Assembly (NCBI GenBank): GCA_004431415.1
Contig: QPMI01000032.1
Coordinates: 116,251-180,250 of the forward strand
DNA from: Cyanophora paradoxa CCMP329
Lineage: Eukaryota > Plantae > Glaucophyta
Direction of reading: 5' to 3'
Length of the DNA stretch: 64,000 nucleotides
A program made the position numbers and the translations under genes. Positions 1 to 64,000 of the stretch are shown one piece after another (the first letter of the stretch is position 1; the number at the start of each line of letters is the position of its first letter). Below the pieces are notes generated by a model. It had not been told where the DNA came from and did no database searches. It worked only from the letters and a program-made list of their open reading frames with translations.

Positions 1-75
1 AACGTACTCACTGAGTCATTACGTGACACGTTAAAACGTGACGTTATAACGCGTTATAACGACCCCAGAGATCAT

Positions 76-412
76 AGTGGAGTATTACGCCATGGCTACA
101 TAAACGAAAAATCCCGAAATAATACAAATACATTCGAATTCCCCACGATATTCAGTAATACATACTTTTCATCGATAAATTCAATCGAGATATTCCCACT
201 GACTCACTGATATCATCAATCATTTCATTAAACCCCTGACGATATTCAGTAACAAAAACAAAAAAATCACGCCATGGCTACAATTACATCTTTATCATCT
301 TTATCATATTTCATTTCCATTTCCCACTTACCTCGATTGCTTTATCGTTTTACTTCTCAGATTATACTTCTTCCTTACAACATTCTTTCGATTCGGCTTG
401 ATCCCTTCTTTC
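76..412 (+). repeat. PLV-A left TIR (337 bp)
   Basis: Reverse complement of 25173-25509; begins AGTGGAGTATTACGCCATGG; overlaps the 3' end of the integrase gene. Confidence 0.95.
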
Positions 413-1395
413 GCTAATTTGCGATTTACTTCATTCGTTTTCGCAACTCTTATAATCCTCTTTTGATCAGGAATCTTAATAACATCAGCCTTACTCACTT
501 TCTGTAACTCGTTCTTTTTAAAACGTCTCTTAACTTCCTTTACTTCTCCATCCATATTTTCTAATACTTTGAACCTATTGTTATCTTTTGCACCAATTGT
601 ATATACTTTCTTGCTAAACCTTGCACCTTCTTTATCAAATATCCCTTTGGGCTCCAACACCCGAACAGTATCGCCTTGTTTCACATCAACTTGTTCAGTA
701 TCTTTCACTTGGTCGTTATGCACTGAATCCCGCAAGTAAATATATAGCTGCTTATGGTCACTATTATATACATTGTTTGGGGTGTCGTTCTTCAAAGAAG
801 AATGAGGGGAACTGTTGTATGTGTCTAAAACTTCTTTCACTAAATCGAGCCATTTCGAGCTTCCCTTTGCAATCATTGCCTTTCTCAGATACTGCTTAAA
901 AGAAATCGTAAATCTATCTATGATACCTAACTTGTTGCCTACCGAAATGTGGTCGTCTTTTGCTACATCTGTGTAGAGTTCCACACCATTTGCGCTGCAC
1001 CATTCACGATAAACTCTCTGTGAAAACTCATTATCTCCCGCCAATCCTACAACTTTCCCGGCATCCTGCTTAAACCTATCTAAAATGCCCTGAATTTCGG
1101 AAGACTCTTTGAAAGGATACACGAATGCTCTCCTGCTCAAAATCTCAATGAAACTAAGCGCCTCACCAATGCCTCTATTAGCTGTTTGAAATCCTCTAAA
1201 AAACATAATGTCTACTTGAAATGATCGGGGTCTCGCTACAATACGTAAAAAGCTCTTTGGTCTTTTTGGTTTCTTGAAAATCTGTTGTAGTTCCGAGTTC
1301 TCGAACTGTTTTTTTAGTTTCGCCTCGTCAAAACTTACACCTTCATTAATTAGTTTCTGCCTGTATTTCTTGTATGATAACACTGTATCCATCAC
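328..1395 (-). CDS. rve-type (retroviral-like) integrase, PLV-A
   Basis: FQVDIM, AGDNEF, GIIDRFT, YNSSPHSSLK motifs; GDTVRV...F C-terminal region typical of Polinton integrases; close homolog at 8314-9375. Confidence 0.9.
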   Translation of the reverse strand: MMDTVLSYKKYRQKLINEGVSFDEAKLKKQFENSELQQIFKKPKRPKSFLRIVARPRSFQVDIMFFRGFQTANRGIGEALSFIEILSRRAFVYPFKESSEIQGILDRFKQDAGKVVGLAGDNEFSQRVYREWCSANGVELYTDVAKDDHISVGNKLGIIDRFTISFKQYLRKAMIAKGSSKWLDLVKEVLDTYNSSPHSSLKNDTPNNVYNSDHKQLYIYLRDSVHNDQVKDTEQVDVKQGDTVRVLEPKGIFDKEGARFSKKVYTIGAKDNNRFKVLENMDGEVKEVKRRFKKNELQKVSKADVIKIPDQKRIIRVAKTNEVNRKLAKEGIKPNRKNVVRKKYNLRSKTIKQSR

Positions 1396-4300
1396 TGAGC
1401 CGCACAGTTACACTTAATATGAGAGAGGGAAATATTACCGATAACATGAGCGACCGCATTGTTTTCGCGGTCAACCGAGACCTCATCGTAATCCATAATT
1501 TGGAAGCATCGCCAACAAAGCCCATTCTGAATTCCGAATCTTTGCTTTATCCATGGATAAGTAACATACATAGATTCGACGAAATCGCGACCTGCAACCT
1601 TGTCTTGATGTTTATAACCTTGAATCAGTCTATGCATTCTTGATTTGAAAGCGCCCATATCATAAATCTCGCTTCCATCCACACAAATCACGGTGTCCTT
1701 CAAATATGGTGTCCTGGTCAGTGCGACCCACAACCAATATTTGGTGACGTGGGGCGATTGCGCCTCGAAAACAACCACCCGCTTATTTTTTACGGTGTCA
1801 CCTTGCACAACGTGACACGTATTTGCATAGGGAAGCGTGAAATGCTTGATTGAATCGTATGGAAGCGTTATTTTAATGCTTTCATCTGCGTAGTCTGAAA
1901 TCGTAAGCGTGGTTTCGTTCAGATCCTCGATGATATACGAGAATCCATTATGGATGATTACACTCTCGTCATCTGCCGTCTTCCCTTTCGTCAGGCGCTG
2001 CTTTGCTATAATTTCGAGCCCTTTAAAATGAGTTGGCGTATCTATACCATACTTAATGCGGTGGATCATAGCATTAACCTGTGCTGCTTTGCGGTTTGTG
2101 TAAGTAATAGCTCTATCGTCAGGTCGCAACTGATCAGGCGAAATAACAGGTATGTTATGCTTTGCAAGGAATGCGGATATGTCCATGTTCTTTTCGAATA
2201 AATCTTGCTTCCATTCGAGAATCTTTTCGCGATCTTCTGGCAAAATGTGGCGCTTATTCACATGCAACTCTAACAAGCTCGGGAAGAGCTGCTCAAAGAT
2301 CTCGTTATAATATTCCTTCTGATCCACACTAAGGAACTGAATAGGTGGATTTTGCAACGGGTCACCATTCAGAATGTAGGTCTTGTCAGGGTAGGCGACT
2401 TTCATCATGTGTTTCAGTGCTGCAAGCTGTGGTATGCTAAGCTGGTAGCCTTCATCCATAACAATGCATTGATAAGGTGCAATCTTGCTTGCATTCGCAC
2501 CCACAACATCATCCATTTGGGAATCATCGATTTTCAGATTGAACGCACCATGAATGGTCATCACATTCTCCAAACCATCTTCGACTTTCATTTCTTTGAC
2601 ACGCTTGTTAGTGGGCGTGATATATAAGCAACTGTCGAATTTGCCACCGATCGCCTTGCTCACATACGACTTTCCGGTTCCTGGGGCATTTCCCTCAATT
2701 CTTATGCCTTTCCCTTTGGAAAGCATCATATCACATATCGCTTTTGTGTCAAATTCATCGGGAACCGTATATGTTGTGCAATCATTCTTTCTCACAGTAA
2801 CGAAATCCCTCAGTCTCTCCGGCTTGAAGAATCGAATCATTCCATTTGTCCTCTTTGTCTCAAGCTTCTTATGTAAGATCTTATTGCAATACTCATTGAA
2901 AGATATAGGTTTCGTGCTGAAACGTCCGATATTCTCATGCTTCGTGCGATCGAATTTAACTTCTTCTACATCTAAGCTTTCGTCGATTGCCTCATAGACT
3001 GCATCAACTTTAAGAGCCATAATGACACCCTTTGATTCCCTGCACTTCTTATACAGATCCATTCGTTGTTTTGAATAGACCATATTTTGGATTGGAAGGA
3101 ATCCATCTTTTAGTAGCCTTTCTTCTATTTTCTCCACATACCAAATGTGTGGGTCTGTTATCTCGTCAGCTGCAACAATGCGATCTGGGTTTTCGTAATC
3201 TTCAATTGCATGTTCTTCTTCAATTTCGGGTTTAACCTGATTTTTCCTTTGTTTTCGTTCTTCATAAGCTTGAATCCATTTTTCGTAGTTTGAGACTTTG
3301 ATTTGAGATTCGGTTTTGGCTTCTGTGGATTGATTGGGCTTCTTCTCACCGAGCCACAGTAATTTGACGTCGCCACCATGCTTTCTGGCAAACTCGATAG
3401 CATCCGATTTTAGGAAAAACGGTTTGGTTCGCGATCTCTGATTCTTTTGTTTCCCGAGCATTCCAATAATACTTACAAGAATCTGCTTCTTCTCAGTTTC
3501 GCTAAGGTTGCTCTCTAAGATCTGTTTGATAACATATTTAACAACGTTCTTGACAATTCGATATGGTTTTAAGATGTATTTTACATCGATTATGTCTATC
3601 AGGTCATCAAAGTATTCTTTGAGCATGATCCCTGGGATCAGGTTACATGGTGAATCTATGAGAATTCGCTTTGCTTTGGGATATCTGTATTGCACCCACT
3701 CCTTTCCAGTAGAGTCCTTCTTAATAAGGTATTGTCCTTTCTTCAAAGTCACGTAGTAGAAGCTGTAAGGTTCCACATCGGCGACTGATTGTATGGACAC
3801 ATCCTTAAAGTCATCGAATTCGCTAAATACCGGGAAATACTCAAACGAATTTACGTGACCTGCATAGGCTTTGCAACCATCGTGTTCGAACATTTTCAGG
3901 CACCCATCATTCAAATCCTTAATGATTTCGGCGGAATCTTCAAAGCGACCATTTAAGGCACTCTGGGAACCGACCACGAAAGCATTTCGTGTGCTTTCGT
4001 TGTAGGAACTCTTCAAGGATCTGTTAATTAATGCTTCGTAGAACATGTTATTATATTTGGTAAATGCATCCCGCTGCTCTGAGTTCTCGAACTGCAAGTG
4101 GTAAGCTGTCTCAACTTCGACTTCTGGGCACACAGGTATAATGATGACATCCTTGTTCTGATACTTGAACCTTATGCTTTGGATGGATCCGAGAACCGAA
4201 ATTCTGGCATCAGCTATGTAATTATGCACTGTCAGGAAGGAAGCATACAATTTAGTCAGACCACCTGCACCACCGTAATTGATGCGGATAAGGTTCTTTT

Positions 4301-4554
4301 TTGTCGCCTCATCTGATTGGAGAATACCTACAATATGATCCTCATTGGCTGCGAAAAAACTACCACTGTTGTTATCGTTTCTTCTTAGCCTGTATCTGCA
4401 ACCCAACGGCATATCTTTCTCAGTAGGCTTAGATCCATTGAAAGATTGAATGAGGCTCTCAACATTATTATTGAGTAAATACATGTGTCCATTTTGAACT
4501 TTGACATACATGGTGGATGGTCGGAGGAATTTGTTCCTCGTTCTCTTTCCGTTT
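1392..4554 (-). pseudogene. 3' part of the interrupted PLV-A replication gene (PolB-like palm + SF1/RecD-like helicase + HNH-like C-terminus)
   Basis: Walker A GNAPGTGKS, Walker B IVMDE, GDPLQNPP, YANTCHVVQG, WVALTR; C-terminal CWRC...VDR...H...N...CN; colinear with the PLV-B protein. Confidence 0.88.
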
Positions 4555-4568
4555 GCATCCACAGGAAT

Positions 4569-7390
4569 TTTTTTCACAAAGCCCATATCAAGGGCGGTGG
4601 CGATTGTATTTGTTCAGTAACATCATCGTACGCACTACCGGTTCGGAATAGGCCGAACTCTGGGTCAGAGCATAACCTGAGGCCGGAACACAGGGATAGG
4701 CGCCTCGACGCTACAGCTGAGCGTTTCTCTTGTGGGGGGAGGCGTGGGAGGGGGTCGTAGGTGTGAGTGTAGACGTACAGTTGGGAGTCGTGGCGCCATG
4801 GGGGCCAAGCTTATCAGTCAGGGGAGAGCGGGGCGGGGAGGGAGGGGGGGAGGGGAGCGGCGCGGGCTAGGGTAGCGGGCGCGCCCCCCGATTTTTATTG
4901 CGTGTGGGGCGCGGGGTGGGTGTGGGCCGGGTAGGGGCTTTATCGGGTATGCCGCGGCCGCGGGGACGGGCGGTGGCGGGCGGGGTGGGCACCCTAGGAG
5001 GGTCAGGGGACAGAGGGGCGTGGCGGGGGCGCAGGCCGTGGAGCTAGTCTGTCGCAAGCGTCCGGGCCGGAGAGATGCTTAGGGAGGTGGGGCGAACCCG
5101 TAGGCGGGCAAGGCTTAATGCGAGGGCGGGTAGGGGGGTGTCATTGCTTCATGGAGCTATCTAACTCAGAGAGGAGGGCGGCGGGCTTGTCACAAGGCCC
5201 CTTTCTTCGGCAGTCATGCTACCGCAAATTGTAGAGAGAGGAAAGAGAAAGAAATCGGGGGCCGAAAGGGTAAAAGTGCCGAGAGAGGAAATTTCTACGC
5301 TGCCGCGTTGTCGGCGGCGGCCGCCCGGCGGCCGGCCAGGAGGGCCTCGATGGCGGCGGGGCCCCCGAGGGCCCAGGTGAGCTCGGCGAGCACGCGCTGG
5401 GCCGCCTGGTAGTTGGTAAGCGAGATGGTGGCCGGCCCAGGGCCGGGGGCGGGGGCCGGGCCCGGGGCGGGCGCGGGGGCGGCGGCCGGTGCCGGGGCGG
5501 CGGCGGCGGCGACGGCGGCGGCAGCGGCGGCGGCGGCAGCAGCGGCAGCGGTGGCGGCGTTGGCGGCAGCAGCGGGGGCGGCCGCGGCGGCCGCGGCGGC
5601 GGGGCGGGGGCGGCGGCACCGCCCTCGCGCTTCTTGACGGCGTCGGGGCCGAAGCGCTCGATCGCGCGCTTGTGGGACTGGGCGGCGATGTCCGCCGCGA
5701 GCTGGGCGGCCTCCTCGGGGTCTTGTCCTCGTTAAGGGCGCTGAGGCGGTTGAGCCGGCGCGCCCCCGTCGAGTGGCCGGGGCGGTAGGACGCGCGGCCA
5801 CCCCGTCGGGGTAGTTGATGCGGTGCTCCCGGGATCGAGATCTTCTTGCTGTTCTTGGTGGCCTCGAGGGCCACCGAGTCGGGGCCGCCCCCTATAGCTA
5901 TATATATGCAAATGATCATGAGCTCAAGGGCCTATATAGCTAGCTATGCGCTTGTACGCATGCAGTATATATATACCGTACGCGGACCCTGTCCTGGTTC
6001 TCTTGTTAAACGTTTAGACTCTGAGAGATTTGCATGCAAGTTCGAGCTCGAGCGAGGGTGCCCAGCTCCCTCGTGCAGTTAAAATCTTTCGAATCGCTCC
6101 ACTAGGGGGCCAAGCTTTTAAGGGCCTCCTAAAGCAGACGGGGGCCGACTTATTCGTGTGTATATCGATATCGCAGGCGCCCCTCAAGCTCGCCGACCGT
6201 ATAGGAGGCTTGCATCGCGGGGGGTGTGCAGGGGACCGGTCGCCTCGTGGGGGAGGGGCCGGCGGGCATGAGGGGCGGGCGGCGCGGGGCCTGGCAGCGA
6301 CCGCCGGGGACGCACTGCCCGCCGCTGGGAAGTCTTCGACGGAGCCGGGGATTCCGGGTCCGATAGTGGGCGAGCGCCATCAGGCTCGGACCCCACGAGG
6401 GCGGGTCCCGGCGAGGCCGGGCCCTGAGGCAGGCGAGCGCCGTCTGGCTCAGACCCCGCGGTGGTAGCTGGGCGAGCGTTTGAGTGCTCATGCGCCCGGG
6501 TAGACGTAGGGGACGTCGGCTTGCATGCCGGCGCCAGCGGCGCCAGGGGAACGATTTGCATAGGCGCCAGCGGCGCCAGCAGAGGCGGCATCACAGCTCG
6601 GGGCTCTGTCCACTGCCGCGTCTTGGGGCGCTTGCTCCGCGTCCCGCCAGAGGCCTGCGAGCGTCGCGCACGCGTCACGGAGAGCCAAGTGAGCGGGGGG
6701 GACGCGGCCCCGTGGTTCTTGAGTGTCGTGCTGGCGCGGGCGGCCCCGCGCACGGGCCGCCGGCGCCGGCGTGCTCTGTGGCCGTACGGGTCCGGCGTCA
6801 GAGTTCATAGAGGAGGGGCGCGGGCGGAGGGCGTGAGCGACGGGCGCGGGGAGGGTCCCGCATGATCGGCGGCAGCGGAGCCGGGTGCGTTGGCGGAGCC
6901 ACGCGTCCGACTGCGCGGAGTCGAGTCGAGTTGTGCGTCGTGCGCTGTGGGCGTGGGCTCAGGCGAGCCGCGCATGCGCGGGTGGCATGCGTTGGCGGGA
7001 AGGCGGGCGGAGCGAGGACGGGAGCTTAAACGGGCGTATGTTGGCTCTAGATGTTGTGGGGCGTCTCTCGGGCGCGCTCGGAGTGGCAGGAGAAGGCGGC
7101 GGGGACCGGCCCGTTTAAACACGTTACCGCGGGAGCTGGCGCGAGTCGCGGCGCCAACAGGGGCGCAGCTGCTCTTCGAGATGTCTGTGGTGTCGCTGCG
7201 GCTGTCGTTGCCCGCCCGGCGGACCTACTTTGCGCGTTCGGGCCGTGCTGGTCGTTGGGCGTCGGCGCCGCGAGTTTTGGGACCGGCCACGTGCAGTGCT
7301 AGCAGGCACCCTCGTTGGGGAAGCCCCACTGCGCCGGCTTACTCGCTCGCGGGCCTTCGCGCAATTTTCCGGGGTACCGGAATCGCGGCC
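4569..7390 (-). mobile_element. 2.8-kb GC-rich retroposed insertion (non-autonomous non-LTR-type) inside the PLV-A replication gene
   Basis: 14-bp TSD GCATCCACAGGAAT at 4555-4568 and 7391-7404; T-run at the left junction (oligo-A tail on the minus strand); abrupt GC shift; removal restores the frame SYIPVDANGKR. Confidence 0.85.
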
Positions 7391-8068
7391 GCATCCACAG
7401 GAATATAGGATAGGGCATAGTCCACTTTATCATTCTCGTCTAGTACTATCATAGAAAGCTTGTATGGCTTCAGAAATGCATCGGTAATTTGTCGTAATGA
7501 TAATCCCATATCGTCCCCATCAACAGGATCCCGACCATGCACCAATTTGAACAAGAAGGCATGATTCAGCTTGATAGAAACGTAGCGCCCATAATCTTTG
7601 GCTTTTTCAAACGCTGGTGCAAATACAGCAATGATAGCATCATGCACACATGATTTAATTCTCAATTCCTTGTTCTTTGTTTTATCAAAGAAATCACAGA
7701 ATGACTTTGAGTTAACATCAAATTCGTAAGTAAGATACTTAGATGGGATCATAGGCGCTTGATAGTCTCGTAAGATCTGGTCGATCCTGGGGATAAAGTC
7801 GTTATCGTTCTCAGGTCTTATCTTCTCGATTGTCAGGACATCACTGTAAGTGCCTGTGTGAACGTTTTTCAGATAAATTAAATCAGGGTTTCTATTACCA
7901 AACTGCATGTTTTCGAAAATGAATTGTTTGATTGCTTTTTTTTCGAAACATGGGACATTGGTAAATGGTCTGTTCATAAGATCGAGGGATTTTATGAAAA
8001 GGTCTTTCTTCAATTTAACCGAATGGAATGAACCGTCTTTTCTGTCTTTGAGAACTTGGTAGTATCTG
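7391..8068 (-). pseudogene. Middle fragment of the PLV-A replication gene
   Basis: LFKLVHGRDPVDGDDMG matches LFKMVNGRDPVEGDDWG of the PLV-B homolog; joins both neighbouring fragments in frame. Confidence 0.9.
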
Positions 8069-8073
8069 TCACC

Positions 8074-8316
8074 AGCTCAGCACTGCGCCGTGTCTCCAAA
8101 AAAATCCCCGCGAAAAAATCAAAAACAAATCAAAAACAAACCATTCCCAGTAACCCTATTCGTATTCAACAGTAATCTCAGTAAGCCTCAGTAACAAAAA
8201 TCGAATTAATCGAAGTTATATCTTAAATCTTATTTATCGAAGTTATATCATAATCTCGATTAATTATATTTAATCGAAGTTATTTCCTTTTTATCCGCCG
8301 TGTCTCCCATGATTTA
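8074..8316 (+). repeat. PLV-B left TIR (243 bp)
   Basis: Begins AGCTCAGCACTGCGCCGTGTCTCC; inverted copy at 19073-19315. Confidence 0.93.
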
Positions 8317-9375
8317 GCGTTTCGTTAAACCACTTCTCAGATTGTATCTTCTCCTTACAACATTACTTCGATTGGGTTTTATGCCTTCCTTTGCTACCAA
8401 TCGATTCACTTTATTCGTCTTATTAACCTGCTGAATTCTTTTTTGCGATGGGATCTTTATGATATCATCTTTATTCACCTTTTGCAATTCTTGCTTCTTA
8501 AATCTCCTCTTCACTTCTTTCGTTTCCTCACCATCATTATCTTCAAGCACTTTGAAACGATTCCTATCAGCCTTTGCAACAGTGTAGACCTTCTGACTGA
8601 ATTGCGCACCTTCTTTTTCAAATAACCCCTTCGGTTGCAAAACTCGAACTGTGTCTCCTGGTTTCACTTGATTAGTATCAGCCTCCTTTACACGATTGTT
8701 GTGAACAGTATCTCTCATGTAAATAAATAACTGTTTATCTTCATTTGTATACACTGCATTCGGTGAGTCATTTTTCAATGCCGAATGGGGACTGCTATTA
8801 TACAAGTCAATAACATCACTAAGTAGATCGATCCATTTCGTGGTTCCCTTTGCTGTCATCGTTTTTCTGAGATACTGTTTGAAAGTCCTAGTGAACCTAT
8901 CAATAATCCCCAGTTTATCTCCTACTGTGATGTGGTCATCCTTTGCCACATCTGTGTAAAGCATCACACCATGTTCACTGCACCAATTTCGGTATACTGC
9001 TTGGGAGAACTCATTATCCCCAGAGAGAGCATTAACTTTGCCTGCTTCTTGCTTGAACCTATTTAAAATACTCGGGATCTCACTGCTGTTTTTAAAAGGA
9101 TAAACAAATCCTTTGCGACTAAGTATGTCTACGAAACTAAGCATTTTGAAAATGCCATTGTTGGCAGTCTGAAACCCTCTGAAATATGTTATATCGATTT
9201 GAAACGATCTAGGCTTTGCCACTATGCGAAGAAACGATTTGGGTTTCCTTGGTTTCTTGTAGATTTGCTGGAGTTCTGAGTTTTTGAATTTCTTTTTCAA
9301 CTCTTTTTCATCAAAACTCACTTTTTCATTAATCAGTTTCTGCCTATACTTTTTGAATGATAATACACTATCCAT
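8314..9375 (-). CDS. rve-type integrase, PLV-B
   Basis: FQIDIT, SGDNEF, GIIDRFTRTFK, YNSSPHSALK; highly similar to 328-1395. Confidence 0.9.
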   Translation of the reverse strand: MDSVLSFKKYRQKLINEKVSFDEKELKKKFKNSELQQIYKKPRKPKSFLRIVAKPRSFQIDITYFRGFQTANNGIFKMLSFVDILSRKGFVYPFKNSSEIPSILNRFKQEAGKVNALSGDNEFSQAVYRNWCSEHGVMLYTDVAKDDHITVGDKLGIIDRFTRTFKQYLRKTMTAKGTTKWIDLLSDVIDLYNSSPHSALKNDSPNAVYTNEDKQLFIYMRDTVHNNRVKEADTNQVKPGDTVRVLQPKGLFEKEGAQFSQKVYTVAKADRNRFKVLEDNDGEETKEVKRRFKKQELQKVNKDDIIKIPSQKRIQQVNKTNKVNRLVAKEGIKPNRSNVVRRRYNLRSGLTKR

Positions 9376-12300
9376 TATTGGGCGGCGCAGTTACACTTAA
9401 TATGAGAGAGGAAACAATTTTTGGTAACGTGAGCCACAGCATTATTAATTCGATCTACCGAAATATCTTCAAAGTCCATGGCATTGTAGCATCGCAGGCA
9501 ATGCCCATACTGCTTCCCATATCGCTGCTTGATCCAATCCCATGTGATGTAATCATGCTCATCGAATTGTCTGTTTGCTGCTCGGTCCTGATCCTTGTAA
9601 GTCGATATTTTCTCGTTATTCTCTCTCTTCCACACCTTCCAGTGAGCCATTTCGAAATTATCATGGTAAATAACGACATCATCCAGCCTTGTGGTTCGTG
9701 TGAGAGCAACATAGAGCCACTTCTTTGACACAAATGGCGCCCCAGTTTCGAACACAACTACCCTGTTCCCTTTGCAGCGAATAGTATCACCTTGAACAAC
9801 ATGGCATGTGTTTGCATAAGCCAGGGCGAAATGTTTGACTGCATCCCTGCTGAGAACAATCTCATCCTTCTTGTTGGCAATGTCAGCAATAATGAAACTG
9901 TCCTTTGAGAGCTTGACAATCTTGTAGACAAATCCATTATGAACTATTTTTCCGCCCTTTGCAATACGAGTCTTTGCAACAACTTTGATGCCGCCAGCAT
10001 AAATGGAAACATTATCCCCGTAGTTCATTTTGTGAAGGGCTAGGTTCACCTCTGCACCCTTGCGGTTTGTGTAAACAATGCCAATATCAGTCTTTTCCAA
10101 TTCGTCCACAACCTTGAACCCATACTTCGCAAGGACCTCACTTACACTCAAACCTTTCTCGAACAAATCGATTCGAATCTGCTCAACCTTTCTGCGATCT
10201 TCCTCAGTCTCATGTCGCTTGTTCACTTGGAGTAACAATTCGTTGGGGAACAGGCGATGGAGAATATCGAGGTAATACTCATCTTGGTCAACACTCATAT
10301 CTTGGATGGGTGGGTTTTGGTACGGGTCCCCTGTGGCGATGTATACCTTATCTGGGAACTGCTCATTCATGATGTGGTCCAAGGCTGCCAGTTCCCCAAT
10401 CTTAAACTGACAGATCTCATCAATAACAATGCAATCAAATTCTACCAAACCAGAGGCATTTCCTCCTACAATTTCATCCATGTTTGACTCATCAATTTTA
10501 AGGTGAAGGGCATCATAGATTGTCTTTACATTTTTCAATCCTTGCTCTTTCATTTCTTTCACTCGCTTATTGGTGGGAACAATGTAGAGGGGATTTTGGA
10601 AACGCTTCCCATAATCAACTGTCATGTAAGTCTTTCCAACTCCCGGAACTACTCCGAGAAGAACCCATCGTTTTTGTGTAGCCAGCAAATCACAAATCGC
10701 GGTTGTGTCATACTCATCAACCACAGAGTGTTTGGTATAACTGTAGTTCTCGATTTTCACAAAGTCAGTCGCTCTCTCAAACTTTCCGTAACGAATTCGT
10801 TTTGCCTCGAGGTCTTTCTTCTCACCTGAAAACTTTTTAGAAAAATTGGGGCAGCATTTCACACTGAAGTTTCCAATATTCTCAAAGGCATTGCGATCGA
10901 ATGACACTGGGGCAATGGGTTCATAAGCGATCCCATAAACACAATCGGTGTTCAAAGCGAGTGGTCGGATTTGCTGTTTAGCGAGTTCGACACACTTCTC
11001 ATACATACACATCCTCATAATTGACAAGAGGGTAGTGTACAATGGCATGAAGCCATCAATGAGCTGCTTTTCTGCTACCTGATTGACATAGTAGATATGG
11101 GGTTCGGTCATCTCTTCCTCACACAGAACGAACTCTGTCTCCTCATAAGTGGCAAGAGTCTCACCAAAGAGGTAAATTTTAACCTCCCTCCGTTCTGTTT
11201 CTGGAACTCGATCGCATCGTCTCTGTTGTGGAAAATGGTGGTTTTCACTCTGCTATTTCGTTGCTTTCCAGTTTGCCCAATTGCACTCACCAAGATCTGC
11301 TTCTTATCAACAGGATCGAGGTCGCTATCTAAGATTCGAGCAACTGTGTTGCCTGCAAGGTTGGGAATGAGTTTGTAAGGTCGCAGAACCGCTTTGATGG
11401 AGATGTCATCCTTGAAATCCTCGAAATGCTTTTTGAGAACCAAACCAGGAACAACATTGTACTTGGAATCAATGATCATCCTCTTGTATCTGTTGTAGGT
11501 GTTTGCTTCGTACTCCTTTCCGTTCTTGTCTTTGGCTTTGAAAAAGTATTTGTCGTCCAGTTTCACGTAATAGAAGCTGTATTCCTCGATTTGCTCTGCA
11601 TCTGTGATTGTCACACTCTTGAAGACATCGAACTTGCTGAGAACAGGAACGAATTTGATCATCAAGGCTACAATGTAAGGGTATGCTTTGCACATATCGA
11701 ACTCGTAAATATCTGTGTTATAGCGAATTTCATCAAAGGTCTCCTCATCCACATCAAAGAGACCACGAAGGGCAGTCTGCACTCCATTCTTGAATGCATT
11801 TATGGTTTGCTCATTGTAAGTACTCTTGTTGGAAGTGTTGATTAGAGACCTATACATATCCAGATTTAGTTTCTCGAATTTATCTCTGTACTCAGCATTC
11901 TTGAAGCTAATCTCGAAAGCTGTTTCCACATCTGTATCGTTACCAGGTGGGGTCACGACAACATCCTTATCGTCAATAGTGAAACGAATATGGGTTGCCT
12001 TTCCGATTTGGGAGAACCCAGGTTGGACCTGATAATTATGCACCACAATGAACTCTCTGAGTAGTTCATCCAGTGAACCACCATAGCAGATTCGAATGCT
12101 CGATTGGTTCTTTGGATTGTCAGACCTGACAATTCTCAGAATGTCATCGGGATTTGTGGCAAACTCCTTGAACCTTCTTTGCTTTATAATCTTGTAACGA
12201 GAACTGAGTGGAACATTGGTATCTTTTGGCTTGGAGCCATTGAAGGACTGTGTGAGAGCCTTAATATTGTGATTTAACAAATACATGTGACCATTCTCAA

Positions 12301-13462
12301 TCTTCACATATGCAACAGAAGGGGTCAAGTGTGTGTTCCTGGTCTTGGGCAGGAAAGTCAGTTCAGGGACAGGGGTCCTGTCGTCCTTTCCAATTGTAAC
12401 CATGCCTAGGCGCAGTGGGTCAAGAACCTTCTCCGAAATGGACTTGAAAGAAATGCCCCAATCATCTCCTTCAACAGGGTCGCGCCCATTTACCATCTTA
12501 AAAAGTCCATTGTAAGACCAATCGATGCGCTTGTATTTCCCTTTGGTCTTAGCCTTCTCAAATGCTCCTCCAAACCATTTGATGAGGACATCGAAAACAC
12601 ACTTGCCAACCTTGAATGAGTTGCCTTTCAAGAACATTTCCCTGAATGTAGTGGCTTGGGGGTTCCCTTCGTTTTTAATGAAATTCGAAATAATCATGGG
12701 AGCGTTTGTATTGTCTCTGAGGACTTGTTCATTTCTTGGGATGTATTCTTCATTATCTGTCGTGATGACTCTTTCAATTGTCATAATATCAGGGTAGGTA
12801 TCTTGCTCAATTAGTTTTAGGTAGCGGAAATCTTGATTGTTCGAGTTAAACTCAATAACTGCTGCAATAAATTCAGCAATGACAGTCCCCTCAACACATG
12901 GGAACGTATTGAAGGTGGATTGAACCAGACCGAGAGCATTCAGAAAAGCTGCCTTGGTACACTGGATACCAAAGGGGCGATTGTTCCGAAGCCTCTTCGA
13001 TTCGATGTAGGTCACACCATTCTCAGTCACTCTGTTCGCATTTGCGGGAGCCTGTTCGCCCTCTTGCAACTCACGGAAGAGTCTCACATTCAGGGTGACC
13101 ATGTTTCCAGGTGAGTTTTCAACAAACTCACGAAGGTTAGCCATCATCTGCTGGAAAGGAGTCAATCGCTTCCGCTCCCTCGCTTGCTCTGCTTTCTTGT
13201 TTTGCTTCTCAACATTCTTAGCGGCTCTCTCAGCCCTCTTCTCCTTCTTCTCTTGCTTGCGGACCACACGAGGATTGATGATACCATTGAGAGTATCGCG
13301 AATATCAATCAATGATTGCAAGCGGAGCCTGCGGTTGATCGTCCTTTCCAAAAAGTAATTCACTTGCTCCTCGCTCAGAATTCCATGGACACTACCCTGG
13401 GTAATGTAACCAATGATCTCTTCTCTTATCTTATTTGCAATTCTGTTTCCAGGGCGAGGCAT
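9375..13462 (-). CDS. PLV-B replication protein (~1362 aa): N-domain + PolB-like palm + SF1 helicase + HNH-like tail; one frameshift at 11186-11188
   Basis: ORFs 11108-13474 and 9375-11111 join if one G is added to the GGG run (GGEVKIYLFGE vs GGDVKLLWLGE in PLV-A); DMCKAYP, KQILVSAIG, LNTDCVY; GVVPGVGKT, IVIDE, GDPYQNPP, YVALTR. Confidence 0.85.
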
Positions 13463-13703
13463 TTCTTCGTTCACTCTATTAATATATACCTACAAAAGTT
13501 TTCCTTAAATACTTTTATACTCGCGTCAATTTTTTCCGGCAAAACCAAAAGTCTCCGACAAAATAAATTTAGTCGAGGGCATTTATAAAAATAACAAAGG
13601 GTTGGCTCGATCATCGAACTCTAAAAATAACAGAATGATTTTATTTGTGGTTCCAGCGCGGTTCCCACGGGTTTCTCAGAGCAGATCGCGCTGAGAAAAA
13701 CGA

Positions 13704-13961
13704 TTAACAGACATATTTCGATTTGCGACCACGGTTAGAATACGGGACACCATAAAGATACTTCACAAAGCAGACTGCATTGGAGGCATAGAGACGCTGG
13801 GAACTCTCAACGATCTTCATGGCTCTGTAACACTCATCAGTATGGTATAAGTCACGCATTTGCTTTGCGAATCTGGCATTGTACTTTTTCAAATATTCCT
13901 GACCTTTTTCAGTTTTACGATAACGATAAGTAGCACGCTTCTGAGCCTCACTAATTGGCAT
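13704..13961 (-). CDS. Conserved ~85-aa basic protein (putative DNA-binding)
   Basis: Homologs at 19962-20216 and 48322-48576; AQKRA...NAVCFVKYLY.VPY..RGRKSK. Confidence 0.8.
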   Translation of the reverse strand: MPISEAQKRATYRYRKTEKGQEYLKKYNARFAKQMRDLYHTDECYRAMKIVESSQRLYASNAVCFVKYLYGVPYSNRGRKSKYVC

Positions 13962-14310
13962 GTTGTCCTTTTCTACTCTCTTAATATATGTTAAGAAATC
14001 TTTAAGTAGTTTTTCTGTCTGTATATAGCGAATAAACTCCTGTCAAATTTTGGTCCCGATTGCAGAGCATCCAGTACGAAAGAAGATGCTGGAAAAATGA
14101 TAAAGCTACCGATACCCAGAAGGTTCACTTGTCGGCTGCAAGTTTCTACCACTGAACCCGGTAGAACAGGTGATTAAAGTGATTTACCTATGGATATTTC
14201 ACTTCGCTCTACAACGCCTCCATAAAAATGAAGAAGTTTTGAGCCTACGGGATAGGATTGGTTACGTAGCGCTAACAATGTTCAAGATTTTTTAAATTCG
14301 GAAATGATCC

Positions 14311-15072
14311 TTAACGGCGATAACCAGGTCTAATACCAAGCTTGGCAAACCCTGAGACCATTGGGGCAGCATTTGGAATCGAGTTGACTGGATCAGCCTG
14401 CGAAGTGGCAACCCGAAGGATCGATTTATTCAGGACCGGCAAATCCGTTTTGTTGGAGTCTTGATACTCAATGGTCTTCGCAATCAATTCAGTTGGTGAA
14501 TCTTTTACGACTTGAACAGGTTCAGGAATAACTTCATGGGTTACTTCTGGTTTCTTCTCAACCTTTTCCTTTGTGATTGGCTGTTCCTTGATCTTGTTTT
14601 CGTTTTTGGTCTCTGCTGCAATACCATCAACAAGACTCTTCGCATACTGATATGTCACAGATTTCAGTCCGCCAGTGGTTGATCGAATAAAGTAACGGTT
14701 GCGATGGTCTTTCTCGGAATAGGTTGAGTAGAGTCGTTCACCACCATCAAGCAGTTTCAGCAGTGTCGATGATGAGGCAACCTTGTCCTTTGTGGATGAT
14801 TTGAACTGCCCTTTCTTGATTCCTCGTTTGGCTCCAGGCATGCGGTTCAGTGGGACTTGGTCAACCAGGGCATTATCATCGTTACTGTTTTTCGTAGTGG
14901 CTTGGGTGTATTGGTTTCGCTCTTTGTGGACTTCCTTTTCGAGGTCACCAGTTCCGTATGCAGCGATTCCCTTCGATTTCTTATACCAGTTTCTTCCGTT
15001 TTCGCCATTGCCAACATCCGCTTCAGCTGCTGGTTTGGCTAAGAAATTCTTTGGCTGAGTCTTGCGAGCCAT
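14311..15072 (-). CDS. Lys/Arg-rich protein, putative virion core protein
   Basis: Homolog at 20537-21319 (shared NALVDQVPLNRMPG and SGFAKLG motifs); lies next to the penton; function inferred. Confidence 0.6.
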   Translation of the reverse strand: MARKTQPKNFLAKPAAEADVGNGENGRNWYKKSKGIAAYGTGDLEKEVHKERNQYTQATTKNSNDDNALVDQVPLNRMPGAKRGIKKGQFKSSTKDKVASSSTLLKLLDGGERLYSTYSEKDHRNRYFIRSTTGGLKSVTYQYAKSLVDGIAAETKNENKIKEQPITKEKVEKKPEVTHEVIPEPVQVVKDSPTELIAKTIEYQDSNKTDLPVLNKSILRVATSQADPVNSIPNAAPMVSGFAKLGIRPGYRR

Positions 15073-15107
15073 TTGTAATATCGAGACAAAATTATTCTAC
15101 AGTATTT

Positions 15108-16007
15108 CTATGACCGTGAGAATGGCAGGTAGAGTCCCTCCAACTCTTTAATGACATTCTTCAATGCTTTCTTTGTCAGGTCTTTATCATCTTCAGTAAT
15201 CAGTTCGAGAGTCATTGACCAATCCGTGGTAATATCGGTTTCAGCACCATTCCAATATGTAAGACGAACTTTTAGCGTTTCAACTTCCACCAAACCATTT
15301 TGCTCATGCGTGATCATGGAATTATTCGATGAATCGTATTTTAGTAGACTGCCTACCGTTTGGTCAATCTCAATTTTTGCAAGGGCTTTATCATCGCTGG
15401 TGTTCTTGCTTACATAGTTGCCTTTGAGTGGGTCAACATGAAGAAGGATGTATGAATTAAACAGAAGATCAAGTGGTATTACACTATCAACATAATGGGT
15501 AAAAGTGACTGCTCCGACTGTAACTGTTGCATCGAGCAGATCAGAAGCGTAACCATTTTCAGAACTCTCAGGTCTGAGATCTGGGAAACCAAGGAAGTTT
15601 GCTAAGATCCGACTACCAAAGCTTAGGTTGAATGCTGCATCGCACATGAACCTTAGAAACATTGTAACGGGATCATAGGTTACTCGAAAATGGCGAGTAT
15701 AGGTTGTTCCTGCTGCACCATATGCCTGTGAAGCAAGCTTCGCATTAAGGAGATTCACTAAACTATCCGAAGTATATGTCCCTTTTGCAATGGTGTTACT
15801 CTTGGTCTTAACAGCATTCCCAGCATCATATGTGGCTGTAATCAAACTTCCATTCTCGCTGAGATTGTAAATGTTATTGAACATCTCAAAGTTAGTCACT
15901 CTGCAGGCTCTCACATTTTGAATTGCATGGGGAATTTTGTAAGTGAAGTTTGTTGGGGTTCCATCATCCCGATCCCGAGAATCAATATTAAGGTAATGAC
16001 GCGTCAT
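15108..16007 (-). CDS. Minor capsid protein (penton), PLV-B
   Basis: N-terminal YLNIDSRDR...NFTY and C-terminal LKVRLTYWNG...DWSMTLEL pattern typical of PLV/NCLDV single jelly-roll pentons. Confidence 0.8.
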   Translation of the reverse strand: MTRHYLNIDSRDRDDGTPTNFTYKIPHAIQNVRACRVTNFEMFNNIYNLSENGSLITATYDAGNAVKTKSNTIAKGTYTSDSLVNLLNAKLASQAYGAAGTTYTRHFRVTYDPVTMFLRFMCDAAFNLSFGSRILANFLGFPDLRPESSENGYASDLLDATVTVGAVTFTHYVDSVIPLDLLFNSYILLHVDPLKGNYVSKNTSDDKALAKIEIDQTVGSLLKYDSSNNSMITHEQNGLVEVETLKVRLTYWNGAETDITTDWSMTLELITEDDKDLTKKALKNVIKELEGLYLPFSRS

Positions 16008-16059
16008 TCTGTTTAATAAAGCATTTTAAAAATTTCTTTTGGTATTTTAAACATAAGAG

Positions 16060-17286
16060 ATGGCACTCACTGGAACTACCCTTAAGGAACTCCTCGTGAC
16101 TCCCGGTTCAGATCAAATTTATCTATCCCCTGGTCTCCAAATCGGAACCAACCCCAAGTACAAACCATTCCTCGAGCAAGTTCGTCCCCGAGGCAATACT
16201 TTTGGCTTTAAGAATACCGCTTACTTTGATCTACCTCGCAAGCAACTCCTTGCTGGTGTTTCCCTCTATTTCAAGATTGCCACTGGTGGTGAGGTAGCCT
16301 GCACCCTCCCCAATGGTGGTTCTTCCTTCATCAATGAGGTCCGCTTCGTTCATGGTGGTTTCAAGTATATCATCCCTGGTGATTGGATCACTGTAAACGC
16401 TCTGATCGACAATGATCATGCTACCATGGGCAGCATGTATGCTTCTCTCGGTTACTTCAAAGAACTTGATCGTGAAAGCACAGATGAGGCAATGGAATAC
16501 ATCGTTAAAATCCCGGCTGCTTTCTGGGACGATGCCTACTTCCCACTTTGCACACTGGCTGATATGCCAACAATTGAGGTGGATTTCCGTGATGCTGCGA
16601 TTGTCCAAGTTCCTGCCGGTGGATCTGTTACCTTTGCGGATTGCTCTCTGATCTGCCAATTCGTTAACATCGCTTCGGCTGAGGCTGAGACACTCTTGAA
16701 GATGGCGAACGAACAAGGTGGCATTCGCATCCCGATCACAGAGGTCATTCACAAGAAGACCCGAGCGCTCAAAACCGCTGATGCTGGTGAATCGGTTGAG
16801 GTTACACTCGCTAATGTTTCTGGTCTGGTTCACTCAATTCTGATGACTGTTCGAGAGGTGAACAAACTTAACACCTACACTCACTCAGATTTCTGTGGTC
16901 ATGAATCTGCTGTTAAAATTGATCAGTTCCAGATCTTCCACAACAATCGCTCCCTTGATATCTCCAACAAACCCATTTCCGGTTTCCTCTCGGCAATGAA
17001 TCACATTCCATCCCATTATAAGGGCGTTTCAGTTGGCAATACCACCTACGGATTCGAGTCTGGAAATGTTTACGGAATTGTTCTATCCAAATCCGGAAAG
17101 GATTCGCTCCACAACTCGGTTCTGGGTTACCAGGATTTCTTCAACAGCAGCTCCAGCTACATGGATCTCACTGTTTCGGGATGCACTGATGCTGCTCCTG
17201 TTCAGGTTGACATCTATGCCCTACGACACAATGTTATGGTCCTAAATGGCTACAACATCTCTACCCTGAAAGTCTCGAACTTCTAA
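16060..17286 (+). CDS. Major capsid protein (double jelly-roll, PLV type), PLV-B
   Basis: 408 aa; FDLPR, SSFINEVRF, YFPLCTL, terminal VDIYALRHNVMVL; sits between penton and ATPase; homolog at 22298-23521. Confidence 0.8.
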   Translation: MALTGTTLKELLVTPGSDQIYLSPGLQIGTNPKYKPFLEQVRPRGNTFGFKNTAYFDLPRKQLLAGVSLYFKIATGGEVACTLPNGGSSFINEVRFVHGGFKYIIPGDWITVNALIDNDHATMGSMYASLGYFKELDRESTDEAMEYIVKIPAAFWDDAYFPLCTLADMPTIEVDFRDAAIVQVPAGGSVTFADCSLICQFVNIASAEAETLLKMANEQGGIRIPITEVIHKKTRALKTADAGESVEVTLANVSGLVHSILMTVREVNKLNTYTHSDFCGHESAVKIDQFQIFHNNRSLDISNKPISGFLSAMNHIPSHYKGVSVGNTTYGFESGNVYGIVLSKSGKDSLHNSVLGYQDFFNSSSSYMDLTVSGCTDAAPVQVDIYALRHNVMVLNGYNISTLKVSNF

Positions 17287-17365
17287 AGTTCTTTTCTTTC
17301 GTTAGAGTAGGAAGCGCAAAATTAGTAGGTAAGGGGTTTATTTTGTTTTTTATCTTATTACTGTA

Positions 17366-18124
17366 ATGGATAACACAGTAAACTTAGATGATATACCGGA
17401 GTTTGATCCTAGCAAAACAGTTCGAATCCCAACGAGAATTTTAAATGTTGGCCGCTCCAATACAGGTAAGACAATGTTTACAAAATACTTACTTTATGAG
17501 CTTCGTGACAAGATCGATCAGATCGTAATATTTAGTTCAACAGCTTTTACTGGGCAATTCAATGACATCACCCATCCAGATAACATCTATGAGGAATGGG
17601 ATGATAACATTGTTTTGAGATTGATCAGTATGCAAAAGAAACGAATCGAGAACAATGAGAAACGAAATAACTTAGTAATCATACTCGATGACATGATAGG
17701 TTCCAATTTGGATATGCATAATTCGGCTGTGTTATCTAAATTGGTCACGAGCGGCCGCCATTATTCAATTTCTGTGATATTTAATGTTCAGCGTTTATGC
17801 TCAATTTCTACTACCATTCGTCGTAATGTGGAGTTCGTTGTATTTTTCAATATACTTGGGAATGAAAAGGAATTCAATTGCGCCTTTGATGAGTACAATG
17901 GTGGAATGGATAAGAAGACCTACAAGGAATTGCATAGACTATGGGGTTATAATTACCAAACTGTCATAGCTAGCCTGCAAGGTTATGATATCAAGACCTA
18001 TACTGATAGAGCAGTACTAACAGATGATGATATAAAGGGCTTTAAGAAGTTTCTTAAGAGAAAAGCAATTAAAAGGAGTCAGATGGCTCGGATTCAGCGA
18101 GAAATGACCACAATCAGTGTGTGA
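17366..18124 (+). CDS. A32-like genome packaging ATPase, PLV-B
   Basis: Walker A GRSNTGKT, Walker B VIILDD, SGRHY motif, STTIRRN. Confidence 0.92.
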   Translation: MDNTVNLDDIPEFDPSKTVRIPTRILNVGRSNTGKTMFTKYLLYELRDKIDQIVIFSSTAFTGQFNDITHPDNIYEEWDDNIVLRLISMQKKRIENNEKRNNLVIILDDMIGSNLDMHNSAVLSKLVTSGRHYSISVIFNVQRLCSISTTIRRNVEFVVFFNILGNEKEFNCAFDEYNGGMDKKTYKELHRLWGYNYQTVIASLQGYDIKTYTDRAVLTDDDIKGFKKFLKRKAIKRSQMARIQREMTTISV

Positions 18125-18389
18125 AAGGTCGTTATTTGAGAACTAGTGTATGGCAAGGTAGCTTGAAATAATGAGATGATTATGTAGTTGCGTAGAGCTT
18201 AACAAGCGCTTCAAAAAGCTATGCAGAACGTCGCGAGTTGATAATCTGGTGATGAGATAGAAGCGTTTGAAGATGCCGATAATCGATTTACCGAAACTTC
18301 GGTGAAACTTCGACGTGTGATAAACACAGTGTGATTTAAATCACAGGGGGGGGGAAAGGTTTTAGTCACAGGTGATACAAATCACAGGG

Positions 18390-18660
18390 TGGTTTATACC
18401 ACGAATTATGTTTTAGCTAGTGGTTTCTACCACGAATTATAATTAAGCTAGTGGTTTCTACCACGAATTATAATTAAGCTAGTGGTTTCTACCACGAATT
18501 AGTGGTTTAAAGCACGAATTAAGTTTTAATTTGTGGTTTCAAGCACGAATTAAGTTTTAATTTGTGGTTTCAAGCACGAATTAAGTTTTAATTTGTGGTT
18601 TCAAGCACGAATTAAGTTTTAATTTGTGGTTTCAAGCACGAATTAGTGATTGAAAGCACG
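18390..18660. repeat. Tandem array of 31-bp units (two variants) in the PLV-B subterminal region
   Basis: CCACGAATTATAATTAAGCTAGTGGTTTCTA about 3x, then AGCACGAATTAAGTTTTAATTTGTGGTTTCA 4x. Confidence 0.9.
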
Positions 18661-19072
18661 CGTGATAAAAAGCACGCGTGATAAAAAGCACACCAATCAG
18701 ATTGCGTCACACATTGCGTCACAATACATCATGACAATATACACATCGCCGTGATCGTCATAATCTCCCGAGTCACGTGGTATGTCATATATATCATATA
18801 CATATACATCGTCATCATGACGTCATATATATCACATATACACAAATTGATATGTTATAGGTTTTACCATAAATCGTTTTTCTATGATATATATCATATA
18901 TACTATATTGATATATTGACGTATATACGATTAAAAAGCATTTTCACTTCTATTGTTTTTATTGTCGTTTCTATCGTTGTTTCTAGTGTAGAAAATACAG
19001 TGAAAAACCGTTTGAAAAATACAGTAAAAAATGAGAGGTTTTTCAAACGAAGTTTAAACTGAAATCACTTTG

Positions 19073-19315
19073 TAAATCATGGGAGACACGGCGGATAAAA
19101 AGGATATAACTTCGATTAAATATAATTAATCGAGATTATGATATAACTTCGATAAATAAGATTTAAGATATAACTTCGATTAATTCGATTTTTGTTACTG
19201 GGGCTTACTGAGATTACTGTTGAATAGGAATAGGGTTACTGGGAATGGTTTGTTTTTGATTTGTTTTTGATTTTTTCGCGGGTATTTTTTTGGAGACACG
19301 GCGCAGTGCTGAGCT
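19073..19315 (-). repeat. PLV-B right TIR
   Basis: Reverse complement of 8074-8316. Confidence 0.93.
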
Positions 19316-19755
19316 TCACCCCATTCTTCCACAACCCTAACGTTTTTGGGGGCTTTTGTCACAATCAACCGATACATACGAAAATACATAGTCACAGTGT
19401 CGCCCTCTAAATTCTCGATTTTCTCTTTTAGATTTTTCATCAGCTTCTGGAACCGGCTAATATGTGTCTTGGTGTTGCGTTGCGGGCGCTGGTCTGTTAG
19501 TTCCTGGGGAACGTCGATAGCACCCAATCTTTGGAACTCATCCCCCACCTCGCGCTTTGTAAGGTTATTCTCGTAAATTCCCTTTGCTGTGTCATTCCAA
19601 TCTTTTGCCGTTTTTAACGTAATTCGCCTGGCTATCGCATTGAGAATAAGGTTAGCTTGCTCTGTTGTCATCAATCCATGAACAAGACTCATAGTAGTGT
19701 AACCAATAGTGTCTTCATTAAGCTTTCTGATCAACCGGTTGGAAGGGCGAGGCAT
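19316..19755 (-). pseudogene. 5' fragment of the PLV-A replication gene
   Basis: MPRPSNRLIRK matches MPRPGNRIANK of PLV-B; reads in frame into 8068 after PLV-B is removed (EEWGDRYYQVLKDRK). Confidence 0.9.
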
Positions 19756-19961
19756 CTCGTTGCGTTCTTATATATATCCAAAGAAAATTATCCTTAAATC
19801 ATTTTTTCAGTTCTGCGTCATTTTTTGCCCGACGGAAATTTCACAAAAATAACAAAAGGGTTGGCTCGATAAACAAGCTCGAAAAATAACACGAAAGCAT
19901 TTTTTATTTAGCGCGGTTGCGCATTCGTTTCCTCAGCTTCAATCGCGCCGAGAAAAAGGAT

Positions 19962-20216
19962 TTAGATATACTTAGATGGGCGACCGACATTATTATAGGG
20001 AACGCCAAACAAGAATTTCACGAAACAAATCGCATTGTTTGAATACGCACGGTGACTTGCTTGAACGATTTTCATTGAGCGATAGCAATCATCAGATTGA
20101 TAAAGCTCGTAAACCTTTTTTCGCATTTTTTCCTTGTTCTTTTGAAGCGCAATTTTGCCTTTCCCGGTAGCCCGGTAATTAGCATTTGCACGCTTCTGAG
20201 CCGCACTTGTCGTCAT
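19962..20216 (-). CDS. Conserved ~85-aa basic protein, PLV-A
   Basis: Homolog of 13704-13961 in the syntenic position. Confidence 0.8.
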   Translation of the reverse strand: MTTSAAQKRANANYRATGKGKIALQKNKEKMRKKVYELYQSDDCYRSMKIVQASHRAYSNNAICFVKFLFGVPYNNVGRPSKYI

Positions 20217-20536
20217 TCTCTCAACCTCTGCTACTATATAGCAAGAAATCTTTAAATGATTTTCTTCTTTGATATACCTTTTTTCAGAACGTAATCATTT
20301 TTTGACCCCTACAACCGGTAGAAGCTACAAAAATAAGCGAAAGGTGCCCCGATGCCCGATGCGTGGCTGACTTGTCGGGGGCGCCCAAGTTTCTACCAAT
20401 GAACCCGGTAGAACAGGTGTTAAACGAAATGCACATGGATCCTACGAAAAAAAGGATAAAATGCGCGAGCACTCATCTACGAGAAAGGTTCTTGTTACGT
20501 AGCGCTACTATTGGGCGAGAAAATAATAAGGTCGGC

Positions 20537-21319
20537 TCAGAGCCTCCTGTAACCTGGCTTTAATCCGAGCTTTGCGAATCCGCTAATAAATGGCTGGGAC
20601 ACACGGGGAATGGAGTTAAGCGGCTCACTTGTCGAGGCGGCGATTTTAAGAATGTGCTTGTTTGCGATAGGGAGATTGGTGGCGGTGTTGGTGTCTTGTA
20701 GTGCGATCGTTTTCGCAATTAACTGATCGGGTGTGGCACTGATGGCTGGCGCGATTGGATCAGCTACGACATCAGCGGTCACAGTTGGCTTTTCGTCAAC
20801 CTTTTCCTTCGTGATCTTTTGCTCCATGATCTGGTTTTCGAGCTTCGTCTCTTTGGCAATGCCTTCCACCAATTCTTTCGCACTGGCTCGTGTGAGACTG
20901 GATATGCCCTTGCCTGGCTTCGCAAGATAATAGCGGTAGCGATCGCCTGTCTGCACCGAATAAATGTTGCCGATATCGAGCTCTTTCAGTAACACTTTTT
21001 TCGAGGCGATTCGTTCCTTTGTCGAATTTATGATCGTTCCCTTCTTTCGTCCCCTCTTGTTGCCGGGCATCTTATTCAGCGGGACTTCATCAATCAGAGC
21101 GTTCGCATCGTTTCTATCACTGATCTGTCCTTGAATGAACTCGTTTCGTGACGAGTGGACATCGCGCTCAATATCACCCACGTGATACACAGCTTTGGCT
21201 TTGTCTGCTTTGCCTCTTCCAAATTTAGTGGGGGTATCCACGTCTGCCACACTTGCTGGCGTGCTGAGGTAATCTTTCGGTTTGGTTTTGCGTGGTTTTG
21301 CGGTAGTTTGACGTGGCAT
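20537..21319 (-). CDS. Lys/Arg-rich putative core protein, PLV-A
   Basis: Homolog of 14311-15072. Confidence 0.6.
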   Translation of the reverse strand: MPRQTTAKPRKTKPKDYLSTPASVADVDTPTKFGRGKADKAKAVYHVGDIERDVHSSRNEFIQGQISDRNDANALIDEVPLNKMPGNKRGRKKGTIINSTKERIASKKVLLKELDIGNIYSVQTGDRYRYYLAKPGKGISSLTRASAKELVEGIAKETKLENQIMEQKITKEKVDEKPTVTADVVADPIAPAISATPDQLIAKTIALQDTNTATNLPIANKHILKIAASTSEPLNSIPRVSQPFISGFAKLGLKPGYRRL

Positions 21320-21348
21320 TGATTCTTAATTTAGGGTGCGATATTAAT

Positions 21349-22245
21349 TTACGAAAATGACCTATCGAATGGGAGGAGGTGATCCTGCAAATCGGCAAAT
21401 ATAGCTTTGAGGTCTTTCTTGTTTCTGTTGCCACCATCGTCAGTGACGATTTCGAGTGTCATGCTCCAATCGCTGTGCAAGATGACCTGAATCCCATTAT
21501 AGTATTTCAGTGCGATGTCGAGGTATTCAAGCTCGCGGTCTATCATGTCAGATGCTACCATAGTCGCATTGGAACCCTCGTATTTTAACAGGGCTCCGAC
21601 TTGCTGGTCGAGAATGATCTTTGCGATTGCGTAGCAATCGGATGGGTTGCGACTGATCACAGTGCCTCGTAGTTGCTCAATGTGTAGTAACATGTATGAG
21701 TAATAAAGGAGGTCGAGGGGAACCTCCGAATATAATTCGTGTGTGTAAACGAGTGCATCATACGTTTCGTTCACTGCCAACACTGCACCTAAATACAGTT
21801 TGTCAGCGACCTGGAATCCTGTAAAGTTTGCCACTGGAAGCGAGGCAAACCGGAGACCGAATGCCTCATTCGAAAGGATCCTTAGTTTCATGGTGTTTGA
21901 GTCGTAGAACACTTTGAATTTGCGGGTGTAGGTTCCACCTCCATTCTGCGCATACTGCTGTGTGCCAATCAGAACGTTAAGGTAATTAACGAGGCTCGTG
22001 GGGTCGTAGTTTCCGGCTTTAAAGGTGTTTGTCCGGGTCTTCTGGGCATTGATGTTATCGTAGGTGACTGTGGTAATGCTTCCATCTGTGGTGAGGTTGT
22101 ATAGATTATTAAATAGCTCAAAATTCGTGATCCTGCAAGATTTGACTCGCTTCACGGGATAGGGAAGTTTATAGCGGAAATTCGCGGAACTGGTAGAATC
22201 AGCTTCGCGATCCCTGGAATCGATATTGATTAGTATTTTTCCCAT
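21349..22245 (-). CDS. Minor capsid protein (penton), PLV-A
   Basis: LINIDSRDR...NFRYKLP; DWSMTLEI; homolog of 15108-16007. Confidence 0.8.
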   Translation of the reverse strand: MGKILINIDSRDREADSTSSANFRYKLPYPVKRVKSCRITNFELFNNLYNLTTDGSITTVTYDNINAQKTRTNTFKAGNYDPTSLVNYLNVLIGTQQYAQNGGGTYTRKFKVFYDSNTMKLRILSNEAFGLRFASLPVANFTGFQVADKLYLGAVLAVNETYDALVYTHELYSEVPLDLLYYSYMLLHIEQLRGTVISRNPSDCYAIAKIILDQQVGALLKYEGSNATMVASDMIDRELEYLDIALKYYNGIQVILHSDWSMTLEIVTDDGGNRNKKDLKAIFADLQDHLLPFDRSFS

Positions 22246-22297
22246 TTGTGTTCGTTACTATCCGTGTATAAATTATTTTGTTCACGATTAGTAAACA

Positions 22298-23521
22298 ATG
22301 GCGCTCGCTGGAACCACTCTTAAAGAGCTCCTCGTCACCCCCAATTCGAGCGAACTATATCTATCCCCCGGTCTGGTCATTGGCGCCAACCCGAAATATA
22401 AGCCATTCATTGAAACAGTCAAGCCTCGTGGCAACACCTTTGGCTTTGCTTCTACTGCGGTCTTTGACCTCCCACGCAAACAGCTACTCAGCGGTCTCTC
22501 CCTCTACTTTAAACTCACTGGTGGTGGTGGTGCGAACGCTACCCTTCCAAACTGTGCGAGTAGCTTCATTGAAAATGTCCGAATCGTCCATGGTGGTTTT
22601 AAACTCACGTTACCCGGTGACTGGATCACTGTAAACACCATCGTCGACAACGATCCCTCAACTCTGGGTGCTCTCGCCACCTCCTATGGCATGGATGATG
22701 CCGCTATTGTTCTTAATAACACTTCTCGTGAATTTATTGTTAAGATCCCCTCGCAAATGTGGGACGACTCTTACTTCCCTCTCTGTGCACTTGCTGAGAT
22801 GCCCCAAATCGAGGTCGATTTCCGGGCTTCGACTGTTGTAACTCTTGCTTTAAATGCTACCATCGCTATGAGTGATTGCTATCTTGTTTGTCAGTTCGTT
22901 AACATCTCATCTGATGAGGCTGAGCGACTGCTTAAAATGGCAAACGAGGAGGGTGGCATTCGCATCCCAATTACTGAGGTTCTCCACAAGCAAACCCGCC
23001 CACTGAAAACGGCGGATGCCGACACTGCGACTGAGGTCTCGCTTGCTAATGTGAGCGGACTTGTCCACTCGGTTCTGCTTACAGTCAGAAAGAACGCGGA
23101 TCTGAAAACGGTTAACCACTCTCGCTTCTATGGTAAGGGCGAAACCTACAACATCACGAACTTCGAGATCTACCACAACAATCGCACTCTCGATATTTCC
23201 AACAAGCCAATCTCTGGCTTCCTTTCCGCTGTGAACCACATCCCCTCTCACTACAAGGGTGCGAGCACAGGTGGTGCCGCTGTTGGAGTCGCTGAGGGAA
23301 GCGTTTATGGTGTTGTTCTGAGCAAGTCTGGCAAGGATTCGCTGCACAACTCGGTTCTCGGGTATCAGGACTTTTTCAACTCGTCATCAAGCTACATAAA
23401 CCTCACAGTTAACGGCTGCACTGATGCCAATCCGGTTGTGGTGGATATATTCACACTTCGCCACAATGTCCTCGTAATTAATGGCTATCAACTGTCGACC
23501 CTCAAAGTTAGCAACTTCTAA
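22298..23521 (+). CDS. Major capsid protein, PLV-A
   Basis: 407 aa; highly similar to 16060-17286. Confidence 0.8.
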   Translation: MALAGTTLKELLVTPNSSELYLSPGLVIGANPKYKPFIETVKPRGNTFGFASTAVFDLPRKQLLSGLSLYFKLTGGGGANATLPNCASSFIENVRIVHGGFKLTLPGDWITVNTIVDNDPSTLGALATSYGMDDAAIVLNNTSREFIVKIPSQMWDDSYFPLCALAEMPQIEVDFRASTVVTLALNATIAMSDCYLVCQFVNISSDEAERLLKMANEEGGIRIPITEVLHKQTRPLKTADADTATEVSLANVSGLVHSVLLTVRKNADLKTVNHSRFYGKGETYNITNFEIYHNNRTLDISNKPISGFLSAVNHIPSHYKGASTGGAAVGVAEGSVYGVVLSKSGKDSLHNSVLGYQDFFNSSSSYINLTVNGCTDANPVVVDIFTLRHNVLVINGYQLSTLKVSNF

Positions 23522-23597
23522 ACGAGGTAAGGTGCGGCGCTCGCGCAAGGCTCGCTTAGCGTGCCGTTTTTGTCTGTTTTTTTATATCTTTACTGTA

Positions 23598-24365
23598 ATG
23601 GATAAGGAAACCATAAATCTGGATGAAATACCTGAGTTGGATCCTGCAAGGAACATAGTTTTACCAACAAGAATCGGTTGCTGGGGACGTAGTAATACAG
23701 GTAAGACCACGTTCTCGAAATATTTACTGTATGAGCTTCGTCACCAAATCGATCAGCTCGTAATATTTAGTTCGACTGCATTTACTGGTCAATGGCAAGA
23801 CATCACACACCCCGATAATATCTTTGAGGAATGGAACGATGACCTTGTAGTTAAGCTCATCGGGATGCAAAAGAAACGAATCGAAAAGGGAGAGAGAAGG
23901 AACAGTATGGTTTTGATTTTAGATGACATGATCGGATCCTCGCTAAATATGGAGACGAATATGGTCTTGAAAAAGCTGGTAACCTCTGGAAGACATTATA
24001 TGATATCCCTCATCGTGAATTCACAACGCATGTGCTCAGTTAGCACAACAATTAGGCGCAACCTCGAATTCGTGGTCTTTTTCAATATATTAGGGAACGA
24101 AAAAGAGTTCAACTGTGCTTTTGATGAATATAATGGTGGTCTCAGTAAGAGAGACTTTAAGGAATTGAATAGGCTATGGGGTCATAGTTATCAGGTGGTC
24201 TGCGTGGGTCTGCAAGGCTACGACGTTAAGTTCTACACAGACCGGGCGATACTATCGGAGGACGACTTGAAAAAAATGACTCGGAAGTTTGGCAAGAGGC
24301 GGGTGTTGCAAAAGAAGGAACGATTGGCTCAAATACAGCGCGAGGGCGCTACGGTTACGATGTAG
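23598..24365 (+). CDS. A32-like packaging ATPase, PLV-A
   Basis: GRSNTGKT, VLILDD, SGRHY; start placed at ATG 23598 by homology with PLV-B. Confidence 0.92.
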   Translation: MDKETINLDEIPELDPARNIVLPTRIGCWGRSNTGKTTFSKYLLYELRHQIDQLVIFSSTAFTGQWQDITHPDNIFEEWNDDLVVKLIGMQKKRIEKGERRNSMVLILDDMIGSSLNMETNMVLKKLVTSGRHYMISLIVNSQRMCSVSTTIRRNLEFVVFFNILGNEKEFNCAFDEYNGGLSKRDFKELNRLWGHSYQVVCVGLQGYDVKFYTDRAILSEDDLKKMTRKFGKRRVLQKKERLAQIQREGATVTM

Positions 24366-24579
24366 CCTTGTAGCGCTTTTTTAGAGCATTCCGGCGCTAT
24401 TTTTGGTTTTGCAAGGCGATGAGTTGGTGAAAAGATACAGGTTTTTGACGGTTTGCGTGGCGGTTTCGATTGTTTTTCGAGTTTTTGTAGTTTTTTGATT
24501 ATGTTTGTTTTTAGTTTTTGTTTGTTCTTGCGCTTTTCTCTGCACTTTTTTCGTAACGCCCTCAGAAAAAGTTACGCGT

Positions 24580-24665
24580 GACAACTTCCCCCATCGTCCG
24601 GACAACTTCCCCCATCATCCTGACAACTTCCCCCATCGTCCTGACAACTTCCCCCCATCGTCCTG
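24580..24665. repeat. 21-bp tandem repeat x4
   Basis: GACAACTTCCCCCATCGTCC(G/T) units. Confidence 0.9.
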
Positions 24666-24953
24666 ACGTTCTGACAACCTCACTGTGATTGGTCAACTAT
24701 AAACAAAAAACACATAAAAAACTACTTTGTGGCATGCTATATGTTTTCGGACTCGCCGCGATGTGATGACCCGAATATGTCGGTTACGCCGGTATATATA
24801 TGTATATGTCGTGATATGCGAAAAAAAGTAAAAAAATGAAAAAATCGGAAGTTGTCGGGGATGGTATATACGGAGGCTCGGATGTATATATGGGATATAT
24901 ATGCTATTGGCGACGGTGCAAAAAATGATATATGGATTAAATATAAATTTTAA

Positions 24954-25223
24954 ATGGAAACAAACATGAAATGTCAAGTTTGTCTTGATCTGTTTGCGGA
25001 TGATTACTATAACACATGTCCTCAATGTGAATTTCATATATGCTTCGACTGCGTCGATAAGATGAGTGATTTCGATCGCTGCCCTTGTTGTAGATTCAGC
25101 AATGTTATAGCAAGTAAGGATGATTGGAAAAGAGTGGAGGAGGCACACAAAGCAACCGAAAAACGTCGAGAAGAAAGAAGGGATCAAGCCGAATCGAAAG
25201 AATGTTGTAAGGAAGAAGTATAA
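24954..25223 (+). CDS. Small RING-like zinc-finger protein, PLV-A
   Basis: CQVC...CPQCEFHICFDC...CPCCR Cys spacing; C-terminus runs into the TIR. Confidence 0.65.
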   Translation: METNMKCQVCLDLFADDYYNTCPQCEFHICFDCVDKMSDFDRCPCCRFSNVIASKDDWKRVEEAHKATEKRREERRDQAESKECCKEEV

Positions 25224-25509
25224 TCTGAGAAGTAAAACGATAAAGCAATCGAGGTAAGTGGGAAATGGAAATGAAATATGATAAAGATGATAAAGATGTA
25301 ATTGTAGCCATGGCGTGATTTTTTTGTTTTTGTTACTGAATATCGTCAGGGGTTTAATGAAATGATTGATGATATCAGTGAGTCAGTGGGAATATCTCGA
25401 TTGAATTTATCGATGAAAAGTATGTATTACTGAATATCGTGGGGAATTCGAATGTATTTGTATTATTTCGGGATTTTTCGTTTATGTAGCCATGGCGTAA
25501 TACTCCACT
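25173..25509 (-). repeat. PLV-A right TIR
   Basis: Reverse complement of 76-412. Confidence 0.95.
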
Positions 25510-26842
25510 GATCATAACGTGAAGTCATTATAACGTGTTTCACCCCCCTTGAACCCCCTCATTCCACGTATTACACAGTCGTATTTCACCGTATTTTAAC
25601 GTCTTCGCGATAATAAAATGATGATAAAGCGTCTTAAAAGCAATATCGAGCTCCTAAGATGCATATGCTCGCCGACTGTCCTAGCAAGCGACCATTGCTG
25701 CAGACGCTCAGGTACCCGTGAAGGAAATTGAATATATGTAATATAATAAAATATAATGTCGTTATTTTATTCATTATAACGTCCCATTTTCTGGAGACGT
25801 TATAATGACAGCACTGACTGAATTGAATTGAGACGGAAGTGATTCTACTAGTGAAAGGCTCTAGAGCTTAAGAGCTAGTACGTCGCTCTTAAGAGTTTAA
25901 GAGCTTGACTCGCCAAAAAGGGGCTACTAGTACGTACTAAAAAGTACTAAGAACCGAAAACGGGCTAGTAGGGACATAAAAAAAAGCTTGAACCGAGACC
26001 CTTTAAAAACATTTTGAGTCCATTCAGCTTTTTCGTAAAAAAGACAAACCTACTAGTACTCAGGTTGCAAACCGCAGTGCCTTTCTAGTCGGACGAGATT
26101 TCTAGCTTTCGTCGACGACTGGGCCTCGCGCACGTCGACGTGTGCTAGAAATTGTACAGCAGCATCTGACATGAGCTGCCGTGGTGAGCTGCCGTGGGGG
26201 TACAGGGGGCTCACCTGACGTGTGAGGATTAATGTACTTAATGGATATTAAATAATGTCATTAATTAAAAACGTACATTATAAGACAGCACTGCCTCCAG
26301 GTCCTCCAGGTCCTCGCGATCGCCGAGTCGGGGTCCATCTCCAGCTGGGACTCTAGCCTGGGAGAGGCGCTCTCGGAGTCCGTTCTTGAAGAACGCCGCA
26401 TGTGCAGTAATTTGCGCGGTAATTTTTTAAGACTGCTGGGGAAAACTCGACTCGCGCGGGACCGTGACAGTGGTGAGTCACTGGTGACACACGTCAGCCG
26501 AACCGATCGCCTTATAATCTAGTATTTGTTGACTAGTAAAAAAACAAGCAGTTCCAGCTTGCGTAGTACTATGGTTTAGTGTACCCATGGGACTTTTTTG
26601 CTGGCAAATGCCCATCAATTACTACAGCGTGGGACCCTTTCGCTGGCGGAAAAAGACAATATTTTACTACAGAGAGTCGAGTCGAAAAGCTTCAGTCTGA
26701 AACTCGGGCGATTCGGTGATTGGTCAACTTAAACAGGATGGGTACGTTAAAATTGCTTACTACGGCGAGTCGTGTCAAAAAGCCCCAGTCGGAAACTCGA
26801 GCGATTTGGTGATTGGTCAATTTAAATCCATGTACTTATAGC

Positions 26843-27889
26843 CACAGCTCGCGAAAAAAAGTCGGTCCCCACAATTCGACTTGGCTGGGACTCGACTTGG
26901 GACTCGAATAATTCTCCCCTACCAAAAGTTAAAACACCGGGGTAGGCACACGCGACTCGGCGAAGCGCGGCGACCAGCACGCGCGGCAGCTCCCGCGCGC
27001 AGCAGAGAGCGCTCAGCGGCTGCTGCTATCCCTCACACACTTTTTTTGAAAGTCTGCTGCATTCGTACACACTTGACAACAGTCCCCGCTCCGGCGGCTC
27101 CACGCCTACCGGATACTGAGATGCGCTGCTATCCCTCACACACCATGGAGGAGCCGAAGAAGCCCTTAGGCACGTCCCTCGTCAAAGCCAGGAGGCAGGC
27201 CAGAGTCGATCGCCTTCAAGGAAAGCGTGCGCGAAAACGAGCCCTACGATTCTCAAAGCGCTCCCTAGAATTCGAAAGTCTCGACAATCAAGTGAAGTAT
27301 CTCTAGACGCGCTAGCGCTGTGGCTCGGACGCGCGGACCGCAGATCTAGAGCCGCATGCATATGGTGGCTACTACAGGTGCACGTGCATGCAGTGGCTAC
27401 TACGGGAGTGTCAGCCTGCGTGTTTGTCAGCGACAGGGGCGCAACGGGCAACGGGGCGCAACCGCACCACGCACTTCGCACCACGAGCGCACCACGAGCC
27501 GTAGCTGATCATGCATATGAGTGCGTCGTGCTCGCTGCAGCTGCGGGCGTCGTGCGTCGGCCGCTCTGCGGCAGAACAGTACGCCCGGACGCATCCAAAC
27601 TATACTGCCTGGCTGTCTTCGATCCTCGGGCCTACGCAATGCTGATGTGGGCGCTGGTGTCAAGAGGCGTGCTGTGTGTTGAACTTCTCCTCTCTGCCAG
27701 CGACCGGCATTTCTCCTCGATCTCGTTAAAACTACTGATAGAAAGAAATAAACTCTATAAGAATGCATATATATGCCATATATATGAAAAGGTTTAATTG
27801 ACTGGCGTAGGGATTTTCCAAGTCGACTTGCCCCCCCCCCCTGTCATACAAACCGAGTTGTGGGGACCGACTTTTTTTCGCGAGCTGTG
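26843..27889. mobile_element. Non-autonomous DNA transposon, CACTA/CMC-like (1047 bp)
   Basis: Perfect 32-bp TIRs CACAGCTCGCGAAAAAAAGTCGGTCCCCACAA (26843-26874 / 27858-27889); 3-bp TSD AGC; no transposase seen. Confidence 0.8.
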
Positions 27890-28392
27890 AGCTGTACACA
27901 GCTCGTTTTTTTTACCGATCGACCCGATCGACATGGCTGGAATCCGGTTAAAGTTAAATCGCTCTTCGGCTATTTGGTTGGCTGGGACCGGGCTACTAGG
28001 GGCTAGCACTAATCTACCCGCTAGATTGCCGGCTACAATTTGCAACATGCTAGCGCTGTGCAGCGACTAGCCGTTCTGTGCCGGGTGAAAAGTTATCGCG
28101 ATCGCCGGCTACCCTTGCCCAGCTGTGGTACGGTCTGTACCCAGCTAGCAAGCGGGGAGGAGGCGGAGCCCCCCTGCTTGTAAGTAATAAGTTATAACTT
28201 AGTATAACTATTTTTTTAGGCTGTCCTAGGCCTGTCCTAGGGTCCTAGGCGGGTGTCTTAGGCTCTTAGCACGCCGTTTTTCAAGTTTGGGGGGTGCGGA
28301 CCGTTGATTTGTTTTTTTCGGTCGCAAACCGTCTCCTACTAGCCTGAGTAGTAGCCTCCCCGCAATTTGGGGCCGCAAACCGTCTCCTACTA

Positions 28393-28654
28393 CCGTAGAC
28401 GACTTATATAATTATATACCGCGCTGACTTAACTACTGCGCTACCAAATTACCGCGCTCAAAAGTTTTATAACGCGGTAATTTGGTAGTGCGGTAATTGT
28501 CTTTTGCTTAGATTTGCTAAGACTTTTGTATGGGCCGTACCCCAAATTGATGAAAACGCGCTAATTTGGTGCCGCGCTAACTTAGTAAAGCGCCTACCGG
28601 CGCCGAAATTTTAGAACGCGGTAATATGTGGCGCGGTATTCAAGTCGTCTACGG
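28393..28654. mobile_element. MITE, Tc1/mariner-pogo-like (262 bp)
   Basis: 13-bp TIRs CCGTAGACGACTT, TA on both flanks, internal ACCGCG repeats. Confidence 0.75.
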
Positions 28655-28780
28655 TAAAAGTCTCCAACCAGTTCAACTTGCGAGGACTCCAATTGCAAGG
28701 AGCCGATGGCCATGTGGTCTGAGGCTCTGAGCCGCTGCAGCTTGTTGCAATCTGGCACGTCGTGCAGCATCGGCCCGGCG

Positions 28781-28853
28781 ACACATATGAATATTCATAT
28801 TTTAATCCCTGGGCGTTCCGCCTCAGGATTAAAATATGAATATTCATATGTGT
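28781..28853. repeat. Near-perfect 73-nt hairpin at the left boundary of PLV-C
   Basis: 28-bp arms at 28781-28808 and 28826-28853, with extra pairing inside the loop. Confidence 0.9.
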
Positions 28854-29446
28854 GATTCGATGTTATATCAATAAAATCGATTAATTTATTTGAATTTTCA
28901 CATGAATTTTCATATTTGTAAATGCATTTTCAATTAATTTAATCGATGTTATATCGATAAACTCGATTAATCGATATTGTATCTTAATTGTAGTTAATCG
29001 GAATTATATCAATAACTTCGATTGATCTTAATTGAATCCTAAATGAATCTAATCGGAATTATATCAATAAATTCGATTAAATCATGTTCTTTTCCGATTA
29101 AATCAAATAAATATTTAACTTTGTTATCATAAGTGGTCTAAGTTGACTCACTTTTCATAAACATTTTGAACTCTTAGTCTCTTTGAATTTCTTAAGATGA
29201 CTCAACTTAGTCAACTTAGTCCACTTTGTTACCATAATCAATCAGGGTGGACTCACTTTTAGATCAACTTTGAAATTTCAAGCAAAATCAACTTGGATTT
29301 CAAAAGTGGATCTTCTAAGTGGACTCAAAATGTTCACTTTGTGATACATGTTAGCTCAAATCCTTACTGTTTATGGTCAGGGTTGACTAAGTGGGGGGAG
29401 TTGACACATTTTTTCAAATCCTTTTTAGAAAACTTTAGGTCCCAAA

Positions 29447-29610
29447 TATTTCCTGTGAAATTTGAGTCAACTCAACCCACTTAGTCAACCCTCCCATTGA
29501 ATTCGTAACAAAATCCATATACTTTTACTACTTTTACGATTAATATGAGTCAACCTTGAGTCCACTTAAATATAAATATAATATAATAGGGGGAATCTAG
29601 GGCAGATGCT
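29447..29610 (+). repeat. PLV-C subterminal inverted repeat, left arm
   Basis: Imperfect reverse complement of 54941-55104. Confidence 0.9.
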
Positions 29611-29843
29611 GAGTGTTATTGTAAGGAAATCGAATAGTATTCGAAATACTTGACATTGCTTAATGTAGGGTGCATTCATATTTCGGCTACATCATACAGT
29701 AGAATTCTATTGTAACAAAAGCTACTGTAGAAAGAAAATCATTGTAGAAAGCTATTGTAGGAAAGGATATATTATATCCTTTTTTAACGATTGCCATTGT
29801 AATAAAAAAGGTAAATTACCCTGTTTATCATTATAGAAACCCA

Positions 29844-30242
29844 TCAAAACGGGAATCTATCATGTTTATGTCTCTCAGTCTTCTCAAATGTTAAGAAATT
29901 CATTGTTTTATCGATCTCATCTGCTACTGCTTGTGTTTTATGCTGAGCTTCTTTACCACAACTGAATATATCAATTGCTAACATGCCTTCATTGGAATAA
30001 CAATGAGCTGTGCAATGGCTTTCATCTAATAGCAGAACCAATGCAAAACCAGGAGGTGATAGTTTGCCATCAAATATCTCACAATGCTTATGAACAATCC
30101 TAATACCTTGTCTCAATACTGCTTGTTCAAGGGTTCCCATAATCCAATTACCTAGGAAGCTAACATGCTCATAACCTGTTGCTATAGCTGATTTAGCCTT
30201 GTAATCAAGCATAACATGAAAGCCTCTGTATTTAGTCTCCAT
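29844..30242 (-). CDS. speD: S-adenosylmethionine decarboxylase proenzyme (short prokaryotic/phage type)
   Basis: GFHVMLD...LLDESHCTAHCY..EG.LAIDIFSCG, including the ES self-cleavage site. Confidence 0.85.
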   Translation of the reverse strand: METKYRGFHVMLDYKAKSAIATGYEHVSFLGNWIMGTLEQAVLRQGIRIVHKHCEIFDGKLSPPGFALVLLLDESHCTAHCYSNEGMLAIDIFSCGKEAQHKTQAVADEIDKTMNFLTFEKTERHKHDRFPF

Positions 30243-30265
30243 TAAGAATACCTTAGAAAAATTAA

Positions 30266-30538
30266 CTAGTCAAACCTAATGCAAATATCCCTATACTCTA
30301 CTCTGATTGATGAAGTAGCTCTTTTCCTGTGTGCTTGACTCTTTCTTTTGTTACAGTCCCTGCAACCTGATCCCTTCACATGATTAAAGGGATAGGTAAG
30401 GATCACCTTATTACACTGCAAACATCTAACAGATACTTTCTCTTGAGCTTTGATGTAATGTGTCTCACTGTAATCGAATTTATCTTTACCATGAACTGTC
30501 ATAGCAGCATCAATAAACTTTTTTGTTTTAGTATCCAT
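30266..30538 (-). CDS. Zinc-ribbon protein resembling repeats of NCLDV/phage putative endonucleases
   Basis: FI..A..VHG.DKFDYS...Y...CLQC...NH..G.GCRDC. Confidence 0.55.
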   Translation of the reverse strand: MDTKTKKFIDAAMTVHGKDKFDYSETHYIKAQEKVSVRCLQCNKVILTYPFNHVKGSGCRDCNKRKSQAHRKRATSSIRVEYRDICIRFD

Positions 30539-30560
30539 ACTCTATATATACCCAATATTC

Positions 30561-31392
30561 TTATGGAGCAGTATCCTGCCCAAAAATGGGGAAATATCGA
30601 TTAGTGCCATAGTACTCAGCATAGGTATTCTGCTTTGCAATAAAATCAGTTCTCTCAGCATATAATACACACTTGTAGATACCAAACTTGGTGGCTCTCA
30701 CTAAGAACTGGTAATCTTCTAAACCGAAATTGACTCCATGATAAGCAATTCCAAAATTATCATATGGGGTGATCACAACTGCAAAATTAGGAGTTCCACC
30801 CTCTACTTGACAAAGAGCATAAACATCTGGTGGAATATCCACAACAACCTTGTAGTGGTCACCAATCTCAACAAGAGAGTCTACTACTGCTGTTTGTTCA
30901 TTTACAACAATGGGGAATATCTTTATAATGTATGGGGCATTCATGCTGGGGACATAGGTTCGAATTCTTGTGTTGGGATCAATGGGATTGGGTTGATCAT
31001 TCACAAATAAAGGCGCTCCAACAGCCCACCAACCCTAAGACCATCACCAATATAAGCTCCTCCCGATTTGCAGTTAATAGCTCCCGACCTAGATTCAAAA
31101 GAATAAGTAGACAGAGGATCTCCATAGCTATCTGGGTCTCCATAATGAGCAGAAAGTTTGCATTTGTGACAAGTAGCTTAGTTGTCTTAACTATTCCATT
31201 ATTTTTATCACATCTGAGTTCCTGTAATCTCAGTTTATGGGTGGAACCAAATGTATTCATTGTAGGTTGGACCTCTGTGGATTGGAGACCCTCTACATCA
31301 TCAAAGGTAGCATGCTGTAAAACATGGTTTGCTGGGGCAGCTAATGATAGCTGTGGTGTAATAATTCGTTCAAGTGGGGGTTGCTCAGCCAT
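30561..31392 (-). CDS. Uncharacterised protein (frameshifted), tandem paralog of 31394-32260
   Basis: ELRCDKNNGIVKTTKLLVTNANF vs ELRADKNSGVVKTTRLLVTNANF; DPNTRIRTYVP vs DPQRIRLYTP. Confidence 0.65.
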
Positions 31393-31393
31393 T

Positions 31394-32260
31394 TTACATT
31401 AAAGGGATATATCTTTTATGGGTTGGCTCATCAATTACATCTGGCTCCATGTAAAACCCTGTAACTGAAAGAGTATCAGGAGTTACACCTCTAAGAGCTG
31501 ATACAGCGGCTATATCTGTTCTCAAACCGATAAGAGTTATAGTATATAACCCAATATCTGTAACAAACAAGTCAAAGGTGAAATTATTATTATAAACACA
31601 GTAGCCATAACCGAAATGATTATATCCCTGAACATTGAAATAGTATTTATGACCTACTTGATTGTTGTTGGCTCTACAAAGGGAAAGCATTGCAGATGGA
31701 ATTGCAAGACCTCTCAGTACTCTTTTGGTTCCTTCAATTAATTCCGAGTTTTCAAGAGTAACAGTATATCCAATGTAAAATTGAATTAATGGCTGCTGTG
31801 CGACAGGAGTATATAATCGAATTCGTTGGGGGTCTTCCACATTTTGCTCTAGAGTATCTGGGACATCATTATACGAAATTGAGGATGAGAGTTGACCTGA
31901 AACTCTGCAGCCACCCCCAATAAATGCTCCTCCTGATCTCACAGTAACAGCAGCAGTATTCTTATCGAAATCTAGGGCTTTCAGATCAACACTGTAAGCA
32001 TCAGGACCTCCATTTGTAGGTTGGAAGAAGTTTGCATTAGTCACAAGAAGTCGAGTTGTTTTAACCACACCAGAATTCTTATCAGCTCTCAGCTCTTTAA
32101 CTCGAATAATCGAATTCTTATCAAAGGAGTTACCATTGGAATTGGGTCTCTCTGTGGATTCTAATCCACGAACCTCATCATTTACTTCATGCTGGCGAAA
32201 GTGCATTGCAGGGGATCCAAGGGAATATATAGGCAGTTGAACTCGATTATATTCACCCAT
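31394..32260 (-). CDS. Uncharacterised protein, possibly structural
   Basis: Intact 288-aa ORF with an adjacent paralog, downstream of the fibre gene. Confidence 0.65.
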   Translation of the reverse strand: MGEYNRVQLPIYSLGSPAMHFRQHEVNDEVRGLESTERPNSNGNSFDKNSIIRVKELRADKNSGVVKTTRLLVTNANFFQPTNGGPDAYSVDLKALDFDKNTAAVTVRSGGAFIGGGCRVSGQLSSSISYNDVPDTLEQNVEDPQRIRLYTPVAQQPLIQFYIGYTVTLENSELIEGTKRVLRGLAIPSAMLSLCRANNNQVGHKYYFNVQGYNHFGYGYCVYNNNFTFDLFVTDIGLYTITLIGLRTDIAAVSALRGVTPDTLSVTGFYMEPDVIDEPTHKRYIPLM

Positions 32261-32603
32261 TGCTTCTTTTACTAAGAAGGAAAGAAAAATAAACTACCAT
32301 CAAGCCAAAGTGATTAAATTCGATCCAAGGGATTGGTAAACAGTTGAAAGAACTTGCAGGTTGGACGTCATTGCTTTAATGTTGTTATCACACTCATTGT
32401 ATTTAGCAACAGGGTCACCATATGCAGCTTGAGCAAGGACATTAACCAAGAGGTTTTATACTCATTTACAACTGGTGAGAGCTTGTTAGTTTGCTGAATC
32501 GTTTTTTCAACTGTTGTAATGCGTTTACAAGGGTGATTGTATCAAAAGAAAGTGCAACAGGCTCAGTAGAATAGGTGGTTCCACCAAGAGGATAGGTCGC
32601 CAT

Positions 32604-35600
32604 TTATAATACTGTGATATTTTTAATTTGGTCTATTTGACTTTGGAGATTCTCACAGGTTTGTGTTAAATCTTTGCATTTTTGGGATAACTCCTTCACT
32701 GCTTCAATGAGAACCGGAATTAAACCTGTGTATGCAAGGGTCAAATAATTTTCGTGATTTTTACCTACTACTTCTGGTATGACTTTTTCGACATCTTGCG
32801 CAATCAAACCTAAGTTAACTTTCTGTTTTTCATCACCAATCTTTTTATAACTCACACCCTGTAATTTCTCGATTGCTGAAAGGGCGCCGGTTATATTTTT
32901 AATGTCGGTTTTGTATCTTATATCGCTTCCTTGTGTAAGCCATCCCCAAAAGTAAGCGTTTCCATCATTATAAAAAGCTTGCATTGTTATATCATTTCCT
33001 CCTCTAAAATTGATGATATCGTAACCATAACCTTTAATGTATGTAGTTGATGATGAACCGAAATAAACTCTCCCATTACCTTCATCTGATGTTATCCAAG
33101 TTCCGGTTGCCCATGTGGTGCGAGCATCTTTACTATAAACATTATCCCAACTTATCATACCATTAGCGGGTGACGTTCTTCCTTTTTCTTTCGTCCAACC
33201 GATATATCCTATGTGACATCTCCCTTTCCTTGCAACAAATCTAATATGTGAAAATGTATCACAAAAGAAAGAAGTCCATGTTAACCCATCATGCCAATCT
33301 GAATCTCCATTATTTGAAACTGCTTGATATGTATTAACTCGCATAATGTGATGCCACTCCATTTCGATAACCCCAATATCGAAATATCTGCAATTTGTCC
33401 AACACATATACTGAACATGACATGTTTTCATATTGGCTGGGACTTCAATTTGTGCATAATCTGAACTTGTTTGATCATCTACATTGTTGCTATAAAATCC
33501 ATCAATGGGATTAGTGTAAGAAGGAACCCAACCTCCTGTCCAAGATCCAACATAATAAAGACTGTAACTACCATGTCCACTCCAAGTATCAAAACCTGTA
33601 ATGTTTCCAATCGAATTGGTGACATCAGTTAATGATAGATAGGATGTAGGTATATTCGGCTTACTATACACATTATTCCAATGAATATAACCAGTGTGAC
33701 CACCATAGCTATGCCCAACCCATATTTTCATGAAACTAATACCCATAATGTGAACCCTTCCAATTCTTGCTTGAATTCGAATCCTTACAAATCGGTTCCC
33801 TAGGAAGATAGGGACATTATTCACACCACTATGGTTATCATTTGCAGACCCTGCATAAGGGTGATAATTGTTGACAGTTGTTATGAAAATCGCATTGCCT
33901 TGTCGATTTATTCCCCAAATCTCGAAAATTCGTGTGTTGCCCCATGGTAGATGAGTTAGAAATGCTGACCCTGTGTGTAATCCATCGGGTATATTGTATT
34001 CAATCCAAGCGGAAGAGGTTTGGTCATCCACTTCATTATTGTATGCATGCCCACCATAATTAAAATAGGGTTCCCAAGCTGAGCCATACCCAAATGTCCA
34101 ACTTCCAGAATAATTGTGTGGAGAACTCCCTGCAACATATCCATCGTTGGAGTGTAGCTTTGGAACAGCATTACCATTTATTTGAAGATTCGTAGTAGCA
34201 TTTATAGTGGTTGCTGTAATGGTATTATTCACCCAAAGGTTACCATTGTCATAAGATTTTAATAATGCTGTATCTCCTGAATTTCTAAATTCAATCGAAA
34301 CACCTTCACCATTCCCATAACCCCTGATATATGTTGTATTACCACTACCAAACCAAAACCTTGGAATATTATCTGTTGATTTGTGCCAGTCCACAGAGTT
34401 CACTGTCAAAAGATCACCTAAAACGTTAGGGACTTCTGCCTTTGTTGCATAAGTGCCTGCAAAATCAGGTTTACTAAATACATTATCCCAAGAGATCATA
34501 CCAACATCATTATCTGTTGCCCTCTGCCTACTCCAACCAAAAACTCCTGTGAGATGAATGCGACCTTTTCGACCTTGAACATAAATATACTTGTAAAACT
34601 CGCAATTAATTGATACAACAAGATAGTATTATTTGTCCCATCATGATTTACTGACTGTATTCCTTGATAATCGTTTACACGTTTTAAGAAATGCTGATTG
34701 TTATTGAGAGTCTGACCATAGATATCAAAATATCTGCCATTATACCAAGGCATATGCTGAATATAAAATGATTTCATACCTGTGGGGACAGTCCACCTCA
34801 TAAACAACCGCTACATCTTCATCATTTTGTGGTGTTGTATAACATCCTGTTTGTCCTGTTCTTGGTGACCAATTCAAATTCCAATTATTTGCGCTTCTAT
34901 CTGTTGATACTACATCTAATTGATCGAAATCATATCCTTTTGGAATTGTGTTTCCACAATTTGTAGACTAGTAGCGTTTACAGTTCCATTAACTGTCCCA
35001 CCTGTAAGAGGTAAATAATTTCCTAGAGCTGCTGTTAACTCTGCATCTGTTGTATAATTATTTAGAGTCGTTCCCAATTCACTTTCTGTTACATAGCTGC
35101 TTAAATCTGCTGTTGTAAGATACCCTTTATTGGTTAGGTAATCATCTGTGACCACACCTGAAAGGGTTGTATTGTGTAAGTTTTTTGCTGCCATCCTCTG
35201 ATTGACTTCTAAGGCTCCACCTGATGTCGTTTTTATCCATGCAATCTCACATTTTCCATGATCATCTGTGGGTTGTCCCGCAACAGGAAGGTAGTTTACA
35301 ACTTTCTCCCTTGTGAACACAATTTTAGGTCTTGCTCCATCATATGCGCTTTGATCTGTAACGTTTATTTGAATAGCTGCTGAAAAATCGGCTACTTGTC
35401 CTGTTTCACCTGGGTGATAATTCGTAACATAGATACTGGGGAAAGTATCATTTACTCCTACATTAAAATCACCATCATAAACTCCATTTACGATTGGATC
35501 CCTGGGTAATCTTACTGCAAGAGTTCCCTCCATTGGAGTGCCTGTTTGACCTGTAAAAGTCCCATTAAAACTGACATAATGATCATTCAAATATAACCTT

Positions 35601-38154
35601 TCAGGTGTATTACTGGATTGGTAAAGTGTGACTCCATTGAAAACATTTCCAATCGCATTCAATTGTGCAAATACTGGTTGTTGATCGATTTCACTCCAAG
35701 GGTGTCTGTGATTGCAGTTGGTGATCTGGGAATAATCATGACTGTGTGGATCAGGTGGAAAAGTTAATGGTGGATTTACGATTTGCTCCCATAAATGCCC
35801 ATGGGAACTGGGAGGGAATGTTAATGGTGGATTTGTTATATGCTCCCATAAATGCTCATGTGCAAAATCTGTTATTTCATCTTTTGTGTGGTGTGGTTGT
35901 CGATCCAACCTAAAACTACATTGGATGTAGGATGATTTGGTAGATTTGCTGCAATATTCACAGTCAAATAGTCGACTTCTAGATACTTCCGTAAATATTG
36001 CTTGCCCATAGATTACTGGTGTAAATGTTACTTGTATAAAGGTTACTGGTGAAAATGTTACTTGTGACTGTAAGGTTTGTGTCATTTTTGATCACAAAAA
36101 GAGAAAGAATGTTTGTTAATTCACCTTCATCAATATATCCTTGCTCTTCTAAATAATCCTCTGTGACCACTCTCGAAATAGTCTCATTGTGAATATTCTT
36201 TGCAGCCATCCTCTGATTGGCTTCCAGAACCCCACCATAGTTTGTTTTAATCCATGCAAGCTCTGCCCTTCCATAGTTATCATTTGCAGTTCCCACTATG
36301 GGAATATAGGAATATTTATCTCGACTGAAAACTATCATTGGTCTTGATCCATCTAGACTGCTTACATCTGCTACATGAACCTGTATAGCAGAGTTGTAAT
36401 TTTGGTAGGTTGCTGGGTCTGTTGGGACTCTGAATGTATCTGTGGGAATGTCAGCCTCCATGTAGCTTGACACAAAGATATTTGGTATGGTTGCTCCTGG
36501 TTCAGGTGGTGGATTATAAGAGCCTGGTAATGTCCTAATATGAAGTGGTCCTCTCATAGCTGAATTTGCAAGTGTCCCATTCACATGTACATAGTGTTCA
36601 TTCAAAAAGATTCTTTCAGGGATATTACAAGTCTGGTAAAGAGAAACCCCTAGGGTTGCCAAAGGCTCCACTTTTGCAAACTCTGGTTGGTCATTAATCT
36701 CATCCCAAGTGTGTTCATGTTTGCTTGGTGGAAATTCTTCTGGTATTCCATCAATTTCACCCCAATCATGCCTGTGATCTTCTGGTGGATACTTCTGAGG
36801 TTTGCCTAAGATCTCATCCCAATCATGATTGTGATCCTCTGGGGGATACTTTGCAGGTTTATTATTAATTTGTTCATAATCAGGAAAGAACTCCCAGATC
36901 TCAGGTCGAAATCCATCTGGTAATAATTCCTCATGGGGTTCATAAGGTTGCTCATAATCAACAGCTGGTGGATCATGCCCATCTGGCAAATACTCTCATC
37001 AGGTTCATAGTTCTGCTCATACTCAAACTCTTGGGGATCTAAGCCATCTGGTAGTATCTCCTCCTCATTGGGGTCAAACTGATCATATTCATATTCTTGT
37101 GGGTCAAAACCATCTGGTAAATATTCTTCCTCATCTGGAACGAATTGATATTCATCAAGCTCTAATATATCGACTTCAGGAGGTAAATACTGCTCATCTA
37201 TTTGCTTTCTGGGTTCAATTATAGGTTTATTGCGAACTTGCTCCCAACTAACAATATGCTGCCCAAAGGCTACATCTTCAGTTGCTGTGTATTCTCTTCC
37301 AGGCTGTTTCTTTGGTGTTAGATCGGGTGGTCCATTGGGAAATGGAATAGGGAATGGGACAGTAGGTCCATTGGGACCATAATGCTCAATGATTTCCCTT
37401 AGAGTTTTCTCACTAACAAGCTTCTCTCCATTTGCATACACATTGCTGCCATGGATATTTCGCCATTGCCTGGTTCGAATTCCAAGGTCTTTCACATTGC
37501 TATACAAAGGCAAAAGGTGCCTATCCATTTCGACTAAATCAGGATGCAAATGGATTGCTACTGGTTGACTGGGGCTACTGTTGATTGTAATTGATGGCTT
37601 TTTTTGATGGACATCTTTTGGAGTAAAGAACCCAAAAGGCTCATTTCTTGCAAAGTCATATGTAATATCCTTGGGGTAGACATCATTTGTGTAGGAGACC
37701 TGATTTGTATTGGCAATGGGACCCACTTGCAATACTTGGGGGACCTCTGCTTTTGGAGTGCTGCCCTCATTGTAAATTCGCAAACCTGTGTTCTGTTTGC
37801 CCTGCTCATCTTGAACATTGAAAACCAAACGACCACTATCAAACCTGGAAGGTATATCTGGATGGGTGCCACTGGTTTTCAGTTTCCTAGGTCTCCTTCT
37901 TGTTGCTTTGATCTCTGCAACTTGGTTGCTTTCACATTACCCAAACTAAAGGCTACACTGACATCCTCTTTATCTGGATCAGTTTGATTCACAGATAAAG
38001 CATGCTCCCTTGATTGAGTCTTTGATGAATTATCAGAGCTGTGGTCAATTGAAACTGAACCCTTTACTTTAATATTATCAAAGTTCACATGCTTGGTGCT
38101 GCTTGCATTATCATCTTGAATGGTTTCTAGATTGGGTGGGTAATTGAAGCTCAT
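32604..38154 (-). CDS. Giant fibre-like protein with a C-terminal S74 intramolecular chaperone, split by several frameshifts
   Basis: Overlapping same-strand ORFs 37879-38154, 36806-37828, 35979-36989, 34916-36085, 34496-34807, 32604-34499; HxHxWxxI repeats; SDIRYK...GLIAQDVEKVIPEVV...LIEAVKEL. Confidence 0.75.
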
Positions 38155-38197
38155 GGCTTTTACTATATGGATTTATAAAATTCCTGATAAGTAAAAG

Positions 38198-39750
38198 ATG
38201 CCTCTCAAAGTAGTTCTCAGTTTGTCAGGGGAGGTGCAAGGGGCATTATCATAACCAGGCTGCTCAAAGAAATCGAAAATCGAACTGGCAGGAGAATAAT
38301 CGATCTTGTGGATCTTGTGAGTGGAACTTCCACTGGTGGGATCATTGCTATTGGGTTAAACATCAGGCATCCTGATAAACCAGGTGAACCTAAACTGACA
38401 GCAAACGATTTACACAATATTTACCTAACTCAACTGCCCTTGATTTTCGCAAATCCTCGAAATATCATTGAAAATGCCCTATTTAACACAAAGTATGATG
38501 TGGGACCCTTGGAGACTGCAATCAATTCAGTTACTGGTGAATCACTAATACAGGATTCCCTTAAGGACATTGTGATCACATCCTTTGATACTCAGAATAT
38601 GAAACCAATATTTATCACAAATGACAACAATTACAACTTTATGCCTTGTAAGATTGCTGCTAGGGCTACTTCTGCTGCTCCTACATATTTCTCTCCTGTA
38701 AGCATTGTTGATTTCAATAGGGGAGTATATGTCTGTCTCATTGATGGTGCCATTTCGGGAAACAATAATCCCAGTGTGTGTGGTTACAGCCATGCAAAGA
38801 AGATTTACAGTGATGATGATGACATTATAGTAATAAGCATCTCTTGTGGAGAGGTGGACCCACATTTAGAGTCTGATTATGTGGGTTATGCTTATGAGAC
38901 TGTAAACAGCTGGGGCATTCTCTCATGGATTGCCTCAACAGATGGAAGCCCATTGATTAACATGCTCATGGCTGCAAGTGAGCTATCTGCCCTTGATAAG
39001 ATGGAGGAGTTGTTACCCTACAACTATGATCAGGATTATGGGAGATACTATAGGTTATCAGTCCCTCTTCCAAATCATATAGTAAGCTCCTGGATGACAC
39101 ATCTAAGATCCCAGACATGCTTGCATTCACTGAAACATACATTGCAGCAAACAATGATATGATTAATAAGCTTTGCAGCCTACTAGTAGCAAACTATGAA
39201 CTAAAGAACCCTACAAAGGCTTACATTTCATCCACTCTCACTACATCACCTCCTTTGGATGCCAATTGGTATCAGCTTGCAGATGATGCCTTTACTGCCT
39301 CATCCTCTGTGACAGGTAAAGAGCCTTTCATGGCTAGACCTTCAGCATTTGGCTGGGAAGCTGGAGCCTATGCTCCTGAACAGATATGGGAAACCCCCAC
39401 TGAATACCTTCAAGTTGCTTTTCCATATACTTTTGAACTCTCCTCTGTGATTGCCTATGGATCAGGGACACCAATGCTTTTATTAAGACTTTCAATGTGG
39501 CAACATCCACTGATGGGATCAACTGGTCTTTATTCGATCAGATGGGCAAAACAAAATATATGTCTGTGAGAACATTAACAATGCTCACAACTCTGGTGAT
39601 GTGGCTCTATTGAGTGGGTTCCCTCTCAGCATCAAGGATGCTTTTTACATAGGTTATTCTCTGAGAATAAGATATATTCGCATTTATCCCCTTGTGTATG
39701 TGAATGCTCCCACAATGAGAGTTGACTTTACAGGTGCCTTTATTCGATAA
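38198..39750 (+). CDS. Patatin-like phospholipase fused to an F5/8 type C (discoidin) domain (frameshifted)
   Basis: LSLSG(G)GARG, GTSTG, ATSAAPTYF, DGA; C-terminal FTASSS...EYLQV...RYIRIYP...MRVDFTG. Confidence 0.8.
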
Positions 39751-40669
39751 ACTCCAACTGAAAAGAATTATCGATTCCATTCATATCAATCAGTTCACCA
39801 AAGTAATCTTTAAACTCCACAGTGAGTTCCCTTATCACCAGGTTTCTGTCATTGATTTGAATAAATTCTGCATGTTCACCACTATGGTAAACATAGCCCC
39901 CTATATCTTTACTCAATTGCAATCTAAGGATAGCTCCCTGGTTTTGTGGTTGCGATTTTGGAATTATATTGTGTCTGCTGGCAAAGGGGACAGCTCTTTA
40001 ATATGCATGTACAGATACTGCTCAGCATTCATATCAGACATCTTCCTGCTGTCAAAATAATATTGCAAGGGCTTAGAGGAGAGTCTGGGTCCTGAGAAGG
40101 TGATTCCCCATGCTGGGTGATCAGGTGTAATAGGTTTGCCATCATACTTTAAAAGGTTCTCAGGTCGATAGGGAGATCCACCAACAGGAGGAGTGCTATA
40201 ATACCCAGTGGTGTATTCAGTAGAACTTACACCCAAAAGCTTTCCTATTCTCTGGTTGCTTGCAATAAAACGAAACTCATGGTTACTGTAAAACTCCACT
40301 TTATAGGTTGTTGGGTTGTAGAATATCTTGAACTCAAAAGCTACTGTTTTGCCTGCAATAGTTTGGAAGCTTGAATAGTTCAGCCATAATTATAAGGGTG
40401 TGTGACCCAAAATGACCCTGATTGATGTAGCCACTGGGAAGGGGATACACTTGTTGTGTGATCACTTGGTTATATGAACCATCTTGGTAATTAAACTGAA
40501 CTGTTAGATGATCAGTTCCCACACTGTTATAGATACTGTTTGGAATCTCTGCATAGAGAACCCTACATTCCCTTGGTCTCTCTACTGGAGTTGTGAGGGT
40601 GACCCTGTAAGAGTTTTCATTTTGTCCTTGGCTTCTATCCCTGCTATCAATATTAACGAGCCGGTTCAT
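39740..40669 (-). CDS. Penton / minor capsid protein 1, PLV-C (frameshifted)
   Basis: LVNIDSRDR...EIPNSIYN; C-terminal LTVEFKDYFGELIDMNGIDNSFQLEF. Confidence 0.75.
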
Positions 40670-40698
40670 TTTAATATATTAATATAGATAAAAGAAGA

Positions 40699-41709
40699 AT
40701 GCCTGTGGATTACATCGAGGTTAGCTCATTTAATACAATCTCTGGTGATGGTCCCACATCAAGCTTTGTGGCTAGACTCCCCAGTAGTTATGAGAATGTG
40801 AGGGCTGTGAGACTGGTCTCAGCCGAATTTTATAACAGTATCCCTATGGTGAGTGGTGAAACCAAAGCAGGAGATGTGACAGTTGACAATGCATTTAGCA
40901 TTTATTATTCTGAACAAACTCCTGGAGCTGGAAGCTCAGGAATTCCAACAGTTCGCCCAGCTGCTGACTATGAACAATGGAAACAATTCATTATAAGTCG
41001 AAACACCCCCATCCAAAGCCACCAGCAACTGGTGAATGTAATTAACTCTAAATTCGAAGGCAGAAATCCCCAACCATCCATTCGCTGCAAATGGGATGAA
41101 TCACTGAAACGAATTATATTCCACTCAGCAGTACCATTTTACTTGGCTTTCTCAGTAGCTGTGAACCCAAGCCAACAAACAATCCAAAAGCTGTTGAGTT
41201 CAGCTAGACTGCTGGGTCTTGATCCTGGAAGATATGGTAACTCCCCAATCCAATCACAGGTCTATGATGCTCTCACTGATGGAATCTTTACTGGTGGTCG
41301 CGTGAATGGCATTATATCTTCTTTTGAGCCTGAGAAGACCAGGGACAGTGTTTTGTTTGTGAGAGTAAAGGAGCTGGGTGATCTGGTGCAATGTGGGGAT
41401 GGTCTTCTGACTGGTTACTTTCACAAAATAGTGGTCCCTGATAAAGACTATGGTGAGCATGTTGTTTACAATTCAACAGAAGCTCACCCACTTTACAAAT
41501 ACTATAATAAAAAGGTTGGATTATCCACTTTCTCGGTTGATATTGTAAATGCTATTAATGAACCAATTGATTTTGAGGGTCAACCTGTTCATCTTACCTT
41601 TGAAATTCGCTATGGTGATGAGCCAGCTGGGGACCCAGTTTATGAATACTTCAAGATGCGAATGTCACAGCTTCACCCTTCCTATCCAGTTATTACAAAC
41701 TTCGCATAA
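40699..41709 (+). CDS. Penton / minor capsid protein 2, PLV-C
   Basis: SSFVARLP..YENVRAVRLVSAEFYN; C-terminal FSVDIVN...PIDFEGQPVHLTFEI. Confidence 0.7.
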   Translation: MPVDYIEVSSFNTISGDGPTSSFVARLPSSYENVRAVRLVSAEFYNSIPMVSGETKAGDVTVDNAFSIYYSEQTPGAGSSGIPTVRPAADYEQWKQFIISRNTPIQSHQQLVNVINSKFEGRNPQPSIRCKWDESLKRIIFHSAVPFYLAFSVAVNPSQQTIQKLLSSARLLGLDPGRYGNSPIQSQVYDALTDGIFTGGRVNGIISSFEPEKTRDSVLFVRVKELGDLVQCGDGLLTGYFHKIVVPDKDYGEHVVYNSTEAHPLYKYYNKKVGLSTFSVDIVNAINEPIDFEGQPVHLTFEIRYGDEPAGDPVYEYFKMRMSQLHPSYPVITNFA

Positions 41710-41762
41710 ATTAAGGATCATTGGTAGATTTTTTATGTTGCAGTATAATAAAAGAGAATATA

Positions 41763-43113
41763 ATGGATATCACTTCCACTCTTCAAAGACTTTCGCTGAA
41801 AGAAGCCCTAACAACCCCAGAAGAGGCGAAAGCCTTTTTCCTGGATAACTCCCTTATGCTTGGTCTCGAATCCAAATCTAAGCCAGTTCTAGTTGTTGTG
41901 AATCCCAGCAATACTTTTGAGAATAATGTTGGAAATCGCATTTCCTTCAAGCTACCTCGCTACAATTTCTGTGGAAAACTCGAACTTGCTTTCGACCTTC
42001 CAGCCATCACGTTTGCTGGTGATATGACCTAGTTCGCAATGGATACACTCGCCCAGTTGGTGCTTTAGTTCAGCGACTTGAAATTACCTATGGATCTTAC
42101 ACCTACCATATTCCATCTGATTTCCTTGCTCATTTCCCCCTGTCTATTATTCGGAGGATCAACTAGCTAAAAAGAAGCGATCAATGGGCATGGTTCATGG
42201 CATCCCTGCTCATGGAACCAACCGCCTTGGTGGCTCATTCTTTGTTGAAATCCCTGTGCCTTGGCTAAATCACTACCTTCCCCTTGGTGCTTTATCTGGT
42301 GAAATGGTTGTTACTGTTTGGTTTAAGGATGCTGAAAGGGTTATGTTGAACTTCCTATGGTGGTCGCTCTCTCCTGTTGTTGGTGGGACAGTTGCTGATA
42401 AGACAGAAGATGATGGTCTTGGTGATACTGCTAATGCCACACTTGCCCATGTTGGTCAAAATATCACAACTTTCAGTCTTGGTGCAACAACCCTGTTATT
42501 CATTACTTCTCCTCGCCTTTACATGCATGCTATTAATGTTTCTGATGAGCTTTTCGCTACTGTCATTGAAAAGGTTAAGACAACTGGCATGGCTATTCCT
42601 CCCTTGATATTGGATTTGTAGATGCTAGTGCTTTCCCTGCCAAGGGCAATGCCCAACCCAATCGAATTAACCTCTCTCAAATCTCAGGTCTTGTATATGC
42701 TCTGCTTGTTTCAGTTCGTGATCATGAACTGTTGACAAATCCAATGGCTCCCACAGTGTTCTTAAGACCTATGCCAACTCCAAAGACATACATTCACAAC
42801 TGAAATAATGGTCAGCGACTTTTGCCACTGAGCCAATTTCCCTACTCAAAGGTGCTGAGCTAATTGCTGATGCCTTCAAATGCTCTAACATGGATAAGGT
42901 TGCTGATCGCTATGTCCTCTCGGACTCCATTCTGCTTGATGGAGAAAGGCAATTCGAAATATTGCCCAGTCTGGTTATGTTGATTTAACAAATTCCTCTC
43001 TTCCTTCCTCACCCTCTACATGCCTCAGATAAGGTAATCGATGTTAATGTTCGCGCTCTCATGCATTCGTTTATAATTTTGGACAAGGATGGTTAAGGCG
43101 TATAAATTTGTAG
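41763..43113 (+). CDS. Major capsid protein, PLV-C (multiple frameshifts; end approximate)
   Basis: LKEALTTP...NTF...FKLPR...YLPLGAL...GMAIP matches the PLV-A/B MCPs. Confidence 0.7.
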
Positions 43114-43177
43114 ATTGTTACGATATTCAGTCCCATGCATTATTTTTATCTGTATTTATTTAGAAAGATATACAACA

Positions 43178-43920
43178 ATGAATGATTTGGATGAATTTGT
43201 GGCTGGTGAAATGATAAACCCATTTCGAGTCCTAGCATTGGGAAATCGCAACTGGTAAATCAGAAGCTGTAAAATATTGGTTGAAGCAGTTGCATGATGC
43301 CAAAAAGATTGATGTTGTATTAGTTGTGAGTGGAACCAGCTTCAATCATTTCTGGGATAAAGTTGCAACATTGCAACTGGGAAAATGGATGCCCTTACAT
43401 TGCTAAATTGCTAGATGAAAGGCAAGAGAAAATAGAAAAAGGTGAACCTGTTAACCAGTTATGTGTGGTTCTAGATGATTTAATCGATAATGAGATTGTA
43501 GACCTAACTCGTGATAAAATTATTGGCTCTCTGTATTCCAGAGGTCGCCATTCGAAAATATCCATTATCTGCATCACACAAAAGCTAAGGAAAGTCTCTT
43601 CGACTATTCGAGTTAATTCGGACTATGCAATGTTTTAAGTGCTGCAAATCGCAAAGAACTTGAAGCCATAGAGGAAGAATACAATATAATGCGAAATAAA
43701 GAGGATTTTACAAGATGTTTGAAGAGTATGTTCACTCCTATCAGTATATTATTTGGTCCTCTGCAAACTACTCAGTTAAATACTATGTAGATAAAGCTGA
43801 GCTTGTGAAAGATTTCCATTTCCTCGCTTCCACAGAAGCCAAAAAAGAAAGAAGATGAACTGAAACCTCCAGAGAAAGAGGAAGCCCCTAAAGAAGTGAA
43901 AAGCCAAGTCCATAGCAATA
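43178..43920 (+). CDS. A32-like packaging ATPase, PLV-C (frameshifted; end approximate)
   Basis: VVLDD, RGRHSKISII, SSTIRVN; Walker A (..TGKS) split by a frameshift. Confidence 0.8.
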
Positions 43921-43977
43921 AATTGATGCGATATAAACGCGGTTTATAAAATTATCTCTCATTCTAATAAAGATACA

Positions 43978-44711
43978 ATGCCTCCCAAACGAAAGATAGG
44001 GATCCCAGCTGGGGCTGTTGGCTATTCAGGTGGTGGAAACAATGGATCCATTAATACTGAACCAATGAAATTCAATGGTATGAATGAGGTAAGCCCTCAC
44101 AACAAGAAGAGGACCCCCTCAATGCTGCCTATGAGGAATCAGTCGATGACAAAGCCCCACAGGCTTCAACCAGTGACCAACTCAATATATCACCAGAAGC
44201 CTCAAAAATGAAAGCTGTTGCTGAGGGTGCCAGGCGAATTATTGGTGCTGCTGATGATAAAGGTTTAGGCTTGCAAGATCTATCACTGGCTCGCAAAGGT
44301 GAAGGTCTAAGTAAGGAATCAGACAAGGTTATCCAGTCTATGGCTGGTGAAGTCACATATAAGACTGCTCCCACTCAAAATATTCATCGAATCCCCAAGG
44401 CTCAATGGGATGAGATGACTGCTAAACTTAAAGATCTGGAAGCCAAATCAAGTGCCTTGGAGCAGTATGTTACTGAGAAGAAAGAGAGAGCTAAGCTAAA
44501 GGAGATGCTTCGAAAGGAAGTTTATAAAATGGGCATTACTGGTGTCCCAGATAAACAGTTCATTGCTAAGAAAGAGACCCAAATCGATGAGCAAGCAGTA
44601 GATGAAATGAAAACAAAGACCCAGAAGGGAACTATTGAACCTGGTGCCACCAAAGCTGAAGTAGAAAAGGGAGTAGCCCCAACAGTATATAAAAGACGAG
44701 TTTGGCTTTAA
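43978..44711 (+). CDS. Basic, putative core-like protein (two ORFs probably joined by a frameshift)
   Basis: MPPKRK start; Lys-rich; TKAEVEK resembles TKEKVEK of the PLV-A/B core-like proteins. Confidence 0.45.
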
Positions 44712-44733
44712 TTTTCTCTGTTTTATTAGAGAT

Positions 44734-45015
44734 ATGGACATAATACGAAAGTTCTTCGAGATGTTCAGTCTGCATGTGGTGAGCAATTGCCACAGTGGAT
44801 GTTGTGAGACAACAGTGGAGTTTGAGATGTCAGATAATGAGGATAATGCCTCAGAAGCAAGAGAGAGAAGGAGGTCTACAGTTTCTGTGGAGTCAATGCC
44901 AGCAGACCCCACAGAGTATACATATGAGCAACAGGAGCAACAGGAGTATCCAAGGAGAAGTTCTCTGTCAGCAGAAAACGTTTTCTCTGGGAATATAAAT
45001 GGAGGACACTATTAG
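44734..45015 (+). CDS. Small hypothetical protein
   Basis: ATG-initiated ORF in a tightly packed gene run. Confidence 0.45.
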   Translation: MDIIRKFFEMFSLHVVSNCHSGCCETTVEFEMSDNEDNASEARERRRSTVSVESMPADPTEYTYEQQEQQEYPRRSSLSAENVFSGNINGGHY

Positions 45016-45244
45016 TTTAATCGAGTTTACCAGTGATGAACCTGTTACTGAGGGTTCTATAAGACACATTCTAGCAATGCAGAAACGATATAGAGAGGAC
45101 CCAGCATATAGAGAGTATAAAAAGCAGCAAGCCCTGGCATCCTATTATCGCAGAAAAGCCCAAAAAGAGGAGCAGAGACCCAGAGGGAGACCGATTAAAT
45201 ATTATTTGCCAACTGAAAGTAGCAATGGACCCCCAGGTCTATAA
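44999..45244 (+). CDS. Small basic protein with an AT-hook-like RPRGRP motif
   Basis: QKRYRED..YREYKK...RGRPIKY, weakly like the 85-aa family. Confidence 0.5.
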   Translation: MEDTISLIEFTSDEPVTEGSIRHILAMQKRYREDPAYREYKKQQALASYYRRKAQKEEQRPRGRPIKYYLPTESSNGPPGL

Positions 45245-45619
45245 GATAATTGAGAAAAAGCGGTCTCAGTATGCAACTGAGGCAGCTATAAAAATATATA
45301 CAAAGGAATTGGCTTTATACTTGCAATCAAGTCACAGATAACTTTTGTAAATATGCTTTTGTTGTTTTTGTTTGCATTCTCAGACACTGAAACAGTTATG
45401 TGAATGTTTACTGATCTATTTCTCTTTGGTTTTGTTGCATACATATTGTAACCTTTTAATCTCTGTGACATTTCGATATATGCCCCTATATCTCCATGCT
45501 TTATGCATTTATCTAACTCAGTCATGGTCATCTCATCAAGAGTCTTTGCCATTTTGTCTTCACTATACACAATCAAGTAAGCCTTAAGTATTCTTGTCAA
45601 ATTTTGGTCTTTTTCGATC

Positions 45620-45720
45620 GGTGTCACAGGTGTCACAGGTGTCACAGGTCTATCCCACCGATTTTCAAAATCATTTTTTATGTTTGACTTTCCCTGGGAT
45701 GGACCTGTGACACCTGTGAA
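45620..45720. repeat. Converging 9-bp (GTGTCACAG)n arrays; homologous copy at 55201-55301
   Basis: GTGTCACAG x3, spacer, then CTGTGACAC units; spacer sequence is also similar between the two copies. Confidence 0.85.
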
Positions 45721-45779
45721 CAACACCATTTCCAGTAAGGCTATAAACATTACATATACAAATCAATCATTTATCGTTT

Positions 45780-48108
45780 TGTTTAATATTCAACATCCTC
45801 TCCATTGTCTTCTTGAACCCTTGTTATCTTTCGAAGTCCAATGTAGCCCCTTGCTCTGGTTCCATGAATTCGTTTAACCTCTGATTTAACATTGAAGATT
45901 TCCCTTACTCTTTTCATAACAGATACACATTCAACTTTATCATCTACACTTTTGTATGATCTGTAAATGATATCACTGGAAACAAAGTCGTTAGCATTAT
46001 GTGTAACCTCGAAATTATCTCGAAGCCATTCACCAATCTTGTCATTTTCAGCTATAAAGTTAATTCCTGTTCAATAATCGATTGAGGGGACTTCTTAAGA
46101 TCTCTTCAACCTCTTTGTTCTTCCACATATCCAGTAATATCTTCATGTGAGCCATCTTATACTCATCATCATTGTGAAGAAGTGTGAACAGAGTTGGATC
46201 AGCTTTCTTCTGACCAGCTTCAGGCTTCTCTCTGAAAATATTGTTGAATCTCTGGTATGAAAGTCTTCTTTGAATTGCGAAGTCTGGTTTATTAATAGTC
46301 AAATTGTCATTAGTTGTAATGTAAACTTGAAACATTGGAGTGAGGATAACTGGATCTTTGAACAAGGCTCTCACAGTCATTTCATTTCCACCTGTGACCT
46401 CCTTAATCTTGGAGATCTGCAGTTTATCACCATCTTCAGCCTCATTACTGAATACAAGTCGCTTTCCAAGGAGTTTGGCAAGTTCAGGAGTAGCCTCTGA
46501 TGAGTTCTTTTTAGGCTTAGTCCAATAGGATATTTCGAGAGGGCTGTAATAACGACCAGATATCTGTTTGCAGTATTCCTGAACAAGTGATTTACCATTA
46601 GCACCAGCACCAGTCCACATATAGAACTTCTGGGATTTAGTTGATCCACTAAGGGCAATTGCAATGGATGCCAGAAGATACTTTCGCTCTGCTGGATCAT
46701 CCACAATCTCTTTATAAATCTGATTTAGATGCTCTATTTTCTTGGGGTCTACATTTTCAGTATAGTCATAACCCACAGTCTTACTCACCATATCTTCCAG
46801 TTTACCCTTTCTGAAAGTCATAGTGGTCAGATCAAATACACCATTTTCGAATCCAATCACATATGGAACAGTGTCAATCTTCTCAAAGAATTCATCATCA
46901 TTCAGCAGTGGGACCAAGTCAGTCAGAAGGGATTTGCGAAATCCTGATTGTTTAAGGTTTTTGGCAATGGTCATCAATGTTTTGGATCTTTCTTCGAAAG
47001 TTGCTTTGTTTTCCTCATCCTTTAAAGCTCTTTGACTATAATGCACAGCCCTTCCAAGGTATTGGGGGACAACAAGACGGCTTATATCTAGGTAAATCTT
47101 AAGGTTTGTGTCATCAAGCTCCCAAATCCCAGTATCAGTATTGAGTTTGAACCATGACTTTTTGGAGTATCTCCAAGTGTGTTTCAGAACCTCTTTGCAT
47201 ACTAAACTTACATCATAATGAGCGCCACCTGAACCAGCGGATTTATCTATAAGATTAAAGATATCAGATTGCATTCCAATGCAGATGAATCGTTTTTTGC
47301 AATTTCCACTGTAGCTTGACACAATGTATTTGTTATCATCTCCTTTAGCTTTCATAACATACCAGTTATTCGATTCATGTGAACCGTTACAGCATGGGCA
47401 ATTGAGTCCCTTGTTAGCAGCATCAAAGTTAAAGCCAAGTTCAGTTTTAGAGATTATATTGGGATGCATAAATCCCATATCCACCAGCTCTTTGATAATA
47501 TTGTTTTCCAGTTCATCATATGAGGTAGCATTAGCAGTATACTCACTCTTATAGATGTAGTTATCGATAATCCACTTTTTGAAGTCATCAGTAGGCTCAT
47601 TGAAATCACAGGTATCATCCCATGGGGAGATCACCCAAGCCTTGTTGACACTGGGACAAACATTAATTAATCCAGAAGTTCCAGTTCCAGTGATTGTTTT
47701 CAGGTCAACCTTTTCAAAGCCTTTAAAGCCTGGAGCCTTATCGGTGATTTTGAGTTTAGTGAACTCCTCAGGTCGTTTAAAGTAGACATGATAGCCTTTT
47801 TTAGTTTTTGCCATGGGCTGATTGGCATCAAAGTCATCAGGAAACATATCCCGGAATTTCTCAAAGTTCTCCTCATCATCAAAGTCAATAACCATCATGT
47901 TGTCTGAGAGCAGAATGCCCCAAGATACATACTGATTAGTTGCCAGCGCTTCCTCATACTTTTCCCAGGACCAAGCACCTCCCTTATGCTTGAAAACTGG
48001 GTCTTTGCTGTCAGGTTTCACTGGGATAATCATGTTTTTGGACAGTTCCTCATCAGAACGAAGCCAGTTAGCGAGCGATTTAATTAACTTGGTCTGTTTG
48101 GCGTTCAT
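45780..48108 (-). CDS. Primase (Prim-Pol type) - D5-like SF3 helicase; frameshift near the C-terminus, 3' end approximate
   Basis: VIDFD, TKKGYHVYF; GFENGVFDL; GAGANGKS; NEAE; TTN; IQRRL. Confidence 0.88.
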
Positions 48109-48130
48109 TTTCAGCGATTGGGGGTCCCTT

Positions 48131-48165
48131 TTATATATATAGAAGATTTTTCTTTAAGTAGTTTT
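48131..48165 (-). promoter_or_regulatory. Representative copy of the shared viral promoter motif AAAANNA(C/T)TTAA(A/G)GA-spacer-TATATA
   Basis: Seven copies, each just upstream of a non-structural gene in PLV-A, -B or -C. Confidence 0.7.
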
Positions 48166-48321
48166 GGGTCCCCCAATCATTTTTTGTTGGAAATCGAGAA
48201 AGTATCCCTACGAAATTTATCCACATGATATATCGAGTGGTTTAGATACAAAAAGGATGAATGGGTATTTCAGCGATTAAACAGCATATCCCCAGCCTAG
48301 TTATATGCTGGGAAAAATAAT

Positions 48322-48576
48322 TTAGACATGTTTCGATTTTCTCCCTCGATTTGAGTAAGGGACATCATACAAATACTTGACAAAGCAGACTGCATTGGCT
48401 GCATACTTTCGCTGACATGAACTGGCAATTTTCATTGTTCTGTAGGTATCATCGGTTTGATATAGATCTCTAAGCTGTGTGGCTATTTTTTCGTTAAACT
48501 TTTTGATTTGAGCCTTACCTTTTTCAGTTTGCTGGTATCTCTTCATAGCTCTCTTCTGGGCTTCACTGAGTGGCAT
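48322..48576 (-). CDS. Conserved ~85-aa basic protein, PLV-C
   Basis: Very similar to 13704-13961. Confidence 0.8.
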   Translation of the reverse strand: MPLSEAQKRAMKRYQQTEKGKAQIKKFNEKIATQLRDLYQTDDTYRTMKIASSCQRKYAANAVCFVKYLYDVPYSNRGRKSKHV

Positions 48577-48632
48577 TTTTCCTCTGTCTCTCTTAATATA
48601 TATAGAGAATTCTTTAAATCATTTTTTGTTCT

Positions 48633-49446
48633 CTAACCTCTTTGTCCAAATCGCTCAATATACATAAGTTTGAAATGCTTACCTAGCAATGCTACAAATG
48701 GTTCAATTTCCAAGGTCTCCCATGTTTTCTTGTCCTTATTCCATCTGCAATCTAATCCTTTTGCGATATCTTTTTTAAGATAAGGCACCTGAAACCCAGC
48801 AACCAATGTATTTGTTGTACTGAGTTCTGCATACATTTCAATCAATGCAGATCTGCCTCTCTGAACCTCTCTATATCATCTCTGCGAAGATTATCCATTT
48901 TCGGAATAAATTGGTTGCACCAAATCAGGAAAAGATTAACTGCATGTTTATTCCTTGCTCTTTCTTGTTCTAATTCTCTCTGTCTTCGCTCTCTTTCTTC
49001 TAATTCAAGCTGCCTCTTTCGAGCTTCCTCTTGTTTTTCAAGTTCTCTTTTTCTTTCCAGTTCTTCTTGCTTTAAAGCGATTCTGCACTTATTACAGAAA
49101 TTATCCTTTCGGTTTTTATGCCGATCTCCACATCTTTCACATATATCTTGACCTCTGGCACCCTTCGGAATAAATCGTAAAATGCAGCAATTCCAACAAT
49201 GACCACAATCTTTTTATTAACATGCAGAATATAGCATTGCTCTTTAATTGGATGATCACAGGCGCAATGCTCAGACTCTGGAGGCAGGTCATAGTCACTT
49301 AATCCATATTTTGCAAGCTTTGCCCAAAGAGGGAGCGGTTTCCTGTTACTTCCAAGAGCAACATAATCATTGAAGTTATCAGATCCACAAAGCAACATTA
49401 AAGCCGCTTTGAGCTTTTCCAGGCAATACGATTTCTTCTCTGCCAT
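48633..49446 (-). CDS. Cys-rich protein with a C-terminal VPY..KD.AK...RW...KTW (DUF5710-like) module; frameshifted
   Basis: CACDHPIK...; ORFs 49072-49446 and 48633-48845 share strand and one upstream promoter motif. Confidence 0.5.
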
Positions 49447-49555
49447 TGTCCTTTTATATATATAGAAGATATTTCTTTAAGTAGTTTTCATCAAATTTTG
49501 TGTTCAGAATTCCCCATTTAAAACCTCCCCTTTTAGTAGGAACAAGTTAGGAACT

Positions 49556-52500
49556 ATGCCCGAATTAGCAACAGACTCATTAGAGAGAAGAAATGGAACT
49601 TATGGGATTACTGGGAACACTGTATGCAGCCCATGAAATCACAGAGGCTGAATATGACCGGGAAATCGGATTTATTTCAAGGGGCAGACCCACTTTAGCA
49701 AAATTAACCAGAAAAGCCAATAACCTCTATGACAAAGTTGAGACTCTTGATGAACTCGATCGCCTGAGGCAAATAGAACCAGAGGCAGAAGATGGCACAG
49801 CCATGAATGAATTATATCGCTGGCTCACATACAGAGCCAGAAGGGAAGTTGTTGTTGATGTGATTGAATATTTAGATAGAATTGCAACCTCTCTACCAAA
49901 ACGTTTAAGGGATAGTCTAGATCAATTCAGGGCAATCAAGGTTCGCTTATCGTTTATCTGCAAGTTCGTAAAAGTCAGCAATCCACAGGTTTGGATATCG
50001 AAATACATTTACAGCGATTATTTTGTATTAACCAAATCGAGAAATATTCGAACTGAGCTGAATAAAGCAGCCCAAATGTGTCAGGAACAGATGAATGTTG
50101 TTGATAGCTATCGATTGGAGAGAATCGAAATGCTAAGAGTTGCTATTATGAGTTATGCCCCAACTGGTGGCTACTATGTTAAAACACCAGAATCAATTGC
50201 AGCCAAGAGAGCCACAGTGAATATTCGAAATATTGATGATTCTTGCTTTGAAAATGCCATTTTGGCATGGATCCATAGGAAAGATGTAAATTCCCACAAG
50301 AGAAGTGAGCTTACACAATATCGCAAATGGAAATACTCACCAACCACATACAATCCTTTGGCTCTCAATTTCGACAATATCCCATTCCCTGTTCCTTGTG
50401 ATGCTGAAATCATTGATAAATTCGAATCTCAAAATGCAGGCATCAGCATAAACATATTTGGAATGGATGGAGATGTTATATATCCCCTACATCAATCCAG
50501 CAACCCAGGCAGAAAGCAAAAGATTAATCTAATGCTCATTCATGATGATGAAGGGAATGGTCACTATATTACAATCATGTCCCTTTCAAGACTTCTCAGA
50601 GTTGCCCTTGATAAAACCAAGGATCAAAAGTTACACTACTGTGATACATGCTTGTCTCGATTCAGGTCTGAGGCTAAGCTAACTGCTCATGTGGATTCAA
50701 ACAGATGCATTGATTGGAGACTCTCAAAGGGAATCACACCTAAACCTGAAACCACCATAGAGTTTGGACTGAAAAACCTTAGGAAAACTGTCTGGCTTCC
50801 TGTTGTGGTTTACTGCAAGATTGAACATAGAAGCATCCCCATTGATGCATCGAAATCTAAGAGGGAAGTTTCAGCAGTCAACCTTAGAATAGTCACTGGG
50901 GCAGATGTTCAAGATTTTCGATTTGAGGGGCATGATCCAATGGGAGGTCTGTTTGAATGCTTGGAATCCAAAGCAAGAGAGCTAATCGATTTCCTGTTCA
51001 CCAATATTCCCATGAATGAACTCACAGATGAGCAAAAGGCTATTTACAGAGCTACCAAACACTGTTACCTTTGCAGTGAGAGGTTCACCAAGGAAAACTT
51101 CAAATGCAGGGATCATGATCACCACACAGGTAATTACATTGCACCTGCATGCAGAAACTGCAATCTCCATAGGAGAATCTCAAAGCAAACAAAAGTAGCA
51201 GTGGTTGTTGACCAAATGGATGACTGTGGGACATTCATTTTCAGAAAAATAGCAGGCATGGGTGATAAAAAGCGAATCGAAATCCTTTCGAAAAACTTTG
51301 ATCAATACCTTTCATTGCAATGGGGTCTTTACAAGTTCATTGATGCAAGTAATTTTATGGACTTTGGGGCTGCTGATGTAGATGAGTTAATGAGCAAATT
51401 CCAGGCTTTCAGAAGGCTTTCACACTCAGTATATGGATTGGACCCAGTTCATTATGTATCTGCACCTGGGTTATCTTGGGATGCTATGTTAAGGACCACC
51501 AAGGCAAAAATAGAGCTTATAAGTGATGTAGAGCAATACGAATTTGTTGAGAGGGGAATCAGGGGTGGCTTTGCAACAATGCCCTGTAGGTATGCTGAGG
51601 CTGATGGTGAGAACTCCCATATTATGCTGTTTGATGCTAACAACTTGTATGGCTACTGTTTGAGTCAGCCAATTCCAGTTGGTGATTTTAGATGGGAGAC
51701 CGAATTCAACCCACAAGATAACAGATCCAGTTTCCTGGAAGTTGATCTGGATTACCCAATTAGGCTATATCTAGACCACAGTGATTTCCCCCTAATTATT
51801 AACAAGAAAATAGTAGAATATGCCGAATTATCACAATATCAAAAGAGCCTATTAGATCTCTCAGGAGAAGAGCTTGATAAGACCCCTAAGCTAACTGCAA
51901 CCTTTGGTTCTGTGACCAACTATGTGATTTCTGAGCCTCTTCTACAGTATCTGTTGGACAAAGGGATGAAACTAAAGAAGGTTCACAGGGTCCTATCATT
52001 TACTGTGGCTCCTGTAATGAAACCCTACATTGAGCTGAATACTGAGATGAGAAGGAAAGCAGTGAATAAATTCGAGGCTGATTTCTATAAACTCATGAAT
52101 AACTCAATCTATGGGAAATGCATTGAATCTTGCAGAGGTAGATCTGTGGTTAAGATTGCAAACAGTGAGAAACTGTTTATGAAATATGCAGCCTCCCCAT
52201 TGGTGAAATCAACAAGTCCCATAAACGAAAAAGCAGTTGCCTTTGAGTTTTACACAAAGCATGTGAAGCTAGATAAGCCAGTTGCTATTGGGGCTTATGT
52301 TCTGGATGCAGCCAAACTGCATAACTACAAGTTCTTCTATGATACTGTAAGGTCCCAATGGACAAAAGCAAAGTTACTATTCCATGATACTGACTCCTTC
52401 TGTCTATATATTGAATCTAAGACCCTCCAAGAGGACCTGGGGAATATCTCTTATGCATTGGACCTAGGGGGGTCTAACAGAATGACCCCAGGTAAATACA

Positions 52501-52799
52501 AAAATGAAATGCCTGGCTCTGCTATATTGGAGTATGTGGGTCTGAGAGCTAAAGTTTACAGTTTCAGAACTGCTGAGATTGAGAGGAGTAAGCTCTCTGG
52601 GACTTCAACTGAGGAACTCCAATTTAATGATTTTAAACAGTGTTTATTTGCAGGTATCAGCAAGACTGTGACTGCAAAGCAGAAGAGAAGGGCAGATCAC
52701 ACAATAATAGATACTGTGAGTAGAAGGGTTGCCCTAAACTGCTTTGATGCAAAGAGATACATCTTACCAGATGGTATTAATTCTGTTCCTTTTAATTAA
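49556..52799 (+). CDS. polB: Protein-primed family B DNA polymerase (pPolB) with an endonuclease VII-like insert
   Basis: DANNLYG, KLMNNSIYGK, HDTDSF, GLRAKVYS; CYLC...RDHDHHTG...ACRNCN; probable true start at ATG 49556 (1-nt frameshift before ORF 49593). Confidence 0.95.
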
Positions 52800-52802
52800 G
52801 AG

Positions 52803-54188
52803 ATGCCAGCAACTGGAAGAATAGTTAGAAGAACCACTGAGCAACTGCAAGGTAACCTGTTGCCTATCACAATTCCAAAGGAGGAAAAAGGGGAATCTCG
52901 AATTGTTAAAAAGTCAGAGATGAAAGAGCTTGTCCCAGTAGAGATCCCAGTTGCTATTGCAGTGAAAGAAACCAGCAAGATTGCCAAGAGATTCTATGAT
53001 GTGAGAACTGGTTACAAAGGGCTTCAAGCTATGAGGGCTGAGTTACCTGATGAATCCTATAAGCAGTTGCAAGAGTTCTATAAAAAACAAGAAGTTGTTC
53101 AGATCAATGCACCTGCTATATCTAGAAAGAGAGATCCCATGGTCCCAATTAGGCAACCACTTGATACCTATGTGATTGATTTACTCTTTTTCCCAGCTTA
53201 TAAGAAACAAAACAATGGTTATGATACATTTATGACTGCAATGGAATCCACACTAAGAACTGGGTATATTATACCTATAAGGGATAAATCAGCTCTCACT
53301 ACATTGGCTGCATTTAAACAGCTTGAGATGAGAGTGGCAAGACCCATAGTAAAGGTTCAATCAGATGCTGGAAGTGAATTCCAAAATCGAATATTCCAGG
53401 AGTATTTATCTAGTAAATACATAGAACACCAAGTGAGTGGAACTGCAGACCACAGAAGCCAAGGTCGAATTGAAGCCTTTAACAAGCAGATTAAGAGACT
53501 GATCACAAACTACTGCATAGCTAATAACACAGCTAGATTCTTTGATGTGTTAGGTGATATTGAGTATAATTACAATAATACAGTCCACTCAGCTACTAAG
53601 ATGAAGCCAGGCGAAACTACAGAGGAGCATTATAGGTATATAGTGGGATTAGAAGATGAAAGATTCAAGAAATCAATAGCTTATCTTGATACCATGCAGC
53701 CTGGCATGTTTGTTAGAGTGAAAGTTGAGAAAAATCCCTTTGCTAAACAGGGTAACAATTGGTCTAGGATGGTTTACACTGTTGATAGTAGGGAAGGCTT
53801 TAAGTTTAAGCTAAGGAGTCCCACTGGTGAGATCATAGAAAACAGGTTTGCTTTCCATGAGCTGTTGCCTGTGAATGCAGTTGAATATCTAGAAACCCCT
53901 ACAGTGGATGCCTTAGAGCAAGCCAAGGAGGAAGCCAGGGTTGATGCTGCTATAAGGAGAGAAGGCATAGAAGCTGCTAATGAAGTCCCAGATAAGCCTT
54001 TGATAGAGGCTAGAAAGGAGAAGGCTGGCAAAGTTAATAGGGAACTCAAAAAGCTCACTATAGCAGGGACACAGAAACTTTCAGAAGTGAATAGCCAGAG
54101 ATGGTATAATGACTTTCAGACTACTAAGGAGTCATATACAGCCCCTAAACCTCAAAGAACACTAAGAGAAAGGACCAAAACTAGCTAG
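52803..54188 (+). CDS. rve-type DDE integrase, PLV-C
   Basis: VIDLL, QSDAGSEF, GRIEAFN, YNNTVHSATKMKP. Confidence 0.93.
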   Translation: MPATGRIVRRTTEQLQGNLLPITIPKEEKGESRIVKKSEMKELVPVEIPVAIAVKETSKIAKRFYDVRTGYKGLQAMRAELPDESYKQLQEFYKKQEVVQINAPAISRKRDPMVPIRQPLDTYVIDLLFFPAYKKQNNGYDTFMTAMESTLRTGYIIPIRDKSALTTLAAFKQLEMRVARPIVKVQSDAGSEFQNRIFQEYLSSKYIEHQVSGTADHRSQGRIEAFNKQIKRLITNYCIANNTARFFDVLGDIEYNYNNTVHSATKMKPGETTEEHYRYIVGLEDERFKKSIAYLDTMQPGMFVRVKVEKNPFAKQGNNWSRMVYTVDSREGFKFKLRSPTGEIIENRFAFHELLPVNAVEYLETPTVDALEQAKEEARVDAAIRREGIEAANEVPDKPLIEARKEKAGKVNRELKKLTIAGTQKLSEVNSQRWYNDFQTTKESYTAPKPQRTLRERTKTS

Positions 54189-54940
54189 TTTGCTAGCCGA
54201 AAACTCGTTTTTTCAAAATATATGTATGACTGATATACATATATGCATATGCTATACACATAGTCTTGTAGATCTTTTCAAGCGCTTCACAGCGATATGC
54301 AGAACGTTGCGATTTGATAATCTGGTGATGAGATACAAGCGTTTGAAGATGCCGATTATCGATTTTTCGAGATTTCGGAATGATGCATCATAATGATGTA
54401 ATAATGATGTATCATAAACATATAACATATATATATCGCCGTGATCGTCATGATCTCCCGAGTTCGATGGTGTGTCATATATATCATATACATTTGCATC
54501 GTCATTATGACATCATTTCGTAAAATTACACGTCCGTCATCGTCTTTTTCCGCAGCGAACAGATAAGTGAACAGTTAAGGAGACAACTATTGTAATAGTG
54601 GACTGCAACAACAATTGAAAACAAGATCTGTGGGAAAGCTATTGAAAGACAATGAAGCAAACTGTGAACAATTAAGTGAACAGTTAAGTGGACACCTGTT
54701 GGGAGTAGGCAGTGTCTACTCGTTTATCGTGAAACGGTGTCCACTTAACTGTTCATTTAACTGTTGACGAAAACCCATGCATTATGACATCATATCATTA
54801 AACCCCATACAAAACACTAAAATGCATGTATCTCTTCACCAACTCATCATCTTACAAAGATAAAAACAGATTCGGAATCCTCTTAACGAGACCAGCGTGA
54901 CTATGTAAGTATCATAGGCTCAATAATTCATATGTTAATA

Positions 54941-55104
54941 AGCATCTCCCCTTCATTCCCCCTATTATATTATATTTATATTTAAGTGGACTCATGGTTG
55001 ACTCATATTAATCGTAAAAGTAGTAATAGTATATGGATTTTGTTACGAATTCAATGCAAGGGTTGACTAAGTGGGTTGAGTTGACTCAAATTTCACAGGA
55101 AATA
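54941..55104 (-). repeat. PLV-C subterminal inverted repeat, right arm
   Basis: Imperfect reverse complement of 29447-29610. Confidence 0.9.
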
Positions 55105-55545
55105 ACAATGAATCTATATTTACAAATGCATTTTTTGAATCAACTACACCAACTAACACTGAGATTTTCACAATATATGAGGTCCTTACTGAATATGGTT
55201 TGTGTCACAGGTGTCACAGGTCTATCCCGTGGATTTTAAAAATCAATTTCTCACTAGGACTTTCCTTGGGATTGACCTGTGACACCTGTGACACCTGTGA
55301 CACCCAATTTTCTAAGGGTCCCCCCTTAGACTCAATAAAACATGATAAAAACATATCAATTTCATGTATAATTACGATTGAATTCAATAAGAGATCGATT
55401 TGTTTTATTTAACAAATGAATCATTTATGGATCTTAATCGAGTTTAGCGATATATTTCCGATTAAATGAATTAAATTTAATTAAATTTAATCGAGAAAGT
55501 ACATGAATATAATATCGATTAAATCAATTAACTTTTAGACCAATC

Positions 55546-55828
55546 ACACATAGTAAAATGCGGAGTTTTAACCAGAGGCAAGATCTAATTGAGATTCAGT
55601 TATATTATTCGGAAATATATACAGATTATCGATAGACTCAGTAAGACTAATCGGAAAATAAGAGAAATTTACGATAAAATATCGAAAAGAATACAAAATA
55701 ATCGAAATAAATGAATATTCGATAAGATATACACAGATTATCGATTGATTGAAATAGAATATACGAGATATATCAACAAAATCAATTAAGATAAGCCGAG
55801 GGTTAAAACTCCGCATTTTACTATGTGT
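55546..55828. repeat. Local inverted repeat at the right boundary of PLV-C (28-bp arms, 227-bp spacer)
   Basis: ACACATAGTAAAATGCGGAGTTTTAACC at 55546-55573 and its reverse complement at 55801-55828. Confidence 0.9.
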
Positions 55829-56225
55829 AGTGTTGACCTGCTATATACGTGGTTCATAATGCAACGTTTCAGCTTTCGACTTTCGAGCATGAAAGGCGAG
55901 GGGAAAAAGTGGTTTTCGAGGGGAAAACGTAAGGAGGTCGGGTGAACAGTTCCGCTTCGAATTTAAATTTAAATCATTGAGTCTTGTTGAAATCATTGAA
56001 TTGCATTCCACTCCTAGAGATCTCCTCTCCTCTAGATCTCCTCTCGCTGCACGCGCGCGCATGCGCAGCTTCAGCTGCAGGCGCCCCCGCGAATATGGTG
56101 CGCCGTCTATCTGCATCACCGATGCGGACCGCTGATGCCTGCATGCGAAAATCCGATTTTCGCAGCCGGAGACACGATCGAGGGCCAAGCGCCGCGGCTT
56201 CAGTGGCCCCAACGCCGCGGCGTCA

Positions 56226-57183
56226 GTGGCCCCAACGCCGAAGCGGAAATGCGGGCGTCGAGGCAAAGCAGAAGGTGCGCGTCGATCGCCTCGAGCTTCT
56301 GCAATCGCAGATATCGATATCGATCGCGAGCGCTTTTTTGCAGCGAGTTCGCTCTCGCTGGAAACGCTGCCGGACGACGTTCTCTGGCAAGTGCTCGAGC
56401 ACCTCGGAGCAGCGGACGCCTTCGACTCGCTGGCGGGCGCGCGCGAGCCGCCGCCTGCGGGACCTCGTCCGTGGCCACGGCACTTGGAGCTCGCTTTCGC
56501 TGCCGTGGCCCTACTTCCGCAAGCACCTCGGGCAATTGCGGCACGAGGAGGAAAAGAAGTGGCCGATCGTCAGCCCGCGGCGAATTCTGGAGGCCTGGGC
56601 GGCGCGGGTGGAGAAGGGCCTCGTGAAGGTGCGCTCGAGCTCGCACGTGCGTCGGACGCGAAAAGCTTCGGCGTTCCATGGCCATGACTTCACTGCAGGC
56701 GCGGTCCTTTCAGGTGGACACGACGATCGATGGGAAGACGTGGACCCGGACCTCTACGGAGACGACTTATACATTGACATTGAGGAGAAGTACGGGACGG
56801 ATCTGGACGTGATGTGCGACGTCGACTCGCCACACCCGAACAAGTACAACAATTACGGCAGCTCCGAGTTCTGGGGCCGGGCTGTCCCTTCCTCCGCTTC
56901 CTTCGCCACATGGGCCCGAGCTGCAGAGCATCTCCATCACCCACGGCGGCGTGCGCCCATTGATTACGACTGTCTGCGCGAATTTTTGAATCGATCGCGA
57001 TTTCGCTTAAGCCTGTTTCGTGAATCAGATCTCGCCTCCGTACGGTCTCTCTCCGGTCCTGAATGCCAGCTGGGGGCCGACTACGACTACAGGATGCTCT
57101 GGGAGGCGGAGGAAAAGGCAAGCTGCGAGCTCCTTAAAATTAGGCCTTTTCTTGACCGAAAACGGTACCGGTGCAGGCTCTGA
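56226..57183 (+). pseudogene. Host F-box protein gene with GT-AG introns (frameshift near 56440; boundaries approximate)
   Basis: LETLPDDVLWQVLEHLGAADAFDSLAGA/SRRLRDLV F-box; candidate introns GTGCGC...CAG at 56275-56343 and 56629-56697. Confidence 0.6.
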
Positions 57184-59151
57184 TGGGCAGGCTAGCGCTG
57201 TACGTGGCCGCGCTCCTGGCGCAGCTCGCGCCTCTCGGCTCCACCCTTCAGAGCTTCTCGATCCGCCTCTGCGGGGAGCCGCCTCGCGCCGGTGCGGATG
57301 CGCATGCGATACCGTAGAAGTTCTCGAGACCTTTCGCTGTTTTCCCTGGCTGAGCTGGGCCGGGGGCGCGACGCATGCAGTCAAAAGCTATCCCATTCGA
57401 GGGAGTTCGTGTGCTTTGTTCGCAAAATTGCGCACTCGAGCTCGTTGTCACATTTCGCGCAGTCTAGTCCTGCAGGGGTCACTGGCGCGAGCTGAAGCCG
57501 GCCCTCGCCCCTTTCTCCGCCCTCCGCCGCCTCCACATCTACGCCGTACACCTCCTCGAAGCCGAGGAGCTGCGCACCGTCGGCGCCGCGCTGCCGGCCC
57601 TCCGCGAGCTCGGCACCTGGTGCAAAGGGGACGAGAAGAGGGGCGCAGTCGACCCCGCGGCGCGCCTCTCCCCCCTTCAGGAGCTCATCCCGAGCCTTGA
57701 AGCGGTGCCTTGAGCTTTTCGAATTACGGACTAGATTATCATCTCCCATCAGCGAGATCAAAGAATACGGGGACATATACTAGACTCGCGCCCAGTGATA
57801 TCGATACGCCCCGGCCCCTTTAGTTTTACAGACTGTGACCCCGTCGACGTCGTGTCGCGATCATGAGCCGCTGCACGGCCTCCAATTGCCCAAATTACAA
57901 TTGCAAGCTGCCTCGTGCATTCGCCCCCCTGTGGCGAGCCGCCCTAGGCCTTTCGCCGCGCTTTGCGGCCTCCCTAGCTATATATAGGCCTCGGCCTGCC
58001 CCTTCTCCGGATCCCCTCCTCCCGTTTCCCCCATTAATCACAGCAAGGTCGTTAATTCCTTGCTCCCCCTCTCTCCGCATATGATTGCGGGGGCGGGCGG
58101 CCGCGGGGCGGGTGGGGAGGCGGGGCGGGGTAATGTATGGCGGGGGCGGGCGGGGCGGCGGGGGCGGGGCCCGAGGCCGGCGGCCGGCGGCCGCGGCCCC
58201 GACCTAATTGCGATCTAACTGAGTCGTCGACCTAATTGCAATTAGATCGCAATCAGGTCCTTGCAATTGGATCGCAATTAGGTCCTTATGCCCATTTTAT
58301 TGTCGGAATTTAGTCGGGGCGATCCAATATATTAAGTCTCAGTTAGGTCGTAATTAGATCAGTTGACGTTCGGACCCCTTTTTACTAGTGATCATGAGAA
58401 GGAGCCGTCGGGGCGGGGGAGCAGCGCCGAGACGGTTTCCGCGTCCTGCTTCGAATTCTATGTCAAATTTTGTCAAATTTGTCAAATGCGCCCAGCAGCA
58501 GGCGTAGAACAATTAGAACCTTTCCTTGGCCCGCAGACCCTGCGGCCAGCTTTCAGAGGAGTCCGCTCTTTCTCTCTTTTATTTTCTTTCCACGGACCGC
58601 TGCCTTTCTTTCACTTTCTTAGCAAACGTCTCATACCTTTTTTCGGGCCTGGCCCCTAGCCCGGTGCACCAGATTGTTTAGCACAGTCGGCTGCTAGCGG
58701 GGCTGCGCCCCCTCCCTTGAACAACTACAGCTAGTTCTCTTGTATGGGCCCAGCCCACTGCTTTCACGAAGGCTTTTTTGAGATTTTTGCCTTCGGCCCT
58801 GCAACTTAGACTAGAGATTAGATAGGCCTAAGCCTGGATGTGGGGGGGGGGGGGGGGGGGGGGGAGGGGCGGGGGGAGGGGGGCGGCGGGGCTAGGAAGA
58901 GGGTGCCCGCATAGGTAAGGACGCGCCCGCTCAGGACCCCTCGGCGGCGACGGGAGCGGAGGAGGTAAAAACAAATTTAAATCACAGGCATTCACGTTCA
59001 GCTACAGACTGCAAGCGCATGCGCAGCTGCACTGTCTCCTGCACAGTGCCTGCACTGCGGCAGCTACAAATTTCCTACAATTACTACTAGTATATATATA
59101 GGCTACTTGGCTTAGTAGGCTGCACATATCGTTGCAGGATTACTACGTATA

Positions 59152-59568
59152 CCGTACGTGTAACACTTAAGTAATTAATGCGGGCACTTTAGTATTTTTT
59201 TGAGAGACTACGGAAGGGCAAACCCCCCGTATAGGTACTACGGTAGTAAAATTAAAAATCGACAAAGCAATCACAAATCAAAGATAGTCGTAGGCAATCG
59301 CGATCGCAAGACGTATATACGCATAAGAACTAGGGATCACGACGAGGGACAATGCGGTCCCAAATTAATGCGTTTTTCGCTGTCAAAACGCATTAATTTG
59401 GGACCGCATTAATATCGAAACGCTAAGAAAGTGCTGTATGTACCCCCTTACAGCAGCCAAAAGGCTTAAGCTTCAAAACGCATTAATTCGGTGCCACATT
59501 ATTATCAATACCAGGGTCCGGGTCCAAAAACGCATTTATTACTGGCGCATTAATTAAGTGTTACACGG
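59152..59568. mobile_element. MITE with TA flanks and an internal perfect hairpin
   Basis: CCGT(ACGT)GTAACACTTAA ... TTAAGTGTTACACGG; 26-bp-arm palindrome at 59351-59410. Confidence 0.65.
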
Positions 59569-59776
59569 TAGTATACTAGTAGCCTAGTAGCTAGTATTGG
59601 TAGTATGGTACTAGCGCAGAAAACAAAATCCGACCGTCGACCGATGATATCGATCGTGTCTTTGGCACTTCCGGGATCACGGCGGGATCGGATATCGAAT
59701 CATATTAACGATACCGTAATACACATATATTATGTCATGCAAATTTATGTCGTTTTAAACCCGAGCCTTCAGACTC

Positions 59777-61366
59777 TTTCTACATGCATCATTGAATTGT
59801 CCTTCTAACCCAGGGCATGCGCAGAGCCGGCTCTGCCTTCGCGTACGCGTGCGCCTCGGGCGCGTCGCCGTGACGCGACGACGGTAATGGTGGCCACTCC
59901 GCCCCGGACGCCCCGTGCGCCACGCCGCGCTCGCGCCATCCCTTCCCCGCGCCGGGCCCCGCGGCGCTCCTCTGAGGCGGCGGACAGGCCGCGGCGGCTG
60001 TGGTGAGCGGGCGGCTGTGGTGAGCAGGCAGGCCTCGCGGCCTCCGCCCAGCAGCTCATCGCCGCCTCCGCCTCGGCGTCGGCGTGTGCGCGCCGGCCCC
60101 CGCCCCGGCCTCCGCCCCCGGCGCTTGCTGAGAAACAAGCCGCAGGCCGGCGGGCGCGGGGCGCTGCGGCTCATGGAGGTGGCGGCGCTCGTCCTCGCCG
60201 CCGCCCTCAAGGCCGGCAACGAGCGCCTGTGCGCCGGCCGCCCGCCCGCCCCCGCCCCCGCCCCGCCGCCTCGCCTGAGGGCGCGGGTGCCCAGCAGCCT
60301 GACGATGCGGCGGACAAGTACGCGAGGCTCTTCGCGCACGCCGACGCCCCGCGGCCCTCGCCCTGCAGCTCCTCCACCGCCACCGCGTCGACTCCCCGCT
60401 CCTCGCGCCCCACCGCCACCCCGCCCGCTTCTCCCTCGTCGCCCTCCTCGGCCTGCCCCGCCCCGCCCGCTCGTCCCTCGCGGGCCTGACGGGCGGGCGG
60501 GACAGATCCCGGGCGGCCTCCTTCACGTCCCTCTTCCGGGCGCACGCGGCCGGCGCCTGAGACCGCGCCATCGCCATGCAGGCGCCCGGACCCCTCCGCC
60601 CCGCCCCCCGCCCCGCCCGCCCCGCGCCCTCTGACGGAGCCGCAGGGCGCGCCCCCGCCGCCCTCCCTGCCCTCGTACACATCCCCGAACTCCTCTCTTC
60701 CCTCGTCTCCAGTGCGCCGTACCCCTCCGAACCCGGCGCGGCGCCTCGTACCCCGCCCGACGCCGGCGCCGCTCCGGCAGACGCGCCTCTGGTGGCCGGC
60801 TCGGCGACCTCTTCCACGAGCTCCCAGCCGCGCCAGCGAGCTCCCCAGCCACGCAGCAGCCCGTACCCCCCCCAACTGGACTCGCGTACCCCCTCAACCC
60901 CGGGCGCGCAGGCGATGTACAGGGCGCTGCTGGAGGTGCTGGGGCCCGGTACCCCCAGACGTCGGTCAGCCTGCCTGGCCGCGCCGTCGTCCTCCCGAGC
61001 CCCCCATGGCGCCCCCGCCGCGCGCCGCTGGCGCGCTGCAGCGCGCCGGCTGCGCCGCCGGCTGGCGCCGCCGGGCTGCACGGCGCCGCACGGGCCCGAG
61101 GGCGCATCCCAGCGAAACACGCTGCTCAACTGTCCGTGCGAGCTTTCTCGCCCCGCCCCTCCCCCCTCCCCCCCTAGCTTGCTTCGTCCGCCGTTTTTTG
61201 GAGCGGATCCAACGCTGCCGTTTTTTCGCCCCCCCCCCCCCCCCCCCTCTGCCGTTTTTTGGAGCGGAACCAACGCTGACGCTGGCCGTGCAGCACGCAT
61301 CCGCCGGCAAAGAGCTCTACTGTGCGTCGCCCCGGCCCTCCACTGAATGAAATGACTGACTGAATT
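59777..61366 (+). repeat. GC-rich host repeat, copy 1 (at least 1.6 kb)
   Basis: Colinear direct repeat of 62407-64000, differing mainly by 1-nt indels. Confidence 0.9.
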
Positions 61367-62406
61367 CGACTGGCGGTGCAGTGGGTTAGACGTTGCTCTA
61401 GCTGCAGCAACGGCGGCCGGGGAGGCTGATCGCGGTGCCGTCCCTGCCCCGCCCACCCGAGCATGCGCAGCGGCTTCTGACGGTGCCGCGCCTCTTGGGC
61501 CAGGAAGCTGGCGGAAGCCCGGAGCCAGTGACCATCGCTGTTCCAGCCTGGCTAGCGGATCACACGTACGCCCGTACCCCTTCCGCGGCATCAATATATA
61601 ACCCCTCCCCGCTCATTCTCTCCGCACTACAGGCAGGAAGCAGCGAAGCAGAGAGCAGCGCGCGCCCGAGTTCTTCAGCAGCGACGTCGACCGGCCGAGA
61701 GGAAGTCAATTTGATCCGTCATATAGGGGCAGGAAAGCATGTAGAAAGCGTTTCAGGAAGCATTTTTAGATCAGTGTAGATGCGCTATAATGTCTGAGCA
61801 GCGTTTGGTAGTCGGCAACCCGAAAATTCGGTCTGCCAGCTGCCATACAAACCCAACCACAGGTGGTTGGGAATGTATGGCAGTTGGCAAGCGAGGGGTA
61901 CGGGGAAATCCGTGCAAATCGGGCGAGAATTGTGTTAATTTACGACAAAATTAAAACATAAAATAGACCGAATTACCTAATTTTGGGGGGAGAAACACGA
62001 AAATTGCGCTATTTTATCGAAATTTCGGCTCCCCCCCCGATCAAAATCCCCACCGTGTGGCACCAAATTAAAATATTGAGCACGAAATTGGCCACTTCCT
62101 AGCGCGAGCTCTAGGTCGCCGGGCCGGCGCTCCTCGCCCAGGCGCGTACAGACTCCGCGCATGTTCCAACGCCTTCATAGACATATATATAAGATAGAGC
62201 ACCCTGTGAAACTTCAGAATCCGGGTTCTCAATAGTAGGCGGGCTTAGCGCGAAATTGCCTAGGGCGGCATCGAACCCGGGTTGTTCCATTCCAACAGAA
62301 TTCTTGAAGTTCGGGTACCTTAGCGGACTTAACAATAGGTAGCTAGCGACTCCGTGACGGGCCGGAGGTTCCTAGCGATCTTAGCTGGGTTTATGAGAAG
62401 GCTCTA

Positions 62407-64000
62407 TTTCTACATGCATCATTGAAGTTGTCCTTCTAACCCAGGGCATGCGCAGAGCCGGCTCTGCCTTCGCGTACGCGTGCGCCCTCGGCGCGTCGCC
62501 GTGACGCGACGACGGTAATGGTGCCACTCCGCCCGGACGCCCCGTGCGCCACGCCGCGCTCGCGCCATCCTTCCCCCGCGCCGGGCCCCGCGCGCTCCTC
62601 TGAGGCGGCGGACAGGCCGCGGCGGCTGTGGTGAGCGGGCGGCTGTGGTGAGCAGGCAGGCCCTCGCGGCCTCCGCCCAGCAGCTCATCGCCGCCTCCGC
62701 CTCGGGCGTCGGCGTGTGCGCGCCGCCCCCGCCCGGCCTCCCGCCCCCGGCGCTTGCTGAGAAACAAGCCGCAGGCCGGCGGGCGCGGGGCGCTGCGGCT
62801 CATGGAGGGCGGCGCTCGTCCTCGCCGCCGCCCTCAAGGCCGGCAACGAGCGCCTGTGCGGCCGCCCGCCCCCCCCCGCCCCCGCCCCCCCCCGCCCTCG
62901 CCCTGAGGGCGCGGGTGCCCAGCAGCCTGACGATGGCGGCGGACAAGTACGCAGGCTCTTCGCGCACGCCGACGCCCCCGCGGCCCTCGCCCTGCAGCTC
63001 TCCACCGCCACCGCGTCGACTCCCCGCTCCTCCCGCCCCCACCGCCCACCCGCCCGCTTCTCCCTCGTCCCCTCCTCGGCCTGCCCGCCCCGCCCGCTCG
63101 TCCCTCGCGGGGCCTGACGGGGCGGGGCGGGGACAGATCCCGGGGCGGCCTCCTTCACGTCCCTCTTCCGGGCGCACGCGGCCGGCGCCTGAGACCGCGC
63201 CATCGCCATGCAGGCGCCCGGACCCTCCCGCCCCGCCCCCGCCCCGCCCCCCCGCGCCCTCTGACGGAGCCGCAGGGCGCGCCCCCGCCGCCCCTCCCTG
63301 CCCTCGTACACATCCCCGAACTCCTCTTCCCTCGTCTCCAGTGCGCCGTACCCCTCCGAACCCGGCGCGGCGCCTCGTACCCCGCCCCGACGCCGGCGCC
63401 GCTCCGGCAGACGCGCCGCTGGTGGCCGGCTCGGCGACCTCTTCCACGAGCTCCCCAGCCGCGCCAGCGAGCTCCCCAGCCACGCCAGCAGGCCCGTACC
63501 CCCCCAACTGGACTCGGCGTACCCCCTCAACCCCGGGCGCGCAGGGCGATGTACAGGGCGCTGCTGGAGGTGCTGGGGGCCCGGTACCCCCCAGGACGTC
63601 GGTCAGGCCTGCCTGGCCGCCGCCGTCGTCCTCCCGAGCCCCCCATGGGCGCCCCCGCCGGCGCGCCGCGGCGCGCTGCAGCGCCGCCGGCTGGCGCCGC
63701 CGCTGGCGCCGCGGCTGCACGGGCGCGCCACGGCCCGAGGGCGCATCCCAGCGAACACGCTGCTCAACTGTCCGTGCGAGCTTTCTTCGCCCCGCCCTCC
63801 CCCTCCCCCCCTAGCTTGCTTCGTCCGCCGTTTTTGGAGCGGATCCAACGCTGCCGTTTTTTCGCCCCCCCCCCCCCCCCTCTGCCGTTTTTTGGAGCGG
63901 AACCAACGCTGACGCTGGCCGTGCAGCACGCATCCGCCGGCAAAGAGCTCTACTGTGCGTCGCCTCCGGCCCTCCACTGAATGAAATGACTGACTGAATT
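62407..64000 (+). repeat. GC-rich host repeat, copy 2 (runs off the window end)
   Basis: Direct repeat of 59777-61366. Confidence 0.9.

Follow-up and report, generated by a model that had tools for sequence, protein, structure and literature searches.

A PLV nested within a replication gene of its syntenic sister PLV in Cyanophora paradoxa: a likely case of ordinary mobile-DNA pile-up

Introduction

In a 64,000-nt stretch of Cyanophora paradoxa CCMP329 DNA (contig QPMI01000032.1; hereafter the window), one Polinton-like virus (PLV), PLV-B, lies inside the replication gene of another, PLV-A. Does this arrangement record an attack of one virus on its relative, or the ordinary accumulation of mobile DNA? 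An earlier note, made from the letters alone, raised inter-virus interference or a preference for AT-rich resident viral DNA as possibilities. Virus-in-virus nesting is already in print: a preprint on Halocafeteria seosinensis reports five PLVs and nine virophages nested in other viral elements (bioRxiv 10.64898/2026.07.28.741278). Among the papers we consulted, none describes a PLV that interrupts a syntenic sister's replication gene.

Results

We delimited both elements by their repeats. PLV-A occupies 76-25509 and PLV-B occupies 8074-19315 within it, each with its own TIRs and TSDs, confirming the nesting first reported. The boundary features, which have no strand, are as follows.

70..75 and 25510..25515: 6-bp TSD of PLV-A, GATCAT on both flanks
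76..412: left TIR of PLV-A, 337 nt, which contains the final 27 integrase codons
25173..25509: right TIR of PLV-A, inverted-repeat partner of 76-412, 100% identical
8069..8073 and 19316..19320: 5-bp TSD of PLV-B, TCACC
8074..8316: left TIR of PLV-B, 243 nt
19073..19315: right TIR of PLV-B, 98% identical to the left TIR, 4 mismatches
18389..18691: subterminal tandem repeats of PLV-B, 31-nt unit

A match at a fixed place has a chance probability of 2e-4 for the 6-bp TSD and 1e-3 for the 5-bp TSD. The net sizes are 11,351 nt for PLV-A (25.4 kb with its inserts) and 11,242 nt for PLV-B. All seven genes common to the two elements are conserved in order and orientation, with identities of 34-72%, so the synteny claimed earlier holds. 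The description of the TIRs as unrelated was nearly right, their local score being 26 and that of shuffled sequences 20+/-2.4 (8 of 200 shuffles reach 26), but both sets begin with AG, finish with CT and have a common AAAAATCCC word about 30 nt in.

We then read the PLV-A replication gene across its interruptions. Its three pieces, all on the minus strand, are listed with the second insert.

19316..19755, minus: piece 1, aa 1-146
7391..8068, minus: piece 2, aa 147-372
1392..4554, minus: piece 3, aa 373-1426, with a vOTU-like His, pPolB-like motifs A/B/C, an SF1 helicase and a C-terminal HNH-like motif
4569..7390, minus: GC-rich (69%) insert, 2822 nt, multicopy, lacking a TIR and ending in oligo-A on its 3' side
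4555..4568 and 7391..7404, no strand: 14-bp TSD of the GC-rich insert, with the empty site in runs X1 and X9

The results showed that the pieces (440+678+3163 = 4281 nt) encode 1426 aa with no internal stop when read piecewise with X at both breaks, as the earlier note had proposed, whereas the alternative frames of pieces 2 and 3 contain 14-83 stops. The protein aligns with that of PLV-B through both breaks (38% and 48% identity). PLV-B interrupts it after aa 146 and the GC-rich insert after aa 372. This copy of PLV-A could not produce full replicase and, at 25.4 kb vs 11.35 kb, is probably too long for its own capsid. PLV-B had been credited with disabling the replicase while sparing the capsid module and integrase. 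It does lie in the replication gene, and PLV-A keeps intact frames for integrase, capsid and ATPase; however, a second, retro-type insertion breaks the same gene and the order of arrival is unreadable, so PLV-B cannot be named as the disabler.

The GC-rich insert fits a non-LTR element in its variable-length TSD, its 3' end of 7 A and its lack of a TIR, and the identical 3' boundary occurs in a different context in run X17. Four ORFs tested against Pfam gave no match, and hence no reverse transcriptase was seen; Rfam gave no match at gathering score, and no canonical intron ends were present at the 5170/5174>5294 joints. Because no reverse transcriptase gene was found, the insert is likely a non-autonomous retro-type element, judging from these sequence features. 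No contig listed for X1 or X2 covers the filled junction 7390/7391, but contigs indicate presence only, and this absence therefore does not date the insert. The earlier title and inference had passed over the gap 4555-7390, which is this second, unrelated insertion. Runs X15 and X17, guessed to be RNA, mainly cover the GC-rich insert and carry no evidence on viral expression.

The earlier note had proposed a search for un-nested PLV-A copies and for sequence spanning the four virus junctions, and public DNA runs supplied the former. In both X1 and X9, 4554 is joined directly to 7391, with 14 letters that fit either side, and 8068 to 19316, with 5 such letters; a 1003-nt contig of X2 passes through the empty PLV-B site. 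The junctions were reached in part: a 56-nt contig of X1 (8044-8099) spans the filled left A|B junction without differences, its 30+26 letters falling slightly below our bridging bar of 31 per side. None was listed for X2 (one of two runs), and no listed contig bridges the right PLV-B junction, the PLV-A junctions or the filled retro junctions. Misassembly of multicopy repeats could in principle produce such a nesting, given that both families are multicopy, that no listed contig bridges three of the four virus junctions and that the GC-rich DNA of the window has probable indel errors (two copies spaced 2.6 kb apart differ by 68 gap positions). We regard it as highly improbable, since the 5- and 14-bp TSDs are exact at breaks that have no A/B homology, the reading frame is exact, and the X1 junction contig has single-site depth.

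Contig depth in X1 suggested about 3 copies of PLV-A, 20-22 of PLV-B, 40 of the PLV-B TIR and 14-27 of the retro-type insert, all rough values, as depth is no copy number and the reference was three single-site contigs with a mean of 80. To place the two elements among known viruses, their remaining genes are listed.

328..1392, minus: PLV-A rve integrase, intact, 354 aa (72% to the PLV-B integrase; its Pfam rve_3 match, E 0.005, lies below cut-off)
8314..9375, minus: PLV-B rve integrase, 353 aa, intact
9375..13462, minus: PLV-B replication gene (pPolB-like/SF1/HNH-like type), here in two frames (784+578 aa)
13704..13961, minus: PLV-B basic protein, 85 aa, no family (54% to that of PLV-A, 69% to that of element C of the window)
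19962..20216, minus: PLV-A basic protein, 84 aa
14311..15072, minus: PLV-B 253-aa protein, no family (50% to that of PLV-A)
20537..21319, minus: PLV-A 260-aa protein, no family
15108..16007, minus: PLV-B putative minor capsid protein (mCP), 299 aa, no Pfam or PHROG match
21349..22245, minus: PLV-A putative minor capsid protein, 298 aa (45% to that of PLV-B)
16060..17286, plus: PLV-B major capsid protein (MCP), 408 aa (67% to that of PLV-A)
22298..23521, plus: PLV-A MCP, 407 aa, predicted double jelly roll
17366..18124, plus: PLV-B A32-type packaging ATPase, 252 aa (Pfam Pox_A32 E 1e-15)
23598..24365, plus: PLV-A A32-type ATPase, whose ORF is open from 23481 and gives 255 aa when read from the likely start (Pfam Pox_A32 E 1e-10)
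24954..25223, plus: PLV-A Cys-rich (zinc-finger-like) ORF, 89 aa, overlapping the right TIR; PLV-B yielded no counterpart

Both elements have the double-jelly-roll MCP (modeled for PLV-A), A32 ATPase, TIRs hundreds of bp long and TSDs of 5-6 bp expected of PLVs, together with an rve integrase and a 1000-1400-aa protein with a C-terminal SF1 helicase. They carry a Tlr1-type gene set, as read from sequence: a predicted rve integrase, a pPolB-like/SF1 helicase/HNH-like fusion, a double-jelly-roll capsid and an A32 ATPase. At about 11.3 kb they fall below the 14-40 kb typical of PLVs (PMC12220804), a range that is not strict. The earlier description of PLV-B as complete agrees with its TIRs, TSD and gene set but needs a caveat, because a one-base frameshift near 11185, in a short C run, splits its replication gene in the window; in X1 and X9 the dominant contig lacks the frameshift.

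The rve assignment draws on Pfam rve matches (E 0.004-0.01, below cut-off), 25-27% identity to the rve integrase of element C (E 1e-18 to 1e-20) and TSDs of rve length; the two D motifs are present, and in both PLV-A and PLV-B the third acidic position is Asp (IIDRF). In the replication protein, the helicase region matched Pfam AAA_19 (E 3e-7), a Dda-like helicase (E 4e-17) and RecD/Pif1 structures. The pPolB-like words (DxxKxY; K...IG..G; D-V/C after a hydrophobic run) are conserved in PLV-A, PLV-B and two 1300-aa relatives. Atlas neighbors at 0.88-0.89, in which 15-25% of members carry DNA_pol_B_2, give only a lead. The replicase had no phmmer match in the PDB, no polymerase structure was matched, and its single-sequence fold was unusable (pLDDT 31). 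By eye, vOTU-like Cys and His occur in the expected order and are accompanied by a C-terminal CxxC...DRxNN..xH..N motif, for which the endonuclease VII profile reached only E 0.7.

The PLV-A MCP model (pLDDT 68.5, pTM 0.72) matched iridovirus and PBCV-1 capsids (E 3e-17, TM 0.64-0.68), with the mavirus capsid at rank 50 (TM 0.48). The adjacent minor capsid proteins are putative, a label based on their place beside the MCP and on an N-terminal motif. The capsid is divergent: from 1.84 billion representatives, HMMER recovered only five MCP relatives (E<=0.001, 20-25% identity), and a longer-protein search found two replicase relatives. Word-based protein searches at E<=0.001 returned none for the MCP (7994 candidates) or the polymerase region (4686 candidates), and no confirmed relative of the locus appeared among viral contigs (0/74, 0/118 and 0/82 candidates) or metagenome contigs (0/110). 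Two other affiliations were rejected. A Polinton/Maverick proper does not fit, as neither a stand-alone pPolB with exonuclease nor a maturation protease occurs among the ORFs, and neither element matched the element C pPolB significantly (best E 0.09). A virophage (Lavidaviridae) does not fit either, with virophage capsids ranking below NCLDV ones and no cysteine protease found. For comparison, the NCLDV-like PLV clusters Zora, VC218 and Zephyr are recognized by MCP/ATPase clustering and by Mriya48, HUH or VLTF genes (bioRxiv 10.64898/2026.06.19.733378).

We compared the nested PLV-A with the dominant contig of its family. Among 37 codons, 23 changes were synonymous and 14 non-synonymous, against a neutral expectation of 25.5% synonymous (p 3e-6); the 39 differences classed were a best-supported subset, 29 from a list with 485 further rows and all 10 from a second list. 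Together with the absence of TIR mismatches and the intact other ORFs, this synonymous excess points to a recent PLV-A insertion, probably from a family under selection. The TIRs differ at 4/243 positions in the inner PLV-B and 0/337 in the outer PLV-A (Fisher p 0.03), the reverse of a simple age clock; we rejected TIR divergence as a clock because PLV-B-family TIRs are heterogeneous, with indel variants at 8131-8173 between copies. The same difference would be consistent with PLV-B having entered a free, replicating PLV-A during co-infection or reactivation, the composite then being integrated by the PLV-A integrase, which lies outside the damaged part. We consider this very unlikely: given the TIR heterogeneity, the mismatches may be inherited or derived from polishing, further replication would require a helper replicase, and a junction depth of 77, like that of single sites, indicates just one composite copy.

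We prefer to read the nesting, which is real, as a likely case of mobile DNA piling up in the ordinary way. PLV-B and the GC-rich retro-type element each lie, with separate TSDs, in the PLV-A replication gene; quite probably, PLV-B came by untargeted integrase-driven insertion into a region where mobile DNA accumulates. PLV-A would have integrated first, by its own rve integrase with a 6-bp TSD. PLV-B, from a far more abundant family, would have landed in it later by its own integrase with a 5-bp TSD, and the retro-type element may have come before or after PLV-B by target-primed reverse transcription, in keeping with its 14-bp TSD and oligo-A end. Insertions in this region would cost the host nothing and would persist, which would also account for the presence, in these 56 kb, of a third PLV along with small repeat elements.

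Could the PLV-B integrase instead have been steered to resident PLV DNA, above all that of its sister, knocking out competitors? The PLV-A family would be struck by uniform chance with a probability of only about 0.7% (20 insertions, 34 kb target), a case picked post hoc, and there is a precedent in the part of PMC8547959 available, where 91% of type 1 Ngaro retrotransposons in Cafeteria sit within EMALEs. However, the replication gene is PLV-A's largest target, 38% of its length, so a strike there is unremarkable once PLV-A is struck. Only about 1/20 PLV-B copies can occupy this PLV-A copy, other PLV-A copies are empty at the site, and mavirus-like EMALEs are described, in the part of the source available, as lacking sequence-specific integration. 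Among about 20 PLV-B copies, none of three other flanks (30 letters each, one a mixed consensus, compared with this window only at <=3 mismatches) matched PLV-A, PLV-B or element C. Moreover, 20 random insertions would touch some viral DNA with a probability of 0.18-0.64, for 1-5% viral DNA in an assumed 100-Mb genome. Interference or targeting is thus not supported, and we judge steering improbable. The same low likelihood applies to insertional warfare within one host lineage, in a capsid lineage that has next to no sequenced relatives, whereby an abundant minimal PLV would prefer a rarer sister's DNA, possibly when free and replicating, and disable the competitor's replicase.

A bias of the PLV-B integrase toward AT-rich or accessible DNA, of which viral DNA forms a large share in a GC-rich host, is similarly doubtful. 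Host DNA at 56000-64000 is 64.5% GC vs 42% for PLV-A and 41% for PLV-B; PLV-A itself landed in DNA of about 38% GC, and one other PLV-B flank is about 20% GC. Another flank, however, is about 73% GC, the PLV-B site in PLV-A is only 40-47% GC, and purging of insertions from GC-rich genes yields the same pattern without bias.

Discussion

This locus is a clear case, backed by independent data, of one PLV nested in another. It also yields two Tlr1-type viruses of 11 kb that look intact and have a highly divergent capsid, from a probably cultivable alga. The roughly 20 PLV-B copies and the many DNA runs in public archives permit a direct test of PLV integrase target choice; targeting, if true, would be a new form of competition among endogenous viruses.

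The following comparisons draw on the available parts of the cited work. Like Tlr1 of Tetrahymena and PLV-Bnat of Bigelowiella, PLV-A and PLV-B are linear and have TIRs, an MCP, a putative mCP and an A32 ATPase (PMC5499653, PMC11161782). As in Tlr1-type PLVs, a protein of about 1400 aa runs from pPolB-like palm motifs through an SF1 helicase to a putative endonuclease, and a capsid maturation protease was not found; the genomes, at 11.2-11.4 kb, are small for this type. The rve integrase is as in Tlr1, whereas the putative nuclease at the C terminus resembles the HNH type of PLV-Bnat, and Tlr1 has GIY-YIG. OmPLV of Oxyrrhis, an often fragmented endogenous PLV, has a comparable fusion, of SF1 helicase and pPolB in about 1500 aa, but its helicase lies at the N terminus and it has an exonuclease, whereas here the polymerase-like motifs come first and an exonuclease was not detected (PMC12721341).

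The retro-type insertion resembles those of cryptophyte PLVs (PMC12220804) and the Ngaro elements of Cafeteria EMALEs (PMC8547959), where AT-rich endogenous viruses likewise have a gene interrupted by a GC-rich insert of retro type. Ours differs in being 2.8 kb long, with no reverse transcriptase or recombinase detected, and in having a 14-bp TSD and oligo-A rather than long direct repeats. As in Halocafeteria, viral elements with TIRs and TSDs lie within viral elements (bioRxiv 10.64898/2026.07.28.741278), TEs have inserted into viral genes, among them a replication gene, and viruses and TEs form hotspots. The cases pictured there mix virophages and PLVs, whereas here the partners are syntenic sister PLVs and both insertions fall in one gene.

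Structure of the nested elements

Positions 1-56000 of the window are AT-rich (~32-50% GC) except for islands at ~4.6-7.4 kb and 27-28 kb, and the final 8 kb has 64.5% GC. The elements were delimited as follows.

Elements of the window
76-25509, PLV-A, the outer Polinton-like virus (PLV); inverted repeats of 337 nt, 100% identical
8074-19315, PLV-B, the inner sister PLV; inverted repeats of 243 nt with 4 mismatches
4569-7390, retro insert; 69% GC, 14-bp target-site duplication (TSD), 7-A end on the minus strand, no TIR
19755-19316, 8068-7391 and 4554-1392, minus strand, pieces of the PLV-A replication gene
28781-55828, third element, a larger, partly decayed PLV or composite

The results showed that PLV-B is nested in PLV-A, each with its own inverted-repeat pair and its own TSD (6 bp for PLV-A, 5 bp for PLV-B). 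The feature described in the earlier note is genuine and well supported. The TIRs had been called unrelated; they are indeed barely alike (score 26, equalled by 8 of 200 shuffles), but both start with AG and finish with CT. Between PLV-A and the third element, a 1-kb MITE-like element with 41-nt TIRs and without a clear TSD was observed (26843-27889). At 56300-57720 there is a host F-box/LRR-like gene, labelled by eye, with apparent introns and frameshifts, and at 59774-64000 a GC-rich unit occurs in two copies (spacing 2630 nt, 95% identical); the 68 gap positions between them suggest indel errors in the assembly.

The net lengths of PLV-A and PLV-B are 11,351 and 11,242 nt, and their claimed synteny was borne out by seven common genes in identical order and orientation.

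Genes common to PLV-A and PLV-B, with identity
Integrase, 72%
Replication gene
85-aa basic protein, 54%
250-aa protein, 50%
Likely minor capsid protein, 45%
Major capsid protein, 66-67%
A32 ATPase, 67%

In both integrases (PLV-A, 328-1392; PLV-B, 8314-9375), the third catalytic residue is Asp instead of Glu; these Asp-type enzymes evidently integrated, with TSD lengths of 6 and 5. Iridovirus and PBCV-1 double-jelly-roll capsids matched the PLV-A capsid model (E 3e-17), with mavirus far behind. In sequence this capsid is isolated, with 5 relatives, at 20-25% identity, among 1.84 billion representative sequences. The sole named relative was a EukProt sequence from the glaucophyte Cyanophora paradoxa, which is 22-23% identical to the PLV-A and PLV-B capsids and 31-66% identical to the frameshifted capsid of the third element (best E 2e-56). 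This match, taken with the glaucophyte PLVs mentioned in PMC12220804, makes a glaucophyte the likely host.

The interrupted replication gene

The three pieces of the PLV-A replication gene sum to 4281 nt. Separate translation, with X at both breaks, gave 1426 aa with a single terminal stop, and the PLV-B replication protein aligned through the two break points (38% across 780 columns, 48% across 596), confirming the single open frame proposed earlier. PLV-B occupies the break after aa 146, and the one after aa 372 holds the separate retro insert, which the earlier note does not mention. The earlier note held that PLV-B disabled the replicase; PLV-B does break the gene, but either insertion by itself would suffice, so that PLV-B is one of two candidates for the disabling event.

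Pfam and Rfam searches with the retro insert returned no match, and we infer a non-autonomous non-LTR retro-type element. Judged by eye, it separates the candidate Cys of the vOTU domain from the candidate His, and it contains an Ala/Pro-rich coding-like stretch. An ATG in its 3' end is in frame with the remaining replication gene, opening a 1064-aa ORF (4586-1392, minus strand) that takes in the polymerase motifs, the helicase and the HNH; speculatively, read-through from the insert could yield a truncated PLV-A replicase. Many internal deletion variants of the insert were seen in the DNA runs (joint 5170-5294, others within 4739-6563), and one deletion joint was abundant in runs guessed to be RNA.

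The replication protein carries a C-terminal SF1 helicase and an HNH-like motif at its end. Upstream of the helicase, the protein and two 1300-aa relatives have in common words that resemble pPolB motifs A, B and C; together with an Atlas lead below 0.9, these motifs make a pPolB polymerase a candidate assignment. The window copy of the PLV-B replication gene is split over two frames. Near 11185, at a short run of C within the overlap of the frames, the dominant contig in public DNA runs X1 and X9 has one extra base; the split is either a mistake of the assembly or a mutation confined to the window copy.

Copies and insertion sites in public DNA runs

For the segment 3500-9500, at least half of its words occurred in 14 of the 24 runs listed. 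Both X1 and X9 have contigs that link 4554 with 7391 and 8068 with 19316, and therefore uninterrupted PLV-A copies, which the earlier note had looked to, exist; in a further run, X2, one contig passed through the empty PLV-B site. The filled left junction was spanned in X1 by a 56-nt exact contig (30 + 26 letters, slightly below the tool's bar) of depth 77, against 71-87 for three further single-site contigs from these two runs, X1 and X2, but was absent among the contigs listed for X2, so that the junction was seen in one of the two runs. Depth ratios, which are not true copy numbers, point to ~3 copies for PLV-A, ~20 for PLV-B and 14-27 for the retro insert.

Nested PLV-A differed from the dominant contig, among the differences listed, at 37 codons (23 synonymous, 14 non-synonymous). 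For this subset, the synonymous excess over neutral (p 3e-6) indicates that the differences arose mostly under selection. Taken with its identical TIRs and otherwise intact genes, this makes the PLV-A insertion look recent. The inner TIRs are more divergent than the outer (4/243 vs 0/337 mismatches, p 0.03). This would fit insertion of PLV-B into a free PLV-A genome, but the argument is weak because TIRs of the PLV-B family differ among copies.

Untargeted rve integration most likely brought PLV-B, a member of the abundant family, to a place where insertions would be tolerated. The same 56 kb also contains the third PLV and small repeat elements, and the struck gene makes up 38% of PLV-A. For 20 random insertions in an assumed 100-Mb genome, the probability of hitting some viral DNA is 0.18-0.64 at a viral share of 1-5%, but that of hitting the PLV-A family is only 0.7%. 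The latter figure is the best argument for targeting by PLV-B, but it is weakened by local clustering and by a case chosen after the fact. Interference between the viruses, which the earlier note had considered, is at present an unlikely reading. Three other PLV-B flanks were seen, none of which matched the window; the two unmixed flanks had ~73% and ~20% GC.

The third element and possible exchange with PLV-B

Features of the third element and its matches
29447-29610/54941-55104, outer TIR pair
41763-43093, MCP, frameshifted
45620-45740 and 55184-55304, internal inverted-repeat pair of 9-nt tandem units, separate from the outer TIRs
46060-48108, D5 primase-helicase
49593-52799, pPolB with endonuclease VII insert
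52803-54188, rve
18185-18826 and 54261-54516; 13690-14018 and 48307-48629, regions matching between PLV-B and the third element

The ends tried showed no TSD. Further genes encode an S74-chaperone fibre, a patatin, a SAM decarboxylase and a frameshifted ATPase. The internal pair flanks the primase-pPolB-integrase arm, which may be a further nested or recombined unit. Recent exchange between these unrelated PLVs is suggested because PLV-B and the third element have in common ~85% identical non-coding DNA, AT-rich 27-nt TIR repeats and an 85-aa gene that, at 69%, is nearer than that of PLV-A is to PLV-B.

Comparison with known systems

The replication protein of PLV-A and PLV-B agrees with the Tlr1-like protein in PMC5499653; in PMC11161782, proteins of this type are reinterpreted as pPolB-S1H fusions that are active and include a vOTU domain. 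PMC10120064 describes helicases fused to unknown domains. The fusion in PMC12721341 has the reverse order. Replicase mosaicism and NCLDV-like PLV clusters appear in 10.64898/2026.10.13.758929 and 10.64898/2026.06.19.733378. GC-rich retroelements within PLVs and virophages are described in PMC12220804, which also mentions Cyanophora and glaucophyte PLVs, and in PMC8547959. In the Halocafeteria preprint (10.64898/2026.07.28.741278), 5 PLVs and 9 virophages lie within other viral elements, and a TE disrupts a viral replication gene. An arrangement of this kind has already been reported, and PLV-A and PLV-B are new elements of a known type.

Follow-up and report, generated by a model that had tools for sequence, protein, structure and literature searches.

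Two related elements, one nested within the other

Analysis of the window, that is, the whole stretch of 64,000 nucleotides, revealed a polinton-like element of 11,242 bp with seven genes (element B, 8074..19315). It sits nested inside the replication gene of element A (76..25509), which carries the same seven genes in identical order and spans 11,351 bp once its two insertions are subtracted. A size of about 11.3 kb had been proposed in an earlier sequence-only reading of this DNA and was reproduced for both elements. The inverted repeats of B are 243 nt long and 98% alike, with a 5-bp target duplication flanking the element, and those of A are 337 nt long and identical (100%), with a 6-bp target duplication. 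Terminal inverted repeats, target-site duplications and an rve integrase are therefore all present in both elements, the rve matches lying below the Pfam cut-off. Read contigs of two runs joined 8068 to 19316 without B, the shorter side of the junction measuring just 23-25 letters. The other insertion, a GC-rich 2.8-kb repeat (4569..7404) with a 14-bp target duplication, lies between the vOTU Cys and His codons of A and was skipped by the contig of one run, with a shorter side of 51 letters.

On the minus strand of B, the rve integrase (8314..9375; Pfam rve_3 E 0.004 and rve E 0.01, neither reaching the curated cut-off) shares one base of its start with the stop of the replication gene. The same strand encodes a small basic ORF of 85 aa (13704..13961) common to B, A and a third element, a protein of 253 aa (14311..15072) also found in A and with no Pfam match, and a likely minor capsid protein of 299 aa (15108..16007), again with no Pfam match, which we take to be such from its motif and position. 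Encoded on the plus strand is a protein (16060..17286) whose Atlas look-alikes score 0.98 at a low recognition score; the look-alike clusters carry Capsid_N on 18% of members and Capsid_NCLDV on 13% (range quoted 10-18%), and the Pfam scan of the window's proteins gave no capsid match. It is followed by an A32-type packaging ATPase (17366..18124, plus strand), found in both elements (Pox_A32 E 1e-15 in B and 1e-10 in A).

A canonical pPolB (PF03175, E 1e-13) with the DTD motif is present in the third element (29447-55104), alongside a PrimPol-D5 helicase. Other viral polymerase genes thus exist in this genome. The earlier claim that the genomes of the elements encode no other polymerase or primase holds for B, where none was found among the seven virus-like genes.

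Modules and conservation of the replication protein

The replication gene of B (9375..13462, minus strand) comprises 1,362 codons and is interrupted by a one-base frameshift near 11185-11190. In all three DNA runs the covering contig lacks this frameshift, which probably reflects a slip in the assembly; a fourth run, presumed to be RNA, did not cover the site. A reading of B as a pseudogene was rejected on the contigs of the DNA runs. The homologous gene of A, of 1,426 codons, is split into a main piece (1392..4554, minus strand) that encodes the vOTU His, palm, helicase and tail, and upstream pieces at 7391-8068 and 19316-19755. Both protein lengths agree with those previously deduced (1362 and 1426 aa).

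In B, the protein begins with a variable region of about 275 aa (12640..13462, minus strand, as are all modules below), in the position of the terminal-protein-like domain of the architecture described in PMC11161782; a comparison with 72 homologs gave nothing significant for it (best E 0.18). A likely vOTU cysteine protease follows (12275..12601), with its Cys in CVFDV (12601) and its His in GHMYLL (12289). Cys and His were conserved in 60/60 and 61/61 of the homologs with a residue at the respective site, at the published position, and the region gave a weak profile match to that of canonical pPolBs (P 0.074) with the Cys in register. The presence of this dyad, intact here and overlooked in the sequence-only reading, makes the earlier description of a four-module protein an undercount by at least one module.

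Between the protease and the palm, what is likely the remnant of an exonuclease domain, its catalytic acids not conserved, was placed at 11850..12200, approximate limits mapped from A. The structural match to phi29 polymerase begins in this part, pairing residue 5 of the chain with residue 73 of the model, and no invariant acidic column was found in model residues 60-200 of the aligned homologs. Profile comparison of the canonical exonuclease with the pre-palm region gave no match (P 0.48), so the evidence for a remnant is one structural range. The earlier observation that exonuclease motifs are unrecognisable was borne out in the sense that a functional proofreading exonuclease is lacking, while a structural remnant is likely.

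Downstream of the palm, an SF1B helicase of Pif1/RecD2/Dda type occupies approximately 9620..10720 (Walker A 10646-10629, Walker B 10421-10407; Pfam AAA_19 E 3e-7; profile to Pif1 E 1e-21). The protein ends in a likely HNH-type nuclease tail (9378..9620) with the pattern CxxC ... D-R-x6-H-x3-N ... HxxC (9500-9390). This motif is kept in about 50 of the 52 tail-bearing homologs, and one of 36 scanned homologs carries a GIY-YIG tail instead. The tail had no Pfam match, its profile reached PacI at E 0.87 only, and a PDB search with it alone returned chance matches only.

The PolB palm with fingers (10866..11833) was delimited by conservation, fold and profile alignment. It contains motif A (FDMCKAYP, 11701-11678), motif B (KKQILVSAIG, 11305-11276) and motif C (LNTDCVY, 10955-10935), and the counterparts of motifs A and C in element A are HDGCKAYA (3884-3861) and LKVDAVY (3014-2994), also on the minus strand. 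All motifs named previously were found at their place in both proteins. The palm of A additionally carries a charged insertion of about 50 aa.

Conservation was evaluated on 72 homolog hits, of which seven under 400 aa were left unaligned and 65 were aligned (P0067 was also kept out of the tree). These homologs are 20-27% identical to A and were retrieved with the same region, a bias favouring conservation. The named motifs are the most conserved palm columns: the motif-A Asp is present in 62/63, the motif-B Lys in 65/65, the second motif-C Asp in 64/64 and the steric-gate Tyr in 60/63, with just one other acidic palm column above 90%. Survival of both aspartates in the two copies, as formerly proposed, therefore extends across the homologs. 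On the other side, the first motif-C Asp is lost (Asp in 1/64), the motif-B Tyr occurs in none of the 65, and no KxY-like residue is conserved after Gly554 in the alignment. The motif-B Asn is replaced by Val in both A and B, with the Lys and Gly remaining, and is missing in 13 of the 14 rows of their subclade. No Pfam PolB match was obtained for the A and B replication proteins or for 36 homologs.

Among 5,509 candidates, a word-based search with the palm of A retrieved none. An alignment-based search gave seven matches, six of them generic helicases. A Volvox record is the only named sequence relative; no relatives were found in viral contigs, metagenome contigs or phage records.

Comparison of the window with the read contigs revealed at least 32 synonymous and at least six non-synonymous codon differences in the B gene, and at least nine and at least five, respectively, in the palm of A. 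At the level of sequence, these data indicate that one genome holds two intact versions, A and B, which have diverged while purifying selection acted on them. Such selection cannot tell a catalytic from a structural use of the palm.

Predicted structure and relation to known polymerases

The C-terminal 1,064 aa of the protein of A, encoded by the main piece, were folded with a pLDDT of 84.9 and a pTM of 0.83, in comparison with a pLDDT of 31 for the single-sequence fold. The model matched phi29 polymerase (1xhx) with Z 12.6 and rmsd 5.1 over 358 aligned residues, so that a palm fold is indeed predicted; 1xhx was the sole polymerase among the best 50 matches listed, and Pif1/Dda helicases reached Z values of up to 26.5 (7bil). 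The three key residues (motif-A Asp, motif-B Lys and second motif-C Asp) fall in segments with a pLDDT of 92-96, and as in PolB they are found at the end of a strand, on a helix and in the turn of a hairpin. Insertions occupy the places of TPR1 and TPR2, both spanned by the phi29 match. The match stops at chain residue 500, and a thumb therefore appears to be absent. In the profile comparison, motifs B and C fell in register with canonical pPolB (P 0.0024 vs 0.81 for the reversed control), at a probability of only 12%. Foldseek against the PDB returned helicases only among the matches listed because the helicase domain fills the list, and the top viral structure match, H6WBE3 (999 aa, 978 columns, E 7e-29), stood far above helicase-only matches. 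A chance origin of the motifs was rejected by both conservation and fold.

Altogether, the A/B gene is a further example of the known pPolB-S1H family, also termed Tlr1-like helicases, of PLVs, Tetrahymena Tlr1 and transpovirons (PMC5499653, PMC11161782), whose design and predicted activity have already been published. The family name, the vOTU protease upstream and the HNH or GIY-YIG tail were reported in PMC11161782. Shared traits, compared through published descriptions of the Tlr1 and transpoviron proteins, are the order palm-SF1B helicase, here with a likely vOTU ahead of it and a likely HNH tail behind it (HNH or GIY-YIG in the family), within 1,000-1,400 aa, the retention of motifs A and B and of the vOTU Cys and His, the loss of the first motif-C Asp, the absence of motif 4 and of an intact exonuclease, and the activity predicted in 2024 (PMC11161782). 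A and B differ in the Val replacing the motif-B Asn, A in its palm insertion, and both in the likely exonuclease remnant, which the available text of PMC11161782 mentions for mavirus but not for Tlr1-like proteins.

At the level of whole elements, A and B resemble Tlr1 and the pMVRE group 2/3 elements (PMC13215967) in their terminal inverted repeats, rve integrase, A32 ATPase and likely capsid proteins, in a truncated pPolB that retains the palm and is fused to an SF1 helicase, and in the lack of a maturation protease gene. They differ in size, their 11.2-11.4 kb and seven genes lying below the 14-40 kb usually quoted. A record minimum size was nevertheless rejected, since the supplement of PMC13215967 includes similar spans, with at least six group-2 rows of 10.2-10.9 kb, given as spans only, without gene content.

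phi29 DNA polymerase shares with A and B the palm and fingers fold, the motif-A Asp with a Tyr five residues on, the motif-B Lys and the second motif-C Asp, whereas A and B are devoid of proofreading acids, an apparent thumb, KxY and YxDTD, and carry a fused helicase. In the piPolB of pipolins the first motif-C Asp is likewise replaced and the enzyme is active with the second alone, but it has an active exonuclease, a KTRG motif and no helicase, and is self-priming (PMC5695915). The OmPLV protein also joins an SF1 helicase and a pPolB in about 1,500 aa, although in the opposite order, with a full exonuclease and, according to PMC12721341, an independent origin. Canonical Polinton/Maverick elements differ from A and B in encoding a full pPolB, complete with an exonuclease and the DTD motif.

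Predicted activity of the palm

On sequence and model evidence, the palm is likely active. We assign a probability of about 0.62 to the reading in which this Tlr1-like pPolB-S1H fusion, with its likely vOTU, phi29-type palm, Pif1-type helicase and likely HNH tail, is a predicted active, non-proofreading replicase. Of the "active, unusual replicase" proposed earlier, activity is favoured, as a prediction, by conservation, fold and the synonymous excess; the qualification as unusual was dropped, because both aspartates occur in almost every homolog and are the family norm rather than special to these elements. Following PMC11161782, the vOTU dyad would release the N-terminal part, which would then serve at the terminal inverted repeats as a protein primer, and the palm would add nucleotides through the motif-A Asp and the second motif-C Asp. 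We infer that the helicase, 5'-to-3' if Pif1-like, would travel along the displaced strand while the palm follows the template, both heading the same way, and would supply the strand separation and DNA grip that thumb and exonuclease give phi29. Insertion of the linear copy would fall to the integrase, in line with the 5-6 bp target duplications, and its packaging to capsid and ATPase.

A palm without catalytic activity, retained to bind DNA or protein as a scaffold for the helicase, is improbable. This 2016 reading was founded on the missing first motif-C Asp and motif 4 (PMC5499653), both of which are absent here too, and the subclade has additionally lost the motif-B Asn; there would, however, be no evident reason for two metal ligands and a dNTP-binding Lys to stay near-invariant at such low identity. 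The same authors have also withdrawn the claim: Krupovic et al. (2024) predict active palms with the same argument as ours (PMC11161782), so the "inactivated pPolB" background of the sequence-only reading reflects the 2016 paper alone. Somewhat less improbable, though still unlikely, is a palm active for initiation only, adding the first nucleotides on the terminal protein or short primers while a host or helper polymerase elongates behind the helicase. This would fit catalytic residues that are invariant while the duplex-holding parts (thumb, KxY, exonuclease) appear to be missing, a co-resident element with a full pPolB and PrimPol-D5, and the proposal that transpovirons depend on the helper's replication machinery (PMC7031253). 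However, the model retains the insertions at the TPR1 and TPR2 sites, TPR2 conferring processivity in phi29 (PMC11161782), and its pTM would suggest that palm and helicase are fixed relative to each other, as would be expected for a complex in motion.

We propose only tentatively that the A/B subclade is among the most stripped-down replicative PolBs, without proofreading, thumb, KxY and motif-B Asn/Tyr and with one motif-C Asp. It might be processive only through towing by the fused 5'-to-3' helicase, and a single protein would then see to priming, unwinding and copying for an autonomous seven-gene 11.3-kb virus.

Whether pPolB-S1H proteins polymerise decides if many PLVs, Tlr1 elements and transpovirons are self-replicating or helper-dependent, and our literature search found no biochemical test of it. 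The question was not opened by this locus, which is one of many possible substrates and offers no unique way in. Its additions are the counts over 65 homologs, a confident model and two diverged intact versions in one genome, and the subclade, with its further-eroded motif B, represents a stringent test case for activity.

Elements A and B and their replication gene

Three low-GC elements with GC-rich flanks were found in the window. Element B (8074-19315; inverted repeats of 243 nt, 5-bp target duplication) is inserted in the replication gene of the related element A (76-25509; inverted repeats of 337 nt, 6-bp target duplication), which is also interrupted in the likely protease domain by a GC-rich repeat of 2.8 kb (4569-7404; 14-bp target duplication) without a long ORF. 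The element size of about 11.3 kb proposed in the sequence-only reading agreed with the values obtained, 11,242 bp for B and 11,351 bp for A net of both insertions. The insertion of B in A was bridged by contigs in both of two DNA runs, with a shorter side of 23-25 letters, below the 31-letter rule, and the GC-rich insertion in one of two, with a shorter side of 51 letters; since contigs bridge both, uninterrupted copies of A probably exist. The 2.8-kb repeat showed numerous variant contigs, and parts of it occurred in a putative RNA run.

A and B agree in gene content and gene order, with seven genes each: an rve integrase, the replication gene, two small ORFs, a likely minor capsid, a likely major capsid (67% identical between A and B) and an A32 ATPase. 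The stop of the replication gene and the start of the integrase share one base in A (1390-1394) and B (9373-9377), which may be a sign of coupled translation. In the rve integrases (8314-9375 in B, 328-1392 in A) the third catalytic position, usually Glu, is apparently Asp (motif IIDRFT). The interval separating the ATPase gene from the right terminal repeat contains tandem repeats, with units of 31 bp and 16 bp in B (18389-18691) and of 21 bp in A (24579-24667).

The predicted protein lengths of 1,362 and 1,426 aa were reproduced, and all of the motifs named earlier were found in both proteins; the module list had overlooked a Cys/His dyad upstream of the palm. In the window, the reading frame of B's replication gene (9375-13462, minus strand) is broken by a one-base shift that lies between motifs B and C; the covering contig in each of the three DNA runs lacks this shift, which is thus most likely an assembly slip. 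Where listed differences separate the window from read contigs, the palm of A has 9 synonymous codons against 5 non-synonymous ones (P 0.002, measured against a rough 25% expectation) and the replication gene of B 32 against 6, the counts being drawn from 40 of 110 rows, and 28 of 40 listed of 453. A single contig, for which the list over 2775-3845 is complete at 16 differences, has 9 synonymous and 6 non-synonymous codons, none of them at the motif-B Lys367 or the motif-C Asp528. Purifying selection acts on the replication gene, a finding that does not in itself imply catalysis. A 1,515-nt contig from a run guessed to be RNA matched motif B over 48 bases (11202-11249) with dissimilar flanks on both sides, possibly reflecting another family member, this match being too short to judge.

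Residue conservation and structure model

A search with the palm region of A and an E limit of 0.001 retrieved 72 proteins, of which the 65 homologs longer than 600 aa, 20-27% identical to A, were aligned. The survival of both catalytic aspartates, claimed from A and B, extended to the homologs, with Asp in motif A in 62/63 and the second Asp of motif C in 64/64, homologs being counted where they have a residue at the position. In addition, a Tyr five residues past the motif-A Asp was present in 60/63 and the motif-B Lys in 65/65. At the position of the first motif-C Asp, one of 64 homologs has Asp, and 60 have Lys, Asn, Arg or His. The motif-B Tyr is found in none of the 65 and the motif-B Asn in 51; in a clade of 14 rows that includes A (FastTree support 0.946; midpoint root, P0067 excluded), Asn is changed to Val or Leu in 13. 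Retrieval by the palm region favours conservation there; outside the query, the dyad Cys (60/60) and the Walker A Lys (64/64) were also invariant. The dyad His was kept in 61/61. Among 36 homologs scanned, none matched a Pfam PolB model at E 0.01 and one had a GIY-YIG tail. The tails of A (1421-1407) and B (9404-9390) have His where homologs have the third zinc-binding Cys (51/52). Their putative nuclease motif, with Arg directly past the Asp and a conserved His eight residues on, resembles the arrangement in PacI, to which the tail matched at E 0.87 only.

The C-terminal 1,064 residues of A, folded with the alignment, gave a model with pLDDT 84.9 and pTM 0.83, in which Asp236 (motif A) lies at a strand end, a long helix carries Lys367 and a hairpin turn holds Asp528; all three residues fall in blocks of pLDDT 92-96. 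When 48,161 PDB representatives were searched, the helicase part matched Pif1 (Z 26.5), Dda (Z 24.7) and RecD2 (Z 24.1). The comparison with phi29 polymerase suggested beforehand gave a match: model residues 73-573 matched residues 5-500 of 1xhx (Z 12.6, rmsd 5.1, 358 aligned), the sole polymerase among the best 50 PDB matches listed. The exonuclease of phi29 polymerase spans approximately residues 1-189 and its thumb follows residue 530 or so; at least 47 of the aligned pairs must therefore belong to the exonuclease domain, and the thumb is left without any. The model thus suggests that an exonuclease remnant is present and the thumb absent. A profile comparison gave no support for the remnant (P 0.48), and the putative remnant region contains no invariant acidic residue. 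In a profile alignment with a canonical pPolB set, motifs B and C coincided with their counterparts at P 0.0024 and a probability of 12%, against P 0.81 for a reversed control. The best viral structure match was H6WBE3 (978 columns, E 7e-29).

Possible roles of the palm

Palm-SF1 helicase fusions with HNH or GIY-YIG tails were described in 2016 as inactivated (Krupovic, Yutin, Koonin; PMC5499653). Krupovic et al. 2024 (PMC11161782) modelled such proteins, found a vOTU domain with conserved Cys and His, noted that the Asp lost from the fusions is also missing in active enzymes, predicted DNAP activity and renamed the family pPolB-S1H. Wei et al. 2026 (PMC13215967) report 358 complete TIR-bounded elements, many with the fusion and including spans of 10-12 kb, and polB-SF1 appears as a routine PLV replication module in a 2026 preprint (10.64898/2026.06.19.733378); further related sources are PMC12721341, 10.64898/2026.10.13.758929, PMC10120064 and PMC7031253. 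Architecture and fold, rather than direct alignment to a named member, place the A and B proteins in what is probably this known family. The activity anticipated in the sequence-only reading is likely; as a new idea it does not stand, both architecture and prediction being already in print. No biochemical test of the family was found in the literature searched, which left most subscription journals outside.

We favour, with a probability of about 0.62, that the protein is the element's own non-proofreading replicase, its modules being anatomically present and their activities predicted. The vOTU dyad would free an N-terminal primer protein and the palm would polymerise using the two aspartates, while the helicase would move 5'-to-3' along the displaced strand at the pace of the palm, its travel substituting for the grip of thumb and exonuclease. 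Alternatively, the palm might serve initiation only, with a host or helper polymerase elongating; the missing duplex-binding parts and the full pPolB encoded by the neighbouring third element speak for this reading, which we nevertheless hold to be unlikely. That the palm is a dead scaffold appears more improbable still; piPolB, which like the palms of A and B lacks the first motif-C Asp, is active with the second alone (PMC5695915). A bolder reading, less likely than not, is that of a minimal polymerase that has no thumb and is towed by its helicase, in a subclade whose motif B has eroded.

The third element and other repeats

The third element (29447-55104; about 25.7 kb, inverted repeats of 164 nt) encodes two replication systems, a canonical pPolB with a vOTU-like dyad and an Endonuclease_7 insert, and a PrimPol-D5 helicase. 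It also carries genes for rve, patatin and AdoMet decarboxylase, together with a fibre-like gene that includes a Peptidase_S74 chaperone. A small ORF (70% identical) and two stretches of non-coding DNA (86% and 87%) are common to B and this otherwise unrelated element (13690-14014, 18192-18302 and 18737-18826 in B; 48307-48626, 54268-54378 and 54427-54516 in the third element), which suggests exchange between co-resident families. Finally, a GC-rich unit is present in two copies (59774-61366 and 62404-64000) that are 95% identical, with small indels in single-base runs consistent with a noisy long-read assembly.
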